The notes under the pieces were generated by a model. That model was not told where the DNA came from, did no database searches, and saw only the letters and a program-made list of their open reading frames with translations. The position numbers were made by a program, and so were the translations under genes. A DNA stretch of 64,000 nt, taken from positions 6,055 through 70,054 of the forward strand of contig JAFLVC010000010.1 in the NCBI GenBank assembly GCA_022508505.1, in the 5' to 3' direction. Of the stretch, positions 1 through 64,000 are shown piece by piece. This stretch comes from Clostridiales bacterium (GTDB lineage Bacteria > Bacillota > Clostridia > Christensenellales > Pumilibacteraceae). Numbering within the stretch: position 1 is the stretch's first letter; the number at the start of each line of letters is the position of its first letter.

Positions 1-1
1 G

Positions 2-706
2 GGCAATCCCATATATGCCGAATGGAGCAAGGGCAACGGCAGAGTGGGAAGCTTTATGTGCGATTTGGAGGGTGCTTGGTCGGCAAAGCTTTTTAGTGAT
101 TCGAGCGGAGTCAAGTTCGTAATGAACTCGGTTGCGAGCGTCATTTCCAAAAAGGAGATAACCAATCAAACGGTGTCGGTCGAATTTTCTAAGGAAAACC
201 GCGCCGTGCAGGCGGTTATTCGCGCCGTGCTCGAAGACGGCGAATCGGTTACGGCTAAGCTGATATCGCCGAGCGGCAGCACAAGCGAACTCAAGCTCGG
301 CAAGCTGTCGGCGGCGAGGTTTGCGGCAGCGTTCAAAATGAGTGAGCATGGCGTTTACACCGTGTGCGTAGCAAAGTCGGGCGGCGGCACACAAGAGGAG
401 TACTACGCGTACACATCATTTTCGTATTCCAAAGAGTACGACGTGTTTGCCGACGACGACGAATGCTTTTCGATTATGGAAAGGATAAGCCTCGAGGGCA
501 ACGGCAGCATGCTGTTCCCGGCAGACAAGATTTTCGGCGGACAGAGCGAAACGACTGCCGAAACGGCCGATCCAACAATGGTATTGCTCATAATCTGCGC
601 GGTGCTCTTCCTATTGGATATAGTTGTGCGCAAGTTCAAAATCAAGCTTCCGAGCGAGAGAAGAGAAGAACGCAGGGCGAAAACTTCCGAAGCGGACGAA
701 AATTAA
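2..706 (+). CDS. C-terminal part of a membrane-anchored protein, probably VWA / glutamine-amidotransferase-like domain family; 5' end lies before the window
   Basis: Frame is open from base 2 (GNPIYAEWSKGNGRVGSFMCD), resembling the PLLAxWxYGxGRxxAFTSD motif of such proteins; C-terminal TM helix MVLLIICAVLFLLDIVVRKF followed by a basic tail. Confidence 0.55.
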   Translation, partial: GNPIYAEWSKGNGRVGSFMCDLEGAWSAKLFSDSSGVKFVMNSVASVISKKEITNQTVSVEFSKENRAVQAVIRAVLEDGESVTAKLISPSGSTSELKLGKLSAARFAAAFKMSEHGVYTVCVAKSGGGTQEEYYAYTSFSYSKEYDVFADDDECFSIMERISLEGNGSMLFPADKIFGGQSETTAETADPTMVLLIICAVLFLLDIVVRKFKIKLPSERREERRAKTSEADEN

Positions 707-746
707 GGTAAACGACACTGCGACTCCACAAAAATCGGAGGAAATC

Positions 747-3700
747 ATGAAAAAAAGAAACGCGATATTATCATTCTTGACGGCGCTCATTATAGCGGTG
801 TTTTCGGCGTCGCTCTCGGCGTGTGCCGATAGGGCGGAAGTGCCGACTGTCAGCGAGCCGCCACCCGTGTTTTCGCTCGATAAAACGCATATCGAGCTTA
901 CCGTCGACGGCAACCTCGAAATGCTGACGCTGTCGGTTGCAAACGTGGATGACGTAATAGAATGGAAGTCGGCAAACCCCGCCGTCGCAACCGTTACGGT
1001 AAACCAGACGGCGGCAAACAGGGCAACGGTTCGCGCGGTAAGTAAAGGGCAGACGGTAATAAGCGCGGTAGCGGGCGAATACATAGCAGTTTGCACGGTA
1101 AAAGTCAATCCGCCGATTACTTTGGAACTTCTCACGCCGACATTGTCGCTTCTTTCGGGAACGACGGGCAGAATAGAAGTCGAAACGGACGCAGAGGCGC
1201 TTACGTACACTTCGGATAACCGCGGCGTCGCTACGGTCAACGATAACGGCTTGGTGTCGGCAATAGCGGGTGGCACGGCGCGAATAACGGTTGCCGTCGC
1301 GGGCGGCGGAAAGTCGGTAGTTTGCACGGTTACGGTCATAGAACCGTACGTAAGGCTTGACACCGACGAAGTGTTTTTAATGCTTCAAGAAGGGTACGAC
1401 ACCTATCGGCTCACCGCAGAATCGAACGGCGATATCGAGTGGAATTCGAACAATAAAGAAGTAGCGACTGTAGAGGACGGTCTTATAACCGCGCGTTCGG
1501 TCGGCACCGCAAAGATTACGGCAAGCTACGCTTCGGCAACGGCCGAGTGTACAGTCAAGGTCAAGAGCGAGATTTTGACGGTGGCGCTCAGCGAAACGGC
1601 GCACACCTTGCAGCCGGGCGACACATTCACTCTAATCGCGACGATATCTCCCGAGCAGGAAGGGGACGACGCAAATGTCACTTGGAGCGTCGTAAGCGGC
1701 GAAAACCTCGTGTCGGTCGACAGCGACGGCAATGTAACCGCAAATGACAACAAAATGTACGGCAACGCGGTAGTTCGCGCTACGAGCGTAAAGGATCCCG
1801 ACTACTACGCCGACTGTGTAGTGACTGTACCCGATCCGTACGGCGATTGGCTCGTCATTTCGGATATGGCGTCGTTTGAAGCGGCGTTCAAGTCAGGCAA
1901 CGAAAATAAGAATATGTATCTTACAAGCGACATCGACCTCGACGGCGCGACCGTATCGAGCTCGCTCGGAACGTACAACGGCACGATTGAGGGGCGCGGG
2001 TACACGATAAGCAATTTCACCACAGGCAAGCTGTTCGGTAGTGTGGGCGAAAAAGGCGTAATCAAACAGCTCGGCATATCGTGCACGGCAAAGGTCGGCT
2101 CGAATGAGGGTTTGTTCGGGTTAGAGATGAAGGGTAAGGTCGAAAACTGCCGTTTGGAAATATCTATTGAGTCGCCCGGCAACGAGCGTTCGGTGTTCGG
2201 ACGGAACGGCGGCGCAACCACTGCGGTATCCAACACCGTATTGCTACTCCGCAATCTTTCAAGCTCAAACAACACGAGCGCCGGATTCGTTCAGGGCGGC
2301 GCGGGCACATGGAAAAGCGTGTACTACGCCGTCTACGAAGGTAAGTTTACTGCAAACGGCCCGACGCTTAAGACGGATGCAGAGCTGAGGTCGGCAGACC
2401 TTTATGCCGACTTCGACAGCGATATTTGGTACATAGTCGACGGCGAGCTTCCGCAGCTTGCGAGCGAGTACAGACCGGGCATGCTCAAAATCAAGCTCGA
2501 CAGAGAGAGTACCGAACTTTTCGTCGGCGAGGAGCAAAAGCTCACCGCGACGGTTACGCCCGCAAGCCTTTCTGACGACGACAGGGCGGTTACTTGGGTT
2601 AGCGGCGACGAGAGCGTATTCACCGTTTCGGGCGGCGTCATTCGCGCCGTAAAAGCGGGCACAGCGACGCTCACAGTCAGGTCGGTGCTCGAGCCCGACA
2701 AGACGGCAACCTGCACCGTCACCGTAAAAGCTATCGAAATATCGATAGACACGGCGGTTACGGAAATGCGCTCGGGCACTCAAAAACAACTCACCGCGTC
2801 GGTCAACCGCGGCGGCTATACCTGGGAGAGCTCGAATAATTCGGTTGCTACCGTCAGCAGTAGCGGTCTTGTCGAAGCGGTCGGTACGGGCACCGTCACG
2901 ATAACAGTGCGCTCGACGCTCGATCCCACTGTTACCGACAAGGTTACAATCGAAGTAAAAGACAAAGTACAGATATCGGTCAATATTTCCGACAAGGCGC
3001 TTAGCCTCGACCGCGACGACTCGGCAAAGCTAACGGCTACGGTCGTAAACTCAGACATGGGCGTAACCTGGTCGTCGAGCAATCCCGCAGTGGCGTCGGT
3101 AGACGATTTCGGAAACATCACCACGCACGGCATTGACGGTACGGCGGTGATAACCGCAACCGCAGTCGAGGATGACGGCGGCGGCAATCATGCCTCGGCG
3201 AGCTGCACGGTTACGGTGCAGTACGTTGCGGTTACCGTGTCGGCAATCGGCGAGCTTGAACTCGAATTGCAGGCGGGAAATTCAATAAGCCTTTCCGAAC
3301 TTGCGACGACCAACAAAGGGAGTCTCACCGCGACCGTCACGAGCGGCGACGGCGTCGTCAAAATCGAAAGCGGCGCAATCAAGGCGGTTGCGGAGGGCAC
3401 GGCGACCGTTCGCATTTCGTCGAGCGTGTCGTACGAAGACCATCCGTCGCCGTACGTCGACATAACGCTCAACGTGTTCATGCCGGCTATCGAAATAAGC
3501 CTCAATGCGACGCGTTACTCTACGGGACTGACGAGCACGACGCTTTCGGTGCTCTTGAGCCTCATGCCGGATTCACCGTCGGCGGGCGATATCACATGGT
3601 CGTCGAACAACACAGCGGTTATCGACGGCATAACGAGTGGCGTAGCTTCGGGCGCTTACACGGGTACATTCACGCCCAAGGCGTACGGCTTTGCGACGGT

Positions 3701-4490
3701 TACGGCGAGCTACACCTTGAACGGAAGAGCTTACACCGCTTCATGCGATATAGAGGTGTTTAATCCCAACGGCGCAAAACCCATTTCCACAGTCGACGGC
3801 TTAAGGTCGGCGCTGTCGACGCCAAACGGCAATTATTACCTCGCGTGCGACATCGATTTCGGCGACACTGTGTATACGACGTCGTTTGCCGGAACGGTAG
3901 TAAGCGTCACTGTCGACGGCAGAGGTTATTCGTTAAAGAACATCACGACAAACTTCACCGCCAACGAGATCGGGTTTATCAATATGCTCGACGGACTTAC
4001 GACGCTCAAGAATATATCGTTTGTAGGCTTCGATATCGGCGGAACTCTCATGTACGGCGGACTTATCGGAAGCATTACCGGAAACGCCGGCATCGAAAAC
4101 TGCTATTTTGAGGGAATAATTTCGGCGCGCAGGGCAAACGAGTCGTATGTAGGAACAATCGGCACAATACACCCGACTCCCAATAGGGTTGAAAACTGTG
4201 TGTTCAGCGTCGGCTTCGGCGACGGCGCGCTAGATTCGGTAAACGCCAACGCTAATCCCAAAGTGATCGCCGGCAGGTGGTTCGGCGGTACGATGAAGGC
4301 GTTTGTAAATTCGACGGCGATAGGCGGTGCAAAAGTACTCATCGCGCCTTTAAACGGGCAGGAAAAGTACGGCGAAGCGCTCAAAACGGAGGACGCACTC
4401 AAATCCGCTTCCACCTACGACGACAGCTGGTCGGGCTGGGTGACAGCGGACGGCGAGCTTCCTCGCATTCGCACCGGCTGGGACGATTGA
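747..4490 (+). CDS. Large surface lipoprotein (1247 aa) with about 9 Ig-like Big_2 domains and two copies of a GLUG-like/beta-helix passenger region
   Basis: GGAGG at 737-741, ATG at 747; signal peptide MKKRNAILSFLTALIIAVFSASLSA-C (lipobox); repeated 'WxSsnxxVATVxxxGxvtAvxxGtatIta' units; two 'YLxxDIDlxg...GxGYti' regions each ending 'LKT..aLkSA.tY......W....GELP'. Confidence 0.85.
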   Translation: MKKRNAILSFLTALIIAVFSASLSACADRAEVPTVSEPPPVFSLDKTHIELTVDGNLEMLTLSVANVDDVIEWKSANPAVATVTVNQTAANRATVRAVSKGQTVISAVAGEYIAVCTVKVNPPITLELLTPTLSLLSGTTGRIEVETDAEALTYTSDNRGVATVNDNGLVSAIAGGTARITVAVAGGGKSVVCTVTVIEPYVRLDTDEVFLMLQEGYDTYRLTAESNGDIEWNSNNKEVATVEDGLITARSVGTAKITASYASATAECTVKVKSEILTVALSETAHTLQPGDTFTLIATISPEQEGDDANVTWSVVSGENLVSVDSDGNVTANDNKMYGNAVVRATSVKDPDYYADCVVTVPDPYGDWLVISDMASFEAAFKSGNENKNMYLTSDIDLDGATVSSSLGTYNGTIEGRGYTISNFTTGKLFGSVGEKGVIKQLGISCTAKVGSNEGLFGLEMKGKVENCRLEISIESPGNERSVFGRNGGATTAVSNTVLLLRNLSSSNNTSAGFVQGGAGTWKSVYYAVYEGKFTANGPTLKTDAELRSADLYADFDSDIWYIVDGELPQLASEYRPGMLKIKLDRESTELFVGEEQKLTATVTPASLSDDDRAVTWVSGDESVFTVSGGVIRAVKAGTATLTVRSVLEPDKTATCTVTVKAIEISIDTAVTEMRSGTQKQLTASVNRGGYTWESSNNSVATVSSSGLVEAVGTGTVTITVRSTLDPTVTDKVTIEVKDKVQISVNISDKALSLDRDDSAKLTATVVNSDMGVTWSSSNPAVASVDDFGNITTHGIDGTAVITATAVEDDGGGNHASASCTVTVQYVAVTVSAIGELELELQAGNSISLSELATTNKGSLTATVTSGDGVVKIESGAIKAVAEGTATVRISSSVSYEDHPSPYVDITLNVFMPAIEISLNATRYSTGLTSTTLSVLLSLMPDSPSAGDITWSSNNTAVIDGITSGVASGAYTGTFTPKAYGFATVTASYTLNGRAYTASCDIEVFNPNGAKPISTVDGLRSALSTPNGNYYLACDIDFGDTVYTTSFAGTVVSVTVDGRGYSLKNITTNFTANEIGFINMLDGLTTLKNISFVGFDIGGTLMYGGLIGSITGNAGIENCYFEGIISARRANESYVGTIGTIHPTPNRVENCVFSVGFGDGALDSVNANANPKVIAGRWFGGTMKAFVNSTAIGGAKVLIAPLNGQEKYGEALKTEDALKSASTYDDSWSGWVTADGELPRIRTGWDD

Positions 4491-4496
4491 ACGAAA

Positions 4497-4523
4497 AAAG
4501 CCTCGACGTCATATCGAGGCTTT
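4497..4523. terminator. Bidirectional intrinsic terminator between the convergent Big_2 lipoprotein gene and the small ORF
   Basis: AAAGCCTCGA-cgtcata-TCGAGGCTTT hairpin, A-run before and T-rich tract after. Confidence 0.8.
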
Positions 4524-4529
4524 GCCTTT

Positions 4530-4655
4530 TCAGTCGCAAACTTTTTCTTTGGCCGCGTCGAGCACGCGTTCGGGAATATTGTCGGCTTGCATTTTTTTGT
4601 ACGCCACGGCGCCTGCGATTGCGCCGATAGCCATGCCCCAAAGCAGTTGTTTCAT
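4530..4655 (-). CDS. Small 41-aa single-TM protein (MKQLLWGMAIGAIAGAVAYKKMQADNIPERVLDAAKEKVCD), YtxH-like N-terminus; not in the ORF track
   Basis: GGAGG 5 nt before ATG on the minus strand; GxxxGxxxG hydrophobic helix; ends at the bidirectional terminator; sigmaG-like promoter upstream. Confidence 0.75.
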   Translation of the reverse strand: MKQLLWGMAIGAIAGAVAYKKMQADNIPERVLDAAKEKVCD

Positions 4656-4670
4656 ACACACCTCCGCATT

Positions 4671-4700
4671 TAGTTTGCGTGGCGGCGGCGTGCGTTATTC
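4671..4700 (-). promoter_or_regulatory. sigmaG/sigmaF-like forespore promoter for the 41-aa ORF
   Basis: GAATA-N18-CAAACTA on the minus strand versus B. subtilis sigmaG consensus GHATR-N17/18-CATWHTA; the same two boxes precede dacF. Confidence 0.55.
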
Positions 4701-4769
4701 GGAACATATAAATAATTTTGCAAATAAATAAAAAATTTGATAAAAACACTATCAATATTTTTGCGGTTG

Positions 4770-4778
4770 TGGTATAAT
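4770..4778 (+). promoter_or_regulatory. Extended -10 sigmaA promoter, 6 nt before the ruvX GTG (leaderless)
   Basis: TGgTATAAT at 4770-4778; no Shine-Dalgarno before GTG 4785. Confidence 0.6.
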
Positions 4779-4784
4779 CAAAAG

Positions 4785-5630
4785 GTGAAAACAGACGGCG
4801 TAAAGCTTCTCGGCGTCGATTTCGGGTTAAAGCGAGTGGGGCTCGCGGTGTGCGACAGCATGCACATCTTGGCTACGCCGCTCGAACCGATTGCGACAAA
4901 GTCGATGCGAATATCAATAGACCGCGTCGCCGATGTTGCGAAGTCGCAGAATGTCGGCGGAATAGTCGTAGGGCTTCCGCTCAACCTCGACGGCACGGAG
5001 TCTGTTCAGTCGGGCAGAGCGCGAGCGTTTGCCCGCAACCTCGAAAAGGTGACGGGGCTCATGGTCGAGCTTTTCGACGAGCGGCTGACTACGGTCGAGG
5101 CGGACGAGCTATTAAGAGAAGCGGGCGTAAAAAAAGCGTCCGACAGGGCAAAGCTCGTCGACAGCATGGCCGCCAAGGTTATTTTACAAAGCTATATTGA
5201 CAATAATAAACAAACGGAGAGTAATATGCAGGACAACAACGAAAAAGACGTCGAGGTTTTTGACGACGAAGAAGTGATCACGCTAACCGATGACGCTGGC
5301 AATCCCGTCGACTTCTACGAGGTGGCGTGCATCGAGTATAAGGGCGAGTTCTACGCACTTATGCAGCCCGTCGAGCCGATGGAAGGTCTCGGCGAGGACG
5401 AAGCGCTGATATTCAAGGTGCGCGAAGAGGACGAGGAAAACGACGTGTTCGAGCCGGTGTACGACGAGAGCGTCATGGAAGCGGTCTTTAACGAGTACCT
5501 CAACGCAATGGCGGAAGCGGGCGATTGCTGCGACTGCGAGGATTGTTGCGGACATCATCACGATCATGATTGCGACTGTGGCGACGACTGTGACTGCGGT
5601 TGCGACGACGACTGCGACTGCAACAAATAG
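4785..5630 (+). CDS. ruvX: RuvX/YqgF pre-16S rRNA nuclease fused in frame to a DUF1292 protein with a Cys/His/Asp-rich tail
   Basis: LLGVDFGLKRVGLAVCD, VVGLPLNLDG, FDERLTT, VDSMAAKVILQSYID (YqgF motifs), then without a stop 'VITLTDDAGNPVDFYEVACIEYKGEFYALMQP' (DUF1292); internal GGAG + ATG at 5226. Confidence 0.85.
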   Translation: MKTDGVKLLGVDFGLKRVGLAVCDSMHILATPLEPIATKSMRISIDRVADVAKSQNVGGIVVGLPLNLDGTESVQSGRARAFARNLEKVTGLMVELFDERLTTVEADELLREAGVKKASDRAKLVDSMAAKVILQSYIDNNKQTESNMQDNNEKDVEVFDDEEVITLTDDAGNPVDFYEVACIEYKGEFYALMQPVEPMEGLGEDEALIFKVREEDEENDVFEPVYDESVMEAVFNEYLNAMAEAGDCCDCEDCCGHHHDHDCDCGDDCDCGCDDDCDCNK

Positions 5631-5677
5631 TAGTTTAATGTAACGCAAGCTGTGCTCGGTTGCAGTAAAGCAAATGC

Positions 5678-5913
5678 GAGTGGCGTTTAGTAATTTACAA
5701 CTATGCGCCATTCGTCAGGCGTAACGCAAAACGAATAGCGGCAGTTATACACGACATAAATCCAATCTGCGATCGGTTGCGAAAAAGCATAGGTGAGTGG
5801 CGTTAAGCAATTTACAACGACACAAAGCAAATCCGAGTGGCGTTAAGCAATTTACAACGACACGCTACTATTCGGGTGTAACAAACAACGAATCACTAAA
5901 GTAAACACACGAC
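5678..5913 (+). repeat. Intergenic repeat family, locus A: two ~117-bp units, the second with an internal 40-bp-period duplication
   Basis: GAGTGGCGTTAAGCAATTTACAACGACAC identical at 5795-5823 and 5835-5863, degenerate copy at 5678; boxes (A/G)GG(C/T)GTAAC and ACACGAC at 5749-5755 and 5907-5913. Confidence 0.85.
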
Positions 5914-5960
5914 GATAAAAAATCTTGCATACTTCTTTTTGAAGAAGTATTGGAAAATGG

Positions 5961-5989
5961 TTGCGTTAAGGGTTTTGTTGTGTTATAAT
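5961..5989 (+). promoter_or_regulatory. sigmaA promoter of the rpsB-tsf operon
   Basis: TTGCGT-N17-TATAAT with extended TG. Confidence 0.75.
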
Positions 5990-5996
5990 AAGGTCA

Positions 5997-6075
5997 ATAC
6001 TCACCCGAGTATTTTTCTGTGCGCGGTAAATTTTTTCATGCCGCGTGTCGCTCGGGGCGGTAAAACGGAGATACC
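5997..6075 (+). promoter_or_regulatory. Structured rpsB 5' leader (probable S2 autoregulatory element)
   Basis: CCCGAG...CTCGGG outer stem and GCGCGGTA...TGCCGCGT inner stem between promoter and SD; position matches known rpsB leaders. Confidence 0.55.
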
Positions 6076-6921
6076 ATGGCAAATATCATCACGATGAAAC
6101 AGCTTCTCGAAGCGGGCGTTCATTTCGGTCATCCCACGCGCAAGTGGAACCCGAAAATGAAAAAGTACATCTACGTATCGCGCAACGACATCTACATCAT
6201 CAACCTCGAAAAGACGGTTGAGATGATAGACAAGGCGTACACGTTCGTTAAGGACGTAGCGGCGCAGGGCAAGTCGATACTCTTTGTCGGCACCAAGAAG
6301 CAGGCTCAGGAAGCGATCATGCAGGAAGCGCAAAAGTGCGGCATGTACTATGTCAATTCGCGCTGGCTGGGCGGCACGCTGACAAACTTCCAAACGATCA
6401 AGACGAGGATCGAGCGTCTCAACAAGCTCAACCTCATGGAAAAAATGAACGAGTTCGCGCTCCTTCCCAAAAAGGAAGTGTTGAAGCTCAAGGCAGAGCG
6501 CGATAAGCTCGAAGAAAACCTCGGCGGCATCAAGGACATGCGCACGCTTCCCGGTGCGCTGTTCGTCGTCGACCCCAAGAAAGAGCACAACGCCGTAATG
6601 GAAGCGCATAAGCTCAATATTCCCATCGTCGCTATCGTCGACACCAACTGCGATCCCGACGAGATTGACTATGTCATTCCCGGCAACGACGACGCTATCC
6701 GTGCAATCAAACTTATTGCCGGCGCAATGGCTGACGCCGTTATCGAGGCGCGCGAGGGCGAGGAAGGTCTTGCGGCTCGCCGCGCTGTGGAAGCGCAGAT
6801 GAAGGCCGAGGCGGAAGCGACAAAGCCTCCCGTCGAAGTGGTTGAAGAACCCGCTACGCAAGAGCAGCTCGAAAAGCTCGCGGAAACCGCAGGCGCGGAA
6901 GAAGCCCCCGTCGAGGCGTAA
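6076..6921 (+). CDS. rpsB: 30S ribosomal protein S2
   Basis: [40 protein letters not shown]. Confidence 0.98.
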
Positions 6922-7044
6922 TGGCAAATCTATACACGGCAACACGGTTTTGCCGTGCGTAAAAAGTGCCTAAATCGGCACGGATAATCGAAAAATCACG
7001 ATAATCAAAAATAATAAATAAGCAGATATGCAAGGAGTAACAAA

Positions 7045-7980
7045 ATGGAAATTACGGCAAAGGACGTAGCAAAGCTAAGAGATATAACCGGCGTCGGCAT
7101 GATGGCGTGCAAAAAGGCACTCATCGCCACCGACGGCGACATTGATAAGGCGTGCGAATACCTGCGCGAGCAGGGCATGTCGATCGCCGCGAAAAAGGCG
7201 TCGAGAATCGCCGCAGAAGGCGCAGTAAAGGCGCACATTTCAAAGGACAAGCATACGGGCGCACTTGTAGAGGTCAACTGCGAATCGGACTTCGTCGCAA
7301 AGAGCGACGTGTTCGTAGACCTGTGCGACAAGATCGCGACCGCCGTTGTCGACAACAACGTCACGGACGTCGACGCATTGCAGTCCGTCAAGGTTGAGGG
7401 CGGCACGATCGCCGAGCTCATCACCAACGCGACGGCAAAGACGGGCGAAAAGATATCGCTCCGCCGCGCAGTCATACAGAGCGGAAAGGACGTCGTCGAA
7501 GAGGCGTACATTCACATGGGCGGCAAAATGGGCACGCTCGTCGAGATTAAGTGCGAGGGTCTCAAGGCGGAAGCGGTGGGCGACGTCGTCACCATGGCGC
7601 ACGACGTGGCAATGCACATCGCGGCGTTCCAGCCCACGTACGTAAGCAAGGCGGAGGTTCCGCAGGAAGCGCTTAACAAAGAGCGCGAGATAATAACCCA
7701 GCAGCTCAAAAACGATCCCAAGCTCGCGAACAAGCCGGAGATGGCGCTCGCAAAGATCACCGAAGGTAAGCTCGGCAAGTTCTACGAAGAGAACTGCTTG
7801 CTATATCAGGCGTTTGCAAAGGATCCGTCGATAACGGTCGAGCAGCTCGTAGCGCAGACCGCCAAGACCGTAGGAGCAAAGCTCGAGGTTTTGCGTTTCT
7901 CGAAGTTCGTCATGGGCGAAGGTATCGAAAAGCGCTCCGACAACCTTGCCGAAGAGGTCGCCAAGCTTTCCGGCAAATAA
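7045..7980 (+). CDS. tsf: Elongation factor Ts
   Basis: LRDITGVGMMACKKAL, KKASRIAAEG, EVNCESDFVAK, VAMHIAA. Confidence 0.97.
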   Translation: MEITAKDVAKLRDITGVGMMACKKALIATDGDIDKACEYLREQGMSIAAKKASRIAAEGAVKAHISKDKHTGALVEVNCESDFVAKSDVFVDLCDKIATAVVDNNVTDVDALQSVKVEGGTIAELITNATAKTGEKISLRRAVIQSGKDVVEEAYIHMGGKMGTLVEIKCEGLKAEAVGDVVTMAHDVAMHIAAFQPTYVSKAEVPQEALNKEREIITQQLKNDPKLANKPEMALAKITEGKLGKFYEENCLLYQAFAKDPSITVEQLVAQTAKTVGAKLEVLRFSKFVMGEGIEKRSDNLAEEVAKLSGK

Positions 7981-7988
7981 GTAATCGT

Positions 7989-8025
7989 AAGTCGGCTTGC
8001 CGCAGTTGCGACGAGCCGATTTTCT
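7989..8025 (+). terminator. Probable intrinsic terminator after tsf
   Basis: AGTCGGCTTG...CGAGCCGATT stem followed by TTTCT. Confidence 0.55.
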
Positions 8026-8058
8026 ATATAACAGGGCTTTTCCCGAAGTAGGAGCAGT

Positions 8059-8754
8059 ATGTATAAGAGAATTCTATTAAAGCTCAGCGGCGAGGCGCTC
8101 GCGGGTCCGAGCGGCACGGGCATCGATCCCGAAACGGTCGACATGGTCGTCTGTCAGCTCGTACAGCTCGCCAAAAGCGGCGTGGAAATCGCGATTGTAG
8201 TCGGCGGCGGCAACTTTTGGCGCGGCAGACAGGGCGTCGCTATGGACAAGGTGACGGCAGACCACATGGGCATGCTCGCGACGATAATGAACGCACTCGC
8301 ATTGCAGGACGCAATCGAAAAAAAGGGCGTGCCGACGAGAGTGCAGACGGCACTTTCCATTCCGGCGGTCGCAGAGCCGTTTATACTGAGAAAAGCTCTT
8401 CGGCACTTCGAAATGGGTCGGATTGTCATACTCGCTTGCGGAACGGGCAACCCTTACTTTACTACCGACTCGGGCGCAGCGCTGAGGGCTGCGGAGATTA
8501 AGGCGGACGTGCTTCTCATGGCGAAAAACGTCGACGGCGTTTACGACAGCGATCCCAAAACAAATAAGAACGCGAAAAAGCTTGACGAACTGACGTACAT
8601 GGACGTCATCAACAAAAACATCGCCGTCATGGACTTCACTTCAGTCACAATGTGCATGGAAAACAGGATACCTATTGTAGCTTTCGGACTCGCCGAGAAA
8701 AACAGCATAATCCGCGCTGTAAACGGCGAAAGAATAGGTACTATAATTCATTAA
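8059..8754 (+). CDS. pyrH: UMP kinase
   Basis: YKRILLKLSGEAL, VVGGGNFWRG, DHMGMLAT, GTGNPYFTTDSGAALRA. Confidence 0.98.
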   Translation: MYKRILLKLSGEALAGPSGTGIDPETVDMVVCQLVQLAKSGVEIAIVVGGGNFWRGRQGVAMDKVTADHMGMLATIMNALALQDAIEKKGVPTRVQTALSIPAVAEPFILRKALRHFEMGRIVILACGTGNPYFTTDSGAALRAAEIKADVLLMAKNVDGVYDSDPKTNKNAKKLDELTYMDVINKNIAVMDFTSVTMCMENRIPIVAFGLAEKNSIIRAVNGERIGTIIH

Positions 8755-8784
8755 ATTGACAAAAATCAATAAGGAGAAATATTT

Positions 8785-9348
8785 ATGCAGAACGAAACGC
8801 TCATAGAACAGTCGAGCAAAATCGACGGAAAGCTTGACAAGGTGATAGAACATCTCAAATCGGAGCTCAATTCCATGCGCGCAGGCCGCGCCAATCCGGT
8901 GGTGCTCAGCCGCGTAACGGTCGATTACTACGGAATGCAAACGCCGCTCAACCAAATGGCAAATATTTCGGTCGCAGATGCGCGCACGCTCGTTGTGTCG
9001 CTTTACGACGTGTCGGCGCTTCAGTCCGCCAAAAAGGCGATAATCGCCGCCGATCTCGGGCTCAACCCCGTTGACGACGGAAAGGTGATTCGTCTTGCGT
9101 TCCCGCAGCTTACGGAAGAGCGCCGCAGAGACCTCATAAAACAGGTCAAAAAGGTGGGCGAGGACAGCAAGGTCGCGCTCCGCAATGAGCGCCGCGACGC
9201 GCTCGACGCGGGAAAGCGCATCAAGAAAGACATTTCGGAAGACGAGTACGCCGAATACGAAAAGGTAATTCAGAAAAAGCTCGACGGCGCGATCGAGAAG
9301 GTCGACAAGCTCATCAAGGAAAAGGAAACTGACCTGCTTGAAATCTGA
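8785..9348 (+). CDS. frr: Ribosome recycling factor
   Basis: RAGRANP, VDYYG, LGLNPVDDG, PQLTEERR, RNERRDA. Confidence 0.97.
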   Translation: MQNETLIEQSSKIDGKLDKVIEHLKSELNSMRAGRANPVVLSRVTVDYYGMQTPLNQMANISVADARTLVVSLYDVSALQSAKKAIIAADLGLNPVDDGKVIRLAFPQLTEERRRDLIKQVKKVGEDSKVALRNERRDALDAGKRIKKDISEDEYAEYEKVIQKKLDGAIEKVDKLIKEKETDLLEI

Positions 9349-10021
9349 TAAAAGCAAGTGCCCCCGTCACGTCGGCATAATCATGGACGGCAACGGCAGG
9401 TGGGCTACCAAACGCCTTTTGCCGCGCACCGCGGGACACCGCGCCGGCGTTAAAAACATAACGTCGGTAGTCGAGGCCGCGCTCAATGCGGGAGTGCGGT
9501 GCGTAACGCTCTACGCGTTTTCCACCGAAAACAGAGGGCGTGAAAAGGACGAGATCGACGCGCTTATAGATCTTATCAGAAAGCATATCAAACCGATGAC
9601 GCGAGACTTGATTGCCCGCGGCGCATGCGTCGTGTTTTCGGGCGATTCGAGCTATTTTCCGAGCGACGTTCAGCAGCTCATGGCCGACATATCGGCGGAA
9701 AACAGCGGCTCGGAAACGTCGGTTAATATAGCGCTCAACTACGGCGGCAGAGAGGAAATAATCCGTGCCGCAAGGCTTGCAGCGGAAAGCGGCGAAATAA
9801 CAAAAGAGAGCTTTGAGCGCGAGCTTTACTCGTCAAAGCTTCCCGAGCTCGACATGATAGTGAGAACGGGCGGAGAAAAGCGGCTAAGCAATTTCCTGCT
9901 GTATCAGGCGGCGTATGCCGAGCTGTTCTTTACGGACACGCTGTGGCCCGATTTCGACGCAAAGGAATTGCTGTCGATGTTCGAAGAGTTCAATAAAAGA
10001 ACGAGAAAATTCGGAAAATGA
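9338..10021 (+). CDS. uppS: Undecaprenyl diphosphate synthase
   Basis: PRHVGIIMDGNGRWA, YAFSTEN, ALNYGGREEI, RTGGEKRLSNFLLYQAAYAE. Confidence 0.97.
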   Translation: MKSDKSKCPRHVGIIMDGNGRWATKRLLPRTAGHRAGVKNITSVVEAALNAGVRCVTLYAFSTENRGREKDEIDALIDLIRKHIKPMTRDLIARGACVVFSGDSSYFPSDVQQLMADISAENSGSETSVNIALNYGGREEIIRAARLAAESGEITKESFERELYSSKLPELDMIVRTGGEKRLSNFLLYQAAYAELFFTDTLWPDFDAKELLSMFEEFNKRTRKFGK

Positions 10022-10944
10022 ATAAAAAGCGTATAACCACAGGTATTTTTATAGGAATGACTTATGTCGGCGTGCTGTTGCTTGCCGTATACGTCCATCC
10101 GATATTTTTCGACGTGTTCGTGTTTTTGCTGTGCGCAGGCGGCGCGTGGGAAATGGCACGGGCTCTTTCCAACAAGTTCAGTCCCGCCATACTCATACTC
10201 GACATGATATCTGTAGTCGTGGGGTTTGGCGCGTTTTGGTTTGCGCAGTACTTTTTCAAGTCATATTCGGCTGGACTTTCGGGATACTTTGTATCGCTCG
10301 CAGTAATGATTCTCGTAACGGTGCTTGTGACGGCGTTTTCAAAAACGTACGTCAAGGGCAATGCGTTCACAACGATATTCGTAATGCTGTATCCCGTCGC
10401 GATACTGATGTTCTCTATGGGGCTAAACTACTTTATCGACCTCAATCTCGATTGGGTGGACGGCTCGAAGCCCATTCGAAACGCCGGGCTGTGTTTGATG
10501 TTTGTCGTTCCCGCGCTTACCGACACAATGGCATACGTCGTGGGCAGCATATTTAAGGGCAAAAAGCTCTGCCCGTCGATAAGCCCCAACAAGACCATTT
10601 CGGGCGCGTTCGGCGGACTGCTTGGCGGACTGCTCGGCGCCGGACTCGTGCTGCTCGTGACATTCCTTGCCGTAGAGTTCAACGTAAACCTTTTCGGACT
10701 CGCAATGCTGACCGACGGCGGGTGGACTGCGACAATAGTCAACCTGTTGATGCTCGGTCTGTTCGGCTCGGTGTTCGATCAAATCGGCGACCTTGTAGCG
10801 TCGTTTGTAAAGCGGCAGGTCGGGATAAAAGACTATTCAAATCTTTTGCCCGGACACGGCGGCGTTCTCGACCGCGTAGACGGGTTTATGCTGTGCGGCG
10901 TGTTCTTCTATATGTACTTCGCCGTCATGATGCTTGTAATATGA
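10018..10944 (+). CDS. cdsA: Phosphatidate cytidylyltransferase
   Basis: Multi-TM; DTMAYVVG, LCPSISPNKT, GDLVASFVKR..GIKDYSNLLPGHGGVLDRVD. Confidence 0.95.
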   Translation: MNKKRITTGIFIGMTYVGVLLLAVYVHPIFFDVFVFLLCAGGAWEMARALSNKFSPAILILDMISVVVGFGAFWFAQYFFKSYSAGLSGYFVSLAVMILVTVLVTAFSKTYVKGNAFTTIFVMLYPVAILMFSMGLNYFIDLNLDWVDGSKPIRNAGLCLMFVVPALTDTMAYVVGSIFKGKKLCPSISPNKTISGAFGGLLGGLLGAGLVLLVTFLAVEFNVNLFGLAMLTDGGWTATIVNLLMLGLFGSVFDQIGDLVASFVKRQVGIKDYSNLLPGHGGVLDRVDGFMLCGVFFYMYFAVMMLVI

Positions 10945-12050
10945 TTGAAATTTCGGTACTCGGTTGCACCGGCTCTATCGGATCGCAAACTCTCGATATA
11001 GCGCGTGCCAACAGGGATGCAATCAAGATAAACGCGCTTTCGTGCGGAAGTAACGTCGAGCTCTTGTGCAAACTTGCAAAAGAGTTCGATTGTCGTATTC
11101 TCGGCATAGCGAACGAGGACAAATATTCAGAGCTCAAAGCAAAAGCACCCAAGGGCGCACAAATATATTGCGGCGACGACGCGTTAGAGACGCTTGCGCG
11201 CTCCGCGCCGCTTGTCGTAAACGCCGTCGTCGGCATGATAGGGTTAAAGGCGGTGCTCGCCGCGCTTGACAACAAAGCGACTGTTGCGCTTGCCAACAAG
11301 GAATCGCTCGTTGCGGGCGGTGAGATAGTGAAAAGCGCACTTTCTCGCGGCGGCGAACTTCGCCCTGTTGACTCCGAGCACTCTGCTGTGTGGCAGGTGT
11401 CGCGCGGCGGCAAGAGCTTTAAGCGCATAATACTGACGGCGAGCGGCGGTCCGTTCTACTTCTATGACGGATCGCTCGAAAATGTAACGGTAGAGCAAGC
11501 GGTCGCACATCCCAATTGGAACATGGGGCAAAAGGTGTCCGTCGACTCGGCGACAATGATGAACAAAGCGCTCGAAATAATCGAAGCGCGTTGGCTGTTT
11601 GACACAACAGACATTGATTACGTCATACACCCCGAGAGCGTGGTGCATTCCATGGTCGAGTACGAGGACGGCTCTATAAAGGCTCAGGCGAGCTTTCCCG
11701 ACATGCGTCAGCCGATACAGTATGCGATTTTCGGCGAGCACGCGCCGCGGCAATACAAAGAACTGTCCCTGCCGCTCGATTTAAGGTTTTTACCGCCCGA
11801 CGAAAAACGGTTTCCCGCGCCGCTGCTTGCAAAGGAAGCAATCAAGGCGGGCGGCAATGCCGCAGTCATTTTGAACGCCGCAAACGAAGCGGCGGTGAGG
11901 CTGTTTCTCGAGCGCAAAATTGCGTTTACCGACATAGTAAAAACCGTGCAAAGCACAATGAAAAGCGAGCGCATAGAGCCGCTCTGCGGCGTAGAGAGCG
12001 TGTTTGCGACGCATAAACGCATTTACGATAAAATATACTCTTTAAAGTAA
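10941..12050 (+). CDS. dxr: 1-deoxy-D-xylulose 5-phosphate reductoisomerase
   Basis: Start at ATG 10941 overlapping the cdsA stop (ATGA); VLGCTGSIGSQTL, LANKESLV, PVDSEHSA, LTASGGPF, HPNWNMGQKVSVDSATMMNK. Confidence 0.97.
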   Translation: MIEISVLGCTGSIGSQTLDIARANRDAIKINALSCGSNVELLCKLAKEFDCRILGIANEDKYSELKAKAPKGAQIYCGDDALETLARSAPLVVNAVVGMIGLKAVLAALDNKATVALANKESLVAGGEIVKSALSRGGELRPVDSEHSAVWQVSRGGKSFKRIILTASGGPFYFYDGSLENVTVEQAVAHPNWNMGQKVSVDSATMMNKALEIIEARWLFDTTDIDYVIHPESVVHSMVEYEDGSIKAQASFPDMRQPIQYAIFGEHAPRQYKELSLPLDLRFLPPDEKRFPAPLLAKEAIKAGGNAAVILNAANEAAVRLFLERKIAFTDIVKTVQSTMKSERIEPLCGVESVFATHKRIYDKIYSLK

Positions 12051-12070
12051 GGACGGTTACAGAGGTCGCG

Positions 12071-13372
12071 TTGGAGTATTTTGCCTTTATAATTCTATCG
12101 ATCATGATACTCCTGCTCATGGTGCTAATCCATGAAGCGGGGCATTACACTACGGCAAAAATACTCGGCTTTACCATAGACGAATTTGCTATAGGCTTCG
12201 GACCGAAGCTCTTTTCTCGCCGCCGCAAAAACGGCGAGCTCTTTTCGCTTAGGGCGCTGCCGCTCGGCGGATTTTGCGCATTCTACGGCGAGGACGAGGA
12301 CGAGAACAAGCTTGATGATAATAAGTCCGAAGTAAGCGCCGACCAATCGCTTGACACTGTAGACAAAGAAAAAGATAAATCGGAAAGCGGCGAGAAAGCG
12401 TCCGACGACGACCTTTTGTCGTACGTCATGCAAAATGTCGAAAAAGAGCACGGAAGCGCCGATACGGAAAAGCGGGCGGAAACTGTTTCGCATTCCGGAA
12501 GTGTTGCTGCCGTCGCGACTGCGCCGACAAAGCCGCGACTCGGAAAGGACGGAAAGCCTGCGCTGCCGTTTAACGCTCAAAAACCGTGGAAGCGGCTGAT
12601 AGTTCTTATCGGCGGCGTGCTTTTCAATTTTTTGTCGGCGTTTATTTTTTCGCTCATTTATATAGGCGTCGTCGGGTTTCCCGTGCCCGAAATAACCGAG
12701 GTTTACACATACGTCAATCCCGAAACGCAGGCGGTAACTAAGTACAACGATTTCGAGGTTGGCGACAAGATAATCGCAATCAACGGCATTGAGATTACAG
12801 TCATGCGGTCTTACAACGACATTATCGAAGAAGTCGGCAACAAGGATACAATTAAGTTTAAGGTGCTTCGCGGCGGCAAAAAGGTTGACGTCGTCGCAGA
12901 ACGCAAGCAGATTACGCCGAGCGACGACAAGCAAAAACCGTATCTCGGGTTTGGGTACGTTCAAAAGTCGTGCTTTATCGGCAACAATGCGGGAAACGCC
13001 TTTACCTATTGCGTGCCGTACACCTTCAAACTGTCTTGGTCGATACTCGGTGCGTTCGGCGATATACTGACAGGGCGGCAGTCTATAACGAGCATGACGG
13101 GCCCCGTCGGCTCGATAAGCCTCATGGCGCAGGTGTCGGTCGCTGATTGGCGCAACATCTTGATTCTTCTTCCGCTCCTTGCGAGCAATCTCGCTATTTT
13201 CAATCTTTTGCCGTTTCCGGCGCTCGACGGCTCGCGCATGGTATTTACCGCAATAGAGTGGGTGCGAAAAAAGCCCATAAACCGAAAAGTCGAAGGCATG
13301 ATCCATTTTGTGGGCATGGTTGTACTGCTGTTGTTCGTTTTAGTGGTTGACATTTTATCTTTCGCGCTGTAA
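12071..13372 (+). CDS. rseP: RseP/RasP-type M50 intramembrane zinc protease with PDZ domain
   Basis: HEAGH, FAIGFGP, LPLGGF, NLLPFPALDGSR; position dxr-rseP-ispG. Confidence 0.95.
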   Translation: MEYFAFIILSIMILLLMVLIHEAGHYTTAKILGFTIDEFAIGFGPKLFSRRRKNGELFSLRALPLGGFCAFYGEDEDENKLDDNKSEVSADQSLDTVDKEKDKSESGEKASDDDLLSYVMQNVEKEHGSADTEKRAETVSHSGSVAAVATAPTKPRLGKDGKPALPFNAQKPWKRLIVLIGGVLFNFLSAFIFSLIYIGVVGFPVPEITEVYTYVNPETQAVTKYNDFEVGDKIIAINGIEITVMRSYNDIIEEVGNKDTIKFKVLRGGKKVDVVAERKQITPSDDKQKPYLGFGYVQKSCFIGNNAGNAFTYCVPYTFKLSWSILGAFGDILTGRQSITSMTGPVGSISLMAQVSVADWRNILILLPLLASNLAIFNLLPFPALDGSRMVFTAIEWVRKKPINRKVEGMIHFVGMVVLLLFVLVVDILSFAL

Positions 13373-13375
13373 AAT
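13347..13375 (+). promoter_or_regulatory. sigmaA promoter inside the rseP 3' end, 6 nt before the ispG GTG (leaderless)
   Basis: TTGACA(13347-52)-N17-TAAAAT(13370-75); no SD before GTG 13382. Confidence 0.65.
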
Positions 13376-13381
13376 ATACGC

Positions 13382-14431
13382 GTGAGCAAAGAGATTAAGA
13401 TTAAAAAGATTGCAATCGGCGGCGGCAACAGAATTGCCGTTCAGTCGATGACTAATACCGATACGCTCGACGCGGACGCTACCTTGGAGCAGCTTAAAAG
13501 ACTCGAATCGGCGGGCTGTGATATTGCGCGTATTGCCGTGTCGAGCAGTGCCGAGATAGAATCGTGCAAGAAAATCGTCGGAAAGACGAGCATGCCGCTC
13601 GTCGCGGACATTCAGTTCGACTATCGGCTTGCCGTCGCGGCATGCGAGATAGGGTTTGACAAAATACGCTTCAATCCCGGAAATATCGGGAGCGAAACAA
13701 ACGTAAAGCGCGTCGTCGACGCTTGCAAGGCGCACAATGTGCCCATTCGCGTTGGGGTGAATACGGGCTCGCTCGAAAAGGAGTTTAAAGCGCTTCCCGC
13801 GAGCTCTGCGCTTGTCGAGAGTGCGTTAAAGCACGTCAAGCTTCTCGAAAAGTACGGTTTTTGCGACACGGTCATATCGGTAAAGTCGTCCGACGTCAAG
13901 ACGACGGTCGACGCGTATAGACTGCTCTCTGAAAAGGTCGACTATCCGTTACATATAGGCGTAACCGAGAGCGGGAGCGACCTGCGCGGAACGGTGCGCT
14001 CTGCGATAGGCATAGGCTCTCTTCTCGTCGACGGCATAGGCGATACCGTGCGCGTTTCGCTGTCCGGAGATCCCGTAAAAGAGATCGAGGCGGCGCGGCT
14101 TATTTTGCAGGAGTGCGGCGTCGATAAAAACTACTGCGAGATAATCTCGTGCCCGACTTGCTCAAGGTGTAAGTACGACCTAAAATCGATTGTCGACGAG
14201 CTAAAAGAAGCGACAAATGACATCACGACGCACGTCAAGCTCGCCGTCATGGGCTGCGTGGTAAACGGCCCGGGCGAGGCGGAAGATGCGGACTTCGGCG
14301 TTGCGGGCGGCGGAAGCGACAAGGTCGCGCTGTTCGTTCACGGCAAGGTGATAAAGACGATAACGCAAGCGGAAATAGTGCCCGAGCTGCTTCGACTCGT
14401 GCATGACAAAATCGGAAGCGAAACAAAATGA
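13382..14431 (+). CDS. ispG: 4-hydroxy-3-methylbut-2-en-1-yl diphosphate synthase
   Basis: IAVQSMTNT, PLVADIQFD, RFNPGNIG, GIGDTVRVSL, SCPTCSRC, VMGCVVNGPGEA. Confidence 0.97.
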   Translation: MSKEIKIKKIAIGGGNRIAVQSMTNTDTLDADATLEQLKRLESAGCDIARIAVSSSAEIESCKKIVGKTSMPLVADIQFDYRLAVAACEIGFDKIRFNPGNIGSETNVKRVVDACKAHNVPIRVGVNTGSLEKEFKALPASSALVESALKHVKLLEKYGFCDTVISVKSSDVKTTVDAYRLLSEKVDYPLHIGVTESGSDLRGTVRSAIGIGSLLVDGIGDTVRVSLSGDPVKEIEAARLILQECGVDKNYCEIISCPTCSRCKYDLKSIVDELKEATNDITTHVKLAVMGCVVNGPGEAEDADFGVAGGGSDKVALFVHGKVIKTITQAEIVPELLRLVHDKIGSETK

Positions 14432-15912
14432 ACAAGATATATTCGATAATAAACGAAAGAGCGGGCGGGCAGTATAAGGACGTGAGGTTTTCTCAGGTCG
14501 TGTTTGACAACGTCGGCGCGACTGTGACGGTTACTTGTAAACCGAGCGAAATGCGCGCTATTGCCGCCGACGGCGAGCTCAAAGCGATGCTCGAAGATGA
14601 GTGCGCATTCAATCTGCCGCTCAAAATAAACGTCGTGGCAGAGGATGTTTCGGCGATTGCCGTTCGCAATGCGGTCGTCGATTTTACGCGCAAGTTTCCG
14701 TACGTCTCGTCCGTCGCGGACAATGTTACGGTTTCGGGCGAGCCGCCGACTGTCAGGATCGAAATGCACGAGAGTATGAAAAAGCTCGCGGAAGGCGACT
14801 ACGTGCCGAGGCTGAACGAGTTTTTGAAGAATAGGTACATAACGCCGATTGCCGTAGCAGTGGAAACAGCACAGCTCGAAACGTCGGCGGACGGCGAGAA
14901 AAAGCGCGAGCCCGTTGTGTACGAAATAGGCGGCTTAGAGCCGATTTTCGGCACGGTCGACGCACAAAAAGCGGTATCCGCCGCCGACGTAATCGGCAAT
15001 AACGACGATATTGCCGTGTGCGGCGTTCTTGCGATGGCGACCGACTATTTGAGCAAGGGCTCGGGCGCAAAGCACTCGCGGCCGTATCAAAAGTTTTTGC
15101 TGTACGACGGCACGGGTACGCTGCAGTGCCGCTGTTTTCCGCGCGACGGTTTTTCGCTTATCGACGCGGGCGTAGTTGGACAGACCGTGTGCGCTTTCGG
15201 AAATACAGAGGTGGAGCGCGGAAGAGTGGGCGAGACTTCTATGACGGTGCGCGGACTTTCGCGCGTCGGTACCGGCGGGCCCAAAGCGTTTGAAACTAAA
15301 AAAGCGCCCGACAAGTACGTTACAGTAAAGCCCGCACCGTATGAGGAATACGTGCAGGCGAGCTTGTTCGCAGGCGAAGATGTTTTACCCAAAAGCCTTA
15401 TGGGCTCGTTTGTCGCGTTCGACTTTGAAACGACGGGGTTATCTATACTGTACGACAAGCCGACAGAGATAGGCGCCGTTAAGATAAAGGACGGCGTAAT
15501 AACCGAAACGTTCTCGACGCTCATAGATCCCAAGCGCCCGATACCCGAAGAGGTTTCCAAAAAGACGGGAATCACCGACGACATGGTAAGAGGCAAGCCT
15601 CGGTTTGAGGACGTCTTGCCCGATTTTTACAAATTCTCTTACGGCTGCGCATTGATAGGGCACAATATAGCCTTCGACTTTCCGTTCCTCATAAAGTACG
15701 GAAATAAGTTCGGTTGGCCGTTCGGCGACCGCAGGACGTTTGATACGCTCGGCATGGCGCCCAAAGCTATTCCCGGTATCGATATTTTGACGCTCGACCG
15801 CGTTCTCGATTCTCTCGGGCTTGTAAACGACAACGCCCACCGCGCGCTCTCCGACGCCACCGCCACCGCAAAAGCGTTTATCGCAATGAGTAAAATTTTG
15901 GCGCGAAAATAA
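14428..15912 (+). CDS. PolC-derived 3'-5' exonuclease (PolC N-terminal region + OB fold + DEDDh exonuclease); lacks PHP and polymerase domains
   Basis: Occupies the ispG-polC-rimP position; OB-like 'DIAVCG...KFLLYDGTGTLQCRCF'; ExoI FDFETTG, ExoII HNIAFDF, ExoIII HRALSDA; only 494 aa, stop 20 aa after ExoIII. Confidence 0.85.
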   Translation: MNKIYSIINERAGGQYKDVRFSQVVFDNVGATVTVTCKPSEMRAIAADGELKAMLEDECAFNLPLKINVVAEDVSAIAVRNAVVDFTRKFPYVSSVADNVTVSGEPPTVRIEMHESMKKLAEGDYVPRLNEFLKNRYITPIAVAVETAQLETSADGEKKREPVVYEIGGLEPIFGTVDAQKAVSAADVIGNNDDIAVCGVLAMATDYLSKGSGAKHSRPYQKFLLYDGTGTLQCRCFPRDGFSLIDAGVVGQTVCAFGNTEVERGRVGETSMTVRGLSRVGTGGPKAFETKKAPDKYVTVKPAPYEEYVQASLFAGEDVLPKSLMGSFVAFDFETTGLSILYDKPTEIGAVKIKDGVITETFSTLIDPKRPIPEEVSKKTGITDDMVRGKPRFEDVLPDFYKFSYGCALIGHNIAFDFPFLIKYGNKFGWPFGDRRTFDTLGMAPKAIPGIDILTLDRVLDSLGLVNDNAHRALSDATATAKAFIAMSKILARK

Positions 15913-15913
15913 G

Positions 15914-16492
15914 ATGAATGAATTGGATTCAATTACAATTAAACCCGGGAGAAACTACCGAATAACGTTTGCGGTTTACAGCGCAGTTTTTTTCGCTTTG
16001 TGTGTTGACATCATAGGTGGGATTGTCAGTGCAATAAAACGGGATATTTATGATTTTGCCATGTTACAGTTTGTAGTTTTAGGTTTTGCTTTTGTTTGCC
16101 TTATCGGATATTTTATTTCCGAACTTGTTTGTCGACAAAAAGTAATAATATCTTCAAAGGAGTTAGTTAAGTATAAAGGTAATAAAATAGTTTTTAAAAT
16201 AAGTAGAAATGATATAGTCAATTTGATATATAATAAGCCAACTCTATCAATGCGACTGTTGTTTTTATTGGGCGTGTTTGTGCGCATGCCTTTTGTCGGG
16301 ATGCTGTCTATTCGATACAAAAATGCCGAGATAGATGAACCGCGAGTGCGGAATAGCTTTGAAGAATTGGTTACATTGAGTGAAGCGGAAAAAGAATCGG
16401 GAATTAAAGAGTATTTAGAATTATTAGGTGAAAAAGAATTGAAAAGAGTAAGTGCTGTCCTCAATATAAATGTAGAATATATCAGCGACTGA
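15914..16492 (+). CDS. Hypothetical membrane protein (2 TM + soluble, PH-like C-terminal part), AT-rich ORFan
   Basis: 192-aa ORF starting 1 nt after the upstream stop; visibly AT-rich with A/T-ending codons unlike all neighbours. Confidence 0.7.
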   Translation: MNELDSITIKPGRNYRITFAVYSAVFFALCVDIIGGIVSAIKRDIYDFAMLQFVVLGFAFVCLIGYFISELVCRQKVIISSKELVKYKGNKIVFKISRNDIVNLIYNKPTLSMRLLFLLGVFVRMPFVGMLSIRYKNAEIDEPRVRNSFEELVTLSEAEKESGIKEYLELLGEKELKRVSAVLNINVEYISD

Positions 16493-16503
16493 TATAACCA
16501 TAG

Positions 16504-16580
16504 AAATAGTAGTTAAAATTTATAACGACACAAGAGTATTAGGGTGTAACAAACTGTGAATAACGGTAGAAGCACACGAC
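16504..16580 (+). repeat. Intergenic repeat family, locus B (single copy)
   Basis: AATTTATAACGACAC-N10-GGGTGTAAC(16542-50)-N23-ACACGAC(16574-80), collinear with loci A and C. Confidence 0.8.
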
Positions 16581-16631
16581 AAAAACCCGATCTGTGATTG
16601 GTTCTTTTTTAAAAGAAGTAAGAGAAAACGC

Positions 16632-16660
16632 TTGCAATTTATATAATAGGGTGTTATAAT
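16632..16660 (+). promoter_or_regulatory. sigmaA promoter of the rimP-nusA-infB operon
   Basis: TTGCAA-N17-TATAAT with extended TG. Confidence 0.75.
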
Positions 16661-16684
16661 TATTTAAGAACATTAGCTGTAACG

Positions 16685-16713
16685 TGAGAGTGGGTATTGG
16701 TTGCCCGCTCTCA
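16685..16713 (+). promoter_or_regulatory. rimP leader hairpin (probable attenuator)
   Basis: GAGAGTGGGTA-ttggt-TGCCCGCTCTC stem; resembles the GAGTGGG...CCCACTC hairpin commonly upstream of Firmicute rimP. Confidence 0.65.
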
Positions 16714-16756
16714 ACTGCTGTTATGGGGTGTTTATTATTTCGAGGCGGAGGGCGTT

Positions 16757-17221
16757 ATCAATAACGTTATCGAAAGGGCAAGGCCCGTCATAGAAGCGAT
16801 CGTTTCCGAATTAGGTTATGAGCTTGTCGACATAGAGTACAAGACGCTGTACGGCGATAAACACCTTATCGTGTATATCGCAAAGCAGGGCGGCGTCAGT
16901 TTGGACGATTGCGAGCTTGTTTCCAACGCGCTCGACGGTCCGCTCGACGCGCTCGATCCGACGGGCGACGCGCCGTACTGCTTGGACGTGTCGTCGCCCG
17001 GGCTTGACAGGCCGTTCAAGACGCAACGCGACTTCGAGCGCAATTACGGCGAAAAGGTGGAAGTCAAGCTTTACGCGCCGCTTCCCGGGCAAAAGACAAA
17101 GCTAATCGTAGGCGTTCTCGTAAGCAAGACGGAAAGCGCGGTGACGGTTGAGGTCGACGGTAAACCGCTCGAAATAGAAAATCAAAAAATAGCTCTCGTA
17201 AGGCCGTTCGTCGAATTTTAA
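16757..17221 (+). CDS. rimP: Ribosome maturation factor RimP, probable non-canonical ATC start
   Basis: LGYELVDIEY, GGVSLDDCELVS, YCLDVSSPGLDRPFK; GGAGG at 16747-51 sits 5 nt before in-frame ATC 16757; the only in-frame canonical start upstream (TTG 16697) is in the hairpin loop without an SD. Confidence 0.9.
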   Translation: MNNVIERARPVIEAIVSELGYELVDIEYKTLYGDKHLIVYIAKQGGVSLDDCELVSNALDGPLDALDPTGDAPYCLDVSSPGLDRPFKTQRDFERNYGEKVEVKLYAPLPGQKTKLIVGVLVSKTESAVTVEVDGKPLEIENQKIALVRPFVEF

Positions 17222-17256
17222 CGGCGGCGCCTAAAATATATTTGGAGAAAAGAAAA

Positions 17257-18405
17257 ATGGCAAAGAAAAACACGACGCTCACTCTTCAAGCCGATTTCTA
17301 CGACGCTCTTGGCGATCTCGAATCAGAGAAGGGCATCAAAAGGGAAGTCTTTATCGACGCGCTCGAGGACGCGCTTACAAGCGCTTACAAAAAGCAGTAC
17401 GGCGTTCCCAAGCAGATCAAGATGATTCTTTCGCCCGAGTCCAAAACCTTCAAAATCTACACCTGCCAAAAGGTCGTAGAGCAGGTCGAGGACCGTGAGA
17501 CCGAGATAAGCCTCGAGGACGCGCGGCTCATCGACAAGAAGTACAAGGTCGGCGACGATATTTACGGACCTGTCGACGCAAACGAATTCGGCCGTATCGT
17601 CGCGCAGATGGCCAAGCAGATAGTCACGCAAAAGCTCCGCGCCTATGAGAGCGAGCTTGCGTACAGCGAGCTTGCCGAAAAGGAAGAAGAGCTCGTCACC
17701 TGCGTCGTTCACCGCATCGACGGCAAAAACGTGTGCGTCGAGATCAACAAGATGGAGGCTATTCTTTACCCGAAGGATCAGCTCCCCGGCGACAAGTTCA
17801 AGGTCGGCGACAAGATCAAGGTGTTCGTGCGCGGCATTAAGACAGGTCAGCACGGCCCGCAGGTGCTCGTCACGCGCACCGCGCCCGGGTTTATCAAGCG
17901 CCTGTTCGAGCTCGAAGTCCCCGAGATTTCGAGTGGCGTCGTCGCAATAAAGGGCATTGTCCGCGAGGCGGGCTTGCGTACAAAGATGGCTGTGCATGCC
18001 AACGATTCGGGCGTCGATCCCGTCGGCGCGTGCGTCGGCAACCGCGGCTCGCGCGTAAACAGCATCATTTCCGAAGTGGGCGGCGAAAAGATAGACATCA
18101 TACCGTGGCACGAGGATCCGTTGGAGTTTATCGCGCGCGCACTGCTTCCCGCCAAGGTCGTCATGGTCGAGGCCAAGGAGGACGAGCACGCGGCCAAGGT
18201 CGTCGTCATGGACGATCAGCTCAGCCTCGCAATCGGCAGAGAGGGTGTAAACGCCCGCCTTGCCGCAAAGCTCACCGGCTGGAAGATAGACATCAAGCCG
18301 TACTCGGCGATGGAAAAAGAGGTCAAGGCGGCCACCGAGCGTGCCGAGCAGATGGGCAGCGACAACTTCGACGTGTTCGAAGAGGACCTCGGAGAGCTCG
18401 ATTGA
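17257..18405 (+). CDS. nusA: Transcription termination/antitermination factor NusA
   Basis: EFGRIVAQMAKQ, VREAGLRTKMAV, DPVGACVGNRGSRV, GEKIDII, LSLAIGREGVNARLAAKLTGWKIDIK; start moved to ATG 17257 behind GGAG. Confidence 0.98.
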   Translation: MAKKNTTLTLQADFYDALGDLESEKGIKREVFIDALEDALTSAYKKQYGVPKQIKMILSPESKTFKIYTCQKVVEQVEDRETEISLEDARLIDKKYKVGDDIYGPVDANEFGRIVAQMAKQIVTQKLRAYESELAYSELAEKEEELVTCVVHRIDGKNVCVEINKMEAILYPKDQLPGDKFKVGDKIKVFVRGIKTGQHGPQVLVTRTAPGFIKRLFELEVPEISSGVVAIKGIVREAGLRTKMAVHANDSGVDPVGACVGNRGSRVNSIISEVGGEKIDIIPWHEDPLEFIARALLPAKVVMVEAKEDEHAAKVVVMDDQLSLAIGREGVNARLAAKLTGWKIDIKPYSAMEKEVKAATERAEQMGSDNFDVFEEDLGELD

Positions 18406-18680
18406 TGAAGCACACGCCGCTTCGCTCTTGCATAGTCTGTCGTGAGCAGAAGGCAAAGAATGAGCTTGTGCGCATAGTTCGGCAAAGCGGCGGCGCGATA
18501 GCCGTCGACGTGACCGGGCGAATGGACGGGCGCGGCGCGTACGTTTGCCGCAACGACAAGTGCATAACGGAGCTTATAAAAAAGCGCGCGCTGAATCGCG
18601 TTTTCAAAACGCAAGTCGACGCGGAAGTTTATACGGCGCTACAAGAGGATTTGAAAAAGCTTTGCGATGAACACGAATGA
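18405..18680 (+). CDS. ylxR: YlxR/RnpM family nucleic-acid-binding protein
   Basis: PLRSCIVCRE..KNELVRIV, GRMDGRGAYVC; ATG overlaps the nusA stop. Confidence 0.92.
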   Translation: MKHTPLRSCIVCREQKAKNELVRIVRQSGGAIAVDVTGRMDGRGAYVCRNDKCITELIKKRALNRVFKTQVDAEVYTALQEDLKKLCDEHE

Positions 18681-18990
18681 CAAATTTATGGCGATATTGG
18701 GTTTTGCGCGGCGCGCCGGAAAGGTCAGGTACGGGCTCGACGAACTGAAAAAAGCGAAGTCCGTCAAGCTGTACGCGGTGTGCGTGAGCGCTTCCGACAA
18801 CCTCGTTTCCGACATGAAGGCGCTGTCAAGCAAAACGCACAAGCCGCTCGTCATAGCAAAGCGCGACTCGTTTACCGAAGGGAATTGCAAGGCGATAGGC
18901 ATTACCGATTCCAATATGGCAAGCGGAATGACCGAATACGCAAAAGACAACGAAGAATACGAATTTTACCGATTTACGGAGGATCGATAA
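18667..18990 (+). CDS. ylxQ: L7Ae-family RNA-binding protein (YlxQ-like)
   Basis: ILGFARRAGKVRYG, AIGITD..MA; position ylxR-ylxQ-infB. Confidence 0.8.
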   Translation: MNTNDKFMAILGFARRAGKVRYGLDELKKAKSVKLYAVCVSASDNLVSDMKALSSKTHKPLVIAKRDSFTEGNCKAIGITDSNMASGMTEYAKDNEEYEFYRFTEDR

Positions 18991-21531
18991 TTGTCAAACA
19001 ACGAGAACGTAACGAAAAGCGAGGAGACCGCGGCGAACTTCAAGGCTTTGCACGGTCTTGTGGAGAGCAATGAACTCGCAAGTTTTTTAAAACGCGTTGC
19101 GGAAATCAAAAAACGTGTGGAAAAGCTTTATGCTTCCGAGCGCGCAAGGCTCAATAGCCTGCGGCTAGAGCGCGCGCGCGCCGAAGAGGAAGAGCTTGCC
19201 GCAGAACGTGAAAAGTTCCTCGCCGCACAGGAAGCCAAGGCCGAAGCCGAAAATGCGAAAAGAGAGCAGCAGGCTGCCGCCGAAGCTGAGTCCGTTCCCG
19301 ATAAGAAGGAGAGCGACGCCGCAGTCGAAGCTCCGCCCGCAAAGGCGGAAGCAAAGCCGGCGGTTCAGGAGACTCAATCGAGTGCGACGCGCACGGCCAT
19401 TCCGAGCTATATAAGAGGCGTTGTCAAGCCTGCGCCGCGCACTGCGCCCGCGGATAAAAACGCACCTCGCGGAGACAGGCGTCCGCCGCTTAAAGGCGCC
19501 GCGCCGCGTCCTACGACGGGACGGCCTTCCACTTCGGCTCGACCCGCGCCGTTGCCTAAGTTCGAGCCGCCCGCGACCACTTCCAGAAAGCGCGAAGCAC
19601 CCGGCAAAAAGGCGTTTGTCAAGCCCGAGGACAAGAAGCAGATGTCCAAGCGCATGCTCATACGTAAGGGCTATATTCAAGAGAACGTCGACGAAGAGCG
19701 CATGGGTACGCGCAAGCTCAAGAACAAAAAGGTCAACAAGGTCGTACCGTTCACTCCGATAAAGATAGAAAACGCCGTCATCACCACCGAAAACCTTACG
19801 GTCAAGATTTTGTCCGAAAAGATAGGCAAGACGGCGCAGGAAATAATAAAGCAGCTCATGGAGCTCGGCATCATGACGACTATCAACTCCGTCGTAGATT
19901 TCCCGACCATGCAGCTCGTAGCCGACGCTCTCGGCGTCAATATCGAGCTTAAGCTTGAAAAGACCAAAGAAGAAGAGCTCACCGCGCTCCACGCCGAGCC
20001 CGATCCCGAGGAAAGCCTCGTCAAGCGCCCGCCGATCGTTACCGTCATGGGTCACGTCGACCACGGCAAAACCTCGCTCCTCGATACCATACGCAAGACT
20101 TCGGTCGTCAGCGGCGAGGCGGGCGGCATAACTCAGCATATCGGCGCGTACGCGGTCGAAGCGGGCGGCGAGACCATTACGTTCCTCGACACTCCCGGTC
20201 ACGAAGCGTTTACCGAAATGCGTCGGCGCGGCGCAACAGTCACCGATATCGCGGTTCTTATTGTCGCGGCTGACGACGGCGTAATGCCGCAGACGATTGA
20301 GGCGATACACCACGCTAAGGCGGCTGACGTTCCCATGGTCGTCGCCATCAACAAGATAGATAAGTCGGGCGCCAACCCCGACAGGATTAAGCAGCAGCTC
20401 GCCGAGCACGACGTCATCTGCGAGGAATGGGGCGGCGACGTTCCCATGGTGCCCATTTCCGCGAAGCAGAACATAGGCATAGATAAGCTGCTCGAAACGA
20501 TACTCCTTATGTCGGAGATCAAGGGCTGCCGCGCCAATCCAAACCGCAGTGCGCGCGGCTACGTCATCGAAGCTCGGCTCGACAAGGGCAAGGGCCCGAT
20601 TGCTACGGTAATCGTGCAGAACGGAACGCTCCGCGTCGGAGATTATATCGTTTCGGGCACGACGTACGGCAGAGTGCGCTCGCTCACCGACGACAAGGGC
20701 AGGAACATCAAAGCCGCAGGTCCGTCCATGCCTGTTGCTGTGTTCGGCTTGGCGCAGGTTCCGACGGCGGGCGATCCGATCGTCGCCGTCGAGAGCGAAA
20801 AGATGGCGCGTCAGGTCATCGAGGAGCGTGAAGCGAAAGCCAAAAACGAGCTTCTCAATGCGACGCCGTCCGCCGACCTCGAAACGGCGTTCCGCGGCAT
20901 AAACGACGCCAAGTACAAAGAATACAAGATAGTAGTCAAGGCAGACGTGCAGGGCTCTGCCGAGGCTTTGAAGGAAGCGCTCTTAAAGCTGTCCGATGAC
21001 GAGGTAAAGGTCAGTATCGTTCACGCGGGCGTCGGCGCTATCAATCAGTCCGACGTCATGATGGCAGATGTCGCAAAAGCGAGCATAATCGGCTTTAACG
21101 TCAAGCCCGACAGCGAGGGCAGGACGGCGGCTGAGCGCATGGGCATCAAGATTGGGCTGTACAATATAATCTACGAGGTGCTTGACGACGTTCGTGCCGC
21201 AATGGACGACATGCTCGCGCCTAAGTTTGTTGAGCGCACAACGGGTAAGGCACAGGTCCGCATGACGTTCAAGGTTTCGGGCATCGGCATTGTCGCGGGT
21301 AGCTACGTGCAAAACGGCAAGATTGTCAGAAGCGGCAAGGCGCGCCTTTACCGCAACGGCTCGCTGATATTCGACGGCAACATCGTAGGTCTCAAGCGCT
21401 ATAAGGACGATGCGAAAGAGGTTACTATCGGACTTGAATGCGGCATTGCTCTCGACGGATTTACCGACTTTATGGAAAACGATGAGATAGAGTGCTACGT
21501 CGTCGAGCGCGAGACCAAGGACAACAAGTAG
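18991..21531 (+). CDS. infB: Translation initiation factor IF-2
   Basis: RPPIVTVMGHVDHGKTSLLD, GGITQHIGAY, DTPGHEAF, NKIDK, IVVKADVQGSAEAL. Confidence 0.98.
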   Translation: MSNNENVTKSEETAANFKALHGLVESNELASFLKRVAEIKKRVEKLYASERARLNSLRLERARAEEEELAAEREKFLAAQEAKAEAENAKREQQAAAEAESVPDKKESDAAVEAPPAKAEAKPAVQETQSSATRTAIPSYIRGVVKPAPRTAPADKNAPRGDRRPPLKGAAPRPTTGRPSTSARPAPLPKFEPPATTSRKREAPGKKAFVKPEDKKQMSKRMLIRKGYIQENVDEERMGTRKLKNKKVNKVVPFTPIKIENAVITTENLTVKILSEKIGKTAQEIIKQLMELGIMTTINSVVDFPTMQLVADALGVNIELKLEKTKEEELTALHAEPDPEESLVKRPPIVTVMGHVDHGKTSLLDTIRKTSVVSGEAGGITQHIGAYAVEAGGETITFLDTPGHEAFTEMRRRGATVTDIAVLIVAADDGVMPQTIEAIHHAKAADVPMVVAINKIDKSGANPDRIKQQLAEHDVICEEWGGDVPMVPISAKQNIGIDKLLETILLMSEIKGCRANPNRSARGYVIEARLDKGKGPIATVIVQNGTLRVGDYIVSGTTYGRVRSLTDDKGRNIKAAGPSMPVAVFGLAQVPTAGDPIVAVESEKMARQVIEEREAKAKNELLNATPSADLETAFRGINDAKYKEYKIVVKADVQGSAEALKEALLKLSDDEVKVSIVHAGVGAINQSDVMMADVAKASIIGFNVKPDSEGRTAAERMGIKIGLYNIIYEVLDDVRAAMDDMLAPKFVERTTGKAQVRMTFKVSGIGIVAGSYVQNGKIVRSGKARLYRNGSLIFDGNIVGLKRYKDDAKEVTIGLECGIALDGFTDFMENDEIECYVVERETKDNK

Positions 21532-21546
21532 GAGAATGGGCATACT

Positions 21547-21906
21547 GTGAAGTCTCGTTCCACAAGCCACAGAACAGAACGCGTCGCGAGCGTAATAAAG
21601 CGCAACGTCGCGGTGATTATCGAAACCGAAATATCCGACCCGCGCATTCACGGCGTGAGCGTCGTCGATGTTTCGGTTTCGCCCGATTTGAGATACGCCA
21701 CGGTGTGGGTGTACATTTACGGCAACGACGAAGACGTTCTCGACGCGCTTAGAAACAGCGCGGGATTCGTCAGGCGGCTTTTGTCCGAGCAGATGAGCGA
21801 AATGCGCGTCATACCGCAGATACGGTTCGAGCTCGACAAATCCCAATCGTATTACGAGCGCATAGACAAAGTTATTAAAGGGCTGCATGATGGAGAAAGT
21901 AACTGA
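21547..21906 (+). CDS. rbfA: Ribosome-binding factor A
   Basis: RTERVASVIKR, ISDPRI, VSVSPDLRYATVWV, AGFVR, IPQIRFELD; GTG start. Confidence 0.93.
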   Translation: MKSRSTSHRTERVASVIKRNVAVIIETEISDPRIHGVSVVDVSVSPDLRYATVWVYIYGNDEDVLDALRNSAGFVRRLLSEQMSEMRVIPQIRFELDKSQSYYERIDKVIKGLHDGESN

Positions 21907-22846
21907 AATAATCGACGCGATAAAGCGCAGTAAAAACGTGCTCGTTTGCGGGCACGTTCGGCCGGACGGGGATTGCATCGGCTCGGCTCTTGCCATGCGC
22001 CGCATATGCGAAAAACTCGGCAAGAATGCCGACGCGGTTTGCGACATTGAATCCGACAAGCCGACCGCGTTTTTTTATTTGCCCGATTACGACGGTTTCT
22101 GCACGACGAGGTTTGAAGATTACGATCTTCTAATTGCGGTTGACTGCGGCGACGAAAAGCGCTTGGGTGAGTACCGCAAGTATCTTGATTCCGCCAAAAA
22201 CTCGATAAATATCGACCATCATCCGACGAATAACGGTTATGCGAAAATCAACCGCGTCGACACTCAAGCGTCGAGCACGTGCGAGATTATATATAATCTG
22301 TTCAAGGACAGCAGAATTATCGACAAGGATATAGCGGAAATGCTTTATACGGGTCTGTCGACCGATACGGGGCATTTCATGCACGCAAATACCGACGCGG
22401 AGGTATTTGCCATAGCAGCCGCGCTGTGCGGCTACGGGCTCGATATAGGCAGGATAAACCACGATCTTTACTGCAATAACAGCGCGAACAGAATGCGCCT
22501 GACGGCTCGCGCAATCGACAGCATAAGACTGCACGCAGACGGCAGAATCGCGGTCATGACTATAACCCTCGACGACTTAAAGGCGTGCGGCTGCGACACG
22601 TCTGACACCGAGGGGCTTATCGACTACGCCTCGAGCATTTCGGGCGTCGGCATTTCGATTGCCATGTGCGAGCGGCCGGGAAACGTTTTCAGAGTCTCTC
22701 TGCGCTCCGTCAAGGCGGACGTTTCGGCGGTTGCCGGAGTGTTCGGCGGCGGCGGACACAAGCTCGCTTCCGGCTGTATAATAAACGGCAACCGTTACGA
22801 CGTTGCCGAAAAGGTGATAAAGGCCGCGACGGCGGCGCTCTCATGA
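21887..22846 (+). CDS. nrnA: DHH-family nano-RNase / pAp phosphatase
   Basis: GHVRPDGDCIGS, IDHH, TDTGHF, GGGGHKLASG. Confidence 0.92.
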   Translation: MMEKVTEIIDAIKRSKNVLVCGHVRPDGDCIGSALAMRRICEKLGKNADAVCDIESDKPTAFFYLPDYDGFCTTRFEDYDLLIAVDCGDEKRLGEYRKYLDSAKNSINIDHHPTNNGYAKINRVDTQASSTCEIIYNLFKDSRIIDKDIAEMLYTGLSTDTGHFMHANTDAEVFAIAAALCGYGLDIGRINHDLYCNNSANRMRLTARAIDSIRLHADGRIAVMTITLDDLKACGCDTSDTEGLIDYASSISGVGISIAMCERPGNVFRVSLRSVKADVSAVAGVFGGGGHKLASGCIINGNRYDVAEKVIKAATAALS

Positions 22847-23700
22847 ACGGACTGATAAGCCTGTATAAGCCGCCCATGATGTCGTCCGCGCAGGCCGTCG
22901 CAAGGGTTAGGCGCATTCTCGGAGTAAAAACCGTCGGGCATATGGGTACGCTTGACCCTATGGCGGAAGGCGTGCTCGTCATCGGCGTAGGCAAGTCGAC
23001 GCGGCTTTTCGACTATCTTATAAACCGCAGAAAAACGTATATGGCAAAGTTCGAGTTCGGCTATGCGACGGATACGCTCGACGCGCTCGGAAAAACGGTT
23101 GCTACGACGTCGGACATTCCGTCGGCGGAGTCCGTTCTCGGCGCCATGCGGTCTATGATCGGCAAAATCGAGCAGGTCCCGCCGGAATACAGTGCAAAGC
23201 ACGTCGGCGGTAAGCGCGCGTACGCCTTGGCGCGAAACGGGCAATCGGTAGAGCTTAAACCGTCGACGGTCGAGGTTTACGACGCACAGCTCGTCTGTCA
23301 GCCAAAGCCCAACGAGACGGTGTTTTTAATAGAATGCTCGGCAGGCACATATATCCGCTCGCTCTGCCGCGACGCCGCTAAAATGTGCGGTTCGCTCGCG
23401 ACGCTTACGTACTTACAGCGCACCAAGTCGGGCTGCTTCGACGTTTCTGACAGCATATCGCTCGACGCGCTCGAGGTGCGAGGAGAAAGCGCGATAATCC
23501 CTCCCGACTTTGCGCTCGGCAACATGCAAAGAGTCGATGTTCCGATAGAGCTGAAGACAGACTTACGGCACGGCAGGAAAATCGAATGCGATTTCGACGG
23601 TGACGCAACTATTTATTGCGACGGTGAGCTGTACGGGATAGGAAGGTGCGAGGGCGGTATGCTCAAGCTTAAGACATATTTGAAGGAGGATGCGGAATGA
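22843..23700 (+). CDS. truB: tRNA pseudouridine(55) synthase
   Basis: MNGLISLYKP, VGHMGTLDPMAEGVL, PPEYSA, CSAGTYIRSL; ATG 22843 overlaps the nrnA stop. Confidence 0.96.
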   Translation: MNGLISLYKPPMMSSAQAVARVRRILGVKTVGHMGTLDPMAEGVLVIGVGKSTRLFDYLINRRKTYMAKFEFGYATDTLDALGKTVATTSDIPSAESVLGAMRSMIGKIEQVPPEYSAKHVGGKRAYALARNGQSVELKPSTVEVYDAQLVCQPKPNETVFLIECSAGTYIRSLCRDAAKMCGSLATLTYLQRTKSGCFDVSDSISLDALEVRGESAIIPPDFALGNMQRVDVPIELKTDLRHGRKIECDFDGDATIYCDGELYGIGRCEGGMLKLKTYLKEDAE

Positions 23701-24578
23701 AAGAGCTCGATAGGAATACGCCGGTTTGCCTTGCGCTCGGCTATTTCGACAGCGTTCATCTCGGGCACAGAAAGCTCATAGAATATGCAAACGGCTATTC
23801 CGATGCCCACGGCGTAAAGTCGGCTGTCGCAACCTTTTCAAACAACGCCTACAAGGTTTTCAATAAGGATGAAAAATCGGTATATACATACAGTGAGCGG
23901 TGCGAGATTCTGAGCGAGCTTTGCGAGCTTGTGCTTCCAATGCGCTTTGACGCCCGCCTCAAAAACATGGAAGCGACCGAGTTTTTGGACGCGCTCTTTT
24001 CGCATTACGATATTAAAGCGGCGGTGTGCGGATACGACTATCTGTTCGGCGCGGGCGCAAAAGGCGACGCCGAATTTTTGACGAATTACTGCGCGGCGCA
24101 CGGCGTGGATTGCCGCGTGTTCGGCAAGTTCGAGCTCGACGGCGAGCGCGTGTCGACTTCGAGAGTAAAAGAGCTTCTCGCTCTCGGCGATATCGAGCGG
24201 GCAAACGCACTTCTCGGCGCGCCGTTCATGATGCGCGGGAAAGTAGTCAAGGGCAGAGGCGCAGGTCGCATGTTTGACATTCCGACCGCCAATTTAAAAA
24301 TATCCGTCGATAAGCTGCTGCCAAAGGCAGGAGTTTACGGCACGACGGTCAAGATAGCCGACGCCACTTACAGCGGCGCGACAAATATAGGCGGACGCCC
24401 GACCTTCGGGCTTACAAAAAAAGTCGTTGAGACTATGATTGACGGCTTTGACGACAATATTTACGACAAGGAAATTACGGTATATTTCCATAAATATATT
24501 CGTCCTGTGCAGAAGTTTGAAACGCCTGCGGCGCTTTCGGCGCAGGTGCACAGCGACCTCAAGTGGAGCGAAAAATGA
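23697..24578 (+). CDS. ribF: Bifunctional riboflavin kinase / FAD synthetase
   Basis: LGYFDSVHLGH, VSTSRVK, GRMFDIPTAN, ATNIGGRPTF, VETMI. Confidence 0.93.
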   Translation: MKELDRNTPVCLALGYFDSVHLGHRKLIEYANGYSDAHGVKSAVATFSNNAYKVFNKDEKSVYTYSERCEILSELCELVLPMRFDARLKNMEATEFLDALFSHYDIKAAVCGYDYLFGAGAKGDAEFLTNYCAAHGVDCRVFGKFELDGERVSTSRVKELLALGDIERANALLGAPFMMRGKVVKGRGAGRMFDIPTANLKISVDKLLPKAGVYGTTVKIADATYSGATNIGGRPTFGLTKKVVETMIDGFDDNIYDKEITVYFHKYIRPVQKFETPAALSAQVHSDLKWSEK

Positions 24579-25426
24579 TAAGGATAGGACCTTCTGGCAA
24601 CAGCGACGCTTTTTATGCGTCGGGGAGAAAGCATACGTATCAAGAAGCGGAGTTTTTGCATTCACTCGGGCTCAACGCCTTCGAGTACTCGTTTGGGCGC
24701 GGCGTTTCCATGTCGGACGACACGGCGAGCAAAATCAAATCGGAGTTTAGCAAGTACGATATCGCAATCAGCGCGCACGCGCCGTACTACACTAATTTCG
24801 CAAACCCCGATCCCGAGATGATAAAAAAGTCGATAAGCTACGTGCTTCAGTCGATATCTGCTGTCAATCGGATGGGCGGCGAGCGCGTCGTTGTTCACCC
24901 TGCGGCGTGCGGAAAGGTCACTCGCGCCGAGGCGGTAGCGGAGACTAAGCGCAACCTCGTGCTTCTCGGCGAGGCGGTCGACGGCATAGATTACGGTTTC
25001 AAGGTCTGCTTGGAGACAATGGGAAAGCTCAACCAGATAGGAACGGTTGAGGAGGTAGTCGACTTTTGCCTTATTCATAAGGACTTTTATCCGTGCTTCG
25101 ACTTCGGGCATATCAATTCGTACATGCGCGGCGGGCTGAAGGGCAAAGACGATTATAAGCGCATACTCGACTACACGATTGATAAACTCGGGTTTGAAAA
25201 GGCGTCGAATATGCACGTGCATTTTTCCAAAATACAGTACGGCGACAAGGGCGAGATACGGCATTTGACGTTCGAGGACACCGAGTACGGTCCGGAGTAC
25301 GGCCCGCTTGCCGAGCTTTTCGACGAGTACAAAATGTCGCCTTATATCGTTTGCGAGTCAAACGGCACGATGTCGGACGACGCACTTGCAATGAAAAATA
25401 TGCACAAAAGCATTTACAAAGGCTGA
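24575..25426 (+). CDS. nfo: Endonuclease IV-like TIM-barrel AP endonuclease
   Basis: ISAHAPYYTN, VVVHP, LETMGKLNQIG, CFDFGH, HVHFS, IVCES; ATGA overlap with ribF. Confidence 0.8.
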   Translation: MIRIGPSGNSDAFYASGRKHTYQEAEFLHSLGLNAFEYSFGRGVSMSDDTASKIKSEFSKYDIAISAHAPYYTNFANPDPEMIKKSISYVLQSISAVNRMGGERVVVHPAACGKVTRAEAVAETKRNLVLLGEAVDGIDYGFKVCLETMGKLNQIGTVEEVVDFCLIHKDFYPCFDFGHINSYMRGGLKGKDDYKRILDYTIDKLGFEKASNMHVHFSKIQYGDKGEIRHLTFEDTEYGPEYGPLAELFDEYKMSPYIVCESNGTMSDDALAMKNMHKSIYKG

Positions 25427-25466
25427 AAGGTGTGGTATAATGATATGAAAGAGGCGAATAGATACA

Positions 25467-26519
25467 ATGATTACAGCAGATTTATTCGAGAATAACGGGA
25501 AGATTGACGCATTCGTATTTCTCGGCGAATCCAACCGCTTTTACTTTACGCGTTGCGAGACCTCGTTCGGCGCAGTGATAATCACGCCGGATACGAACGT
25601 GTTCATCACCGATTTCAGATACGAAGCGGAAGTGCGCGAAAAGGTTAGGGACTTCGATATAGTGATATCGACGTTTGCCGAGTTTTACGACAAGATTTCG
25701 GAAACGCTTACCAAAATCGGCGCAAAAACAGTCGGTTACGAAGAGACAATGCCGGTCGGCGAGTTCAACGCGTTAAAGTCCGCGCTCAAAGAATTCAAGC
25801 TCAAGCCCGCAACCGATATAATCGATATGAAGCGCGCCGTAAAGACGCAAGAAGAAATCGGCTTTATCACTTCCGCTCAGCGCATAGCAGAGCGCGCGCT
25901 TGCTAAGGCGATGTCGATTGTAAAGCCCGGCATAACCGAGCGCGAGCTCATGGCGGAAATCAACTACGAGATGATTATGGCGGGCGCCGAAAAGTACGCA
26001 TTCGAGACGATAACGGCATTCGGTGCAAATTCCGCACAGCCGCATCACCATCCGTCCGACAAAAAGCTCGACAAAGACGAGCTCATTCTCGTCGACATGG
26101 GCGCTAAATACAAGGGCTACTGCTCTGACATGACGCGCACGTTCTGTCTCGGCAATCCCGGCGAGGAGCTTACCCGCGTGTACGAGATTGTCAAGGCTGC
26201 ACAGGAGTATGCAATTAAACACATCAAAGCCGGTATGACCTGTAACGACGCTGATTCGCTCGCGAGGGAGTACATCTACGCCAACGGTTACGGCAACAAC
26301 TTCGGACATTCGTTCGGCCACGGCGTCGGTATCGACATTCACGAAACGCCGCGCGTAGGCGCCAAGTCGGACTTCGTTCTTCAACCCAACATGGTAATCA
26401 CCGCAGAGCCCGGAATATACATTCAAGGGCTTGGCGGAGTGCGTATCGAGGATATGCTCGTCGTCGGAGAAAAAGGCGTGACGAACTTAACCGAGTACGA
26501 CAAAAAATTAAGTATATAA
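25467..26519 (+). CDS. Xaa-Pro aminopeptidase (M24 family)
   Basis: ILVDMGA..GYCSDMTRTF, FGHSFGHGVGIDIHE, ITAEPGIY..GLGGVRIED; typically upstream of efp. Confidence 0.93.
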   Translation: MITADLFENNGKIDAFVFLGESNRFYFTRCETSFGAVIITPDTNVFITDFRYEAEVREKVRDFDIVISTFAEFYDKISETLTKIGAKTVGYEETMPVGEFNALKSALKEFKLKPATDIIDMKRAVKTQEEIGFITSAQRIAERALAKAMSIVKPGITERELMAEINYEMIMAGAEKYAFETITAFGANSAQPHHHPSDKKLDKDELILVDMGAKYKGYCSDMTRTFCLGNPGEELTRVYEIVKAAQEYAIKHIKAGMTCNDADSLAREYIYANGYGNNFGHSFGHGVGIDIHETPRVGAKSDFVLQPNMVITAEPGIYIQGLGGVRIEDMLVVGEKGVTNLTEYDKKLSI

Positions 26520-26539
26520 TTTTCGGAGGATAATTTTTT

Positions 26540-27100
26540 ATGGTAACGGCAGGAGATTTCCGCAAGGGCACGACTTTCGAAATGGACGGAAAGGTCTATA
26601 CGGTTGTCGAGTTTCAACACGTCAAGCCCGGTAAGGGTTCGGCGTTCGTCCGCACAAAGATCAAAAACGTAATTACGGGACAAGTTCTCGAAAATACGTT
26701 CAACCCGTCGGACAAGTACGAGGAAGCGCACATCGACAGGCGCGAGTACCAGTATTCGTACAGCGACGGCGACCTCTACTACTTCATGGATACCGAAACG
26801 TTCGAGATGTTGCCGCTCAACCGCGAGACGTGCGAGGACGCCTTGAGGTTTATCAAGGAAGAGATGACCGTCACGATTTCGTCGTACAAGGGTTCGCCGT
26901 TTGCGGTGGAGCCGCCCAACTTCGTCGAGCTCGTCATAGCCGAGACCGAAGCGGGAATACAGGGCGACACCAGCAAGCCCGGCAACAAGCCTGCGACGCT
27001 TGAGACCGGCTTTACAATCGGCGTTCCGCTCTTTGTCACGACGGGCGACAAGATTCGAGTCGACACCCGCACGGGAACGTACATGGAACGCGTTAAGTAA
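26540..27100 (+). CDS. efp: Elongation factor P
   Basis: [35 protein letters not shown]. Confidence 0.98.
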
Positions 27101-27116
27101 TTTAATGACACAGGCT

Positions 27117-27141
27117 AAGGACTCTTCGGAGTCCTTTTTTT
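27117..27141 (+). terminator. Intrinsic terminator after efp
   Basis: AAGGACTC-TTCG-GAGTCCTT (cUUCGg loop) plus T run. Confidence 0.9.
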
Positions 27142-27155
27142 GTGCCGTTTTCGGG

Positions 27156-27184
27156 GCATAATCGCAGGCGCAAACCCATAAATA
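27156..27184 (+). promoter_or_regulatory. sigmaE-like promoter of the spoIIIA operon, 7 nt before ATG
   Basis: GCATAAT-N14-CATAAATA versus B. subtilis sigmaE consensus (G/T)HATAXX-N14-CATAcahT. Confidence 0.6.
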
Positions 27185-27191
27185 TAACGGT

Positions 27192-28082
27192 ATGGAAGAG
27201 TTTTTCAAGCTTATACCGGACAAGCTTGCCGAGGTTATCATATCAAGGCTCGCGTTTGACAAGATAAACGAGTTGCGCATAAGAAACGCACGCCCTGTAG
27301 TGATAGGCTATGACGGAGTGTATTATTATCTCGGCAAGACGGGCCTAATGAAGGACGCCGCCGCCGCTTTCGTATCGTCAGACAACGAGGCGGAAAGGAT
27401 TGTCATGCGCGCGTGCGAGCGGTCGCTGTACACCGTTACCGACACTTTGCGGCGCGGGTACGTCTCTGTTTCGGGCGGGATAAGGATAGGCGTTTGCGGA
27501 AACGTCGTCGTAGGCAGCGGCGGGACGCTCGCGCTGAAAAACTTTTCTTCGGTCAATATAAGACTGCCGCACCAAGTGAAGGGGTGCGCCGCAGGCGTGT
27601 ACGCAAGGCTCGCCTCGGCGGGGCTTTGCAACGTGCTTTTGATTTCTCCGCCCGGCGCAGGCAAGACGACGGTGCTGCGCGACCTGTGCAGGCTTATTTC
27701 GGATCGCGGCGCCAACGTACTGCTGTGCGACGAAAGATACGAGATAGCGTCCTGTCGGGACGGCGTGGCCACGCTCGACGTCGGGGCGTGTACCGACGTT
27801 ATGAGCGGCATGGATAAGCGCGAGGTGTTTGAAATAGCGATAGCTTCAATGCGACCTGACGTCATTGTTACGGACGAGCTGTTCGGCAGGGATATAGATG
27901 CGCTGAGTAAAGCTGTGCACTGCGGCGTTTATGTAATAGCCACGGTGCATGCTCGAGACGTTGCCGACTTCAAAGCGAAGGCAGAGTACGCGGAAATAAT
28001 ATCGAACAATATTTTTTCGCAGTACGTCGAGATTGCCGACAGCCCCACGAGAAGCGTTAGAGTTATAGGAGCGACGGCATGA
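27192..28082 (+). CDS. spoIIIAA: Stage III sporulation protein AA (ATPase)
   Basis: ELRIR, GYVSVSGGIRIGVCG, SSVNIR, PPGAGKTTVLRDL, DERYEIA, MRPDVIVTDE. Confidence 0.95.
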   Translation: MEEFFKLIPDKLAEVIISRLAFDKINELRIRNARPVVIGYDGVYYYLGKTGLMKDAAAAFVSSDNEAERIVMRACERSLYTVTDTLRRGYVSVSGGIRIGVCGNVVVGSGGTLALKNFSSVNIRLPHQVKGCAAGVYARLASAGLCNVLLISPPGAGKTTVLRDLCRLISDRGANVLLCDERYEIASCRDGVATLDVGACTDVMSGMDKREVFEIAIASMRPDVIVTDELFGRDIDALSKAVHCGVYVIATVHARDVADFKAKAEYAEIISNNIFSQYVEIADSPTRSVRVIGATA

Positions 28083-28564
28083 CGAATAAGCTGTTTATAT
28101 TGGTGATCTGCGCCGCTGTAGGCACTGCCGCCGGGTTTATTGTGATGAAGACGTACAAAAGAAAGCATGCGTACCTCGTCGGCGTTTGCGACATGATCGG
28201 CGAGCTGAAACGCAATATTTCGTATCGAAACGACAGCGCGGCGAGCATACTCGGAGCGTTCGACACGGAAAGTACTCAGCTTAAAAAGAACATAGGCGAG
28301 TACATAGCTTATACCGAAGCAAAGGATGGAAAGCTCGACATAAGTCGCGGCTTTTTGTCGAGCGGAGATCATGCCAAGGTTAAGGAACTGTTCGGCGCTC
28401 TCGGCACGAGCGACGGTGCGTCGCAGATGGAGCGGCTAAACTCGTTTTCGAAGCTGTTCGAGGACATGAGGGATAAGGCGGGCGAAAAATCGGACAAGTA
28501 CGGCGCGCTGTCCGTTAAACTCGGGTTTTTATTTGGGCTCGGCGTCGGGGTGCTGTTTTTGTAG
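28079..28564 (+). CDS. spoIIIAB: Stage III sporulation protein AB
   Basis: N- and C-terminal TM helices, ELKRNISY, LGTSD, C-terminal LGFLFGLGVGVLFL; operon position. Confidence 0.85.
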   Translation: MTNKLFILVICAAVGTAAGFIVMKTYKRKHAYLVGVCDMIGELKRNISYRNDSAASILGAFDTESTQLKKNIGEYIAYTEAKDGKLDISRGFLSSGDHAKVKELFGALGTSDGASQMERLNSFSKLFEDMRDKAGEKSDKYGALSVKLGFLFGLGVGVLFL

Positions 28565-28568
28565 GATT

Positions 28569-28766
28569 ATGGATATAGGCATAATATTCAAAATTGCCGC
28601 CGTCGGGCTTATCACGGCGATGCTCAATCAGCTTTTGAAAAAAGCGGACAAGGACGAAATCGCTACGCTCGTGACGCTCGCGGGTTTGGTCATCGTGCTC
28701 ATCATGGTCATCGACATGATAGGGCAGCTTTTCGGCACGCTTAAAACGGTATTCGGAATGTACTGA
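28569..28766 (+). CDS. spoIIIAC: Stage III sporulation protein AC
   Basis: MDIGIIFKIAAVGLITAMLNQLLKKADKDEIATLVTLAG. Confidence 0.95.
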   Translation: MDIGIIFKIAAVGLITAMLNQLLKKADKDEIATLVTLAGLVIVLIMVIDMIGQLFGTLKTVFGMY

Positions 28767-29152
28767 TGGATATTTTTCGCATTGCGGCGATAGCGCTTGT
28801 GACGGCGTTCTGCTCGCTGCTGCTTCGTGACATAAAGAGCGATCTCGCAATGCTCGTCGCGTTTGCGGGCGGAATAATTGTTCTTTTGTCCGTCGTCGAC
28901 TATTTTTCGGGCATATTCTCGGTTATATCCGACGTTGCGAAAAAAGCCGGAATAGCGACATCGGTTGTGACGCTGCTGTTCAAGGTGATTGCGATAGGGT
29001 ACATAGCGGAGTTTTCGGCGTCGCTAATCGAGGACGCGGGGCTGTCGTCGCTCGCCGACAAGGTGACGCTTGCGGGCAAGCTCATGATAGTTTCGGTATC
29101 TTTGCCCGTCGTCGTAGAGCTGTTTGAATTCATTGCGGGAATGCTGTCTTGA
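28766..29152 (+). CDS. spoIIIAD: Stage III sporulation protein AD
   Basis: LFKVIAIGYIAEFSASLIEDAG..SLADKVTLAGKL. Confidence 0.95.
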   Translation: MDIFRIAAIALVTAFCSLLLRDIKSDLAMLVAFAGGIIVLLSVVDYFSGIFSVISDVAKKAGIATSVVTLLFKVIAIGYIAEFSASLIEDAGLSSLADKVTLAGKLMIVSVSLPVVVELFEFIAGMLS

Positions 29153-30372
29153 AAAGATTGATTTTCTTATCGGCGTTGGCCTTGATCATAGCGGTTTTCA
29201 CACTTCCCGCAAGCGGAAAAAAGCCGCCGCAAACACAGCAAACGGCGGTTGCGGTTTGCCCTTCCAAAAACGCAGAAAAGAAGGGAAGCGTGCCGGAGAG
29301 CGTAGACGACCTTTTGGACAAGCTCGATTTCGGCGATATCGACAGTTTGCTCGGCGCGCTTGATAGCGGCGGCCTCGAGATATTCGGGTTTTCGAGCATT
29401 GTGGAGCGAATAAGGGCTATAGCGACCGGCGAAGTAAAAAACGATTTCGGAAGCGTGATTACGTACGTGCTGGCGATACTCGGTGTAGACGTATTAAAAT
29501 TCCTGCCGATGTTTTTGTCCGTTCTTGCGATAATCCTCGCGTACAATATCATAAACTCGGTCAAAGGAAAGTTCGCATCCGAATCGGTGGAAAAGGTGGT
29601 GTACTTTGCAACGGGCGCGATAGCGCTTTGCGTGGTCGTCGGGTATTTTGCGAACGCGCTTGCAAGCGCAGTCAAGTTCGTCGCGTCGGTAAAAACGCAA
29701 ATAAACATGATTGCACCCATATTAATGACGCTTATGACGGCGTCGGGTGCGAGCGCGTCGGCGAGCGTATATACGCCGTCTATAGCTATTCTCGGAAGCG
29801 GCATGACGAACGCCGTCACGTATCTCGCGTTTCCTGCATTGCTCATGGCGCTCGTATTCGATATTATCGGCTCGATTTCCACGTCCGTCAAGCTCGACAA
29901 AACGGCGGAATTTTTCCGCTCGGCATGCAAGTGGTTTTTGGGCACGGCGTTTTTCCTGTTTATCGCGGTGATAGGCGTGTCGGGAATAACGGCGTCCGTC
30001 CGCGACGGCGTGTCCGTAAGGGCGGCGAAGTTTGCAATGTCCAAGTACGTTCCCGTTATCGGCGGGTACTTGTCGCAAGGATTCGATTTTATCATGGCGG
30101 GGAATGTGTTGATAAAAAACGCGCTCGGCAGCACCGCCGTCATACTGATATTGCTGACCGTAATACCCGTAGTCGCCGAACTCGCGGTTTTCACACTGAC
30201 TTTAAAGCTGACGGCGGCGATTGCGCAACCTCTCGGCGGCGATAAGTTTTCAAACGCTTTGACGTCTATGGCGAAGTCGTCGTCGACGGTTGCGGCGGTG
30301 GTGGTCGCCATGGCGTTTTTGTACATACTCTTTCTTTCTATGATAATCTGCACGGGGAACGTCGGCTTATGA
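29149..30372 (+). CDS. spoIIIAE: Stage III sporulation protein AE
   Basis: Multi-TM; PILMTLMTASG, AKFAMSKYVPVIGG, VLIKNALG, KLTAAIAQPLG. Confidence 0.93.
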   Translation: MKRLIFLSALALIIAVFTLPASGKKPPQTQQTAVAVCPSKNAEKKGSVPESVDDLLDKLDFGDIDSLLGALDSGGLEIFGFSSIVERIRAIATGEVKNDFGSVITYVLAILGVDVLKFLPMFLSVLAIILAYNIINSVKGKFASESVEKVVYFATGAIALCVVVGYFANALASAVKFVASVKTQINMIAPILMTLMTASGASASASVYTPSIAILGSGMTNAVTYLAFPALLMALVFDIIGSISTSVKLDKTAEFFRSACKWFLGTAFFLFIAVIGVSGITASVRDGVSVRAAKFAMSKYVPVIGGYLSQGFDFIMAGNVLIKNALGSTAVILILLTVIPVVAELAVFTLTLKLTAAIAQPLGGDKFSNALTSMAKSSSTVAAVVVAMAFLYILFLSMIICTGNVGL

Positions 30373-30839
30373 GCAGTTTTTCGGCATGGGGACTTACTAT
30401 ACTCGGGCTTGCGATCGTCACGACTGTTGCGGAAATGCTGCTCCCGCACGGGAAAATGCGAAAGGTCATCTCGTCCGTATTTGCGACGATAACGGTTTTC
30501 GTAATAATTACGCCCATACCGAATCTTTTAAAAAACGGCGTCGACTTCGATTTTGCCGCCGATACGGTGCAGACAGATGACGGCTATCTCGACTATATAG
30601 AAAGCGTTAGAGCGCAGATGTTTGCCGACTCGTGCACGGAATACCTTAAAAGCAACGGCTACTCGGACGGGTTTACTATAAGCGTCGAGAGCAAGGGCTA
30701 CACCGTCAAAAAAGTGCGCGTCGATTTTGTCCATTCAGGCATGACCGAAAACGGCGAGCATATAAATAAGAGTGAACTGATAGGGCTGATTGCGGACTAC
30801 TTCGGCATCGGCAAGGAGGCGGTCATGAGTTATGGGTAA
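30369..30839 (+). CDS. spoIIIAF: Stage III sporulation protein AF
   Basis: EMLLPHGKMRKVISSV..IIITPI; operon position. Confidence 0.88.
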   Translation: MSSFSAWGLTILGLAIVTTVAEMLLPHGKMRKVISSVFATITVFVIITPIPNLLKNGVDFDFAADTVQTDDGYLDYIESVRAQMFADSCTEYLKSNGYSDGFTISVESKGYTVKKVRVDFVHSGMTENGEHINKSELIGLIADYFGIGKEAVMSYG

Positions 30840-31263
30840 GATATCGGACTTTTTCGCAAGACTGAAAAAAGTAAAGCACATTGAGCTGATCGTCGGCGCG
30901 ACGGTAATAGTAATAGTGCTTGCCGTGTATTTCTCGCTCGCTTCCTGCTCGTCCGACGGCGGCACGAAAAACGCGACCGCAAACGCGGACGTAGACAACC
31001 TCGACTATTGCACGGCGATGCGCGTGCGGCTCGAAAAAATCGTGTCGGAAATAGACGGAGTGGGCGACGCGTCGGTCATAATCAATTGGGACAGAAGCGT
31101 GTCGACTTCGCTGTCCGGCGGCACCGAAAATCCAAAGGCGACGGGCGTTATAGTCGTATGCAAAGGCGGAAACAGCACAAAAGTCAAGCTCGACGTGATC
31201 TATGCGGTTTCGACGCTTTTGGATCTGTCGATAGAAAAAATAATGGTATATCCAAAATCATAA
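30832..31263 (+). CDS. spoIIIAG: Stage III sporulation protein AG, unusually short (143 aa)
   Basis: RLEKIVSEIDGVGDASVII, PKATGVIVVCKGG, AVSTLLDLSIEKIMVY. Confidence 0.88.
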   Translation: MGKISDFFARLKKVKHIELIVGATVIVIVLAVYFSLASCSSDGGTKNATANADVDNLDYCTAMRVRLEKIVSEIDGVGDASVIINWDRSVSTSLSGGTENPKATGVIVVCKGGNSTKVKLDVIYAVSTLLDLSIEKIMVYPKS

Positions 31264-31278
31264 TTCGGAGGCAATAAT

Positions 31279-31761
31279 ATGAGTAAGAAAAAGAAGATTA
31301 TAGTGCTTGCGAGCATGGTGGCACTTCTCGTTTTGACAGGGTGTCTAAACTATTTCCTTAACCGCCCGGACAGCGCGCAGAGCGCAAGCGCCGGCAATTC
31401 CTACACCTATGCGGACTATTTTGCGTCGCAGCGCGCCGACAGGTCAAGCTCCCGCTCGGAGACCGTAATGTACTACAATGCGATTATCAACAGCGAAGCG
31501 ACGTCTGAGACGGCCAAGGCCGACGCGGAAAGAGAGCTCGCGGCGCTCGTCGGCAACATGGAAACGGAGCAGCGTCTCGAGTCGCTCATCAAGTCCTTGG
31601 GCTATGACGACTGCCTCGTCACCGTCGGTAGCGAAAACATCAACGTAATCTTGAAGTCGGGCACCATGACAGAGAAAGAGGTGGGACAGGTGGTCGAAAT
31701 AATTCAGTCCGAAACGGGCAAGGAAGCGGCGTATATAAGAATTAAACCGATAAATATTTAA
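31279..31761 (+). CDS. spoIIIAH: Stage III sporulation protein AH
   Basis: LLVLTGCLNY, YFASQRADRSSSRSE, METEQRLESLIKSLGYDDCLV. Confidence 0.9.
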   Translation: MSKKKKIIVLASMVALLVLTGCLNYFLNRPDSAQSASAGNSYTYADYFASQRADRSSSRSETVMYYNAIINSEATSETAKADAERELAALVGNMETEQRLESLIKSLGYDDCLVTVGSENINVILKSGTMTEKEVGQVVEIIQSETGKEAAYIRIKPINI

Positions 31762-31785
31762 AGCGAAGTACATTGTTTCGCGAAG

Positions 31786-31821
31786 ATGTCGGCGGGATTT
31801 ACAGTTCCGCCGATTTTCTTT
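31786..31821 (+). terminator. Intrinsic terminator after spoIIIAH
   Basis: TCGGCGGGA...TTCCGCCGA stem then TTTTCTTT. Confidence 0.7.
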
Positions 31822-31875
31822 GCGGTTTTTCGTTTGCCGAATAAAAAACGGCGGTAAATATACGACATTAAAGGG

Positions 31876-31904
31876 TTGTAATTTTCTTTGTAATGTGGTA
31901 TAAT
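31876..31904 (+). promoter_or_regulatory. sigmaA promoter of the asp23-nusB-folD operon
   Basis: TTGTAA-N17-TATAAT with extended TG; preceded by a partial copy of the repeat family (31849-31866). Confidence 0.7.
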
Positions 31905-31922
31905 GGAAAAAAGGAGCGAGGT

Positions 31923-32234
31923 ATGAACGCGAAGCGCGACGAATTTTCATCAGGCGATGTGACGTATGGGCACCATGTTTTGCGTTCCATAATACGCCTT
32001 GCGGCGCAGGAGATAAGCGGCGTGGAGGCGGTTTGCGGCAGGGGTGTGCGCTGTTATATCGTGGGCGATAAGATAGACGCCGACGTGTACCTCGAGGTCA
32101 ACAGCGAGGTGCAGTGCTCTGATATTGCATTCAAGGTGCAGGACAACATCAAAAAGTCTGTGGAAACCATGACCGATTACAAGATGGGAATAATCAATAT
32201 CAACATCATTTCGGTCAAGTTTTCCAAGCACTGA
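31923..32234 (+). CDS. Asp23/Gls24 family protein (YqhY-like)
   Basis: IIRLAAQEISGV, DIAFKVQDNIKKSVETMT, ININI; AGGAG upstream; precedes nusB. Confidence 0.9.
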   Translation: MNAKRDEFSSGDVTYGHHVLRSIIRLAAQEISGVEAVCGRGVRCYIVGDKIDADVYLEVNSEVQCSDIAFKVQDNIKKSVETMTDYKMGIININIISVKFSKH

Positions 32235-32293
32235 ACACGGCTATTCGGTAGCGCTTTTTCTAACCTCATTTCCTCGGAGGAAAAACTTTTATC

Positions 32294-32686
32294 ATGAAAC
32301 GTCGCGACGCACGCGAGCTCGCGTTCAAGCTAACATACGAAATGGTCATGACCGACGCGTTTAATCAAGAGACGAAGGACGCGTTGCTTGTCGGCGCGGA
32401 CGCCGATTCGCGCGCTTACGTCGAGTCTGTGGTCGCCGGAATAGAGCAGCACAAGGACGAGCTCAAGGCTTTAATTACCAAGTACGCGCGCGGCTATGAA
32501 TTTGACAGAATATACAAGACCGATCTTGCCGTTTTGTATCTCGCTTGCTACGAAATAACGTATACCGATACGCCCAAGGCGGTCGTCGCCAACGAAGCCG
32601 TCGAGATAGCGAAGGCGTATTCCGATACGCAGAGCTATTCGTTTGTCAACGGAATACTCGCTTCCGTCATCAAGGGAGAGGCATAG
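32294..32686 (+). CDS. nusB: Transcription antitermination factor NusB
   Basis: RRDARELAF, DRIYKTDLAVL, NEAVEIAKAY, FVNGILA. Confidence 0.96.
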   Translation: MKRRDARELAFKLTYEMVMTDAFNQETKDALLVGADADSRAYVESVVAGIEQHKDELKALITKYARGYEFDRIYKTDLAVLYLACYEITYTDTPKAVVANEAVEIAKAYSDTQSYSFVNGILASVIKGEA

Positions 32687-32687
32687 A

Positions 32688-33530
32688 ATGAGTAAAATCA
32701 TCGACGGCAAACAGGTCGCCGCAAACGTAAAAGAAACAGTTCGTCTCCGCGCCGTCGAGTTCGAAAAATCCCACGGCAGAAAGGTTGGGCTTGCCGTCGT
32801 AAAAGCGGGCGACGATCCCGCTTCGGCTATCTATGTAAGGAATAAAATCAAGGCTTGCGAGGCGTGCAATATTGCCTCGTTTTCCTATTATTTTGACAGC
32901 GGCGTCACGGAAGCGCAGTTATTAGAGCTAATTTCGGCGCTCAACGACGACAAAAACGTGGACGGTATACTCGTTCAGCTCCCGCTTCCCAAAGGCATTG
33001 ACGAGCGTAGGGTGCTTTCCGCGATAGCGCCCGAAAAGGACGCAGACGGATTTCACGCACTCAATGCGGGAAAGCTGTTTTTGGGCGAAGCGACGGGTTC
33101 GGTCGCATGCACGCCGCGCGGCATAATCGAACTTATAAAGTCTACCGGAGAGGACATTTGCGGCAAGCATGCGGTTGTCGTCGGACGGTCGAACATAGTG
33201 GGTAAGCCGGTTGCAATGCTTCTTCTTCAAAACAACGCGACGGTTACGATTTGTCACAGCAAGACGACAGGGCTTTCCGACATCACGCGGACTGCGGACA
33301 TTCTCGTCGCCGCTGTCGGAAAGAAAAAGTTTATCACTAGAGATATGGTAAAGAAAGGCGCTATCGTTATAGACGTCGGCATGAACCGCGACGACGAGGG
33401 GCTTTTCGGAGATGTCGATTTCGAGGGAGTCAAGGACGTAGCGGGTTACATTACGCCCGTTCCCGGCGGCGTCGGGCCGATGACGATTGCAATGCTACTC
33501 ATGAATACCGTTGACGGAGCGCGTGCATGA
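32688..33530 (+). CDS. folD: Methylene-THF dehydrogenase / cyclohydrolase
   Basis: IIDGK, YVRNK, GILVQLPLP, ACTPRG, VVGRSNIVGKP, ITPVPGGVGPMT. Confidence 0.97.
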   Translation: MSKIIDGKQVAANVKETVRLRAVEFEKSHGRKVGLAVVKAGDDPASAIYVRNKIKACEACNIASFSYYFDSGVTEAQLLELISALNDDKNVDGILVQLPLPKGIDERRVLSAIAPEKDADGFHALNAGKLFLGEATGSVACTPRGIIELIKSTGEDICGKHAVVVGRSNIVGKPVAMLLLQNNATVTICHSKTTGLSDITRTADILVAAVGKKKFITRDMVKKGAIVIDVGMNRDDEGLFGDVDFEGVKDVAGYITPVPGGVGPMTIAMLLMNTVDGARA

Positions 33531-34765
33531 CTCGCGAGATGACGGTAACGCAGCTTGCGACATACCTTTCCGGCGTATTCGAGGACGAGGAACTGTTGCA
33601 CGACGTAATGCTGTCGGGCGAGGTCGCCGAGGTGTCGTATTCCGACAAGCACACTTTCCTGACGCTTGCAGACGGGAACTATTCGGTGCGGTGCGCGCAC
33701 TTTTCGGCGCGGGACAATTTGGAAAAGGGCGCAAAGGTGGCGCTTCGCGGCAGTGTTTCATTTTACGATAGGCGCGCGTCGGTGACGTTTGTTTACAAAG
33801 AGTTCTACGTAAGCGGCGGCGGGCAAAAGAATGCGGAGTTTTTGAAGCTCAAAGAAAAGCTGCGTGCGGACGGACTGTTCGAAAACCGCAAACAGCTTCC
33901 CAAGTATGTACTGTCAGTCGCGGTGATTACGAGCCCCGACGGCGCGGCGATACGCGATTTCATACGCGTCACGAACGACTATTGTTCTTACGTCGACATA
34001 CGCGTCGTGCCTTCGCGTATGCAAGGCGACGGCGCGGCGGAAATGATAGTTAACGCCGTTAAAAAGCTTCAAGGTAGCCGCTTTGACGCGATAATCCTGT
34101 GCCGAGGCGGAGGAAGCGACGAGGACCTTGACTGTTTTAACAATGAGAATCTTGCCGTCACCGTGGCGCACTCCGACATTCCGATAGTGTCGGCAGTGGG
34201 GCACGAGATCGATTACACGCTCTGCGATTTTTGCGCCGGCACTCGTGCGGGGACGCCGTCAATTGCGGGTCAGATAATCGGCACGCGGGCGGCGGCGCTT
34301 TGGGACGATTTAACGGCGGCAAGCGTTGCGGCGTGGAACGCGCTCTATCAAAAGCACGAGTCGAGACGGCGTGCGCTCGACAGACTGGGACTTCGAATTG
34401 TGGGCTCGTTAGAGGCGCGTGCGGCAAAGCTATCGCGTGCGCCCGAAGCGCTTTCGCGGCGCGGAATGTATGCGCTCGAAAAAAAATGCGAATCCGACAG
34501 GCGGCGCGTGAATGATGCGGCAAACGCTCTCAAAGTAGCCGCCGAAAGGTTTATCACCAAAAAGCGGGTGCGCGCCGAAAAGCTGAGCGGTGTGCTTGCG
34601 GCGCTCGATCCCAACAAAGTGCGAAGCGGTTTTGCGGCTGTGTACAAGGACGGACGCGCAGTCGGAAGCTCGGCAGAGCTAAAACGCGGCGATCAAATTA
34701 AGCTCGTGTTTGCGGACGGTGAAGCTTTCGCAAGCGTCACGGAAGTTGATAACAAGAGGAGATAG
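33527..34765 (+). CDS. xseA: Exodeoxyribonuclease VII large subunit
   Basis: VITSPDGAAIRDF, MQGDGA, CRGGGSDEDLDCFN, SAVGHEIDYTLCDF..TPS. Confidence 0.95.
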   Translation: MTREMTVTQLATYLSGVFEDEELLHDVMLSGEVAEVSYSDKHTFLTLADGNYSVRCAHFSARDNLEKGAKVALRGSVSFYDRRASVTFVYKEFYVSGGGQKNAEFLKLKEKLRADGLFENRKQLPKYVLSVAVITSPDGAAIRDFIRVTNDYCSYVDIRVVPSRMQGDGAAEMIVNAVKKLQGSRFDAIILCRGGGSDEDLDCFNNENLAVTVAHSDIPIVSAVGHEIDYTLCDFCAGTRAGTPSIAGQIIGTRAAALWDDLTAASVAAWNALYQKHESRRRALDRLGLRIVGSLEARAAKLSRAPEALSRRGMYALEKKCESDRRRVNDAANALKVAAERFITKKRVRAEKLSGVLAALDPNKVRSGFAAVYKDGRAVGSSAELKRGDQIKLVFADGEAFASVTEVDNKRR

Positions 34766-34767
34766 CC

Positions 34768-34998
34768 ATGGAAGGCAGTAAAAAAATCGATTTCGAAAAA
34801 AGCATTGCCGAACTCAACGCGATAGTCGAAAAGCTTGAGTCCGACGTTTCGCTCGAAGAGGGAATGAGGCTGTTCGAGCAAGGCTTGAAGCTCACAAAGG
34901 ATTGTATAGACGAGCTGAATAGGACACAGGAAAATATATCGTCGCTTAAAAAACAGCTTGGCGAAGTGCTTTTGTATTCGCCCGGAGAAGAAAAATGA
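34768..34998 (+). CDS. xseB: Exodeoxyribonuclease VII small subunit
   Basis: FEKSIAELNAIVEKLES.VSLEEGMRLFEQG. Confidence 0.93.
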   Translation: MEGSKKIDFEKSIAELNAIVEKLESDVSLEEGMRLFEQGLKLTKDCIDELNRTQENISSLKKQLGEVLLYSPGEEK

Positions 34999-35921
34999 GC
35001 GTTAAGTTCGACGCACGCATGCGCGAGTGGCGCGAGCAGATAGACGCTAATCTCAAAAAGACGATTGAGCTTTCCGCATATCCCGCCGATTTTAGGGAGG
35101 TCCTCGATTATGCGGTTTTCCCGGGCGGCAAGCGCCTGCGTCCCATATTATTTTTGGAATGGCACAGCCTGTTCGCTCCGCCCGGACAAGCGGCGCTCGA
35201 CTTTGCGTGCGGCTTGGAGCTCATGCACTGTTTCTCGCTCATCCATGACGATATGCCGTGCATAGACAACGACGACATGAGGCGCGGAAAGCCGACTGTA
35301 CACAAAAAGTACGGCGAGGGCAAGGCGCTTCTCGCGGGCGACGCGCTCCTCGATATGGCGTACAACTGCATGATGAACGCTTGTTTCGCGGCGGGCAACG
35401 GCAATCCGTTCTATTTTTACAGGCTTTGCGGCGAAAACGGCATAATTCACGGCGAGTATCTCGACGTTTACGGTAAGTGTCGTAGCATCGAGGATTTGAT
35501 ATCGATGTACAAGAAAAAGACGGGCGCAATAATAGAATGCGCATGCGCTGTGGGATATCTCTTTGCGCAGAAGTTTGACGTTAAAAGCATTTTGCCCGTC
35601 ACTTGGCTCGAAAACGGCAAACCGTTGATTGAATACATCGAAGGCATGACGGATGATGAACGCACTAACGTAAAGCTTATCGGCGGGGCGCTTCGCTTCG
35701 GTGAGTCGTTCGGCATAGCGTTTCAGCTGTACGACGACCTGTCCGAATACGTAGCGGGAGAAAAGTCGGACGGCACGACCGTCATGGACTACATCGATCT
35801 CGACGAGGCAAAAAAACTTCTCAACCATTACTTGAACGGCGCGATATCCGTTCTCGACAGCGGATATAACGGCAATACCGAATATCTCCGCGAGCTTACC
35901 GAAAAATTTGTGATAGTGTAA
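34995..35921 (+). CDS. ispA: Polyprenyl diphosphate synthase (IspA-like), divergent C-terminal half
   Basis: GGKRLRP, ELMHCFSLIHDDMPCIDNDDMRRGKPT, ALLAGDALL, KKTGA, AFQLYDDLSE. Confidence 0.88.
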   Translation: MSVKFDARMREWREQIDANLKKTIELSAYPADFREVLDYAVFPGGKRLRPILFLEWHSLFAPPGQAALDFACGLELMHCFSLIHDDMPCIDNDDMRRGKPTVHKKYGEGKALLAGDALLDMAYNCMMNACFAAGNGNPFYFYRLCGENGIIHGEYLDVYGKCRSIEDLISMYKKKTGAIIECACAVGYLFAQKFDVKSILPVTWLENGKPLIEYIEGMTDDERTNVKLIGGALRFGESFGIAFQLYDDLSEYVAGEKSDGTTVMDYIDLDEAKKLLNHYLNGAISVLDSGYNGNTEYLRELTEKFVIV

Positions 35922-35923
35922 TT

Positions 35924-37738
35924 TTGGAAAATCATGACATCAGAACGCCGCAAGACTTGAAGCGGCTTAAAATCACCGAACTCGACTGCGTAGCGCGTGA
36001 CATTCGCGAGCGTATACTTTCCGTCGTGGGCGAAAACGGCGGGCATTTGTCGTCCAACCTCGGCGCGGTCGAGCTTACGGTTGCGCTGCATTACGTTTTC
36101 GATTGCCCGACGGACAAGATTGTTTTTGATGTAGGACACCAGTCGTATGCGCATAAAATACTTACAGGTCGCGCCGACAGATTCGCTCAGCTACGGAAAA
36201 ACGGCGGTATATCGGGGTTCCCGAAACCCTCCGAAAGCGAATACGATGCATTTTCCACAGGTCATGCGTCCACCTCTCTTTCTGTTGCGCTCGGCTTTGC
36301 TCAAGCGGCAAAGAGCCGCGGCGAAAGCTGTAATACGGTGGCTGTCATAGGCGACGGCGCGCTTACGGGCGGGCTCGCATACGAGGCGCTCAACGCGATA
36401 GGCAGCGAACAGCTCCCCGTCATTATCGTGTTAAACGACAACGAAATGTCTATAAGTAAAAACGTCGGTGCGATGAGTAAGTACTTGACGCGCCTTCGCG
36501 TCAGCAAAAAGTACGTGCGCATCAAAAGCGAGATAAAGTGCGCCGTATCCGTCATTCCGCTTTTCGGCGAGGGCGCAATTCGCCTCATGGAACGCGGCAA
36601 AAAGTTTTTGAAAAAGATTATACTTTCCAATAAGATGTTCGAGGAGATGGGCATAAGCTATTACGGTCCGTTCGACGGGCATAATATTCGCGAGCTCGTA
36701 CAGGTATTTTCGCAGTTAAAGGACAAGGACGGTCCGATAATCGTGCATGTGTTGACAGATAAGGGCCGAGGCGACGAGAGCGCTACGACCGATCCCGAGC
36801 ATTCGCACGGCGTGTCGGCGTCGACGGGCGGAAAGAGCAAAAAGTTTTCAGACGTGCTCGGTTCGTTCTTGATGAGCGCGGCGGAAAGCGACAGCCGCGT
36901 TATCGGAGTAACTGCGGCTATGGCTATCGGAACGGGGTTGGAGGAATTTTCCAAGAAGTACCCGGATAGGTTTAAGGACGTCGGCATTGCGGAAGAACAC
37001 GCTGTTACATACAGCGCGGCGCTTGCCGCTGGTGGAATGAAACCGTACTTTGCGGTGTATTCTACATTTTTGCAGCGCGGTTTCGATCAAGTTCTTCACG
37101 ACGTGTGCATAGGGAATTACCCTGTCACATTGTGCGTGGACCGCGCAGGCGCTGTCGGCTCGGACGGGGTGACGCATCAAGGCGTATTCGATTTGAGCTA
37201 TCTGTCGCTCATGCCAAACATGACGATAATGTGTCCCACAGACGGACGCGAACTTAACGATATGCTACAGTTTTCGCTCGGCTACAGTGCGCCGATTGCG
37301 ATACGGTACCCTAAGTCGTACAAGGCAGAGCGCGAGCACGAGCCCGTTGAGTACGGAAAGTGGGAAGTTATAAAGCAGGGCAAAAGCAAATCGGTTGCGC
37401 TTTGCGTAGGACCGCGCGCGCTCGACGCCGCGCTTTCCGCCGCAGAAAAAACAGATATAACCGTAGTAAACTGCAGATTTGTAAAGCCGCTCGATAACGA
37501 GTTGTTGGACAGCGTAAACAAGCGTGGATATAAAATAGTAACCATTGAGGACAACGTCAGGCGCGGCGGCTTCGGCGAGAGCGTACTGTCGTATCTAAAC
37601 GCAAAAAAGTTGAATGCCGCAATATCCATTCTCGCGCATGACGACAAGTTCATAGACGACCGAGACGTAGATTCGACGCTCAATGCGTCGGGGTTGACGA
37701 GCGAAAATTTGATTTTGACGCTGAAAAGCCTTGAATAA
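35924..37738 (+). CDS. dxs: 1-deoxy-D-xylulose-5-phosphate synthase
   Basis: GGHLSSNLG, FDVGHQSYAHK, GDGALTGG, LNDNEMSI, DVGIAEEHAV, DRAG.VGSDGVTHQG. Confidence 0.97.
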   Translation: MENHDIRTPQDLKRLKITELDCVARDIRERILSVVGENGGHLSSNLGAVELTVALHYVFDCPTDKIVFDVGHQSYAHKILTGRADRFAQLRKNGGISGFPKPSESEYDAFSTGHASTSLSVALGFAQAAKSRGESCNTVAVIGDGALTGGLAYEALNAIGSEQLPVIIVLNDNEMSISKNVGAMSKYLTRLRVSKKYVRIKSEIKCAVSVIPLFGEGAIRLMERGKKFLKKIILSNKMFEEMGISYYGPFDGHNIRELVQVFSQLKDKDGPIIVHVLTDKGRGDESATTDPEHSHGVSASTGGKSKKFSDVLGSFLMSAAESDSRVIGVTAAMAIGTGLEEFSKKYPDRFKDVGIAEEHAVTYSAALAAGGMKPYFAVYSTFLQRGFDQVLHDVCIGNYPVTLCVDRAGAVGSDGVTHQGVFDLSYLSLMPNMTIMCPTDGRELNDMLQFSLGYSAPIAIRYPKSYKAEREHEPVEYGKWEVIKQGKSKSVALCVGPRALDAALSAAEKTDITVVNCRFVKPLDNELLDSVNKRGYKIVTIEDNVRRGGFGESVLSYLNAKKLNAAISILAHDDKFIDDRDVDSTLNASGLTSENLILTLKSLE

Positions 37739-37759
37739 TTTTGTCGATTGAGGTATAAT
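37731..37759 (+). promoter_or_regulatory. sigmaA promoter overlapping the dxs end, 8 nt before the nadK ATG (probably leaderless)
   Basis: TTGAAT-N17-TATAAT; no SD before ATG 37768. Confidence 0.65.
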
Positions 37760-37767
37760 TTTCGTAT

Positions 37768-38544
37768 ATGAAGATAGGCGTGTACACAAATAAAGATAAA
37801 GATCCGCATGGCGAAACCCGTCGTGCGCTCGAGCTTGCCGCAAAAAAGCACGGCGCGTCCGTGTCCGACTACAAGGACGGCGAGTATTTTGACTTTATCG
37901 TGTCTATCGGCGGCGACGGAACTATACTTCGCATTGCAAAGGAAAGTGCTAAATCCGGCATTCCCATTCTCGGTGTAAACCGCGGAACGGTCGGGTTTTT
38001 GACTGAAATAGATCCCGACGGTCTGGACGAGGCGATAGGTAAGCTCAAGAGTCGCGAATACGTATTGGAGCGGCGCGCACTTCTTGACGTATCTTTACGC
38101 GGCGAGCATTATTACGCGCTCAACGACGCGGTGGTAATGCGCACAAACGGCGGAAGAGTAATCGCCATGGAAATATCAGTAAACGGCGAGCACGCGTTGT
38201 CAATCACTTGCGACGGTTACATAGCGAGCACGCCCACGGGCTCTACCGCATATTCGCTTTCCGCGGGCGGCGCTATAATCGCGCCGAGCGCCGCCGTAAT
38301 AGCGCTCACTCCGGTAAATCCTCACGCCCTTCACGCGCGCTCCATGGTAGTAAACTCGGGCGCCGACGTTTCTATGAAGTACTGCAATGGCGAAGGCGCT
38401 TCGCTGTTCATCGACGGAAACACCGTGCTTCGGCTCGACGAGGGCGAGGTAGTGTCGGTTACAGGCTGGGACATGAGCGCCATGTTCGTTAGGTTAAAAC
38501 AAAAGAGCTTTTATTCGCGACTTACGGACAAGCTGAATATTTGA
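37768..38544 (+). CDS. nadK: NAD kinase
   Basis: IGGDGTIL, GVNRGTVGFL, ALND, DGYIASTPTGSTAYSLSAGG. Confidence 0.96.
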   Translation: MKIGVYTNKDKDPHGETRRALELAAKKHGASVSDYKDGEYFDFIVSIGGDGTILRIAKESAKSGIPILGVNRGTVGFLTEIDPDGLDEAIGKLKSREYVLERRALLDVSLRGEHYYALNDAVVMRTNGGRVIAMEISVNGEHALSITCDGYIASTPTGSTAYSLSAGGAIIAPSAAVIALTPVNPHALHARSMVVNSGADVSMKYCNGEGASLFIDGNTVLRLDEGEVVSVTGWDMSAMFVRLKQKSFYSRLTDKLNI

Positions 38545-38545
38545 T

Positions 38546-40240
38546 ATGCTGCAACGGATAACTATAAACAACTTGGCGCTTATACGCGACCTTGAAATAG
38601 AGTTTTCGTCCGAGCTCAACGTGTTGAGCGGCGAGACGGGCGCGGGCAAATCGATAATAGTCGATTCGCTCATGCTTCTCATCGGCGCGCGCTACGACAA
38701 GTCGCTTTTGAAGTACGGCGCGGACAAGGGTTACGTCGAGGGAGTTTTTTATTGCGAGGACGTCGAGCCGCTGAAAAGCTTTGGCATAGAGGACGACGAC
38801 GGGCTTATAATTGTTTCGCGTAAATTCTTTAAGGACGGCAGGAACGAGATCAGAGTCAACGGCAAGCAGGTTACAACCGCCATGCTCCGCGAACTCATGC
38901 AAAACTACGTCGACATATACGGTCAGAACGAGTATCAGTCGCTGTTGAAGATAACCGAGCAGCGCAAGATACTCGACAGCTTCGTGTTCAAAAATAACGA
39001 TGCGCCTCTAAAGCGTCAACGCGAGCTTTACGACGAATACAAAGGCGTTTGCGCGGAGATGAAATCGCTCGGGGACGAGCAGGCGCGCGCACAGAGAATA
39101 GATATTCTCAAATATCAAATAGAAGAGATCGAGACCGCAAAGGTTGAACCCGACGAGGAGCAGCGCCTTGTCGACCGTCGGCATATCCTGATGTCGGCGG
39201 AGCGCATTAAGTCGGCACTCGGCGAAAGCTTCGACAGATTAGACGGCGACAGCGGCGCAGTCGGTTCGGTTTCGGACGCGATACGGTCGCTGTCTTACGT
39301 ATGTTCGTTCGGCGAAAAGTATGAGGCACTTCACGAGAGGCTGCGCTCGGTGTCGATTGAGCTCGACGACATTGCGGAGAGCATAAAGGACGAGCTTGAC
39401 GGAATGGACGCTGGCGAGCGCGAGCTCGACGGAATCATAGATCGGCTTGATAAAATCCGCGCATTAAAGAGCAAGTACGGCGCGTACGATGCTATGCAGA
39501 AGTTTTTGAAGGATGCAAAGGCCGAGCTCGACCGTGCCGAAAACGGCGCCGAATACTACGAAAAACTGTGCAAAAAAGAAAGTAAGCTAAAAGCAGAGCT
39601 TTATAATTCGTGCGTTAAACTTTCCGAACAGCGCAAAAAGGGCGCGAAGGAGCTCGAAACTCGCATTCTTGCCGAGCTTGCCGATCTCGGAATGGCAAAG
39701 TCCAAGTTCGATGTGGTTTTCGCCGCTGCGCCGGATGCAGAGGGTTTTACGAAATCTGTGACGGCAATCGGGTTTGACGAATTCGAATTCTATCTCAGCC
39801 CCAACGCAGGTATGCCGCTCATGCCGCTTGCAAAGATTATTTCGGGCGGCGAGATGTCGAGGTTTATGCTCGCCGTCAAGCTCGTCGCGGGCAACAGTGG
39901 CAGTATCGACACAATGATATTCGACGAGATCGATACGGGTATCAGCGGCGATATAGGGCTGTCGGTCGCTAAAAAGCTGTGCGCTCTTTCGCGCGGGCGG
40001 CAGGTGCTCTGCGTGACGCACCTCGCTCAGATAGCCGCAATGGCAGATGCGCACTTCTATATCGACAAGTACGACGACGAGGCGGGGACGGTTACTCGCG
40101 TAACGCCGCTCGACGACAACGGAAAGGTCGGCGAAGTGTCGCGGCTTTCGGGCACGCGCGGCGTGTCGGGAACGTCCGATAAGAGCGCTGCCGATCTAAA
40201 AGCATGGTGCGATTCCTACAAGACAGAATTGCAAAAGTAA
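38546..40240 (+). CDS. recN: DNA repair protein RecN
   Basis: LSGETGAGKSII, ISGGEMSRFML, IFDEIDTGISG, VTHLAQIAA. Confidence 0.97.
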   Translation: MLQRITINNLALIRDLEIEFSSELNVLSGETGAGKSIIVDSLMLLIGARYDKSLLKYGADKGYVEGVFYCEDVEPLKSFGIEDDDGLIIVSRKFFKDGRNEIRVNGKQVTTAMLRELMQNYVDIYGQNEYQSLLKITEQRKILDSFVFKNNDAPLKRQRELYDEYKGVCAEMKSLGDEQARAQRIDILKYQIEEIETAKVEPDEEQRLVDRRHILMSAERIKSALGESFDRLDGDSGAVGSVSDAIRSLSYVCSFGEKYEALHERLRSVSIELDDIAESIKDELDGMDAGERELDGIIDRLDKIRALKSKYGAYDAMQKFLKDAKAELDRAENGAEYYEKLCKKESKLKAELYNSCVKLSEQRKKGAKELETRILAELADLGMAKSKFDVVFAAAPDAEGFTKSVTAIGFDEFEFYLSPNAGMPLMPLAKIISGGEMSRFMLAVKLVAGNSGSIDTMIFDEIDTGISGDIGLSVAKKLCALSRGRQVLCVTHLAQIAAMADAHFYIDKYDDEAGTVTRVTPLDDNGKVGEVSRLSGTRGVSGTSDKSAADLKAWCDSYKTELQK

Positions 40241-40303
40241 ACGATTTATTGCGGTTCGTCATTATTTCTCCGCACGGACTAATACAAAATTCGACAATTT
40301 TGA

Positions 40304-40332
40304 GTATATATTTTTACACTGCGCAAAAACTA
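40304..40332 (+). promoter_or_regulatory. sigmaF/sigmaG-like promoter of spoIVB, 7 nt before ATG; possible Spo0A box (TTCGACA, 40290-96) just upstream
   Basis: GTATA-N14-GCAAAAACTA versus sigmaF consensus GYWTA-N15-GgnrAnAnTw; no SD. Confidence 0.5.
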
Positions 40333-40339
40333 TTCGGGT

Positions 40340-41347
40340 ATGAAAAATTTGCGCGTATGTTTACTTATTGTTTTCGCCATGCTGCTGTGCGTGGCGTTTG
40401 TTCCGATTGAGTATCCTTTTCAAGTCAGGACTGCGTCTGCCGTCGCTTCGGAGCGAGTTTACATCGGCGGTTTCCCGATAGGAATTACGCTCGACGTAGG
40501 CGGACTCCTAGTCGACGGCGTTACGGGCGTCGAGACCGAGTTTGGCACGGCGCGTATCGACGGCTTCAAAAAAGGCGACATAATTAAGAAAATAAACGGG
40601 AAGGACGTGAGATCTGTGGATGACGTTCAGCTCGCGCTCGGGGAAGATGTCGCAACCGTCGAGCTAATTAGAGACGGCAAAACAATCACAATCGAAGTGC
40701 GGCCTTTGATAGAGGCGTACAGCGAGCGTCCGCGGCTCGGCATAAGGATAAAGGACAAGATATACGGCGTCGGCACTGTAACGTTTGTCAGGCAGAACGG
40801 CGAGTATGCCGCGCTCGGGCACGAGATATACGACGCCGATACGGACACGCATATTCCGTTCGACTCGGGTAAAATTTACGGCTGTAAAATTCTCGGAATC
40901 AAAAAGGGCGTAAAAGGCGAGGCGGGCGCACTTTTGGGCTCGATTGTCGAAGGGGACGAGCGCGGCACGATAAGCCGAAACGACAAGTTCGGAATTGCCG
41001 GAACGTATACAGAGAACCGCCCCGACGACGATATAGTGGAAGTCGCAGACCGCGCCGAGGTCAGACCTGGCCACGCGAAGATAAGAACGACGATTGACGA
41101 CGAACCGAGAATGTTTGATATCGAGATAATCAAAGCGTCGCGGTGGCCGGGCAGAAACGAAAAAAGCCTTGTTTTTCGCGTAACGGACAAAAAGCTCATC
41201 GGCTTGACGGGTGGAGTAGTGCGCGGCATGAGCGGATCTCCGATAATACAAAACGGCAAGCTCGTCGGCGCGGTTACTCACGTATTTATCAACGATCCGA
41301 CGCGCGGCTACGGCATTTTGATCGACAATATGTTAAATTCGGATTAA
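40340..41347 (+). CDS. spoIVB: SpoIVB serine peptidase (PDZ + S55 domain)
   Basis: GVGTVTF, ALGHEI, GGVVRGMSGSPIIQNGKLVGAVTHVFINDPTRGYG. Confidence 0.95.
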   Translation: MKNLRVCLLIVFAMLLCVAFVPIEYPFQVRTASAVASERVYIGGFPIGITLDVGGLLVDGVTGVETEFGTARIDGFKKGDIIKKINGKDVRSVDDVQLALGEDVATVELIRDGKTITIEVRPLIEAYSERPRLGIRIKDKIYGVGTVTFVRQNGEYAALGHEIYDADTDTHIPFDSGKIYGCKILGIKKGVKGEAGALLGSIVEGDERGTISRNDKFGIAGTYTENRPDDDIVEVADRAEVRPGHAKIRTTIDDEPRMFDIEIIKASRWPGRNEKSLVFRVTDKKLIGLTGGVVRGMSGSPIIQNGKLVGAVTHVFINDPTRGYGILIDNMLNSD

Positions 41348-41394
41348 TTTTATGATTAATTTAACATAAATAACCGATATTATGTGTTGAATAG

Positions 41395-41423
41395 TTTACA
41401 AATATTACACAATGTGCTATTAT
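41395..41423 (+). promoter_or_regulatory. sigmaA promoter of the fakA2-degV pair
   Basis: TTTACA-N17-TATTAT with extended TG; imperfect inverted repeat at 41359-41392 directly upstream. Confidence 0.6.
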
Positions 41424-41471
41424 ACTACGAGTAGAGTTTTGATATTTTACAATCTACGACTCGGAGAACAA

Positions 41472-43130
41472 ATGAACGACAGAAAAATAGACGGTATCAT
41501 ATTTAAGAATATGCTCGTATCGGGGCTGAAGTGCTTGAAGTTAAATGTTGAAGAAATCAACGAATTGAACGTGTTTCCCATTCCCGACGGCGATACCGGT
41601 TACAATATGTGCTCCACGCTGCACGGCGGCGTTAAAAATATCTTGAATGCGGACGACGGCGATTTGAGCAATGTCGCAAAAACCGTCCAAGACGGAGTGC
41701 TGCTCGGCGCGAGGGGCAATTCCGGCGTAATTCTGTCCCAAATGCTCTACGGCATATGCGATGAGTTTAGCGCGCACAAGAGCGTTGACGTAAGCGAACT
41801 CGGTAAGGCGTTTTCGTGCGGCGTCAAAAGTGCGTACGCTTCGGTGTCGGTACCCGTCGAAGGAACAATGCTTACGGTTCTCCGCGAGGCGACTCAGTAC
41901 GCAAACACCAACATATCTAAGAACACTACCGTTTCCGATTATTTTACGAACTTTTTGAAAGCTGGCGAAAGGTCGCTTGCAAGAACGCCCGAGCTGTTGG
42001 ACGTCTTGAAAGAGGCGGGAGTTGTCGATTCGGGCGGTGCGGGCGTGCTGTATATCGTACGCGGATTTTTGAGCGCGGTGCGCGGCGAGGACGTCGGGGA
42101 CTATTCCGAAATTACGGCGACCGCGGCGGCAACAAAGGATATAGACTTTTCGCTGTTCAACGAAAACAGCGTGATGAAGTACGGGTACTGCACGGAGTTT
42201 CTGCTGCAGCTTACGCACGCAAAGACGGATATTGCCGCTTTTTCGCTTGACAAGATGAAAAAGGAAATTTCCGTTTTCGGCGATTCGCTCGTTGCGGTCA
42301 GAACGGGTAGCGTAATAAAAATACATATCCATACGCTTACGCCCGGCGCGGTGCTCGAGTATGCGCAGGCGTTCGGCGAGTTTTTGACGCTGAAAATCGA
42401 GAACATGACGCTGCAACACAACGAAACGATAGAAAAAAAGCAGCAGTTCAAAAAGAATGCGGTACGCAAAAAATATGCGACCATTGCGGTCGCCAACGGC
42501 AAGGGCGTCATTGCCACGTTCAAGGAACTCGGCGCAGACATAGTCATCGACGGCGGGCAGGGCAACAATCCGTCTGTGGAAACCTTTTTGAACGCATTCG
42601 ACGCAGTCAATGCCGACGTTATTTTCGTTTTGCCCGACAACAACAATATTTTTATGGCGGCGCAGGAGGCGGCAAAGCTTTTTGAAGGCTCCGATGTCAG
42701 GGTTCTCAACGCAAAGAGCGCGGGCGACGGCTACTGTGCGCTTGCGGCATTGGATTATAGCTCCGACAATCCCGACGAAATAGCCGCAGCCACGCAGGAG
42801 GCGATTGACTGTGCTGTGTGTGCCTGTATTTCGCAGTCTACGCGCGACCTTAATTCCAATGGGCTCGACATCAAAGTCGGAAACTATATAGGCTTCGTCG
42901 ACAAGGATATTCTCGTCGCCGACACAGACAGGCAAGAAGCGGTCAAGCATCTACTTAAAAAGGTCAAGGCCGACGAAAAGAGCTTTATTATAGTCTTTTT
43001 CGGCAAAGGCGTGGACGAGGTCGAGCGCGAGGCAACTACTAAGTATATAAAAAATTCCTACTCGGATGCTGAATTTTACAGACTTGACGGGGAGCAGGAA
43101 ATATATAATTATATAATAATTTTGCAATAA
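41472..43130 (+). CDS. DAK2-domain fatty acid kinase subunit A paralog
   Basis: NELNVFPIPDGDTGYNM, GARGNSGVILSQ, VVDSGG, YCTEF, KIHIHT, KIENM, DGGQGNNPS; start ATG 41472 after GGAG. Confidence 0.9.
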   Translation: MNDRKIDGIIFKNMLVSGLKCLKLNVEEINELNVFPIPDGDTGYNMCSTLHGGVKNILNADDGDLSNVAKTVQDGVLLGARGNSGVILSQMLYGICDEFSAHKSVDVSELGKAFSCGVKSAYASVSVPVEGTMLTVLREATQYANTNISKNTTVSDYFTNFLKAGERSLARTPELLDVLKEAGVVDSGGAGVLYIVRGFLSAVRGEDVGDYSEITATAAATKDIDFSLFNENSVMKYGYCTEFLLQLTHAKTDIAAFSLDKMKKEISVFGDSLVAVRTGSVIKIHIHTLTPGAVLEYAQAFGEFLTLKIENMTLQHNETIEKKQQFKKNAVRKKYATIAVANGKGVIATFKELGADIVIDGGQGNNPSVETFLNAFDAVNADVIFVLPDNNNIFMAAQEAAKLFEGSDVRVLNAKSAGDGYCALAALDYSSDNPDEIAAATQEAIDCAVCACISQSTRDLNSNGLDIKVGNYIGFVDKDILVADTDRQEAVKHLLKKVKADEKSFIIVFFGKGVDEVEREATTKYIKNSYSDAEFYRLDGEQEIYNYIIILQ

Positions 43131-43140
43131 GGAGAAAAAG

Positions 43141-44031
43141 ATGAAAAAGTACATCATTATCACCGATTCGACCTCCGAGTTAGACAAGGCGACGAGGGAA
43201 GAGCTCGACATTCAGTATGTGCCCATGCACATACTTTACGAGGACAAGGATATCCCTGCCGACCTTGATTGGGGCACACTCTCTTTTAAAGAATTTTATC
43301 AAATGATGCGCGACGGCGTGTGGTTTAAGACCGCGCAGATTAACGAGCATGAGTACATTGCGGCATTTGAAAAGTATTTGGAAGAGGGCTACGACATCTT
43401 GTCGATTTCCTGCTCGACCTGGTTTACTCCGTCGTACAACAGCAGTCTTGCGGCGCGCGACGCGCTCAAGGCGAAGTACCCCGAAAGCGAAATTATCTGC
43501 ATTGACAGTAAGAATGTAGGCTGGGGAGAAGGTAACCTGTGCGTGACGGCATCAAAGCTGCGCGCCGAGGGTAAGACCATTCAAGAGGTTGCCGATTACG
43601 TTGAGGCGCACAAGCATAACTATCGCCAGTTCGCCACGGCGGAATCGCTCATGTATCTCAAACGCGCGGGCAGGGTGAGCGCGACGAGCGCCGTTTTCGG
43701 TAGTCTTTTGCACATCAAGCCTATTATCGGCTTGGTCGGAGGCGGCAATGAGGCGATTGCAAAGACTATGGGCAGAAAGAATTCGCTGATAAAAATAGTC
43801 GAAATGTACACGGAAGTGTACGAAAAAGATCCGTATGGACGCATAGTAATCGTGCACGGCGACTGCCTCGACGATGCAAACACATTAAAAGCCATGCTCT
43901 TGGAAAAGCTCCCGGGCGAGAATATTGAAATACACGATCTCGGCCCGATTGTCGGAGCTACGTCAGGCCCGGGGACATTAGCCATTTACGGCTACGGAGC
44001 CGCGGGCGCCGAATGGGCCAAGCAAGAATAA
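43141..44031 (+). CDS. DegV/FakB fatty-acid-binding protein
   Basis: IITDSTSEL, KTAQIN, ISCST..TPSY, IDSK, YLKRAGRVS, LLHIKPII, GATSGPGTL. Confidence 0.92.
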   Translation: MKKYIIITDSTSELDKATREELDIQYVPMHILYEDKDIPADLDWGTLSFKEFYQMMRDGVWFKTAQINEHEYIAAFEKYLEEGYDILSISCSTWFTPSYNSSLAARDALKAKYPESEIICIDSKNVGWGEGNLCVTASKLRAEGKTIQEVADYVEAHKHNYRQFATAESLMYLKRAGRVSATSAVFGSLLHIKPIIGLVGGGNEAIAKTMGRKNSLIKIVEMYTEVYEKDPYGRIVIVHGDCLDDANTLKAMLLEKLPGENIEIHDLGPIVGATSGPGTLAIYGYGAAGAEWAKQE

Positions 44032-44066
44032 AACACGAAACATATCGAAAATTGATGAAAATACAC

Positions 44067-44095
44067 GAATAACCGAAAAGTACGTCGCATAGATT
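44067..44095 (+). promoter_or_regulatory. sigmaE-like promoter, 6 nt before the ATG of the spoIIM-like gene (leaderless)
   Basis: GAATAAC-N14-CATAGATT, matching the sigmaE consensus. Confidence 0.65.
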
Positions 44096-44101
44096 TACGA
44101 T

Positions 44102-44722
44102 ATGCGACGTACTTTTGTTATTTCCGATTGGTTTTATAGGCTCACGCATGCCGTAAAGCGCAACCGCGCGGCGGTTGTTATTTATGCGCTCGTTTTTCTG
44201 CTGTTTTTAATAATAGGAATAGCGGTGGGAGTCAATATAGGCGACAAGACCGCATACATCATGCGGAACAGGTCGCCTGTATTCGCATATTTACGAGGAA
44301 GTTCGGGGTTTGCCGCCTTCTTTTTCCTCGAACTACTGTCGACGAGTGTGTACTGTCTGTTTGCGCTCGGCCTGTTTTTCAAACGCCCGCTGTCATTTTT
44401 GTCGATAGCGCCGTGCATGTACAAATCGTACTCGCTCGGTATGCAGGTGAGCGTAATAGTAATATTGTTTTCGGCGCCGTCGCTTCCCATGCTGTTTGTG
44501 TTTTTCGTACCGATAAGCATAATAGAGATAGCTATTTTGTGCATGCTGTCGTTTAAGTGCATAGCATTTGCGGCGCTTAACGGCAGGTGTTCGCCGTCTA
44601 AGCCGGATATTAAGGCGTACTTTTACAGCGCCACTCCGTATTTTATCGCAATAGCCGTTTGTACGTTTATCAAGGTTATGACTGTCGCTCTTTTCGGCTC
44701 GGCGCTTATCGGCGTCATTTGA
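44102..44722 (+). CDS. spoIIM: Stage II sporulation protein M-like membrane protein
   Basis: 206-aa multi-TM protein; KSYSLG...FFVP pattern resembles SpoIIM; sigmaE-like promoter; lies upstream of dacF. Confidence 0.6.
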   Translation: MRRTFVISDWFYRLTHAVKRNRAAVVIYALVFLLFLIIGIAVGVNIGDKTAYIMRNRSPVFAYLRGSSGFAAFFFLELLSTSVYCLFALGLFFKRPLSFLSIAPCMYKSYSLGMQVSVIVILFSAPSLPMLFVFFVPISIIEIAILCMLSFKCIAFAALNGRCSPSKPDIKAYFYSATPYFIAIAVCTFIKVMTVALFGSALIGVI

Positions 44723-44727
44723 TTAAT

Positions 44728-44756
44728 GAATAAATGGTAAAACATAAGACAAACTA
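44728..44756 (+). promoter_or_regulatory. sigmaF/sigmaG-like promoter of dacF
   Basis: GAATA-N17-CAAACTA; dacF is a known forespore gene in B. subtilis. Confidence 0.55.
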
Positions 44757-44776
44757 ACAGAAAAACGGAGGATAAT

Positions 44777-45949
44777 ATGAATAAGAAGATTATGATATTC
44801 GTCGCGGCGTTCCTTGCTGCTTTGATAGCGCTCGCGCCGCTCATCGGAGGACGGAGCGAGGCGGTCATAGCCCACGCCGAAAACGACTCAGTTCTTGCAA
44901 AGACGTCCAAGGCGGCGCTTTTGATGGACGCCGACACCGGCACCGTCGTTTTCGAAAAGAATGTCGACGAGCACCTGCCGATAGCGAGCATGGTAAAGAT
45001 AATGACGCTGTCGCTCGCGTTTGACGAGATAGAACGGCGCGGCATCGACTACGAAACCATGATAACGGCGTCCGAAAATGCGGCGTCCATGGGCGGCTCG
45101 CAGGCTTTTCTCGACGCGAACGCCGAGTATCGACTGGACGAGCTTTTAAAAAGCATAGTCGTAGCGTCCGCTAATGATTCTTGCGTGGCTATTGCCGAGC
45201 ATCTTTTCGGCAGCGTCGACGCGTTCGTCGCAGAGATGAACAAAAGGGCGGCCGAATGGGGCATGGAAAATACGGCGTTTGTCAACTGCACAGGGCTTCC
45301 GCAGGACGGACAATACTGCTGTGCGCGTGACGTAGCCGTCATGTTCAAAAAGCTCATAGAGCACGAGAGGTTCTTTGACTATGCTAAGGTGTGGATGTAC
45401 GACTTCGAGCACCCGAGCGGTCGCACAACGCAATTGACTAACACCAATAAACTGATACGCTTCTACGACGGTTGCGACGGCGGCAAGACTGGGTATACCG
45501 ACGCGGCGCGCTCGTGCATTACCGTCACCGCTAAGCGCGGCGACACGCGGCTTATTTGCGTCAGCATAGGTGCCGAAAACTCCAAGACGCGCAACAAGGA
45601 AGTGTCCGAAATGCTCAATTACGGCTTTGCCAATTATAAGACGGTTTTTGCCGTAAAGCGCGGCGACGAAATAGGCGAGTTCAAAGTTGAAAACGGCAAA
45701 AAACCGACGGTAAAAGTCAAGGCGGAATCTACTTCCTCGGCGTTTATCAAGATAGGCGACGCGGCGGAGCTTACAGTACAGCCTGTTATAAAGACTATTC
45801 ACGCTCCGATTAAAGCGGGAGAAAAAGTCGGCGAGCTCAAAATCATGCTAAACGGCGAAGAGTACGCGACGGTAAACGCGATAGCGGCAAGCTCGTGCGA
45901 GAAAAAGGGTTATCTCGACATTGTTGACGATTTTATAGGCGCGTGGTAG
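44777..45949 (+). CDS. dacF: D-alanyl-D-alanine carboxypeptidase (S11), DacF-like
   Basis: PIASMVKIM (SxxK), ASANDS (SxN), GGKTGYT (KTG); MGGSQAFL; C-terminal PBP5 domain. Confidence 0.88.
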   Translation: MNKKIMIFVAAFLAALIALAPLIGGRSEAVIAHAENDSVLAKTSKAALLMDADTGTVVFEKNVDEHLPIASMVKIMTLSLAFDEIERRGIDYETMITASENAASMGGSQAFLDANAEYRLDELLKSIVVASANDSCVAIAEHLFGSVDAFVAEMNKRAAEWGMENTAFVNCTGLPQDGQYCCARDVAVMFKKLIEHERFFDYAKVWMYDFEHPSGRTTQLTNTNKLIRFYDGCDGGKTGYTDAARSCITVTAKRGDTRLICVSIGAENSKTRNKEVSEMLNYGFANYKTVFAVKRGDEIGEFKVENGKKPTVKVKAESTSSAFIKIGDAAELTVQPVIKTIHAPIKAGEKVGELKIMLNGEEYATVNAIAASSCEKKGYLDIVDDFIGAW

Positions 45950-45966
45950 TTGCTTGACGAATTTTG

Positions 45967-45996
45967 TTGACCTAAGGCGAATAAGTGTGGTAGAAT
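45967..45996 (+). promoter_or_regulatory. sigmaA promoter 6 nt before the rpe ATG (leaderless)
   Basis: TTGACC-N18-TAGAAT with extended TG; no SD. Confidence 0.65.
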
Positions 45997-46002
45997 ACGA
46001 GT

Positions 46003-46656
46003 ATGAAACGCACACTTGTAGCGCCGTCTATATTGAGCGGCAACTTCGCCGACATGGGCAGTGAAGTTAAGAACATGAAAGATATCGGCGCCGACTGGAT
46101 TCACGTCGACGTCATGGACGGGGTATTCGTTCCCAATCTTACCTTCGGGTTTAAGATGATTCAGGACCTCCGGCCGCTTTCCGAGCTGTTTTTCGACGTT
46201 CACCTTATGATCGTCGAGCCGCGCCGCTACGTCGAAAGGTTTGTAAAGGCGGGAGCCGACCTCGTGTCCTTTCACGTCGAGGCAGAAAAGGAGATAGACG
46301 CCACAATCGAGGGAATCAAGGCGTGCGGGGCTAAGGCGGGGCTCGTAATAAACCCCGACACCCCGACGGACAAGTTCGCGCCGTATATAGACAAGCTTGA
46401 CCTCGTGCTCGTGATGTCTGTGTTTCCCGGATTCGGCGGGCAGAAGTTTATTGACGGATCGCTCGAGCGGATTGCAAAGGTAAAGGAAATGCGAGACAGG
46501 CTTGCGCCGTCATGCCTTATCGAGGTGGACGGCGGCGTAACTACCGCTAACGCCGAAAGCATAGCAAAAGCTGGCGCCGACGTCATTGTCGCCGGCAATG
46601 CGGTGTTCGGCGCGACGGACAGGAAGCGGGCAGTAGAAGCTATTCGCGGAAAATAA
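46003..46656 (+). CDS. rpe: Ribulose-phosphate 3-epimerase
   Basis: VAPSILS, HVDVMDGVFVPN, DVHLMI, MSVFPGFGGQKF, IEVDGG. Confidence 0.98.
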   Translation: MKRTLVAPSILSGNFADMGSEVKNMKDIGADWIHVDVMDGVFVPNLTFGFKMIQDLRPLSELFFDVHLMIVEPRRYVERFVKAGADLVSFHVEAEKEIDATIEGIKACGAKAGLVINPDTPTDKFAPYIDKLDLVLVMSVFPGFGGQKFIDGSLERIAKVKEMRDRLAPSCLIEVDGGVTTANAESIAKAGADVIVAGNAVFGATDRKRAVEAIRGK

Positions 46657-46706
46657 TAGTGTCGCATGTAGCTGCCTCCGCATATATAGGTAAAAGGGAG
46701 GTGGGT

Positions 46707-46778
46707 ATGTCGAAAATCATCTGTATAAAACTGCCCAAGTTTTTGGGGCGAATAGTACGAATCTTCAAGAGGTCTTAA
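46707..46778 (+). CDS. spoVM: Stage V sporulation protein M (23 aa, MSKIICIKLPKFLGRIVRIFKRS); not in the ORF track
   Basis: GGGAGGT SD; IKLPKFLG.IVR matches B. subtilis SpoVM (MKFYTIKLPKFLGGIVRAML...); syntenic between rpe and rpmB. Confidence 0.92.
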   Translation: MSKIICIKLPKFLGRIVRIFKRS

Positions 46779-46807
46779 AACCACAATCCCGATCTTTATG
46801 ACAAAAA

Positions 46808-46836
46808 TAAATCCGAAGCTACGTGCTTCGGATTTT
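46808..46836. terminator. Bidirectional terminator between spoVM and rpmB
   Basis: AAATCCGAAGC-tacgt-GCTTCGGATTT, A-run left and T-run right. Confidence 0.85.
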
Positions 46837-46870
46837 GTTTTGATGTAATTAATGGTGGGCGAAAACGGAC

Positions 46871-47062
46871 TTACGCGTTCTCTTGCTTTTTAGCGGTGCG
46901 CAAGCAACGGGTGCAGACGTACTCGTGCGAAATCTTGCCGTCTACTTCCGTAGTGACCTTATGAACGTTGGCGTTGAAGCTGCGCTTTGTCTTTTTGTGC
47001 GAGTGGCTTACGTTGTTGCCGGCAACTCTGCCTTTGCCGCAGACCGAACATACCTTGCTCAT
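46871..47062 (-). CDS. rpmB: 50S ribosomal protein L28
   Basis: MSKVCSVCGKGRVAGNNVSHSHKKTKRSFNAN...VCTRCLR; GGAGG upstream. Confidence 0.97.
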   Translation of the reverse strand: MSKVCSVCGKGRVAGNNVSHSHKKTKRSFNANVHKVTTEVDGKISHEYVCTRCLRTAKKQENA

Positions 47063-47182
47063 TTATATACCCTCCTGAACGATAACACTGTTATTTCTGT
47101 ACCAATATACCACTTTTGAGCCGTTTTAGCAACCGAAAAAGGGTACTTTTTGGTAAAAATTCAAAAAATTTATTCAAATCTC

Positions 47183-47211
47183 TTGCAAAATTATACCGAA
47201 TAGGTTAAAAT
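47183..47211 (+). promoter_or_regulatory. sigmaA promoter of asp23-fakA-recG
   Basis: TTGCAA-N17-TAAAAT. Confidence 0.6.
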
Positions 47212-47250
47212 ACAGGTATCGGATACATATAATTTGTTTTGAAGTGAGAC

Positions 47251-47607
47251 GTGATTTTGAGTGTTCATACATCAAACGCCTACGGCAGAATAACGGTTAC
47301 GGAAGACTCGATTGCTCAAGTCGCCGCCGACGTCGCATTGGAATGTTACGGCGTTGTTGACCTTGTATCCAAAACCTTTTCCGACAACCTGTCGGACTTG
47401 TTCAGACGCAAACGTCTGTCGCGCGGTGTCAACGTTTACACCAACGGCGATAGAATTTTTATAGACCTCTACGTTATATTCAAGTACGGCCTTTCTATCG
47501 AGGCTGTCGCACAGTCGCTCAAAAAAGCGGTCAAGTACCGCGTGGAGCGATTTGCCGGCATGCTCGTCGATACGATAAACGTTCACGTAGTAGGAATCAA
47601 AGTGTAA
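47251..47607 (+). CDS. Asp23/Gls24 family protein (YloU-like)
   Basis: YGRITVTEDSIAQVA...ECYGVV, IDLYVIFKYG, VKYRVE. Confidence 0.92.
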   Translation: MILSVHTSNAYGRITVTEDSIAQVAADVALECYGVVDLVSKTFSDNLSDLFRRKRLSRGVNVYTNGDRIFIDLYVIFKYGLSIEAVAQSLKKAVKYRVERFAGMLVDTINVHVVGIKV

Positions 47608-47626
47608 GGCATTTTCGGAGGAAGAA

Positions 47627-49276
47627 GTGCAAAAGTCAATTAACGGCGCTACGTTTCGCAAGATGATTCTCAACGGCGCGAAACTGTTGGACGCCAACAA
47701 AAACCATGTAAACGAACTAAATGTTTTCCCGGTTCCCGACGGCGATACCGGTACCAATATGTCTATGACAATGCTTTCCGCTTCCAAGGAAGTGGGAGCT
47801 TGTCCGACCAACAACATGCCCGAGCTTTGCAGTGCCGTTGCAAAAGGCGCGCTCAGGGGCGCTCGCGGTAACAGCGGCGTAATTCTCAGTCAGATACTCA
47901 AGGGCATGACCAAGGTGCTTTCGCAGAGCACCGAGCTCACCGCAAAGACGTTTGCAAAGGCGTTTGCGGAGGGCACCGAAGTAGCGTACAAAGCAGTTAC
48001 AAAACCCAAAGAAGGAACAATACTCACAGTTATACGCGCGATATCCGAAGGCGCCGAAAAGGCGGCCAAAAAGAACGTAGAGCTCAAAGACTTTTTTACG
48101 GCGGTCATTGACGCCGGCGAGGCGATGCTGAGGCGCACGCCCGAAATGTTGCCCGTTCTCAAGACGGCAGGTGTCGTCGACGCGGGCGGTCGCGGACTTT
48201 TGATACTGCTTCAGGGCTTCAACAACGTTCTCCTCGGCGCGGAAGAGGAGACAAGTCTCGAATTCGACGACGCTTACAAGGCTACACCGACAGCCGACGA
48301 TCCGTACGGCGAGCAGGCTCATCTCAATTATAACGATCTTGCCGATATCGAATACGCATACTGCACCGAGTTCTTTATCGTCAACATATACAAAAAGACC
48401 ACGGAAGCCGATATCGACTTGTTCAGAGATAAGCTTTTGAGCCTCGGCGATTGCGTGCTCGTAATAGGCGACCTCAACATGGTCAAGGTTCACGTGCATT
48501 CAAACGCGCCCGGTCAGGTGTTGACGTATGCGCTTGAGCTCGGCGAGCTCGATCACCTTAAGATTGAGAATATGCTTCAACAAAACCGCGAGCTCAAAAA
48601 CCAGAAGAAGGAAGACCTTAAACCCTTCGGTCTTGTCTCTGTTTGTGCCGGTGACGGTCTTACCGCGATATTCAAGGACCTTTTGGTCGACAACATAATC
48701 GAGGGCGGACAGACAATGAACCCTTCCGCCGACGATATAGCCAAGGCGTGTGACGCAGTCAAGGCAAAGGACATTTTCGTTTTCCCCAACAACAAGAATA
48801 TAATCCTCGCCGCAGACCAAGCAAAAGCGCTCTCAAAGCGCAATATCCACGTCATTCCTACGGCTAACATTCCGCAGGGGCTTTCCGCGGTGCTCGCTTT
48901 CAATCCCGAGGACACCGTCGACGGCAACCTTCAAAATATGAACGACGCGATTGGCGGAGTGCGTTCAGGTTCGGTTACCTACGCCGTCAGAAGCACGCAG
49001 ATAGGCAACTTCGACCTCAAAGAAGGCGATATAATCGGCATGGACGCAAAGGACATAGTCGCAAAAGGCGACAGCGTCAGCGAGGTTACCGAACATCTCA
49101 TTGACAAGATGATGGACGACGACATAAGCTGTATATCGCTGTATTTCGGCAACGACGTCACCGAGTCCGACGCCAACGCCATTGCCGCAGACATCATGAA
49201 AAAGTACCGCTCCTGCGACGTAGACGTGCATTACGGCGGTCAGCCGCTCTATTACTTTATCGTTTCGCTCGAATAA
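47627..49276 (+). CDS. fakA: DAK2-domain fatty acid kinase subunit A (YloV/FakA)
   Basis: NELNVFPVPDGDTGTNM, GARGNSGVILSQ, PKEGTILTV, VVDAGG, YCTEF, KVHVH, GGQTMNPS, GGQPLYYFIVSLE; canonical rpmB/yloU/yloV/recG context. Confidence 0.95.
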   Translation: MQKSINGATFRKMILNGAKLLDANKNHVNELNVFPVPDGDTGTNMSMTMLSASKEVGACPTNNMPELCSAVAKGALRGARGNSGVILSQILKGMTKVLSQSTELTAKTFAKAFAEGTEVAYKAVTKPKEGTILTVIRAISEGAEKAAKKNVELKDFFTAVIDAGEAMLRRTPEMLPVLKTAGVVDAGGRGLLILLQGFNNVLLGAEEETSLEFDDAYKATPTADDPYGEQAHLNYNDLADIEYAYCTEFFIVNIYKKTTEADIDLFRDKLLSLGDCVLVIGDLNMVKVHVHSNAPGQVLTYALELGELDHLKIENMLQQNRELKNQKKEDLKPFGLVSVCAGDGLTAIFKDLLVDNIIEGGQTMNPSADDIAKACDAVKAKDIFVFPNNKNIILAADQAKALSKRNIHVIPTANIPQGLSAVLAFNPEDTVDGNLQNMNDAIGGVRSGSVTYAVRSTQIGNFDLKEGDIIGMDAKDIVAKGDSVSEVTEHLIDKMMDDDISCISLYFGNDVTESDANAIAADIMKKYRSCDVDVHYGGQPLYYFIVSLE

Positions 49277-49314
49277 TTTTTACCGCCTAAACATGGCGCA
49301 ACGCAATAGAAAAA

Positions 49315-51288
49315 TTGGAACTTTGCGAGATTAAGGGAATCGGCGCCAAGCGCGTCCAATCATTGAACGAGTCCGGAATATACACTCCGTCCGATTTGCT
49401 GTTGCGTTTTCCCGATAAATACATATATAAAGACACCAAAATAGACAGAAACGTGCGCGAGGGGCAGGAAATTTCGTTCGTCGGCACGGTAGTAAGCGAG
49501 GCCTCTCGACGGTTTATACGTCGGGGGCTTACTGTTGTGAGCTGCTGTTTGGAAAATAACGGCATAAAGATCAAGTGCAGTTGGTTCAATCAGCCGTACG
49601 CCGCGCGAAACCTCAAGCTCGGTGATAGGGTATACGCGTGCGGAAAGGTCAAAAAATTCGGAAGTTCGTTGCAGCTTACAAACCCGACCTTTATGACGCC
49701 GCAAGATGGCGACGGTGATATTGTGCCCGTTTACAGGACTACGATTCCGTCGCGGGCGTTTGCTTCTGCGGTGAGGACTGCGCTCGACAATGTAAGAGTT
49801 AACAGCTTTATTCCAAATAATTTAGGCGACAAGTACGGCATCATGCCGCTCGGCGAGGCGCTAAAGACAGTTCACTGCCCATCCGATGTGCAGGCGCTTA
49901 AAAGGGCGAGGCGTTCGGTAGCAGTCGAGAATATGAGCTATGTCGTCACGTCGTACCGATTGCTTAAGGACGACGCGCGCGACTTTTCGTACCGCGCAAA
50001 AAGTGAGTGCATAGACGATTACGTCAACAGTCTGTCGTACCCGCTGACGCCCGACCAAAAGAACGCCGTCGACGCGATAATATCTTCAATGAAGTCGGAC
50101 AAATTGATGAACATGCTCGTTCAAGGCGAGGTGGGCTGCGGAAAGACGGCGGTCGCAATGTGCGCCATGTATTTTGCCGCACGAAGCGGGTATCAGTCGG
50201 CAATCATGACGCCTACCGAAGTGCTTGCGCGGCAGCATTACGATACGATGGTAAAGGTGTTGGAGCCGCTTGGAATAAAAACGCAGTTGCTTTGCGCGTC
50301 TATGAATAAGGTTCAGCGCGAAACGGCGCTTTTCAATATAAGATACGGTGCGGCGAGCTGCATTGTCGGAACGCAGTCGCTTATCGGCGACGACATCGAA
50401 TACGACGATCTCAGGCTCGTAATAGTCGACGAACAACAGCGCTTCGGAGTCAACCAGCGCGCAAAGTTGGAGAGCAAGGGCAAAAAAACGGACATGATAG
50501 TCATGACTGCAACGCCCATTCCGCGCACACTCGCGCTTTCGCTTTACGGCGAACTTCAGCAGACTGAAATTCGCACTATGCCGAGTAACCGTCCCGTCAT
50601 TCATACGGCAACCGTGCCTCCGCAAAAGATTGATGGAATGTATAAATACATAAAGGAACGCGCTGCGCTCGACGAGCGTACGTATATAATTTGCCCGCGC
50701 ATAGAGGGAGCGGACGACGACATAACGGGTGTGGAAGAGATTTACGGCAAGCTCAAAAAATCGCCGCTCGCCGATATTACAGGCTGCGTTCACGGCAAGA
50801 TGAAGGACGCCGAGCGCAACGAGATTATGGCGGCGTTTAAACGCGGCAAGATAAAGGTTTTGGTGTCGACGACGGTGGTCGAGGTGGGAATTGACGTTCC
50901 CGAAGCGACTACGGTCGTAATTTACGATGCGGAAAGATTCGGGCTGTCGCAGCTTCATCAGATACGCGGAAGAGTTGGGCGCGGTACAAAGGAATCGTAC
51001 TGCTTTTTGATAAGCGAGAACGGCACGCCGGAGAGCGACGCTCGGCTCAAGCAGTTTTGCGGCATGACGGACGGGTTTTCTGTTTCCGAGCTCGATTTCA
51101 AGCTTCGCGGCGCGGGAGATTTTGTGGGATTGCGTCAGCACGGAAACGGCTCGCTCGAAATAGACGAGGATATAATCGAGCGGTCGCGGGCGCTTTCGGA
51201 CGCTGTTATTGCCGACGGAAGCTCGTGCGCCGCGATCATTCGGTCGCTGAAAGCGCCGGAGTTTATTCGTTCGGTGACGATGAACTGA
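49315..51288 (+). CDS. recG: ATP-dependent DNA helicase RecG
   Basis: IKGIGAKR, QGEVGCGKT, PTEVLARQH, VDEQQRFGV, MTATPIPRTL, ERFGLSQLHQIRGRVGRG, RGAGDF. Confidence 0.96.
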   Translation: MELCEIKGIGAKRVQSLNESGIYTPSDLLLRFPDKYIYKDTKIDRNVREGQEISFVGTVVSEASRRFIRRGLTVVSCCLENNGIKIKCSWFNQPYAARNLKLGDRVYACGKVKKFGSSLQLTNPTFMTPQDGDGDIVPVYRTTIPSRAFASAVRTALDNVRVNSFIPNNLGDKYGIMPLGEALKTVHCPSDVQALKRARRSVAVENMSYVVTSYRLLKDDARDFSYRAKSECIDDYVNSLSYPLTPDQKNAVDAIISSMKSDKLMNMLVQGEVGCGKTAVAMCAMYFAARSGYQSAIMTPTEVLARQHYDTMVKVLEPLGIKTQLLCASMNKVQRETALFNIRYGAASCIVGTQSLIGDDIEYDDLRLVIVDEQQRFGVNQRAKLESKGKKTDMIVMTATPIPRTLALSLYGELQQTEIRTMPSNRPVIHTATVPPQKIDGMYKYIKERAALDERTYIICPRIEGADDDITGVEEIYGKLKKSPLADITGCVHGKMKDAERNEIMAAFKRGKIKVLVSTTVVEVGIDVPEATTVVIYDAERFGLSQLHQIRGRVGRGTKESYCFLISENGTPESDARLKQFCGMTDGFSVSELDFKLRGAGDFVGLRQHGNGSLEIDEDIIERSRALSDAVIADGSSCAAIIRSLKAPEFIRSVTMN

Positions 51289-51289
51289 A

Positions 51290-52933
51290 ATGCGCGCGGT
51301 CAACTTTAGGGCGTTTTTAATAATTTCCGCTTTCGTGACCGGCGCCGTATTGTGCTCGTATTTGTATATGTGCTTTAAAACGGCAGGCATAGTCGTCGGC
51401 GCTGTGTATCTTACGGCGCTCGCGGCGCTTGCCGTTGTTTTTATTATAAGATTTGTAAAAAGCAAGGCAAAATTGAGGATGGCGGTGACGTTCGGGCTTT
51501 CGCTCGTCCTCTCTCTTCTTGCGTTTTGCTTTGGCGCGGCTTACGTCAATTCACGCGCCGAAAGCATGAAAAACGGTGGTTATCACTACGTAGTGGGCAG
51601 AGTTTGCGCTGTAGATATAAGAAACGGAAGATACAGAATAGATCTAGAGGACCTCGTGTTCGACGGAAAGGAGCATGACGGCATTTTGCGAATAACCGTA
51701 AGAGCGAGCGACAACAACGTCGCCGAGACGGTACAGTGCGGCGACGGATTGTCGTTTAATGCAAAGGTGTCGTGCAAACAGCTCGTTTCGGACGGTAAGG
51801 TAGACGGCACGTCGTACCGAACCGATATAATATACACCGCTACGGTAAGCTCTGACGAAATCAAGGTAATATTCGGTGAGCCGTCGCCGATAGAAAGCTT
51901 TTTGTCGGGACTGCGCGAGCTTTTGACAAAGAACATGGGCGATAAGTACGGAAATATTGCGTTTTCCATGCTGACAGGCGACAAGCACGCACTCGGATAC
52001 GACGTAACCGATTATTATTCTGCTGCGGGGCTTGGGCATATAATGGCGGTGTCGGGATTGCATATCGGCTTTTTGGTCGTATTGTTAAACATCATCTTGG
52101 CGCGTGTGGGAAGAAAGACGCGTTTTGGAATCATTGCCGCTTTTCTTGTCGTGTACGTAGTGATTGCCGACTTTTCGCCGTCTGTGGTGCGCGCGGCAAT
52201 CATGTGCGTTATTGCGATGTTTTCTGTATTCGTGGGCGGAAGGCGGGACATACTGTCGGCGGTGCTGTGTGCGTATTCATTTATATTGGCGTTTAAGCCG
52301 CTGTATCTGTTTGAAGTCGGGTTTGTGCTAAGCTTCGGCGCGATTTTCGGCATTGCGCTGTTCGCGCGTACGTTCGCTCGCGGAATGGAAAATCACGGAA
52401 TCCACCGCAAGATAGGGAATGCGGTCGGCGCGTCCGCTTCCGTTCAAATCGGCATTGTGCCGGCCGAAACATACTTTTTCGGGAAGATTCAGACGCTTGC
52501 ACTCATAGTAAACGTCATACTCATTCCGTATATTGCGGTCGTGTTCGTTTCAATCGTCATATTTTCGATAATCGGCGCGATTCCAGGCATCGGCGCAGTG
52601 CTCGTCGTGCCGAAATATCTGCTCGTTCCGATCGACTATATTGCGCAGGGAATCGCAGCCGTCCCGTATTCGACGTTTTACGTCAATACAACAGCCGCCG
52701 CGTTTTTATGCTATCCCGTCATGTTCGTCGCGAGCGAATACTTTATGATGAATAGGGGCAAACTCGCGGTGATTTTGGCTTCAATCGCGGTCTGTTTTGC
52801 GTTTTTGTGCATAAATACGGGAAAACCTTCCGCCAAGTACTATGCAGAAACAGGTAAGACTATAGTCGCAGCTGCTTATGATGTCGAAATTTTGCCAAAC
52901 AATCCGCTTAAAAATATCAGATTAGAGATGTAG
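51290..52933 (+). CDS. comEC: ComEC/Rec2-family competence protein (OB + competence domains, no C-terminal beta-lactamase-like domain)
   Basis: AGLGHIMAVSGLHIG, SPSVVRAAIM, GFVLSF; protein ends about 40 aa after the last TM helix. Confidence 0.85.
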   Translation: MRAVNFRAFLIISAFVTGAVLCSYLYMCFKTAGIVVGAVYLTALAALAVVFIIRFVKSKAKLRMAVTFGLSLVLSLLAFCFGAAYVNSRAESMKNGGYHYVVGRVCAVDIRNGRYRIDLEDLVFDGKEHDGILRITVRASDNNVAETVQCGDGLSFNAKVSCKQLVSDGKVDGTSYRTDIIYTATVSSDEIKVIFGEPSPIESFLSGLRELLTKNMGDKYGNIAFSMLTGDKHALGYDVTDYYSAAGLGHIMAVSGLHIGFLVVLLNIILARVGRKTRFGIIAAFLVVYVVIADFSPSVVRAAIMCVIAMFSVFVGGRRDILSAVLCAYSFILAFKPLYLFEVGFVLSFGAIFGIALFARTFARGMENHGIHRKIGNAVGASASVQIGIVPAETYFFGKIQTLALIVNVILIPYIAVVFVSIVIFSIIGAIPGIGAVLVVPKYLLVPIDYIAQGIAAVPYSTFYVNTTAAAFLCYPVMFVASEYFMMNRGKLAVILASIAVCFAFLCINTGKPSAKYYAETGKTIVAAAYDVEILPNNPLKNIRLEM

Positions 52934-52969
52934 AAAACGCGGCACGGCGATATGTAAACGGCATTATCG

Positions 52970-53563
52970 TTATGCCGTTTTGATGGGAAGATACAGCCTC
53001 GGCAGCATTATTCGGTAATCGTCGTTTCTCGCAAGCACTATCACGTTTCCGTTTTCGAAAACCATAATTTTTCCGTTTTCGAGCACTTCGCCGTACAGGC
53101 AGTCGGAAACGTAAACATTGTGCGCCGTACTGTCGAGCGGCTCGTCGTAGTACAAAGTCAAGCCGCCGCCCGAGTGAAGATACCAATTGCCGTAGTGCAC
53201 GGCTTTAACGCCGTCGGTTACTACCGTCATGTCGTAGGTGTTGTCGTCGCGCAGGGTGAGCGAGTAGCTCAAAGTGTCGTCTTTTTGCTTGTCGCGGTCG
53301 GAATGAACGTATTCCGCCGAATATTCTCCGGCAAGGCTTCTCATTCTGCGCCTAACGCCGAAAATGGGGCGAGATTGCCCAAGCCTCACTTCTTTTTCGG
53401 GCTCGACCTCTATCGCGCCGCTGTTTTTATCGGTTTCGGTCACCTCTGTTTTGGCGCGCGTAGTTATTGTGTTTGTGGAGGCATGGGGCTTGGGAACGCC
53501 GCAACCGACAAGGGCGGACGATACGGCGGAAATCGCAAGAATAGCCGACAGAGTTTTTTTCAT
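52970..53563 (-). CDS. Hypothetical lipoprotein (lipocalin-like beta-rich domain)
   Basis: GAGG SD; signal peptide with lipobox LVG-C; YSLTLRDDNTYDM...YGNWYL pattern. Confidence 0.7.
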   Translation of the reverse strand: MKKTLSAILAISAVSSALVGCGVPKPHASTNTITTRAKTEVTETDKNSGAIEVEPEKEVRLGQSRPIFGVRRRMRSLAGEYSAEYVHSDRDKQKDDTLSYSLTLRDDNTYDMTVVTDGVKAVHYGNWYLHSGGGLTLYYDEPLDSTAHNVYVSDCLYGEVLENGKIMVFENGNVIVLARNDDYRIMLPRLYLPIKTA

Positions 53564-53589
53564 AGTTCACCTCGCGTTATCTTTTTGTT

Positions 53590-53619
53590 TAGTGTCTTTT
53601 TCGCGTCATGTTTTTATAC
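53590..53619 (-). promoter_or_regulatory. sigmaF/sigmaG-like promoter for the lipoprotein gene
   Basis: GTATA-N18-GACACTA on the minus strand. Confidence 0.4.
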
Positions 53620-53696
53620 CTAATTTGTTTTTAAAAAACTTTTGCGTATTCGATAAAAACGGTTGACAAAGACGTGCGGTGAGGTATATAATGACA

Positions 53697-53795
53697 ATGC
53701 AAGCAGATTTATCTCACCGTTCGGGCTTGCTCGGAACGGTTAATCGAATAAATTTTTCGATGCGAGTATATTTGTTTGCGCTCGCATTTTTTATT
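53697..53795 (+). promoter_or_regulatory. L20 leader (ribosomal-protein autoregulatory attenuator) of infC-rpmI-rplT
   Basis: Follows TTGACA-N18-TATAAT; starts AAGCAGA..TCTCACC; terminator ATGCGAGT...GCTCGCAT-TTTTT at 53760-53792. Confidence 0.75.
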
Positions 53796-53812
53796 TTCGG
53801 GAGGAAATAACC

Positions 53813-54325
53813 ATTTTTAAAGAGCTTGTTACAAACGACGGGATTGCCGACAATCTCGAAGTGAGAGTTAAGGACGAAACGGGCGCAATGCTCGGCATCA
53901 TGCGCGCTCAAGAGGCTAAATCTATAGCCGACGAACGCAGACTCGATCTCGTATTGATAACGCCCAACGCTCAGCCGCCGGTCTGCCAAATCATGGACTA
54001 CGGCAAGTTCCGTTTCGACGCGACGAAAAAGGCCAAGGACGCGGCCAAAAATCAGAAAAAGACCGACCTTAAAGAAATACGACTTTCTATCACGATAGAC
54101 AAGGGCGATCTTGCGACAAAGGCCAAGCAAGCTACTAAATTCCTTACCGACGGCGACAAGGTAAAAGTTACCATCCGCATGCGCGGCAGACAGCAGGCGC
54201 GGCCGCAGATGGGCGTCGACGTAATGAACACGTTTTACGAGGCCGTTAAGGACGTGGCGGTAATAGACCGTAAGCCCTCGGTCGACGGCAGGAGTATCTT
54301 TATGATTCTCGTGCCCAACAAATAA
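53813..54325 (+). CDS. infC: Translation initiation factor IF-3, ATT start codon
   Basis: GGAGG at 53800-04, in-frame ATT 8 nt later; LDLVLI.PNAQPPVCQIMDYGKF, KEIRLS, DKVKVTIRMRGR. Confidence 0.96.
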   Translation: MFKELVTNDGIADNLEVRVKDETGAMLGIMRAQEAKSIADERRLDLVLITPNAQPPVCQIMDYGKFRFDATKKAKDAAKNQKKTDLKEIRLSITIDKGDLATKAKQATKFLTDGDKVKVTIRMRGRQQARPQMGVDVMNTFYEAVKDVAVIDRKPSVDGRSIFMILVPNK

Positions 54326-54356
54326 TAAGCAATAAATTTTCCGGAGGAATACAAAT

Positions 54357-54554
54357 ATGCCCAAAATGAAGAGCCACAGCGGCGCGAAAAAGCGCTTTCG
54401 CGTAACCGCAAACGGCAGAGTAAAAAGAGCGCAGCAAGGCAAAAACCACATTCTCAACAAGAAACCGAGAAAGCGCATCATGAGATTGCGTCAGGGTGCT
54501 TACCTTAAATCGGCTAAGCAAGAGAAGACTATTCGCAACATGGCGCAGAAGTAA
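54357..54554 (+). CDS. rpmI: 50S ribosomal protein L35
   Basis: [17 protein letters not shown]. Confidence 0.98.
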
Positions 54555-54565
54555 GGAGGCAGATC

Positions 54566-54922
54566 ATGAGAATAAAAAGAGCAGTCAACGCAGTAAAAAA
54601 GCGTAGAAAGATTTTTAAGCTGTCCAAGGGCTATTTCGGCTCTAAGTCTCGTTCGTACCGCATTGCTCGTCAAGCGGTTATGAAGTCGCAGATGTATGCA
54701 TACATCGGCCGTCGCCTGAAGAAGCGCGATTTCCGTTCGCTTTGGATTGCGCGTATCAACGCCGCCGCGCGTTTGAACGGTCTTTCGTACTCAAAGCTCA
54801 TGCACGGGCTCAAAGTAGCCGGCATCGACCTCAACCGCAAGGTGCTTGCGGACATTGCGGTAAACGACGCGGAAGCGTTTAAGGCTCTCGCCGAAAAGGC
54901 GTCCGCCGCCATCGCGAAATAA
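54566..54922 (+). CDS. rplT: 50S ribosomal protein L20
   Basis: [38 protein letters not shown]. Confidence 0.98.
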
Positions 54923-54927
54923 AATAT

Positions 54928-54960
54928 AAGCGGAGCGTCATAAAAAGCGCTCCGTTTTAT
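54928..54960 (+). terminator. Intrinsic terminator after rplT
   Basis: AAGCGGAGCG...CGCTCCGTTT plus TAT. Confidence 0.8.
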
Positions 54961-54993
54961 ATTATGCCGCAAGTAGAAGCGGGAAGAGTCAAT

Positions 54994-55728
54994 ATGGAAG
55001 TAATAACGTCGATATCAAACGCAATCGTAAAGCGAATCAATAAGCTGAAGCAAAAAAAATACCGCGACGAAGCGGGCGAGTTTATAGTCGAGGGACTCAG
55101 AAACGTTCGCGACACCGCGGAAGCTACTCCGCAATCGGTTGTCGCCGTAATTCTCGGTGAGAGCTCGTATAAAAAGTACGGCGCCGAGTTTTCGGCGTTT
55201 TCGGTGTCGGTGGTTTCGGACGCAATCGTCGAAAAGCTGTCGGACGCCGAGAGCAGTCAGGGCGTCATTTCGATAAACAGGAAAAAGCAGTCCGAGTTTC
55301 CGTCGGGAAGATGCGTGCTTCTCGACAGAGTGCGCGATCCTGGGAACGTAGGGACGATTTTGCGCACGGCGGTTGCTGCGGGGTATGACGTCGTGCTCGA
55401 CGGCTGCTGCGATATTTATTCGCCCAAGGTGGTTAGAAGCGGCATGTCGGCTGTGTTGAAGTGCCGCATAAGTGAGGATATTTCCGTTGCCGAACTTAAA
55501 GCGGCGGGCTACGAGATTATAGTTGCCGACATGAACGGCGAGGATATTTTCGACGCGGCAAAGCCGATCGGCAAGTACTGCATAGTGATAGGCAACGAGG
55601 CGGACGGCGTGAGCGACGAGATAGCAAACGCCGCCGACCGCATTATCGCCATTCCGCAGTCAGGCGTCGAGTCATTAAACGCCGCCGTCGCCGCAGGCGT
55701 GATGATGTTCGTGCTCGGCAGGAAGTAA
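54994..55728 (+). CDS. TrmH/SpoU-family RNA 2'-O-methyltransferase
   Basis: ITSISNAIVK, FIVEG, DPGNVGTILRTA, IGNEADGVS, ESLNAAVAAG. Confidence 0.93.
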   Translation: MEVITSISNAIVKRINKLKQKKYRDEAGEFIVEGLRNVRDTAEATPQSVVAVILGESSYKKYGAEFSAFSVSVVSDAIVEKLSDAESSQGVISINRKKQSEFPSGRCVLLDRVRDPGNVGTILRTAVAAGYDVVLDGCCDIYSPKVVRSGMSAVLKCRISEDISVAELKAAGYEIIVADMNGEDIFDAAKPIGKYCIVIGNEADGVSDEIANAADRIIAIPQSGVESLNAAVAAGVMMFVLGRK

Positions 55729-56026
55729 AACCGTATGCCGACAGCGGTTGCAGGCGTGGCGTCGACTAATTTCTAACGACACGAAATTCCTCGGCGTAAT
55801 AATGTTCGTGCTCGGCAGTAAGTAAAGCCGTATACCGACAGCGGTTGCAGTCGTGGCGTCGACAAATTTCTAACGACACGAAATTCCTCGGGTGTATTAA
55901 TGTTCGTGCTCGGCATGAAGTAAAACCGTATACCGACAGCGATTGCAGTCGTAGCGTTGACAAATTTCTAACATCACGAAATTTCTCGGGTGTAACCTCA
56001 AATACTTACGGCAGCAAACACACGAC
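55704..56026 (+). repeat. Intergenic repeat family, locus C: three tandem 97-98 bp units, the first overlapping the methyltransferase 3' end
   Basis: Units start at 55704, 55801, 55899 with ATGTTCGTGCTCGGCA..AAGTAAA.CCGTATRCCGACAGCGRTTGCAG.CGTRGCGTYGAC.AATTTCTAAC..CACGAAATT.CTCGG; last unit continues GGGTGTAAC-N23-ACACGAC. Confidence 0.9.
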
Positions 56027-56037
56027 ACTTAAAATAT

Positions 56038-56066
56038 TTGACAAATAATACTATATATAGTACAAT
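56038..56066 (+). promoter_or_regulatory. sigmaA promoter of yebC-lysA
   Basis: TTGACA-N17-TACAAT. Confidence 0.75.
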
Positions 56067-56095
56067 TGAAATAATCTGAAAACACGGAGTAGTTT

Positions 56096-56839
56096 ATGTC
56101 AGGACACAGCAAATGGGCGACCATAAAACGCAAAAAGGGCGCGACCGACGCGGCGCGCGCCAACGTATTTACCAAGATCGGGCGCGAGCTCGCCGTTGCG
56201 GTAAAAGCGGGCGGACCCGATCCCAATAACAATCCGCGCCTCAGCAACGTCATTGCCAAGGCAAAAGCCGCGAACATGCCCAACGACAATATCATGCGCT
56301 CGATTAAAAAGGCGAGCGGCGAGGACTCTAACGTTACGTACGACGCGATAACCTACGAGGGTTACGGCGTCAGCGGCGTCGCCGTGATAGTTGAAACGCT
56401 TACGGACAACAAAAACCGCACCGCGGCGGCGGTCCGCCATATATTCGACAAGTGCGGCGGCTCGCTCGGCACGACAAACTGCGTTTCGTACATGTTCGAG
56501 TCGAAGGGCGTGGTGACGATTGCGAAGCAGGCGGGCGACGACGAGGAAGAAGTGATGATGCTCGCGCTCGACGCAGGCGCGGACGACTTCGACACCGGCG
56601 AGGACGAATACTACATTTCCACTTCGCCGAGCGCTCTCGACAGCGTGCGTGCGGGGCTCGAGCAGGCTGGACGCACCGTACTCGGCGCCGAGGTCAGACA
56701 GATTCCTGCGTCTACCGTCGACGTCGACGAAGAAGCGGCGGTCAAAATCCGTCGAATGCTCGACATGTTCGACGATGACGACGACGTTCAAAACGTCTAT
56801 CACAACGCAAACCTTCCCGACGACGAGGACGAGGAATAA
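56096..56839 (+). CDS. yebC: YebC/PmpR/TACO1 family protein
   Basis: MSGHSKWATIKRKKG, NMPNDNI..AIKKA, YEGYG..GVAVIVETLTDNKNRT, DDDVQNVYHN. Confidence 0.97.
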   Translation: MSGHSKWATIKRKKGATDAARANVFTKIGRELAVAVKAGGPDPNNNPRLSNVIAKAKAANMPNDNIMRSIKKASGEDSNVTYDAITYEGYGVSGVAVIVETLTDNKNRTAAAVRHIFDKCGGSLGTTNCVSYMFESKGVVTIAKQAGDDEEEVMMLALDAGADDFDTGEDEYYISTSPSALDSVRAGLEQAGRTVLGAEVRQIPASTVDVDEEAAVKIRRMLDMFDDDDDVQNVYHNANLPDDEDEE

Positions 56840-56847
56840 TCCTCGAA

Positions 56848-58137
56848 ATGGAATTCGGGAACACGAAAATCAAAAAACACCGTCTTACTATAGGCGGGTG
56901 CGACTGTTTGGAGCTTGCCCAAAAATACGGCACGCCTCTTTATGTTTTTGACGTGGATTACGCAGCTTCAGTCGCCAAAGCATACGTCGACGTTTTAAAG
57001 CGCGAGTATCCCGATTTTACGGTGTGCTACGCGTCGAAAGCGTTTTGCTGCACCGGCATATACGAGCTGTTAGCGCCGCTCGGGCTGGGCGCGGACGTCG
57101 TGTCGGGCGGCGAGCTTTACACCGCGCTTCGCGGCGGCATGAGCGCCGACAAAATATACTTTCACGGTAACAACAAGACCGAAGCGGAGGTAAAGTACGC
57201 GATAGAGAACGGAGTTGAATGCTTTGTAGTGGACTCCGAGCGCGAGTTGACCCTTATTTCTCGGTACGCAAAAAAACCGCAAAACGTCTTAGTTCGCGTA
57301 AATCCCGGCGTGGAAGCACACACGCACCGCTTTATTCAGACGACCCTCGTTGACAGTAAGTTCGGCTTTTCGATAGCCGACGGCTCAGCCGAAGAGATAA
57401 TTATATCGATATCTAAATATAACAATATTAATTTTTGCGGATTAGCTTGTCATATAGGCTCGCAGATATTCGAAAAGCAGTCGTTCGAGATAGCTATTGA
57501 CAAGGTTACAGACTTTATCGTCAAGCTCAATAAGTCGGGCATAAATGTAGAAAGGCTCGATCTCGGCGGCGGCTACGGCATCAAGTACGTAGAAGGCGAC
57601 AGTCCGCTGACGCCAAAGGAATATATGCAAAACACCGCGCGATATCTTAAAAATGCGGTAAAAGAAAAGGGCATTGCGCCGCCGCGGCTTATTGTAGAGC
57701 CGGGCAGGTCTATAGTCGGCGAGGCGGGAATAACGCTTTACACCGTCGGCGCTATAAAAACCATAAAAGACGTCAAAACTTATGCTGCGGTGGACGGCGG
57801 AATGTTCGACAATCCGCGCCCTTCGCTGTACGACGCGGCGTACACTGCTGTCGTTGTCGACAGGGCTGACGAAATCGCGACGGATAAGTATTCGATAGCC
57901 GGCAAGTGCTGCGAGAGCGGCGACGTCTTGATAGACGGAATTGAGCTTCCGCATCTTCTTGAGGGAGATATTCTCGCCGTGATGTCTACCGGCGCGTATC
58001 ATTATTCGATGGCTTCCAACTATAACCGTAATGCAGTCCCGCCGGTGGTAGCCGTTAAGGACGGCAAGTCGTGTTATATGGTCAAGCCGCAAACATACGA
58101 AGATATTGCGAGAAACGACGCAAAAATAGAGTTTTGA
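56848..58137 (+). CDS. lysA: Diaminopimelate decarboxylase
   Basis: YGTPLY, YASKAF, DVVSGGEL, HGNNK, HIGSQIF, EPGRSIV, GKCCESGD, GAYHYSMASNYN. Confidence 0.96.
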   Translation: MEFGNTKIKKHRLTIGGCDCLELAQKYGTPLYVFDVDYAASVAKAYVDVLKREYPDFTVCYASKAFCCTGIYELLAPLGLGADVVSGGELYTALRGGMSADKIYFHGNNKTEAEVKYAIENGVECFVVDSERELTLISRYAKKPQNVLVRVNPGVEAHTHRFIQTTLVDSKFGFSIADGSAEEIIISISKYNNINFCGLACHIGSQIFEKQSFEIAIDKVTDFIVKLNKSGINVERLDLGGGYGIKYVEGDSPLTPKEYMQNTARYLKNAVKEKGIAPPRLIVEPGRSIVGEAGITLYTVGAIKTIKDVKTYAAVDGGMFDNPRPSLYDAAYTAVVVDRADEIATDKYSIAGKCCESGDVLIDGIELPHLLEGDILAVMSTGAYHYSMASNYNRNAVPPVVAVKDGKSCYMVKPQTYEDIARNDAKIEF

Positions 58138-58146
58138 GAGGCATTG

Positions 58147-58905
58147 ATGCTGTTTGCATTTCGTAATGCAGGTTCTTCGACCGATTATATAATTTTTACG
58201 CTGTTTTTGTTGATTGCGGTGTGTGTTGCGCTCGTTTTGCACGAGGTTGCGCACGGGCTTGTCGCAAAATGGAACGGCGACTATACTGCGCAGTACGAAG
58301 GTCGGCTGACGCTCAATCCTATTAAGCACTTCGACCCGATCGGACTTGTCATGATGCTGACTGTCGGATTCGGCTACGCAAAGCCCGTTCCCGTAAATCC
58401 GTACAACTTCAGGCATTACCGCAAGGGGCTTTTTACCGTCGCAATAGCGGGAATTTGCATGAACTTTATTCTCGCGTTTCTTTCCGCGTTGTTTTTCAAT
58501 TTGATGTTCCTCGGATATATCAATACCGGCGCGGAAGCATTTTGGTATTTCATGCAGTTCTTTTCTATCTCGATGCAGATAAATATTGCGTTTGCGTTTT
58601 TCAATCTTTTGCCCGTATTTCCGCTCGACGGGTTTCGCATTGTGGAAACCTTTACCCACCGCGGCAACAAGTTCTGCGCGTTCATGCGCACCAACGGTCA
58701 GTATATTCTGTGGGGATTGGTAGGTCTCAGCCTGATTGTCGGAATGGCGGGAAGATACGTCGCGCTGCCGAGCTGGTTCGAGTATGTCAATGTACTCGGA
58801 TTGTATATAAACTTCTTTGTGAGCAAGGTGGAATGGCTGTTTGTCAACTTTTGGGCGCTTATGATGCCGCCCGTCCGAGAGCTACTGTGGTTGGTGGGGA
58901 TGTAG
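58147..58905 (+). CDS. Site-2 protease (M50 family)
   Basis: HEVAH, GRLTLNPIKHFDPIG, GYAKPVPVNP, FNLLPVFPLDG; upstream of scpAB. Confidence 0.92.
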   Translation: MLFAFRNAGSSTDYIIFTLFLLIAVCVALVLHEVAHGLVAKWNGDYTAQYEGRLTLNPIKHFDPIGLVMMLTVGFGYAKPVPVNPYNFRHYRKGLFTVAIAGICMNFILAFLSALFFNLMFLGYINTGAEAFWYFMQFFSISMQINIAFAFFNLLPVFPLDGFRIVETFTHRGNKFCAFMRTNGQYILWGLVGLSLIVGMAGRYVALPSWFEYVNVLGLYINFFVSKVEWLFVNFWALMMPPVRELLWLVGM

Positions 58906-58906
58906 T

Positions 58907-59689
58907 ATGAAGCCTATAAAAGGACTCAAACCCGAAGATGAAAATAACAGCTACCACGTAGTTCTCAAAAACTACGACGGTCCGCTCGATCTGCTGCTCG
59001 ATATGGTTAGGCGCGCAAAAATCCGTATCGAGGATATATTCATTTCGGACATAACCGAGCAGTACCTCGCGGCAATGGACCAGCTCGAAGAGCTCGACAT
59101 GGATCAAGCCGCAGACTTTATCGAGGTTGCGGCGACCCTTCTCGAAATCAAGTCGCGCGCGCTTTTGCCTCGTCCCGAGGTGATAGAAGCGCCCGAGGAC
59201 GACCCCAAGAAGGAATTTATCCAAAGGCTTGACGAGTACAGGCTGTTCAAGGAAGCCGCCGACAAAATGCGCGAGCAGGAAAAGGTCAATATGCACTACC
59301 GCGCTCCCGACGACAGCGTAGGTCAGCCCCGACTCGTGTTGAAGGATATGACGACGGAAGGTCTTGTCAACGCGCTAAAGAGGATGTTCGACAAGATAGG
59401 CGCGCGCCAAAAGGTGTTCAAAACCCGCAAAATCGACCTCGATCCGTTTACCGTCGTTCAGAAAATAGCGTACATACGCGACCGCGTTCGCAATGTCGAA
59501 AGGGTTACGTTCGACGAATTATTCGACGAGGATTTTACTGTAAACGAAGTCATAACGACTTTTCTCGCGCTTTTAGAGCTGCTCAAAGCTCAAGAAGTGA
59601 GCGCGGAGCAGAACGGAATTTTTGAAACCATAACCATTATCAGAAGAAATATTACCGACAGGAGCTTGGGTGGTGACGATGGAAATTGA
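58907..59689 (+). CDS. scpA: Segregation and condensation protein A
   Basis: YDGPLDLLL, ITEQYL, AATLLEIKSR.LLP, TTFLALLEL. Confidence 0.95.
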   Translation: MKPIKGLKPEDENNSYHVVLKNYDGPLDLLLDMVRRAKIRIEDIFISDITEQYLAAMDQLEELDMDQAADFIEVAATLLEIKSRALLPRPEVIEAPEDDPKKEFIQRLDEYRLFKEAADKMREQEKVNMHYRAPDDSVGQPRLVLKDMTTEGLVNALKRMFDKIGARQKVFKTRKIDLDPFTVVQKIAYIRDRVRNVERVTFDELFDEDFTVNEVITTFLALLELLKAQEVSAEQNGIFETITIIRRNITDRSLGGDDGN

Positions 59690-60353
59690 GCTTATTGACG
59701 ACATACTCGAATCGCTTTTGTTCGTTTCGGGCGACGGGCTGAAAATCAGCGATATTTGCGAGCTTTTGGAGCTTCAAAAGAGCGAGGTAACGGGCGCGGT
59801 GAAGCGGCTTCAAAAGAAGTTCGGCGGAAAGAGCGGCATACATCTCATCACGTATAACGGCAAGATACAGTTCGCTTCCAATCCCGAGTATTCGGACGTG
59901 ATTGCTTGCGTGCTTAATCCGATAAAGGAAAAAGCGCTGTCTACTCCCGCCATGGAAACGCTGTCCATCATCGCGTACCGTCAGCCGGTCACGCGTCTCG
60001 ACGTGGAGCATATCCGCGGCGTGAACTGCGACTATGCGCTTCAAGCCCTTTTAAAGAACAACCTTATCGAGATAGTCGGGCGCAAGGAATCGCTCGGAAA
60101 GCCTTTGCTTTTCGGCACGACCGAAAACTTTTTGAAGCGGTTCGGCATAGAGGACATAACGCAGCTGCCCGATAGGGACGCGTTGCTCGAAAAAATACGC
60201 GATATAGAAGAAAGCACGCCCGCGCCGGACGAGGAACAGCTTTATAATTACGCTCAGGTTGACGAGAACGGCACGCCCGACTTTTTGCAGGGCGAAGAGC
60301 TTTTGGAAATCGACGGCTCGGACGCCGAGGCCGCCGCAACCGAAACCGACTGA
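59670..60353 (+). CDS. scpB: Segregation and condensation protein B
   Basis: LESLLFVSG, AMETLSIIAYRQPVTR..IRGVN, GKPLLFGTT.NFL..FGI. Confidence 0.95.
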   Translation: MVTMEIELIDDILESLLFVSGDGLKISDICELLELQKSEVTGAVKRLQKKFGGKSGIHLITYNGKIQFASNPEYSDVIACVLNPIKEKALSTPAMETLSIIAYRQPVTRLDVEHIRGVNCDYALQALLKNNLIEIVGRKESLGKPLLFGTTENFLKRFGIEDITQLPDRDALLEKIRDIEESTPAPDEEQLYNYAQVDENGTPDFLQGEELLEIDGSDAEAAATETD

Positions 60354-60395
60354 CGTTCCAAAATATTTTGCCATATAACGGTAAACACTACGTAT

Positions 60396-60995
60396 ATGTT
60401 GTACTTGGTGCTTACCGTTTTTTTATTGCATCTTTCGGTCGTACCGTTGGTGATAAGTATAAAAATCGACATAGACAGCGACGTTCCCGTCGGAAAAATC
60501 ACGGTCAAGCTGTTTTTTATACCCGTATTTGTCAAAAAATTGCATTTTGAGGGCTTTCAAGACGCGGTTAACGGCACTCCTATTCAAAATGAAGAGAAAG
60601 ACGAGCAAGAAGAGCACAAGCAAAAGAAGCCGTCGAAGTTCAAGAAAGCAATTAAGGACTTCCTTGTAAAAGTGGCTGTCCGAATAGCAAAGCGCATCAG
60701 AGTGCGGGAAGCGGACTTGCAATCGACAATCGGAACGGGCGACGCGGCGGCGACAGCTGTTTCGGTTTCGTCGGCGCTAATACTATACTGTCAGGCTTGC
60801 GCGTTTTTAGGACTCGCGCCGCAGGACGGCGCTATTAGACCCGATTACGAGCGTGCGAAGCTGTTTGTCAAGTTTTACGGCATAATTTCATTGTGTTTTG
60901 CGGATATTATATATGCCGTATTGTCGCAAATACTGTCGAAATTTGCGGCAGGCGGCAAAGGAGAGGTGCATGGACAGCATATTGTTACCGAGTGA
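60396..60995 (+). CDS. ytfI: DUF2953 / YtfI-like protein
   Basis: N-terminal TM, IGTGDAAATA motif, IRPDY; directly upstream of ytfJ/gerW. Confidence 0.75.
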   Translation: MLYLVLTVFLLHLSVVPLVISIKIDIDSDVPVGKITVKLFFIPVFVKKLHFEGFQDAVNGTPIQNEEKDEQEEHKQKKPSKFKKAIKDFLVKVAVRIAKRIRVREADLQSTIGTGDAAATAVSVSSALILYCQACAFLGLAPQDGAIRPDYERAKLFVKFYGIISLCFADIIYAVLSQILSKFAAGGKGEVHGQHIVTE

Positions 60996-61359
60996 ACGAA
61001 AGGAACATCCTATAGAGCGCATCATGGACAGCGCGTTCGGCAAGGTGAGAACGCTTACCGACGCGGATATCATTGTAGGCGATCCCATCATCACGCCCGA
61101 CGGCATGAATATAATTCCCATAAGCAAGGTGAGCGTCGGTATAGTGTCGGGCGGAGGAGAGTACAGCGACAAACAGCGCGACGAGTATCCGTTTGCGGGA
61201 GCGTCCGGCGCCGGCATGAGCATTTCGCCCGTGTGTTTTTTGGTGTCGGACGGAAAAAGCGTGAAAATACTTACAACCGACAGCAAAGGTCCGTTTGACA
61301 AGGTTATGGAAACGGTTCCAAACGTAGTCGGTTCCCTGTTCGGAAAGAGGAGAAAGTAG
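60970..61359 (+). CDS. gerW: Sporulation/germination protein GerW (YtfJ)
   Basis: DADIIVGDPI..DG..IIPISKVSVG.VSGG, FAGASGAGMSISPV.FLV; AAGGAG SD before ATG 60970. Confidence 0.9.
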   Translation: MDSILLPSERKEHPIERIMDSAFGKVRTLTDADIIVGDPIITPDGMNIIPISKVSVGIVSGGGEYSDKQRDEYPFAGASGAGMSISPVCFLVSDGKSVKILTTDSKGPFDKVMETVPNVVGSLFGKRRK

Positions 61360-62190
61360 ATGAGGCTTCGCTTTGCCGCCGTCGCGCTAATCGCGGCTAT
61401 ATTGTGCGCGGGGTTTATGCCGGCAGAAGGTCGAGAACCGAAAATCTCGGCGGCATTTTCCGAAATTAAAAGCACTGCTGTCGGCATGGCGGTCGTCGAC
61501 GGAGACACGGGAGAACTCATTTTCGCCGATAACTGCGACTTGAAGCGCCCGCCGGCAAGCACTACCAAGATTTGCACGGCAATTACCGTTATCGAAAACT
61601 GCTCGACGCTTGATCTTCCCATGCCGATACCGTGCGCGGCGGTTGGCGTAGAGGGCTCGTCGCTGTATCTGCAAAAGGGTGAAATGCTTACCGTGCGCGA
61701 TTTGCTGTACGGACTTATGCTTCAATCGGGCAATGACTGCGCCGTAGCGTTGGCGATAATAACGGGCGGCAGCGTGGACGGCTTTGTAAAGATGATGAAC
61801 GAGACGGCGAAAAAGGCGGGCGCGGTAAATACCCACTTCGTAAATCCGCACGGTTTGCATCACGACGAGCATTACACAACTGCGCGCGACCTTTGCGCGA
61901 TTTCATACTACGCCATGAAAAACGAGCTTTTCCGTGAGATAGTTTCTTCAAAACGGCACAGAATGCCGTACGGCGGCCGCGATTACGACAGGAATTTTCC
62001 CAACAAGAACAAGATGCTCTTCAATTATCCCGGCGGAAACGGAATAAAGACGGGGTACACCAAAAAGGCGGGCAGGTGCTTGGTGTCGTCGGCTACGCGG
62101 GACGGAAAGACGTACATCTGTGCAGTTTTGAACTGCGGAAATATGTGGGAAGAGAGTGCAAGGCTTCTCGACATGGCGTTTTCGCGTTAG
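61360..62190 (+). CDS. dacB: D-alanyl-D-alanine carboxypeptidase (S11), DacB-like
   Basis: PPASTTKI, LQSGND, VNPHGL, GIKTGYTKKAGRCLV. Confidence 0.85.
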   Translation: MRLRFAAVALIAAILCAGFMPAEGREPKISAAFSEIKSTAVGMAVVDGDTGELIFADNCDLKRPPASTTKICTAITVIENCSTLDLPMPIPCAAVGVEGSSLYLQKGEMLTVRDLLYGLMLQSGNDCAVALAIITGGSVDGFVKMMNETAKKAGAVNTHFVNPHGLHHDEHYTTARDLCAISYYAMKNELFREIVSSKRHRMPYGGRDYDRNFPNKNKMLFNYPGGNGIKTGYTKKAGRCLVSSATRDGKTYICAVLNCGNMWEESARLLDMAFSR

Positions 62191-62264
62191 TATAGCGTAA
62201 ATTTACTTGATTTTTAATCGAAAATCGGCTATATTTAAGTCGAAAAACATTCAGGTCGGTTTTC

Positions 62265-62966
62265 ATGCGTATAAACAAGTATCTGAGCAGCTGCGGCATA
62301 GACAGCCGCAGGAAGTGCGAAGCGCTCGTCACCGCGGGGCGAGTTAGAGTAAACGGCAAGGTCGTTACAGAGCTTGCAACAGACGTAAAAGACGGTGATG
62401 TCGTAGAGCTTGACGGCAACACCGTTTCGGTGTCTTTCAAAAAGACGTACATATTGCTCAACAAACCGAAGGGCTGCGTGTGCACGGCGCACGACGAGAA
62501 GGGCAGAAAGACTGTGCTCGACTTTGTCAAAGTCAATAAGCGCGTGTTTCCCGTAGGAAGGCTTGATTACGATACCGAAGGCCTTTTGCTTCTTACCGAC
62601 GACGGAGAGCTTGCCAACAAGATAACTCACCCCAAAAACGGTGTAAAAAAGACGTATGCCGTACGCGTGGAAGGCGAGCCTTCCGCCGCCGAGCTCAAAC
62701 GCTTAAGGAGCGGCATCGAGTACAACGGAGTAGCCTACGGAAGCGCCGAGGTTGTGGTCGTGGGCCCCGAAAACGGCGGCACAAGGCTCAATATCACCAT
62801 ATCCGAGGGCAAAAACCACGAGATCAAGAACATGATAGAAAGCCTTGGTCGGCGCGTTCTTTTTTTAAAGCGCACCGCTATCGGCGAGCTTAGGCTGGGC
62901 GGGCTTTCGCGCGGCGAATGGCGGTATCTTAACGACCGCGAAATCGCATATTTAAAAACGCTGTAA
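62265..62966 (+). CDS. rluB: 23S rRNA pseudouridine synthase (RluB/RsuA family)
   Basis: MRINKYL..CGIDSRRKCE (S4), LNKPKG, VGRLDYDTEGLLLLT, EGKNHEIK. Confidence 0.92.
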   Translation: MRINKYLSSCGIDSRRKCEALVTAGRVRVNGKVVTELATDVKDGDVVELDGNTVSVSFKKTYILLNKPKGCVCTAHDEKGRKTVLDFVKVNKRVFPVGRLDYDTEGLLLLTDDGELANKITHPKNGVKKTYAVRVEGEPSAAELKRLRSGIEYNGVAYGSAEVVVVGPENGGTRLNITISEGKNHEIKNMIESLGRRVLFLKRTAIGELRLGGLSRGEWRYLNDREIAYLKTL

Positions 62967-63047
62967 AATTTGCTTTTTTAATCGCAATTGAAACGATATT
63001 CTCATATAAATTCAACAAAAAAATAATCAAAAGATTGCGAGAATGTG

Positions 63048-63076
63048 TTGAAAAAATCTTACATCGGTGCTATAAT
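63048..63076 (+). promoter_or_regulatory. sigmaA promoter of the carboxyltransferase gene
   Basis: TTGAAA-N17-TATAAT with extended TG. Confidence 0.7.
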
Positions 63077-63095
63077 GGGTGTATAGAGGTGGAAT

Positions 63096-64000
63096 ATGGT
63101 TTCGTTGCAAAACGCAAAGACTGAGCTTGCTTCGGCAAATAAGGATATTATAGAGTTTATCAACGCGTTCGTGGACGAAATGTCGTTCGTTCAAACGGAC
63201 GCGTTTATGTGTTCGCAAAACGAGTTTGCCGAATCGCCCGGCGAGGGGGTTGTCAGCGGCTTTGCTTCCGTCGACGGCACGCCTGTGTGTCTGTTTGCCA
63301 CAAATCCGGCCGTTCTAAAGGGCTCGATAGGCGCGCTCAATGCAAAGAAGATAACGCGCACTATAAACAATGCCGTTCGCATGGATAAGCCGCTAATTGC
63401 GGTGTGGGATACGTCGGGTGCGAGGATTGCGGAAGGCGTCGATTGCCTTGACGGTTACGGCGATATACTCAGGGCGTTTACCGTCGCTTACGGCGATATT
63501 CCCGTGATTTCGGTCATAAAAGGTAACAATTACGGCATTTCTTCGTTCGTTGCAGGCATAAGCGACTTTGTAATAGCTTTTCCCGACGCGTCGAGCGCGA
63601 GCGCTTCGCCGCTCGTCATCGCCGCTAAAACTGGCGGGGCGGAAAAGACGGTCGGAAGCGCCAAACAGCTCGCCGAGCGCGGAATAGTCACCAACATTGC
63701 AGACAAAAAATCGTTCAAAAAGACACTTGCCGAAATACTTTCCATATATTCGGCGAGTCGCGAGACGAGCGACGATCCCAACCGCGTATGCAAGGGGCTC
63801 AAAGCGGGAGCACCCGTCGACGCGGTTATCAAAGAAGTGTTTGACAAAAACAGCTTTTTGGCGGTGAGGGAACAGTTTGCACCCGTCGTCGTGACAGGCT
63901 TTGCGATGCTTGCGGGAATAAACGTCGGCGTCGTCGCGACCGACGTCACCAAAAACGACGGACGGCTTTCTTCGGACGCTTGCGTCAAGATAAGCGAGTT
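63096..64000 (+). CDS. Acyl-CoA carboxylase/decarboxylase carboxyltransferase subunit (divergent), runs off the window end; not in the ORF track
   Basis: GAGGTGG SD; PGEGVVSGFASVDG, GSIG, DTSGARIAEGV..L.GYG, PVISVIKG, VVTGFAMLAGINVGVVA. Confidence 0.8.
   Translation, partial: MVSLQNAKTELASANKDIIEFINAFVDEMSFVQTDAFMCSQNEFAESPGEGVVSGFASVDGTPVCLFATNPAVLKGSIGALNAKKITRTINNAVRMDKPLIAVWDTSGARIAEGVDCLDGYGDILRAFTVAYGDIPVISVIKGNNYGISSFVAGISDFVIAFPDASSASASPLVIAAKTGGAEKTVGSAKQLAERGIVTNIADKKSFKKTLAEILSIYSASRETSDDPNRVCKGLKAGAPVDAVIKEVFDKNSFLAVREQFAPVVVTGFAMLAGINVGVVATDVTKNDGRLSSDACVKISE

Follow-up and report, generated by a model that had tools for sequence, protein, structure and literature searches.

Can genes of an endospore-forming bacterium, including genes of its sporulation programme, begin so close behind their promoters that no room is left for an SD sequence? 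The question is raised by a 64,000-nucleotide stretch of DNA (the window) from an uncultured spore-forming gut bacterium of a Christensenellales-type genus. The original prediction listed eight genes in the window with a -10 box ending 5 to 8 nt before the start codon, and proposed that the lineage may use leaderless initiation widely, its developmental programme included.

Promoter-start arrangements in the window

All eight promoter-start arrangements were found, on inspection of the sequence, at the gaps originally given for them, and at none of the eight sites is the SD position occupied by GGAG, GAGG or AGGA. Four are of sigmaA type (ruvX, ispG, nadK, rpe) and four resemble promoters of sporulation sigma factors, with boxes of sigmaE type at spoIIIAA and the 'spoIIM-like' gene and of sigmaF/G (forespore) type at spoIVB and the 'ytfI-like' gene:

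4770-4787 (+): ruvX, TGgTATAAT (4770-4778), N6, GTG 4785; CDS 4785-5630 (+), a RuvX-DUF1292 fusion (Pfam)
13347-13384 (+): ispG, TTGACA (13347-13352), 17-nt spacer, TAAAAT (13370-13375), N6, GTG 13382; CDS 13382-14431 (+), IspG equivalog by NCBIfam, aligned from residue 2
27156-27194 (+): spoIIIAA, -35 gCATAAT (27156-27162), 14-nt spacer, -10 CATAAATA (27177-27184), 7-nt gap TAACGGT, ATG 27192; CDS 27192-28082 (+), SpoIIIAA confirmed by Pfam
37731-37770 (+): nadK, TTGAAT-17-TATAAT (37731-37759), N8, ATG 37768; CDS 37768-38544 (+), NAD kinase confirmed by Pfam
40304-40342 (+): spoIVB, -35 GTATA (40304-40308), 17-nt spacer, -10 AAAACTA (40326-40332), N7, ATG 40340; CDS 40340-41347 (+), SpoIVB confirmed by Pfam
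44067-44104 (+): 'spoIIM-like' gene, GAATAA (44067-44072), 15-nt spacer, CATAGATT (44088-44095), N6, ATG 44102; CDS 44102-44722 (+), membrane protein matching no family
45967-46005 (+): rpe, TTGACC-18-TGgTAGAAT (45967-45996), N6, ATG 46003; CDS 46003-46656 (+), Rpe confirmed by Pfam
60384-60398 (+): 'ytfI-like' gene, -10 AACACTA (60384-60390, within ACGGTAAACACTA), N5, ATG 60396; CDS 60396-60995 (+), DUF2953-like membrane protein by weak match

The eight genes were compared in six congeners. At 50-80% protein identity the layouts are held in same-genus genomes, with boxes and gap conserved and spacers divergent, and in more distant relatives the promoter is followed by an SD leader. Among the sigmaA-type sites, the ruvX layout (TGTGTTATAAT-like, including TTACAAT and TTATCAT variants, then N6-GTG) and that of rpe are each kept in five of the six congeners. 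The promoters of rpe (45967-45996) and nadK (37731-37759) were also recovered by an independent scan. The nadK gap is 8 nt in the source genome and 6 nt in four congeners; of the remaining two, one carries a pair of ATGs, 4 and 7 nt past the box, and the other an SD-like leader. For ispG the layout is kept in all six, and its -10 box TAAAAT contains the rseP stop codon TAA, 9 nt before the ispG GTG, while the -35 TTGACA doubles as the V-D-I codons of RseP. The promoter thus lies inside the 3' coding sequence of rseP, so its conservation is confounded.

The spoIIIAA promoter directly follows the efp terminator (27117-27136). Its CATAAATATAACGGT-ATG junction shows almost no variation across about 23 genomes of the genus, in which the protein is 53-78% identical, whereas other families carry a GAGG or AAGGAGG leader instead. 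The spoIVB layout is kept in 6/6 congeners. A start could be identified at 78 related spoIVB loci: 38 of them carry an SD, many with the same sigmaF/G box about 20 nt upstream, and at 23 the box lies 5 or 8 nt ahead of the ATG without an SD. Since both genes are leadered with an SD elsewhere, and the spoIVB box then often stands upstream of the leader, the box behaves as a promoter and not as a translation signal.

The other two sporulation-type sites are kept as well. In all six congeners the boxes and spacing of the 'spoIIM-like' gene are found, as is ACGGyAAACACTA-N5-ATG/GTG in front of the 'ytfI-like' gene. Their names fared less well. The product of 44102-44722 and its six orthologs match no Pfam or NCBIfam family, even at E values up to 1, and the SpoIIM profile PF01944 has no match anywhere in the genome, which leaves the spoIIM-like name unsupported; the gene could still encode a very divergent SpoIIM analogue. 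The name ytfI is at most tentative: the protein matches DUF2953 (PF11167) weakly, at 16.5 bits (E = 0.0095) against a Pfam cut-off of 22 bits, and no NCBIfam family.

Offset of -10 boxes across the genome

The whole genome (1.89 Mb, 1,464 genes) was searched with gene starts from a simple in-house ORF and dicodon caller rather than a standard gene-calling tool. TAnnnT boxes matching TATAAT in at least five of six positions stand exactly 6 nt before an ATG or GTG in 85 cases, against 14.5±3.5 in dinucleotide shuffles (maximum 24) and a mean of 21.5 at other offsets (maximum 37; Poisson p ~4e-25). This enrichment, four- to sixfold over shuffles and other offsets, agrees with the expectation that -10-like motifs at the leaderless offset should outnumber those in shuffled controls. 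Without any annotation, TATAAT-N6-ATG is counted 56 times versus about 20 at other gaps. Ahead of the called genes, promoters of a strict sigmaA definition occur 75 times with a gap of 6, 20 times with a gap of 7 and about 8-10 times at neighbouring gaps. Behind strong gap-6 promoters an unfiltered tally of starts gives 63 ATG, 10 GTG and 2 TTG, the last being background.

A stricter promoter rule, which accepted ATG and GTG starts only, called 89 of the 1,464 genes leaderless (~6%), 72 of them with a gap of 6 and 17 with a gap of 7; within that limit 75 start with ATG and 14 with GTG. Among SD-led starts TTG has a share of 6%. The promoter pattern of the called genes is TTGACa-17-TRTGnTATAAT. 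The called sites also share an A-rich upstream region; neither this nor the TRTG extension of the -10 box was used for selection. Nor was the base at -1, which is a pyrimidine at 89% of called sites versus 64% of SD-led genes (p = 6e-6); +1 is a purine. In its positions, its offset statistics and its conservation, this promoter-start architecture is a real feature of the genome.

Called sites are found almost only at genes that open a transcription unit. They account for 74 of 739 operon-first genes (~10%, about one operon in ten) and for 39 of 258 genes with a divergent upstream neighbour (15%), versus 2 of 548 genes that follow a co-oriented gene within 25 nt (0.4%). In the SD position all 89 lack GGAG, GAGG and AGGA. 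Other genes show an SD motif strongly peaked 5-9 nt before the start, making the genome mainly SD-led, and the 16S tail is canonical; the ribosome-binding machinery is therefore normal and the called genes are genuine exceptions.

Outside the window, further sigmaE-type boxes adjoin the starts of yabP (ACATATT-N14-CATACTTT; congeners carry CATACAAT) and an SpmA-like gene, and sigmaF/G-type boxes those of a DUF421 gene (GCATA-N17-CATACTA) and a GerA-family gene (GTATA-N17-CACAATA). The yabP layout is kept in 22/24 genus genomes and that of the DUF421 gene in 25/25. The genes for sigA, sigE, sigF, sigG and sigK are all present. In B. subtilis the sigmaE consensus is approximately ATATT-N14-CATACAnT, and that of sigmaG/F is approximately GnATA-N17/18-CAtnnTA. 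Judged against the first, spoIIIAA and yabP have sigmaE-type -35 and -10 boxes at correct spacing, and, judged against the second, spoIVB and the DUF421 and GerA-family genes have sigmaG/F-type boxes at correct spacing. The sigma factor given for each sporulation-type promoter is a putative one, suggested by resemblance to the B. subtilis consensus. At gaps 10-12 there are 15 composite sigmaE/K boxes (about 5 expected) and at gap 5 there are 4 composite sigmaG boxes (about 0.7 expected), the genome-wide signal of the sporulation-type boxes being weak because the numbers are small.

Probable leaderless transcription and its alternatives

We consider it likely that transcription of these genes, from sigmaA, sigmaE-type and sigmaF/G-type promoters, yields mRNAs with no leader or almost none. 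The transcription start site and the mechanism of translation at the called genes are those that we infer from the architecture. RNA polymerase holoenzyme would bind a promoter with its -10 box ending 6 nt (sigmaA) or 5-8 nt (sporulation sigma factors) ahead of the start codon. With the box so close, transcription should begin at, or within 1-2 bases of, the A or G of the ATG or GTG; as forespore-type gaps vary from 5 to 8 nt, some transcripts may carry leaders of 1-3 nt. Such a transcript would have no room for an SD, and its 5'-terminal start codon would be recognised by a ribosome carrying initiator tRNA. A 70S or 30S-IF2-fMet-tRNA route has been described for leaderless mRNAs of other bacteria. 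In this genus the leaderless mode would work beside ordinary SD-led initiation.

A different reading is that the boxes are not functional promoters, that transcription starts upstream, and that the A/T-rich stretch acts as an SD-independent translation enhancer or simply prevents folding around the start codon. It is known that translation without an SD can be supported by A/U-rich initiation regions free of structure, and some genes, ispG and nadK among them, lie close behind a co-oriented gene, where read-through is possible. However, an enhancer would not be expected to show full -35, TRTG and -10 elements at exact spacing or an offset peak one nucleotide wide, and a -1 pyrimidine with a +1 purine is characteristic of points where transcription starts. 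The enrichment of sites at divergent and terminator-preceded genes, and the many SD-led spoIVB orthologs with the sigmaF/G box ahead of their SD leader, also speak against this reading, which we regard as improbable.

For closely spaced genes such as ispG, translation could instead depend on termination-reinitiation coupling to rseP, the boxes being by-products of the C-terminal codons and stop of rseP. The overlap of TTGACA with V-D-I of RseP, and of the -10 box with the rseP TAA, could alone explain their conservation. Nevertheless, TTGACA-17-TAAAAT-6-GTG is a perfect match and has the geometry of the other ~70 gap-6 sites, and both mechanisms can coexist. We give coupling very little weight even at ispG; with only two tightly spaced genes showing the pattern, it cannot explain the class.

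Least probable of all is that the start codons are mis-assigned, the true ones lying up- or downstream with a normal SD and the abutment being an annotation artefact: the starts do come from an in-house caller and 7 of the 89 called genes have an alternative start with an SD of at least 5 nt within about 100 nt, but the other 82 have none, the peak appears also in annotation-free counts, N-termini are kept from residue 1 in congeners (eight window genes, yabP and the DUF421 gene), an in-frame start further upstream is usually absent at conserved starts, and the alignments to Pfam and NCBIfam families begin at residues 2-7.

Leaderless transcription from adjoining promoters, the reading we prefer, bears on the broader part of the original prediction in two ways. 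The proposed wide use in the lineage holds in so far as the gap-6 peak, the promoter marks and their conservation are concerned, but it extends to only ~6% of genes and 10-15% of operon-first genes. The proposed reach into the developmental programme finds good agreement, with the layout present at spoIIIAA and spoIVB in the window and at yabP and the SpmA-like, DUF421 and GerA-family genes outside it.

Leaderless starts in other Firmicutes

Leaderless starts are rare in model relatives. In C. difficile leaderless mRNAs are reported for 15 genes (PMC7438776), B. methanolicus has no truly leaderless mRNA and B. licheniformis 2.1% as cited in the same paper (PMC4342826), and in C. phytofermentans the figure is 4% of intergenic start sites, with the ribosome-binding site retained (PMC5171806). 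The present genome shares with model endospore formers the sigma factor set and the promoter consensus types; whereas very few leaderless cases have been mapped there by experiment, here about 90 SD-less genes, several core sporulation genes among them, are predicted from sequence.

Higher frequencies are reported elsewhere in the phylum. Zheng et al. 2011 predicted 2.4-16.6% of genes to be leaderless in 56 of 209 Firmicutes genomes, in the clades Lactococcus/Streptococcus, Oenococcus/Leuconostoc and Mycoplasma (PMC3160421). The TAtAAT -10 box with TG extension is common to those genomes and ours, and the 6% found here falls inside their range; those clades form no endospores, in contrast to the endospore-forming Clostridia order considered here, in which sporulation sigma factors would be involved.

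The genome may also be mildly "group C"-like in the sense of GeneMarkS-2, which assigned to that group 36 of 1,064 Firmicutes (PMC6028130) and, in a set of 4,930 species-level genome bins from the human gut, 717 (PMC8153819). As in group C, a Pribnow-type -10 box stands 6-8 nt before operon-first starts without an SD, and SD-led genes occur alongside. The differences are in extent, about 10-15% of operon-first genes by our own strict criterion (not that of GeneMarkS-2) against 25-50% reported, and in sequence, a low-GC Gram-positive TTGACa-17-TRTGnTATAAT instead of the bare TAnnnT of high-GC phyla.

Leaderless initiation being a known mode, the new part, and a mildly novel one, is its apparent use by sporulation sigma factors. 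That the 5' leader was lost repeatedly in an endospore-forming Clostridia order, for compartment-specific sigmaE (mother cell) and sigmaF/G (forespore) genes, is a speculative extension that we think rather unlikely. If leaderless mRNAs were translated differently from SD-led ones in the forespore or mother cell, for which a changed IF2/IF3 balance or 70S availability is a possible cause, sporulation would be controlled at a further, so far unrecognised level, that of translation.

Promoter boxes and gene identities in the window

The eight SD-less arrangements of the original prediction, in which a start codon closely follows a promoter -10 box, were all found in the window sequence. The assembly (1.89 Mb in 25 contigs, 52-53% GC, with the window at C2:6055-70054) was analyzed with gene calls from a simple caller of our own, based on ORFs and dicodons (1,471 genes, 88% of the genome covered), and analyses were repeated free of annotation wherever possible. 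Three giant ORFs stand out in this 1.9 Mb genome, at C22:36588-51674(+) (~15.1 kb), at C1:253430-266848(+) (~13.4 kb) and on the minus strand of C10 (~12.5 kb). Pfam confirms RuvX (in an in-frame fusion with DUF1292), NAD kinase, Rpe, SpoIIIAA and SpoIVB, and NCBIfam confirms IspG and RuvX. An independent consensus scanner recovers the nadK promoter at 37731-37759 (10/12 consensus matches) and the rpe promoter, with TG, at 45967-45996, and places a terminator at 27117-27136, immediately before the spoIIIAA boxes. The ruvX-DUF1292 gene (4785-5630, DUF1292 being YrzB-like) encodes a single 281-aa protein; the tblastn match is continuous over both domains in two of six same-genus genomes (G014 and G003) and split in two, one per part, in the other four.

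Two of the gene names proposed for these sites lack support. The name ytfI is backed by a DUF2953 match of only E=0.0095. As for the spoIIM-like gene at 44102, we rejected its assignment as SpoIIM, as no Pfam or NCBIfam model matches the protein or six of its orthologs and a whole-genome search for PF01944 (SpoIIM) gave no match anywhere. The same genome otherwise has spoIIIA, spoIVB, yabP, gerA and sigE/F/G/K. The gene at 44102-44722, which follows a sigmaE-type promoter, encodes a conserved polytopic membrane protein of 206 aa that could fill the role of SpoIIM as a divergent substitute.

The comparison collection includes 24 or more congeneric species, and syntenic 60 kb DNA was compared from six congeners (protein identity 50-80%). 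The boxes and their distance to the start are kept across the six while the spacers diverge; the N-terminus is conserved from residue 1 in every case, and an upstream in-frame start is usually absent.

Promoter-to-start layouts in six congeners (N followed by a number directly before the start codon gives the nucleotides between -10 box and start)
ruvX: TGTGTTATAAT-like box (variants TTACAAT, TTATCAT), N6, GTG; five of six
ispG: layout conserved; six of six
nadK: TTGAATAA-17-TATAAT-N6-ATG; four of six, one further congener having tandem ATGs 4 and 7 nt past the box and one an SD-like leader
rpe: layout conserved; five of six
Gene at 44102-44722 (named spoIIM-like): GAATAA-N15-CATAnnnn-N6-ATG; six of six
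spoIVB: GTATA-N15-(C)GGCAAAAACTA-N7-ATG; six of six
Gene named ytfI-like: ACGGyAAACACTA-N5; six of six

In nadK the gap is 8 nt in the source genome versus 6 in the congeners. A closer inspection of ispG revealed that its promoter (13347-13384) overlaps the 3′ end of rseP: TTGACA encodes V-D-I of RseP, the -10 box TAAAAT includes the rseP stop codon, and the GTG lies 9 nt past that stop. Reinitiation coupled to rseP is a live alternative to a leaderless start for this gene, and the conservation of the layout in all six congeners is confounded here, because the boxes are at the same time rseP codons and stop.

Abutment of promoters and starts across the genome

With a box defined as TAnnnT having at least five of six matches to TATAAT, and with all candidate starts of the called genes considered, the maximum falls precisely 6 nt before the start codon (47 versus ~10 at coding-best starts). 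Over all plausible ATG/GTG starts there are 85 boxes at gap 6, compared to 14.5±3.5 in dinucleotide shuffles and to a mean of 21.5 and a maximum of 37 at other offsets (Poisson p ~4e-25), so that -10-like motifs at this distance, far from being no commoner than in shuffled controls, greatly exceed both backgrounds. Scored by a composite of -10, -35 and TG, promoters number 75 at gap 6 and 20 at gap 7, where the local background is 8-10. Free of annotation, TATAAT-N6-ATG occurs 56 times versus ~20 at other gaps, and strong promoters are followed by ATG 96 times at gap 6 versus ~42 elsewhere; no gap-6 peak follows TATAAT in the annotation-free count when CTG, ATC or AAG takes the place of ATG. 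The abutment of promoters and starts exceeds chance, and the underlying observation is confirmed.

In the logo of 72 gap-6 sites, TTGACa follows an A-rich stretch and is separated by 17 nt from TRTGnTATAAT; the logo reads as a textbook sigmaA promoter of low-GC Gram-positive bacteria. Pyrimidines occupy position -1, which played no part in site selection, in 89% of the sites, compared to 64% for SD-led genes (p=6e-6). Together with the purine at +1, this is the combination that transcription start sites are known to prefer. Start codons at gap 6 behind strong promoters, with no codon filter, are ATG (63), GTG (10) and TTG (2, at background), TTG making up 6% of SD-led starts; the 89 genes called under a stricter promoter rule, which admitted ATG and GTG only, divide into 75 and 14, respectively.

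These leaderless-type sites stand at the heads of transcription units. Sites are called at 39 of 258 genes whose upstream neighbour is divergent, at 20 of the 310 that have over 120 nt upstream, and at just 2 of the 548 whose upstream gap is at most 25 nt; among operon-first genes, by proxy, 74/739 (10%) are called. In the rest of the genome the SD motifs GGAG, GAGG and AGGA are sharply peaked 5-9 nt before starts, and the 16S 3′ end is GGATCACCTCCTTT. Since SD sequences are used normally by the other genes, this is apparently a mixed system rather than a lineage without SD recognition. We also noticed a window gene (54964-55728, 254 aa) with neither SD nor recognisable promoter box, in which a terminator-like hairpin ends ~9 nt before the ATG; its start may be mis-set, as a second in-frame Met is found at codon 11.

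Sporulation promoters and leadered orthologs

The genome encodes SigE, SigK, SigF and SigG. Promoters are assigned here, provisionally, as sigmaE/K-type or sigmaF/G-type by resemblance to the B. subtilis consensus sequences. Single-box profiles (CATA, CA...TA, A[AC]TA) were either not significant or confounded by gap-6 sigmaA boxes of the form TATAAT(A)/TATACT(A), and a strict forespore motif, G[CT]AAA[AC]ACTA, derived from spoIVB and the ytfI-named gene, was too narrow and matched beside the starts of those two genes only. Informative patterns were confined to composites of -35 and -10, with small numbers: ATA-N15-17-CATA has 15 sites at gaps 10-12 versus ~5 expected, and GnRTA-N16-18-mAHWHTA has 4 at gap 5 versus ~0.7. 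These excesses beside starts are small but real, and the genes found by them include the following.

Genes with a composite sporulation-type pattern beside the start
YabP gene
Gene of an SpmA-like 'Gate' protein
Gene of a DUF421/YetF protein: GCATA-N17-CATACTA-N8-ATG
Gene of a GerA-family germination protein: GTATA-N17-CACAATA-N5-ATG
Gene of a VanW-domain protein
C25:24714 (+), gene of an acidic protein of 81 aa, family-less and without SD: GAATA-N17-CATACTA-N5-ATG (protein sequence MDDRLEEEHDFK...)

The last of these has a perfect sigmaG-type box, and its product is a candidate for a new forespore protein. The yabP layout (gCATACAAT/gCATAGTAT-N6-ATG) is kept in 22 of 24 genus genomes and that of the DUF421 gene (GAATA-N17-CATACTA-N8 or N5-ATG) in 25 of 25. 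Nine strict sigmaG-type intergenic boxes lie within 30 nt of a start: three abut it and six are at 12-27 nt, five of the latter with an SD, including dacF in the window. About 8 of ~32 loose sigmaE/K-type boxes abut a start. The gaps of the forespore type range from 5 to 8 nt, so some of the mRNAs may carry leaders of 1-3 nt, still too short for an SD.

The spoIIIAA arrangement aCATAtt-N14-CCATAAATATAACGGT-ATG is common to ~23 same-genus genomes, and GAGG or AAGGAGG leaders take its place in other families of the order. Its -10-to-ATG stretch TATAACGGT (window 27177-27194; compared loci L081-L104) hardly varies among ~23 species, although the identity of their proteins is no more than 53-78%, and many sigmaA leaderless sites likewise end in ...CGGT/CGGC before ATG, which points to selection acting on the discriminator and the start-site region. 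Among 78 related spoIVB loci with an identifiable start, 38 have an SD, many of them with a GTATA...CAAACTA-type box ~20 nt upstream; 23 are without SD, with a distance between box and ATG of 5 nt in 19 and 8 nt in 4, and 17 are unclassified, several of which look like the box-abutting SD-less ones. The same promoter would occur with and without a leader in orthologs, and in our view such pairs argue more strongly than anything else for a box that is a promoter and a leader that was lost. Taken at the sequence and comparative level, the data support leaderless initiation in this lineage, its developmental programme included.

Extent in other genomes and significance

Among spore formers whose transcripts have been mapped by experiment, leaderless mRNAs are few or absent: C. 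difficile has 15 (PMC7438776) and B. methanolicus none (PMC4342826), the latter paper citing a share of 2.1% for B. licheniformis, and in C. phytofermentans ~4% of intergenic start sites qualify, yet keep a ribosome-binding site (PMC5171806). Computational surveys already allow for leaderless Firmicutes like this one. Zheng et al. put the leaderless share at 2.4-16.6% of genes for 56 of the 209 Firmicutes genomes surveyed, mostly Lactobacillales and Mycoplasma (PMC3160421), and GeneMarkS-2 assigned its leaderless group C to 36 of 1,064 Firmicutes (PMC6028130) and to 717 of 4,930 human-gut species bins (PMC8153819). Our literature search found no paper treating leaderless genes in Christensenellales and none, by title or abstract, on leaderless transcription from endospore sigma factors. 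The source lineage appears to be a further lineage-level case of a known phenomenon, of moderate extent, for which two features would be mildly novel, namely the sigmaE-type and sigmaF/G-type sporulation promoters driving leaderless genes and the persistence of the same orthologs within the order in both forms, with and without a leader.

Leaderless initiation would reach beyond Actinobacteria, Deinococcus and a few lactic acid bacteria to an endospore-forming lineage and its alternative sigma factors. A gene caller that expects an SD will set the start wrongly for ~6% of genes in the genus, and probably also in related uncultured gut Clostridia. The fixed promoter-to-ATG geometry provides high-confidence predicted promoters for sigmaA, sigmaE and sigmaG in an uncultured group, and the leadered and leaderless pairs of spoIVB and spoIIIAA are natural material on leader loss and its effect on expression.

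As a cross-genome yardstick, the count of TATAATN6ATG was divided by that of the reversed pattern. The ratio is 7.5 in the source genome versus a median of 1.46 in 145 Clostridia genomes, only two of which reach at least 5; it is a crude measure, with a median of only 2.0 (range 1.4-8.8) in the congeners, because composition affects the reversed-pattern control. Genomes of 0.9-1.0 Mb from another family of the same order give 5.5-19. In sister-family genomes of this size, G084, G115, G142 and G169, TATAAT-N6-ATG shows an even stronger excess (28 versus 1, 39 versus 2, 49 versus 7 and 68 versus 12, respectively). Within the class Clostridia, leaderless use may have a scattered distribution; a few genomes of unrelated families are also enriched, among them G180 (38 versus 3) and G162 (38 versus 5).

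Follow-up and report, generated by a model that had tools for sequence, protein, structure and literature searches.

Copies of an intergenic repeat in the window

The 64,000-nt stretch of DNA analysed here (the window) contains one intergenic repeat at four places: locus A (5646–5923), locus B (16517–16611), locus C (55696–56027) and, as a 3′ fragment, 31839–31867. The first-pass annotation had named the same four, and the shared frame of boxes that it proposed is present at loci A, B and C, with spacing fixed to ±1 nt. The repeat consists of a core (M) and optional modules (L, R and P), described below. Locus A follows a DUF1292 gene (stop codon TAG, 5628–5630), and a decayed R-like hairpin, CAAGC-TGT-GCTCG (5646–5659, + strand), which we read from the sequence and which resembles the R consensus CCAAGCTGTGCTTGG, lies 16 nt past that stop. 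On the same strand, a first copy of L (5677–5715; nhmmer L model, E=8e-8) runs into a variant M, TCAGGCGTAAC…ATACACGAC (5710–5756; nhmmer M model, E=7e-10), and then an R hairpin with one mismatch, CCAATC-TGC-GATCGG (5762–5776), which is terminator-like on the minus strand. A solo L with no M after it (5795–5826, E=8.5e-8) precedes a third L (5832–5869, E=8.5e-10; both + strand, L model) and the second M with its A-rich tail …ACACACGACGATAAAAAA (5868–5923, + strand; M model, E=2.3e-11). Between this element and the rpsB promoter a regex scan found the P palindrome CTTGCATACTTCTTTTTGAAGAAGTAT (5925–5951, + strand); the promoter, also on the + strand and read from the sequence, has its -35 (TTGCGT) at 5961–5966 and its -10 (TATAAT) at 5984–5989, and is conserved in congeners.

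The remaining sites are likewise on the + strand. Locus B, immediately downstream of an AT-rich ORF, begins with the 3′ half of L, AATTTATAACGACACA (16517–16532), a weak nhmmer match (E=1.4) in the family register, and continues with an M core (16535–16582; M model, E=3e-6 over 16542–16582), the R hairpin CCGATC-TGT-GATTGG followed by TTCTTTTTT (16587–16611), half a P palindrome and a promoter at 16632–16660. The upstream gene had been said to lack a classical terminator, but the hairpin and T-run of the element itself (16587–16611) form a terminator-like site in the sense orientation. The fragment at 31839–31867 is a decayed 3′ half of M, …CGGCGGTAAATATACGACA (nhmmer E=0.035), with a strong terminator before it (31788–31814) and, 9 nt after it, the -35 of a promoter at 31876–31904. 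At locus C a repeat search found three tandem 97–98-nt units (55696–55987) of 86–100% identity, each comprising 33 nt of the end of the upstream methyltransferase-like CDS (stop codon TAA, 55726–55728), an R-like remnant …CGGTTGCAG, L, and the first ~12 nt of M. The three copies counted there earlier are indeed three L modules (nhmmer matches at 55752–55791, 55853–55888 and 55950–55983), arising as a tandem triplication, but only one M is complete (55982–56027, nhmmer E=3e-12); 11 nt separate the end of its CGAC from the -35 of a promoter at 56038–56066 (TTGACA-17-TACAAT).

A modular family throughout the genome

Genome-wide there are about 110 copies (110–113) of the 50-nt core at 80 loci in the 1.89-Mb MAG, a number far above chance expectation. 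The 110 copies of M divide into 68 on the + strand and 42 on the − strand, so the earlier statement that all copies are on the + strand holds within the window, where every gene is on +. By our gene calls, which like our terminator calls came from crude custom scripts, 107 of the 110 (97%) lie outside genes. M has the form TCGGGTGTAAC…ACACACGAC, with a variable, A/C-rich centre, and its most conserved columns are the two terminal boxes, separated by 18 or 19 nt in every one of 56 pattern-matched copies. The ends, TCG(G/T)GTGT, form a pair of inverted repeats 8–11 bp long, such as MITEs have at their termini: TCGGGTGT matches the reverse complement of ACACACGA at 7 of 8 positions, and a longer alignment matches at up to 10 of 11. 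L (52 copies, ~40 nt, GTGGCGT…AACGACAC) stands at an invariant distance from M, with no indel across 36 copies, and contains the imperfect inverted repeat GTGGCGTT/AACGACAC noticed at first pass, in which 72% of cells pair. R is an A-rich linker plus a 15-nt hairpin with a 5–6-bp stem and a UGU loop, and P a ~30-nt palindrome. The modules combine as L-M, M-R, (M-R)n, (L-M)n and L-M-P, and form tandem arrays with periods of 63, 84–86, 95–106 and 97 nt, whose copies run head-to-tail without inverted pairs. One array is present at two contig ends (C4 and C16), and because arrays lie at contig ends the family explains breaks in the assembly.

Covariation is confined to one module. The R stem shows compensatory changes (GC, CG, UA and AU at one position; score 0.53 versus 0.19 shuffled), while the stem of L shows no covariation and RNAalifold gives no consensus RNA structure for M. 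Folding z-scores of single elements range from -0.1 to -2.0. Read off the consensus, A-tracts lie ~31 nt apart in M and its tail.

Polarity relative to neighbouring genes

The element is co-oriented with its neighbouring genes at 46 loci and opposed at 10 (p=6e-7). The bias is equally strong where a terminator is predicted upstream (16:2) and elsewhere (30:8), which a purely neutral model of harmless orientation does not predict; that it persists behind terminators suggests a connection to the downstream promoter. The 3′ end of the element, a hairpin or A-tract, abuts a -35, a start codon or, if inverted, a stop codon. At 25 loci or more, the distance from CGAC to the -35 is 9–11 nt without R, 18–22 nt with R and 41–51 nt with P, and distances of 10–11 and 40–42 nt recur in five other species. 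About eight copies end instead at a start codon, with the ATG 10–11 nt past CGAC and a GG that can serve as a Shine-Dalgarno sequence. At 8 of the 10 inverted loci the antisense copy places a hairpin and T-run, resembling a weak terminator, 7–26 nt past the stop codon. The rule that copies always lie between a stop codon and the next promoter is thus too strict, since besides those at start codons some are internal to operons and ~20 are found where genes converge or in opposite orientation. A terminator is predicted before the co-oriented copy after 44% of upstream genes, against a 49% baseline. The genes 3′ of copies are functionally unrelated (dnaA, parB, purC, hisS, spoIIID and others), and the association with translation and transcription operons proposed from the window is true of the window only.

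Distribution and turnover

Within one uncultured genus of gut Christensenellales, 17 of the 31 genomes carry the family and the other 14 have no copy, so that the range over the genus is 0 to 113 copies per genome. It is absent from all 88 genomes examined from 18 sister genera of the same family, no copy was found in 12 other families of the order, and viral and metagenome contigs gave no true match; true pattern matches came solely from MAGs named 'uncultured Christensenella sp.' or 'Clostridiales bacterium HAN09x'. The subfamily consensus differs species by species. Comparing filled and empty orthologous loci, as had been proposed, gave a mixed picture upstream of rpsB, where the site is occupied in the focal MAG (G000), G007 and G041, and holds a decayed copy in G005 and G006; in G031 and G008 it is empty or retains a remnant. 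The rpsB promoter and leader are kept whether or not the element is there. Copies are therefore gained, lost and decaying at orthologous sites on a species-level timescale.

Search for known families and mobilising enzymes

Rfam gave no match at gathering score across the window, and nothing relevant at E<=1–5 for locus A and three element-rich loci of relatives, in keeping with the first impression that this is not a named element. A literature search for intergenic repeats in Christensenellaceae found no described family. The RAYT/Y1 domain (PF01797) is absent from the focal MAG and from high-copy genomes G001, G005, G006, G011 and G012, and present in only five, three without copies (G013, G015, G016) and two with three copies each (G003, G004). 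We found no multi-copy protein or transposase in the MAG assembly and no long element bounded by M boxes. MAG assemblies often drop IS copies, so the missing mobilising enzyme is weak evidence. No consistent flanking target-site duplication or clean empty site was seen in comparisons made above strain level between MAGs that may lack IS copies.

Interpretation

We consider the family to be probably a genus-specific, non-autonomous mosaic interspersed repeat of the BOX/BIME kind; as such a family it is new, and the element is 'junk-like'. Among the candidates first put forward, the non-autonomous mobile unit fits best, given the modular build, the arrays, the confinement to one genus, the range from 0 to more than 100 copies and the turnover at sites. 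Copies multiply locally, through slippage at micro-homologies or unequal recombination between them, as is shown by the 63-nt M-R arrays and by the locus C triplication, which took 33 nt of CDS along. Dispersal to new sites would need a trans-acting activity, and the terminal inverted repeats of M would suit a transposase, in a MITE-like manner. Copies would survive at sites and in orientations that are harmless or useful, and those retained may serve as A-tract DNA upstream of promoters, as a terminator, or as a 5′ UTR that brings a Shine-Dalgarno sequence. Compaction of the small genome may have removed spacer DNA beside them. The promoter-flush polarity is the family's one unusual trait.

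A rival reading is a promoter-upstream DNA module, be it a portable UP-like or bent-DNA element or a site for an activator or nucleoid protein. M, together with L or P, would then work as DNA just upstream of sigma-A promoters, and its orientation and helical phase to the -35 would matter. We regard this as unlikely. At the 25 or more loci the steps from CGAC to the -35 are roughly whole helical turns, although the phasing is based on just 2–3 independent module lengths and there are misfits at 24, 33, 36 and 44–48 nt. The same -35 distances recur in the five other species and at locus C and the 31839–31867 fragment, the L-M-P-(-35) layout is common across the genus, sequence boxes rather than pairing are conserved, and the spaced A-tracts and the 16:2 bias at terminator-shielded sites agree with such a module. 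However, a promoter is missing from the 3′ end at about half of the loci (start codons, a pur operon, convergent ends, arrays), species whose rpsB site is empty still conserve the promoter, 14 of the 31 genomes do without any copy, and the downstream genes have no common function. The last point, and the retention of the rpsB promoter and leader without the element, also tell against the proposed growth-related operator, and we rejected a transcription-factor operator or regulon on these grounds; nor is the element a control site for ribosome genes.

It is also unlikely, in our judgement, that the element acts as a transcribed RNA in UTRs and intercistronic spacers, with R and the A/C-rich M as a putative stabiliser, processing site, protein sponge or leader. 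Co-orientation with transcription (46:10) would be expected of it, ~8 copies make up the entire 5′ UTR to the ATG with an SD-like GG, and others lie within an apparent pur operon (PurC confirmed, the other genes read from their N-termini); BOX, ERIC and Correia elements act when co-transcribed (PMC3049150). The compensatory changes in R agree as well, but in a short palindrome DNA-level processes can produce them too. No consensus structure emerges for M and no covariation for L, the z-scores reach only -2.0 and Rfam has no match. The 44% of genes with a terminator before the co-oriented copy, the same as the 49% baseline, weigh against this reading and, like the lack of structure in M and of covariation in L and the modest z-scores, against the structured 3′-UTR RNA first suggested.

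A further reading, to which we give a similarly small chance, is that the family is a polar, self-propagating 'signal cassette' whose 3′ end is placed or retained at the -35 edge or start codon, acting as a helically phased upstream element and, when reversed, as a terminator. If true, the family would supply regulatory signals from a mobile source that targets promoter edges; we know of no description of such targeting for bacterial small repeats. Very improbable is a site for site-specific recombination (attC-like or dif-like) bounding inserted genes, for instance the AT-rich ORF that precedes locus B, since apart from that ORF and the terminal inverted repeats of M nothing favours it, no association with an integrase was noticed in passing, and copies beside ordinary core genes (dnaA, parB, hisS, purC), tandem arrays without an intervening gene and the lack of matches in the viral contigs searched fit it poorly.

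The mosaic repeat that we favour adds a well-defined family to the Christensenellales, gut bacteria that are known largely through MAGs. It carries an annotation risk, as the repeat could pass for spurious 'conserved motifs' upstream of ribosomal operons, and its variable arrays could be markers for strain typing. With its marked polarity the family lends itself to studying if small repeats are tolerated, are targeted or become domesticated as regulatory DNA.

Comparison with known repeat families

MITEs such as RUP and Correia/NEMIS elements resemble our family in being short and non-autonomous, in their restriction to a lineage and in having terminal inverted repeats, and can give neighbours promoter or terminator signals (PMC3184786, PMC10969869). 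M differs in being only 50 bp, and in that tandem duplication makes much of the copy number; neither a target-site duplication nor a parent IS or matching transposase was found. REP/BIME and REPINs (PMC2817692, PMC3116915) share the high extragenic copy number, a short palindrome with compensatory changes, the mosaic layout and a species-specific consensus. We rejected RAYT-mobilised REP/BIME because RAYT is absent where the repeat is abundant and M has no palindromic structure; instead of a core palindrome there is the optional 15-nt R hairpin of only 5–6 bp, and copies run head-to-tail rather than in inverted pairs. Pneumococcal SPRITE has a hairpin and T-rich tract near CDS 3′ ends and is a possible terminator (PMC3049150), which antisense R and tail resemble at 8 of the 10 inverted loci, as does locus B, but here the stem is a weak 6 bp and one face of a larger polar element.

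The architecture is also close to that of BOX from S. pneumoniae (boxA-boxB(n)-boxC), which is small, non-coding, intergenic and modular, with boxB varying in tandem arrays, ~100 copies in a ~2-Mb Firmicute genome, nesting with other repeats, no transposase of its own and orientation-dependent effects on the expression of genes beside it (PMC3049150). Our family likewise has variable modules, a tandem internal module, intergenic position, high copy number and lineage restriction. The likeness is one of architecture, and sequence homology to boxA, boxB or boxC is unlikely because our family is restricted to one genus. The A and C ends of BOX pair in a long stem, whereas M and L have no supported structure, and the present family is strongly co-oriented with genes, its 3′ end flush with a -35, an ATG or a stop codon.

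Copy number and modular organisation

The intergenic elements of the window belong to a real, new and genus-restricted mosaic interspersed repeat, built around a 50-nt core, M. Copies of this core in the source MAG (1.89 Mb in 25 contigs, ~53% G+C; the window is C2:6055-70054) were located with two models, an nhmmer profile refined by iteration and a covariance model of sequence alone (R1); the consensus of M is ACTCGTCGGGTGTAAC-N21-ACACACGACAAA. The sequences reported in the first-pass annotation at 5678-5913, 16504-16580, 55704-56026 and 31849-31866 are present as described, and a repeat search of the window recovers a 48-nt frame shared by loci A (5646-5923), B (16517-16611) and C (55696-56027). 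Its proposal of a dispersed family holds genome-wide, with 110–113 copies of M, but its statement that all copies lie on the + strand does not extend beyond the window, as 68 are found on the + strand and 42 on the − strand. The fixed spacing of the boxes is true to within ±1 nt, the spacer between box 1 and box 2 being 18 or 19 nt in 56/56 pattern-matched copies. By gene boundaries that we called only roughly ourselves, 107 of the 110 copies lie between genes. The copies fall into 80 loci: 55 hold one copy, 21 hold two and 3 hold three, while 1, at a contig end, holds four.

The two ends of M, TCGGGTGT and ACACACGA, are mutual inverted repeats and comprise its most conserved columns. Three optional modules accompany the core. 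L (52 copies, consensus GAGTGGCGTCGAGCAATTTCTAACGACACGAAACTCGT) lies at a constant distance upstream, while R follows M in ~50 copies as an A-rich linker and then a hairpin, with the variants CAGGC-TGT-GCCTG, CCAAGC/GCTTGG, CCAATC/GATTGG, CCAACC/GGTTGG and CCAAAC/GTTTGG. P is a ~30-nt A/T-rich palindrome, CTTGCCTACTTCTTTT-N-AAAAGAAGTAGG (also written CTTGCCTACTTCTTTT-N-AAAAGAAGTAGGCAAG), with ~10–12 copies immediately 5′ of a −35 box, for instance at 5925-5951 and 16611-16622 of the window and at C5:20817, C7:15208, C16:6049 and C3:2750, among others, on the contigs of the source MAG. The arrangements found are L-M, M-R, (M-R)n with a period of 63 nt, (L-M)n with periods of 84–106 nt and L-M-P; in five other species the commonest form is L-M-P followed by the −35 box. 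At locus C a repeat search reveals a tandem triplication with a unit of 97–98 nt, which begins within the upstream coding sequence and is joined at a micro-homology (GGCGTGAT/GGGTGTAA), and is thus a local duplication rather than a transposition.

Several further repeat features were seen. A near-identical 63-nt M-R array terminates two contigs (C4:1-145 and C16:6044-6287), which probably adjoin each other in the genome; the array itself is then longer than the assembly shows. The same A/T palindrome, AAAATTTAATGAAATTTTAATG, which includes the mini-ORF ATG AAA TTT TAA, follows two M copies (C5:23183-23215 and C20:28864-28895) and may be one more module. At least two further abundant families often adjoin M. 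Repeat X, an imperfect palindrome (GTCATTCTGAGCGGAGCG…GGAGTCGAAGAATCT; e.g. C1:85631-85800, C12:63592-63760 and C25:83689-84000), is intergenic, with ~80–160 arm matches genome-wide and none in the window; many of its occurrences directly adjoin an M or R module. Repeat Y (CCCCTCAGTC…GACAGCTCCCCTTATTAAGGGGAGCC; e.g. C5:22800-23000, C22:105750-105930 and, on the minus strand, C7:14080-14250) has ~50–68 copies and sometimes stands 5′ of an extended L variant (…CTCTATCACCGTCATTCACGACAGAATGGCGTTTA…).

Distribution and turnover

R1 matches 17 of the 31 genomes of the genus, with 113 copies in the source MAG, at least 48 in a second genome (G042), and 34, 28, 24, 22, 21 and progressively fewer in the others, the lowest count being 1; copies of one species have a subfamily signature in common. 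Outside the genus the model matched nothing, either in the 88 genomes examined from 18 further genera of the family or in 12 other families of the order; cultured Christensenella species are without the element. A scan of 185,579 species genomes with the exact pattern gave multiple or HMM-confirmed matches only in “uncultured Christensenella sp.”, “Clostridiales bacterium HAN096/097/099” and one “uncultured Clostridia” MAG; the remainder were singletons in unrelated phyla, in about the number that we estimate by chance. No viral contig matched the pattern, and 22 metagenome matches are attributable to chance, as their scores with the M profile are poor and BLAST aligns none of them to the source MAG.

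Comparison of one orthologous site, the DUF1292–rpsB spacer, in 22 congeners, a check of the kind suggested in the first-pass annotation, shows the site filled, decayed or empty. In the source MAG, L, M and R modules take up ~270 nt of the spacer; the spacers of G007 and G041 hold one L-M each, those of G005 and G006 decayed copies, and those of G001 and G012 P alone; in G031 and G008 the promoter is near-identical to that of G007 and G041 with the element absent or a remnant, and the other congeners have no element. Throughout, the rpsB promoter (TTGCGT-17-TATAAT) and leader are kept. The element has thus been gained and lost, and it is dispensable for rpsB expression.

Two further features of this site were noted. 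In G007 and G041 (sequences L044 and L082) another local repeat, of short TTCGGAATT units, fills the gap between the DUF1292 stop codon and L-M. The ~85-nt rpsB leader (5990-6075; AATACTCACCCGAG…GCTCGGGGCGGTAAAACGGAGA) has no Rfam match and is highly conserved in the 22 congeners. It appears to pair over a long range (CTCACCCGAG/CTCGGGG) and is a candidate S2 autoregulatory leader. A metagenome search with this leader for strain-level relatives with empty or filled sites gave no match.

Position relative to genes and promoters

Of the loci flanked by genes that run in one direction, 46 share the orientation of the genes (co-oriented) and 10 oppose it (anti-oriented; p=6e-7). In the co-oriented state the 3′ end of the element may abut a good −35 box; measured from the CGAC of M, the distance is 9–11 nt at ~9 loci without R, 18–22 nt at ~8 loci with R, and 41–51 nt where P is present. 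In the window, locus C (11 nt) and a decayed 3′ fragment of M at 31839-31867 (9 nt) follow this rule, as do copies in G001, G005, G007, G011 and G012. The −35 box itself is not part of the repeat, as the spacers and −10 regions of the abutting promoters are unrelated and TTGACA is absent after copies at convergent gene ends. At ~8 other loci the tail GGTTAAAAAA continues directly into an ATG, with an SD-like GG in 6 of the 8. Eight of the ten anti-oriented loci sit 7–26 nt past the stop codon of the gene running into the element, where the reverse strand reads as a hairpin and T-run.

One explanation of this polarity is that the element has a function in DNA upstream of promoters. The co-oriented excess persists where a predicted strong terminator separates the upstream stop codon from the element (16:2, against 30:8 elsewhere), and for this reason we retain the reading as a minority one, though an improbable one. 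Strong polarity behind terminators is the one feature that lies outside the textbook picture. Convergent and divergent loci (11 leading, 7 lagging) include only 4 discordant cases, too few to judge a polarity set by the replication strand.

The first-pass annotation had considered a growth-related operator. An operator for translation genes does not survive inspection of ten downstream proteins from a random draw of 20, which are of mixed function: ParB, a PP2C phosphatase, SpoIIID, Der, an FprA-like protein, PurC, HisS, V-ATPase subunit A, a CysK-like PLP enzyme and DnaA. P lies directly upstream of the −35 box of ~12 promoters and is conserved in several congeners (at rpsB in G001 and G012 among them); it may act as the operator of a dimeric regulator. 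The genes behind these promoters include rimP, a ppdK-like gene and, from our reading of N-terminal sequences, rpsB, dnaX, nth, tig (trigger factor), a tRNA, an ABC transporter and a LytTR regulator. Separately, one to three co-oriented L-M copies per spacer precede three successive genes of an apparent purine-biosynthesis cluster at C20:130650-137100 (purC confirmed, purM-like and purL-like by our reading of the N-termini), and two of these copies continue directly into the start codon.

RNA structure and terminators

Structured RNA is not supported for M, as RNAalifold finds zero pairs in 94 copies. Folds of single whole elements give z-scores of −0.1 to −2.0, with only the L and R hairpins appearing. 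The check for covariation proposed in the first-pass annotation favours the R stem only: both sides change in 5 of 6 pairs, and the score of 0.53 (0.19 for shuffled alignments) is reached by 0/500 shuffles. The sequences scored had been chosen because they pair, which qualifies this score; the occurrence of all four Watson-Crick types at one position of the stem is nonetheless real. L is not a hairpin by this measure, since 72% of cells pair but 416 of 500 shuffles equal that; its inverted repeat is a consensus feature and not a selected stem.

A role for M as a Rho/rut-like or other substitute for terminators is likewise rejected. Intrinsic terminators are predicted before 44% of co-oriented copies and at 49% of other genes, so the element does not replace them, and the upstream transcript ends before it reaches many of the copies. 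At locus B, a sense-orientation R followed by a T-run scores as terminator-like. In an RNA-seq search, no more than three runs contained ~5% of the query words.

Mechanism and relation to known repeats

The best-supported mechanism has four parts. Copies grow in tandem by slippage or unequal recombination, a step that can be seen in the arrays; they would disperse rarely, presumably through a trans-acting function; they survive in those positions and orientations in which the 3′ end abuts, as observed, and perhaps serves gene signals; and they turn over on a species-level time scale, as seen among congeners.

In agreement with the first-pass annotation, which recognised no named element, Rfam searches by gathering score and E-value gave no match, and to our knowledge none of the Spo0A, cre, CodY and LexA boxes fits M. 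A REP/RAYT system does not fit, given the absence of PF01797 (Y1 transposase) from the source MAG and every high-copy congener, and no autonomous parent or IS was found, the assembly having no long box 1…box 2 units and no multi-copy proteins. M has terminal inverted repeats, as MITEs do, but membership in that class is only partial, as a target duplication, parent element and multi-copy transposase were not found in this assembly, which is a MAG. The closest match in kind is the pneumococcal BOX, which is built of several modules, the internal one varying in its number of tandem units, has ~100 copies, occurs nested with other repeats and has orientation-dependent effects on adjoining genes (PMC3049150).

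Follow-up and report, generated by a model that had tools for sequence, protein, structure and literature searches.

A PolC relic as a predicted stand-alone exonuclease in uncultured gut Clostridia

PolC, DnaE and their proofreaders

PolC is the main replicative polymerase of Gram-positive bacteria. It starts with a PolC-specific N-terminal domain (NTD) and an OB fold, and its PHP domain is split by the insertion of a DEDDh exonuclease. The NTD has been proposed to bind the clamp loader (PMC3919608). In Bacillus subtilis the PolC exonuclease proofreads DnaE in trans, and a polymerase-deficient PolC still stimulates DnaE synthesis (Paschalis et al. 2017, PMC5627055). In E. coli the proofreader of the DnaE-type polymerase is a separate DEDDh polypeptide, epsilon (DnaQ). 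The exonuclease module of C-family polymerases is gained, lost and re-attached during evolution, notably in Clostridia, as is seen in DnaE1 variants with an N-terminally fused DnaQ exonuclease and in clostridial PolCs that lack the exonuclease insertion (Timinskas et al. 2014, PMC3919608). Replication without PolC in some Clostridia had already been noted in the same survey, and the division of labour between PolC and DnaE1 in Clostridia has been an open question since their combination was described there. We here describe a large group of uncultured gut Clostridia in which polC has been cut down to a conserved protein of some 500 residues, while a DnaE-type enzyme is the only replicative polymerase left. 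Literature searches for a truncated PolC or a PolC-like stand-alone exonuclease yielded no description of such a relic.

The locus and its parts

The window analysed is a stretch of 64,000 nucleotides of a Clostridiales bacterium (GCA_022508505.1, contig JAFLVC010000010.1, positions 6,055 to 70,054). In the slot between ispG and rimP, where relatives have a full polC at exactly this place, it contains an ORF of 494 residues, which we call mini-PolC. The gene order is frr-uppS-cdsA-dxr-rseP-ispG-[ORF]-(192-aa ORF)-rimP-nusA-ylxR-L7Ae-infB-rbfA. The relevant features are:

13382..14431 (+), ispG, the upstream neighbour, also conserved next to polC or mini-PolC in relatives; its stop overlaps the ATG start of mini-PolC (ATGA)
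14428..15912 (+), the mini-PolC gene (494 aa), a PolC ortholog lacking PHP and polymerase
14428..14877 (+), PolC-type N-terminal domain (residues 1-150), two alpha/beta subdomains
14905..15297 (+), OB fold (residues about 160-290)
15298..15405 (+), linker replacing the first PHP segment (residues 291-326)
15355..15369 (+), QASLF, candidate beta-clamp-binding motif (residues 310-314)
15406..15909 (+), DEDDh 3'-5' exonuclease domain (residues 327-494), with ExoI (FDFETTG, residues 331-337) at 15418-15438, ExoII (HNIAFD, 412-417) at 15661-15678 and ExoIII (HRALSD, 471-476) at 15838-15855
15914..16492 (+), low-GC (0.33-0.39) ORF of 192 aa without Pfam or NCBIfam hit, not part of the conserved arrangement; in relatives rimP follows within about 40-330 nt
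16697..18405 (+), rimP-nusA, the conserved downstream neighbours of polC

The first-pass annotation had placed the ORF and its motifs correctly. Pfam finds RNase_T at residues 329-484 (PF00929, E 3e-33) and a weak OB hit at 215-274 (PF01336), but nothing beyond these, that is, no polymerase core (PF07733). The NCBIfam PolC model matches only the exonuclease part (positions 424-589), with 126 bits against a cut-off of 873. Plain HMM scans do not detect the N-terminal region at all. Profile-profile comparison (hhalign) with full PolCs of the same order, however, does: the probability is 96.7% for the NTD (E 3.9e-10), 98.7% for the OB fold (E 2.4e-16) and 99.4% for both together, in collinear order (E 1.1e-21). 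The predicted structure (AF2) has a mean pLDDT of 88.7, and its best fold match in the PDB is the PolC of E. faecium (9qpc, 376 columns, E 3e-15). In the alignment with full PolCs about 75 residues of the first PHP segment are missing between OB and Exo, and the protein ends about 18 residues after ExoIII, within the last helix.

The exonuclease itself looks active. D332 and E334 are kept in 138 of 138 cluster representatives, and D417, H471 and D476 in 137 of 138. In the OB fold G199 is invariant, and D227 (135 of 138) and F237 (137 of 138) are nearly so. The best sequence matches of the exonuclease are those of PolC, DinG and DnaQ DNA exonucleases (E 1e-54 to 1e-25), with the T. maritima PolC exonuclease 2p1j (E 2.6e-54) and 9qpc (E 1.9e-47) among them. 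RNase T, which appears among the fold matches, is far weaker in sequence (1e-10). A role in RNA metabolism, e.g., in 3' trimming linked to the downstream rimP-nusA-infB ribosome and transcription genes, is therefore very unlikely, although DEDDh exonucleases include RNases. The position upstream of these genes is simply inherited from polC, and a clamp-type motif makes no sense for an RNase.

Distribution, origin and selection

The genome is a 25-contig draft that is 96.8% complete. It has dnaN and a single C-family polymerase (one PF07733 hit), a DnaE1-type enzyme. A tblastn search of the whole genome with 16 PolCs of the order found nothing beyond DnaE, the mini-PolC exonuclease and a weak exonuclease-like ORF that lacks the canonical DxE. 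All 24 congeneric genomes share this state, as do about half of the families of the order: the same gene of about 500 aa sits in the same slot in about 100 of 201 genomes, distributed over about 18 families and consistent within families. The order is probably the Christensenellales of GTDB, as judged from record titles; NCBI taxonomy does not resolve the named relatives (Ca. Coproplasma, Ca. Gallimonas) to an order. There are 354 clusters at 50% identity with E <= 1e-30, nearly all of 500-545 aa. Outside the order the N-terminal profile matches only within PolC frames of 1200-1600 aa, apart from a few shorter frames (517-894 aa) that were not inspected. In a five-gene tree the PolC-bearing genomes form one group, separated from the mini-PolC genomes with a bootstrap support of 100, which fits a single ancient truncation.

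The gene is not decaying. Since the nearest congeners of the genome itself are too distant (dS 1.2-2.3, some estimates undefined), dN/dS was estimated from closer pairs within the genus. It is 0.055-0.12 overall, 0.08-0.15 for the NTD, 0.05-0.15 for the OB fold and 0.01-0.10 for Exo, against 0.04-0.085 for ispG. Between families the identity of NTD/OB/Exo is 18/24/44% in mini-PolC and 15/28/44% in the full PolC of the sister clade, at similar ispG divergence. A pseudogene fragment, or an assembly or binning artefact with the real polC missing from the draft, can thus be practically excluded: the intact gene also occurs in genomes that are 99-100% complete in 3-10 contigs, no other PolC fragment is present, and the flanking genes are contiguous on both sides in the window. 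A search for expression or read support, however, returned none.

The candidate clamp motif

The linker between OB and Exo is variable, apart from Y297, P302 and a short island, Q-x-[NSD]-[LMIF]-[FL]-[DE], about 17 residues before ExoI. The motif is present in 131 of 135 close and medium homologues, 13-20 residues before ExoI. In the 138 cluster representatives Q is kept in 118, a hydrophobic residue (L/M/I/F/V) at the fourth motif position in 135, and F/L/Y/I/M at the fifth in 136; about 14% thus lack the Q, and a few lack the motif altogether. It resembles the internal clamp motif of the DnaE of these genomes, Q[VMLIF]S[LFI]F (QVSFF in this genome). The sister PolCs lack it at that site and end in NQLSLF, NQLSFF or SQISLF, while mini-PolC ends in KILARK. 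The alignment places the motif at the end of the former first PHP segment. The pLDDT is below 50 at residues 312-314, and the exposure of the motif rests on pLDDT alone.

Possible functions of mini-PolC

The gene is the orthologous descendant of polC. In the ancestor of a large subclade of the order, polC lost the first PHP segment and everything after the exonuclease, i.e., the second PHP half, the polymerase core, the HhH motifs and the C-terminal QLSLF clamp motif. What remains is a protein of 490-560 aa with NTD, OB fold and exonuclease, and with a new clamp-binding-type motif in the flexible linker. The only C-family polymerase left is a DnaE1-type enzyme with its own clamp motif, C-terminal domain and intact PHP site, so DnaE1 must copy both strands.

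The first-pass annotation had considered the protein as remodelled into an epsilon-like trans-proofreading subunit for DnaE, not as decay, and had inferred that a Firmicute might replicate without a full PolC. None of the observations that would have spoken against it was made: there is no full polC elsewhere in the genome, no relaxed selection, no general absence of the motif in orthologs, and no split gene or assembly break. The interpretation is thus supported, yet the step from a conserved exonuclease with a clamp-like motif to a proofreader of DnaE is still inference. Most likely, though by no means certainly, the motif docks the exonuclease on the beta clamp beside DnaE1, much as E. coli epsilon appears to use its own clamp motif next to the exonuclease fold. 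The NTD and the OB fold, via the clamp loader and ssDNA, respectively, would keep the protein in the replisome, and mispaired 3' ends released by DnaE1 would be trimmed in trans, as is reported for the B. subtilis PolC exonuclease. Clamp binding, DNA as substrate and coupling to DnaE1 are inferred.

The DnaE1 of these genomes, however, keeps all nine PHP metal ligands (HHDHEHCDH) in 15 of 15 sequences, so it may proofread by itself, and the exonuclease could serve another pathway. PHP is held to be the proofreader in many DnaE1-only bacteria, and Clostridia to carry redundant “active” proofreaders (PMC12926913). It remains possible, but is less likely, that mini-PolC is a clamp-associated exonuclease for DNA repair or end processing, e.g., for mismatch-repair excision, removal of blocked or damaged 3' ends, or gap processing; clamp motifs are also common in repair proteins. 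Against this view, the retention of NTD and OB at PolC-like rates suggests that the ancestral replisome contacts are kept, the exonuclease is closest to PolC proofreading domains, and the gene kept its position and the overlap with ispG.

The protein could also be kept mainly as a replisome scaffold, with NTD and OB performing an essential non-catalytic job inherited from PolC, such as a clamp-loader or ssDNA contact or polymerase hand-off. A bare exonuclease would not need these domains, which are nevertheless under purifying selection, and most congeners carry additional stand-alone DEDDh exonucleases of 180-260 aa. This appears unlikely, as the exonuclease is the most conserved part of the protein and its catalytic residues are almost always kept.

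More speculatively, and less likely than not, mini-PolC is an obligatory third subunit of a re-invented Pol III core (DnaE1 + mini-PolC + beta), held together by the newly evolved clamp motif and the old contact between NTD and clamp loader, a convergent copy of the E. coli alpha-epsilon-beta arrangement built from PolC parts. By extension, in ordinary PolC+DnaE1 Clostridia the indispensable contribution of PolC would be its NTD-OB-exonuclease module rather than its polymerase, and DnaE1 would be the bulk replicase.

The clade is a natural deletion experiment. The polymerase of PolC could be lost once DnaE1 was there, yet NTD, OB and exonuclease were kept under selection as strong as in true PolC, and a clamp-type motif was re-created next to the exonuclease. 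In practical terms, PolC-targeting antibiotics such as ibezapolstat (PMC12592400) should have no polymerase target in this abundant group of gut commensals. Annotation pipelines currently label the protein only “3'-5' exonuclease” or “hypothetical”.

Comparison with known systems

With PolC-type DNA polymerase III, mini-PolC shares the genomic slot and the homologous NTD, OB fold and DEDDh exonuclease. It lacks both PHP halves, the palm/thumb/fingers core, the HhH motifs and the C-terminal QLSLF, and it carries a clamp-type motif in the OB-Exo linker.

Like E. coli epsilon, mini-PolC is a separate DEDDh exonuclease polypeptide beside a DnaE-type polymerase, and it passes the TIGR00573 domain cut-off (90.7 against 71.5 bits). 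In both, a clamp-type motif lies directly next to the exonuclease fold, N-terminal in mini-PolC, but probably C-terminal in epsilon. Mini-PolC is of independent origin, from PolC, has about 325 extra N-terminal residues (NTD and OB) and has no equivalent of the C-terminal segment by which epsilon binds the alpha PHP domain. Its presumed partner DnaE1 has an intact PHP site, unlike E. coli alpha.

In the trans-proofreading of B. subtilis, too, a PolC-type exonuclease acts on 3' ends made by a DnaE polymerase. There, however, PolC is full length and remains the main polymerase, and the DnaE is of the DnaE3 type without an active PHP. Here the polymerase part is gone for good and the DnaE is of the DnaE1 type.

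The DnaE1 variants with a fused DnaQ exonuclease and the clostridial PolCs without the exonuclease insertion keep a polymerase, whereas here the polymerase is lost and the accessory domains survive as a separate protein. Fragments without a polymerase active site were discarded in the survey that described them (PMC3919608).

Finally, a DEDDh exonuclease also coexists with a PHP-proficient DnaE1 in the case of the additional mycobacterial DnaQ (as cited in PMC12926913). Its origin and architecture are different: it has no PolC NTD or OB.

The locus and its product

The open reading frame in the polC position encodes 494 aa, and its ATG overlaps the stop codon of ispG. The neighbourhood reads frr-uppS-cdsA-dxr-rseP-ispG-[ORF]-(192-aa low-GC ORF)-rimP-nusA-ylxR-L7Ae-infB-rbfA. 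The first-pass annotation had placed three exonuclease motifs and a clamp-like motif in this frame, and all of them are indeed found there. The relevant features are:

13347-13375, near-consensus sigma-70-like promoter (11 of 12 positions) preceding ispG
14428-14431, overlap of ispG and the ORF by 4 nt (ATGA)
14428-15912, + strand, the 494-aa ORF, here called mini-PolC
15355-15369, QASLF, residues 310-314
FDFETTG, residues 331-337
HNIAFD, residues 412-417
HRALSD, residues 471-476
15914-16492, 192-aa ORF starting 1 nt after the mini-PolC stop
16587-16601, terminator-like hairpin before rimP
16632-16660, promoter-like site before rimP

The promoter and the ATGA overlap suggest an ispG-miniPolC operon with translational coupling. 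The 192-aa ORF has a GC content of 0.33-0.39, against about 0.52 in its neighbours, and no Pfam or NCBIfam match. In relatives, rimP follows mini-PolC within about 40-330 nt, so this ORF looks like a recent insertion.

Pfam finds RNase_T at residues 329-484 (E 3e-33) and a sub-threshold OB hit at 215-274. The NCBIfam PolC model matches only with its exonuclease positions 424-589, and the score of 126 bits is far below the cut-off of 873. An AlphaFold2 model built on 35 homologues is confident, with a mean pLDDT of 88.7. It predicts two alpha/beta subdomains (1-150), a beta-barrel (about 160-290), a linker and the exonuclease fold (327-494). The only residues with a pLDDT below 50 are 150-158 and 312-314, the latter being the S-L-F of QASLF. 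The best structural match in the PDB is E. faecium PolC (9qpc), over 376 columns spanning OB and Exo, at E 3e-15. By sequence profile, the exonuclease is closest to the T. maritima PolC exonuclease domain (2p1j, E 2.6e-54) and to E. faecium PolC (E 1.9e-47).

Homology of the N-terminal region

The N-terminal part is that of a PolC. Full PolCs (about 1330-1460 aa) were taken from 16 genomes of the same order, and the profiles were compared with hhalign. Residues 17-146 of mini-PolC match residues 27-165 of the PolC NTD with a probability of 96.7% (E 3.9e-10), and the OB fold matches with a probability of 98.7% (E 2.4e-16). Taken together and collinear, the probability is 99.4% (E 1.1e-21). In a direct alignment, about 75 residues of the first PHP segment (KRVELHLHT...ITDHG...) are missing between OB and Exo. 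The short linker aligns with the tail of that segment, and the protein stops right after the ExoIII helix.

Replicative polymerases of the genome

No other PolC was found in the genome, which comprises 1.89 Mb in 25 contigs and is 96.8% complete. It has a single PF07733 match, a 1185-aa DnaE on another contig, downstream of whiA. The PolC model finds nothing else. A tblastn search with 16 PolCs of the order hits only DnaE, the mini-PolC exonuclease and a weak exonuclease-like ORF without a canonical ExoI motif. This last ORF, on contig C22 (30842-31570), encodes 243 aa and has weak RNase_T/PolC-exonuclease similarity but no canonical DxE; it is probably an inactive or divergent exonuclease-like domain, and its neighbours look like phage or defence genes. 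The gene dnaN is present.

The DnaE has all nine PHP metal ligands (HHDHEHCDH), an internal clamp motif (QVSFF) and a C-terminal domain, which is the DnaE1 type. The same holds for all 15 DnaEs examined, 7 from mini-PolC genomes and 8 from PolC genomes. Although the genome lacks the PolC polymerase, it shows a Firmicute-like gene-strand bias. On contigs of at least 40 kb, about 73% of long ORFs lie on the majority strand of each contig, and GC skew and AT skew have the same sign, i.e., the leading strand is purine-rich. This estimate is crude and lacks comparison genomes, yet it bears on the debated link between PolC and strand bias.

Distribution and origin

All 24 other genomes of the genus have the same pair, an ORF of about 500 aa plus a DnaE of about 1200 aa, and no PolC. 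Most of these congeners carry, in addition, a stand-alone DEDDh exonuclease of about 180-260 aa (for example at 101583-102131 of contig C1 in the congener G022). It matches the PolC exonuclease model even better (E about 1e-40 to 1e-44) than mini-PolC does; the genome studied here has no such gene.

Of 201 genomes of the order, distributed over 42 families, 97 have a PolC above the family cut-off, two more have a PolC broken by contig ends, and about 100 have none. The state is uniform within families: about 18 families carry mini-PolC and about 24 carry PolC. Some of the mini-PolC genomes are 99-100% complete in 3-10 contigs. Families with mini-PolC have markedly smaller genomes (0.8-2.3 Mb) than families with full PolC (1.3-4.5 Mb); loss of the polymerase therefore goes with genome reduction. 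In every locus fetched where the flanks are visible, the order is ispG-(PolC or mini-PolC)-rimP-nusA.

A maximum-likelihood tree of concatenated ispG, nusA, rseP, dxr and rimP from 27 genomes puts all PolC-bearing genomes in one group with a bootstrap of 100. Since PolC is the general state in Clostridia, this fits one ancient truncation. In a sample of 399 genomes of the class, end-to-end matches to the N-terminal profile in 500-560-aa frames occur only in this order. Elsewhere nearly all matches lie inside PolC frames of 1200-1600 aa, apart from a few shorter frames (517-894 aa) that were not inspected. In a library of 1.84 billion cluster representatives, 354 clusters match the N-terminal profile at E <= 1e-30, and the top 150 are almost all 500-545 aa. 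The record titles of carriers include Ca. Coproplasma, Ca. Gallimonas, Ca. Scatosoma, Ca. Onthoplasma, ‘uncultured Christensenella sp.’ and ‘Christensenellaceae bacterium’, mostly animal and human gut MAGs. We infer that the order is GTDB Christensenellales, although NCBI taxonomy does not resolve it.

Selection

The ratio dN/dS was determined for nine close pairs within the genus, with the neighbouring ispG as control.

Table. dN/dS in nine close pairs within the genus (dS 0.16-1.4)
Region: dN/dS
Whole gene: 0.055-0.12
NTD: 0.08-0.15
OB: 0.05-0.15
Exo: 0.01-0.10
ispG (neighbour, control): 0.04-0.085

Between families, mean identity in mini-PolC is 18% for the NTD, 24% for the OB fold and 44% for Exo. 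The same domains of full PolCs in the sister clade show 15%, 28% and 44%, at comparable ispG divergence (49% and 53%). The three surviving domains are therefore as constrained as they are inside a working PolC. The DEDDh residues are kept in 137 of 138 cluster representatives.

A candidate clamp-binding motif

Of 135 close and medium homologues, 131 carry Q-x-[SNDGT]-[LMI]-F, ending 13-20 residues (mode 17) before the ExoI aspartate; the commonest forms are QSSMF and QASLF. Among 138 representatives of the wider family, Q is kept in 118, position 3 is N, S, D, T or G in 131, position 4 is L, M, I, F or V in 135, position 5 is F, L, Y, I or M in 136, and the next residue is D or E in 70. The flanking linker positions, in contrast, are variable. 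A minority lineage has lost the Q but keeps x-[VIM]-F-[DT] (for example VKSVFDEE, ITDMFTDT), and a few members have Q-x-[TS]-I-D instead.

This is the pattern of a short linear motif. It fits the usual beta-clamp consensus QL[SD]LF and the internal motif of the DnaEs of these same genomes, Q-x-S-[LF]-F-[DE]. The sister PolCs have nothing like it at the aligned position; they end in NQLSLF, NQLSFF or SQISLF. So the ancestral clamp motif was lost with the polymerase, and a new motif of clamp type appeared next to the exonuclease. Because the exonuclease is an inserted domain in PolC, its two ends lie close together. By inference, a motif just before the fold would therefore sit about where the clamp motif of epsilon sits after it.

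Possible mechanism

DnaE1 must be the replicase for both strands, because it is the only C-family polymerase present. We propose that mini-PolC is its clamp-tethered exonuclease partner. The motif would dock on the clamp, the NTD would keep the contact with the clamp loader that has been proposed for PolC (PMC3919608), and the OB fold would bind template ssDNA. Mispaired 3' ends would then be removed in trans. The main caveat is that DnaE1 here retains an intact PHP site; proofreading may be shared, or the exonuclease may serve repair instead. There is direct precedent for removal in trans. In B. subtilis, the PolC exonuclease proofreads DnaE errors within a template-DnaE-PolC complex, and a polymerase-deficient, exonuclease-proficient PolC improves DnaE synthesis (PMC5627055).

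The first-pass annotation had described a stand-alone PolC-type exonuclease with a clamp-binding-like motif and had considered it to be remodelled into an epsilon-like trans-proofreading subunit for DnaE. The observation is confirmed, and the interpretation is supported as far as sequence analysis can take it; clamp binding and trans-proofreading are plausible, yet no interaction has been tested.

Relation to known systems

That some Clostridia have only DnaE1, and that some clostridial PolCs lack the exonuclease, was already noted by Timinskas et al. in 2014 (PMC3919608), who removed fragments without a polymerase active site from their survey. The 2026 survey of bacterial polymerases lists three systems (DnaE1-only, PolC+DnaE1, PolC+DnaE3) and assigns stand-alone DnaQs conservatively; a PolC-derived one is not mentioned. 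Our full-text searches found no description of a truncated PolC of this kind, and public annotations call the protein ‘3'-5' exonuclease’ or ‘hypothetical protein’.

Having no polymerase and no PHP, the protein lacks what defines a PolC. It scores as a DnaQ domain, but does not have the alpha-binding tail of epsilon. We regard it as a separate subunit of the proofreading type, which differs from those already known in being built from PolC accessory domains.
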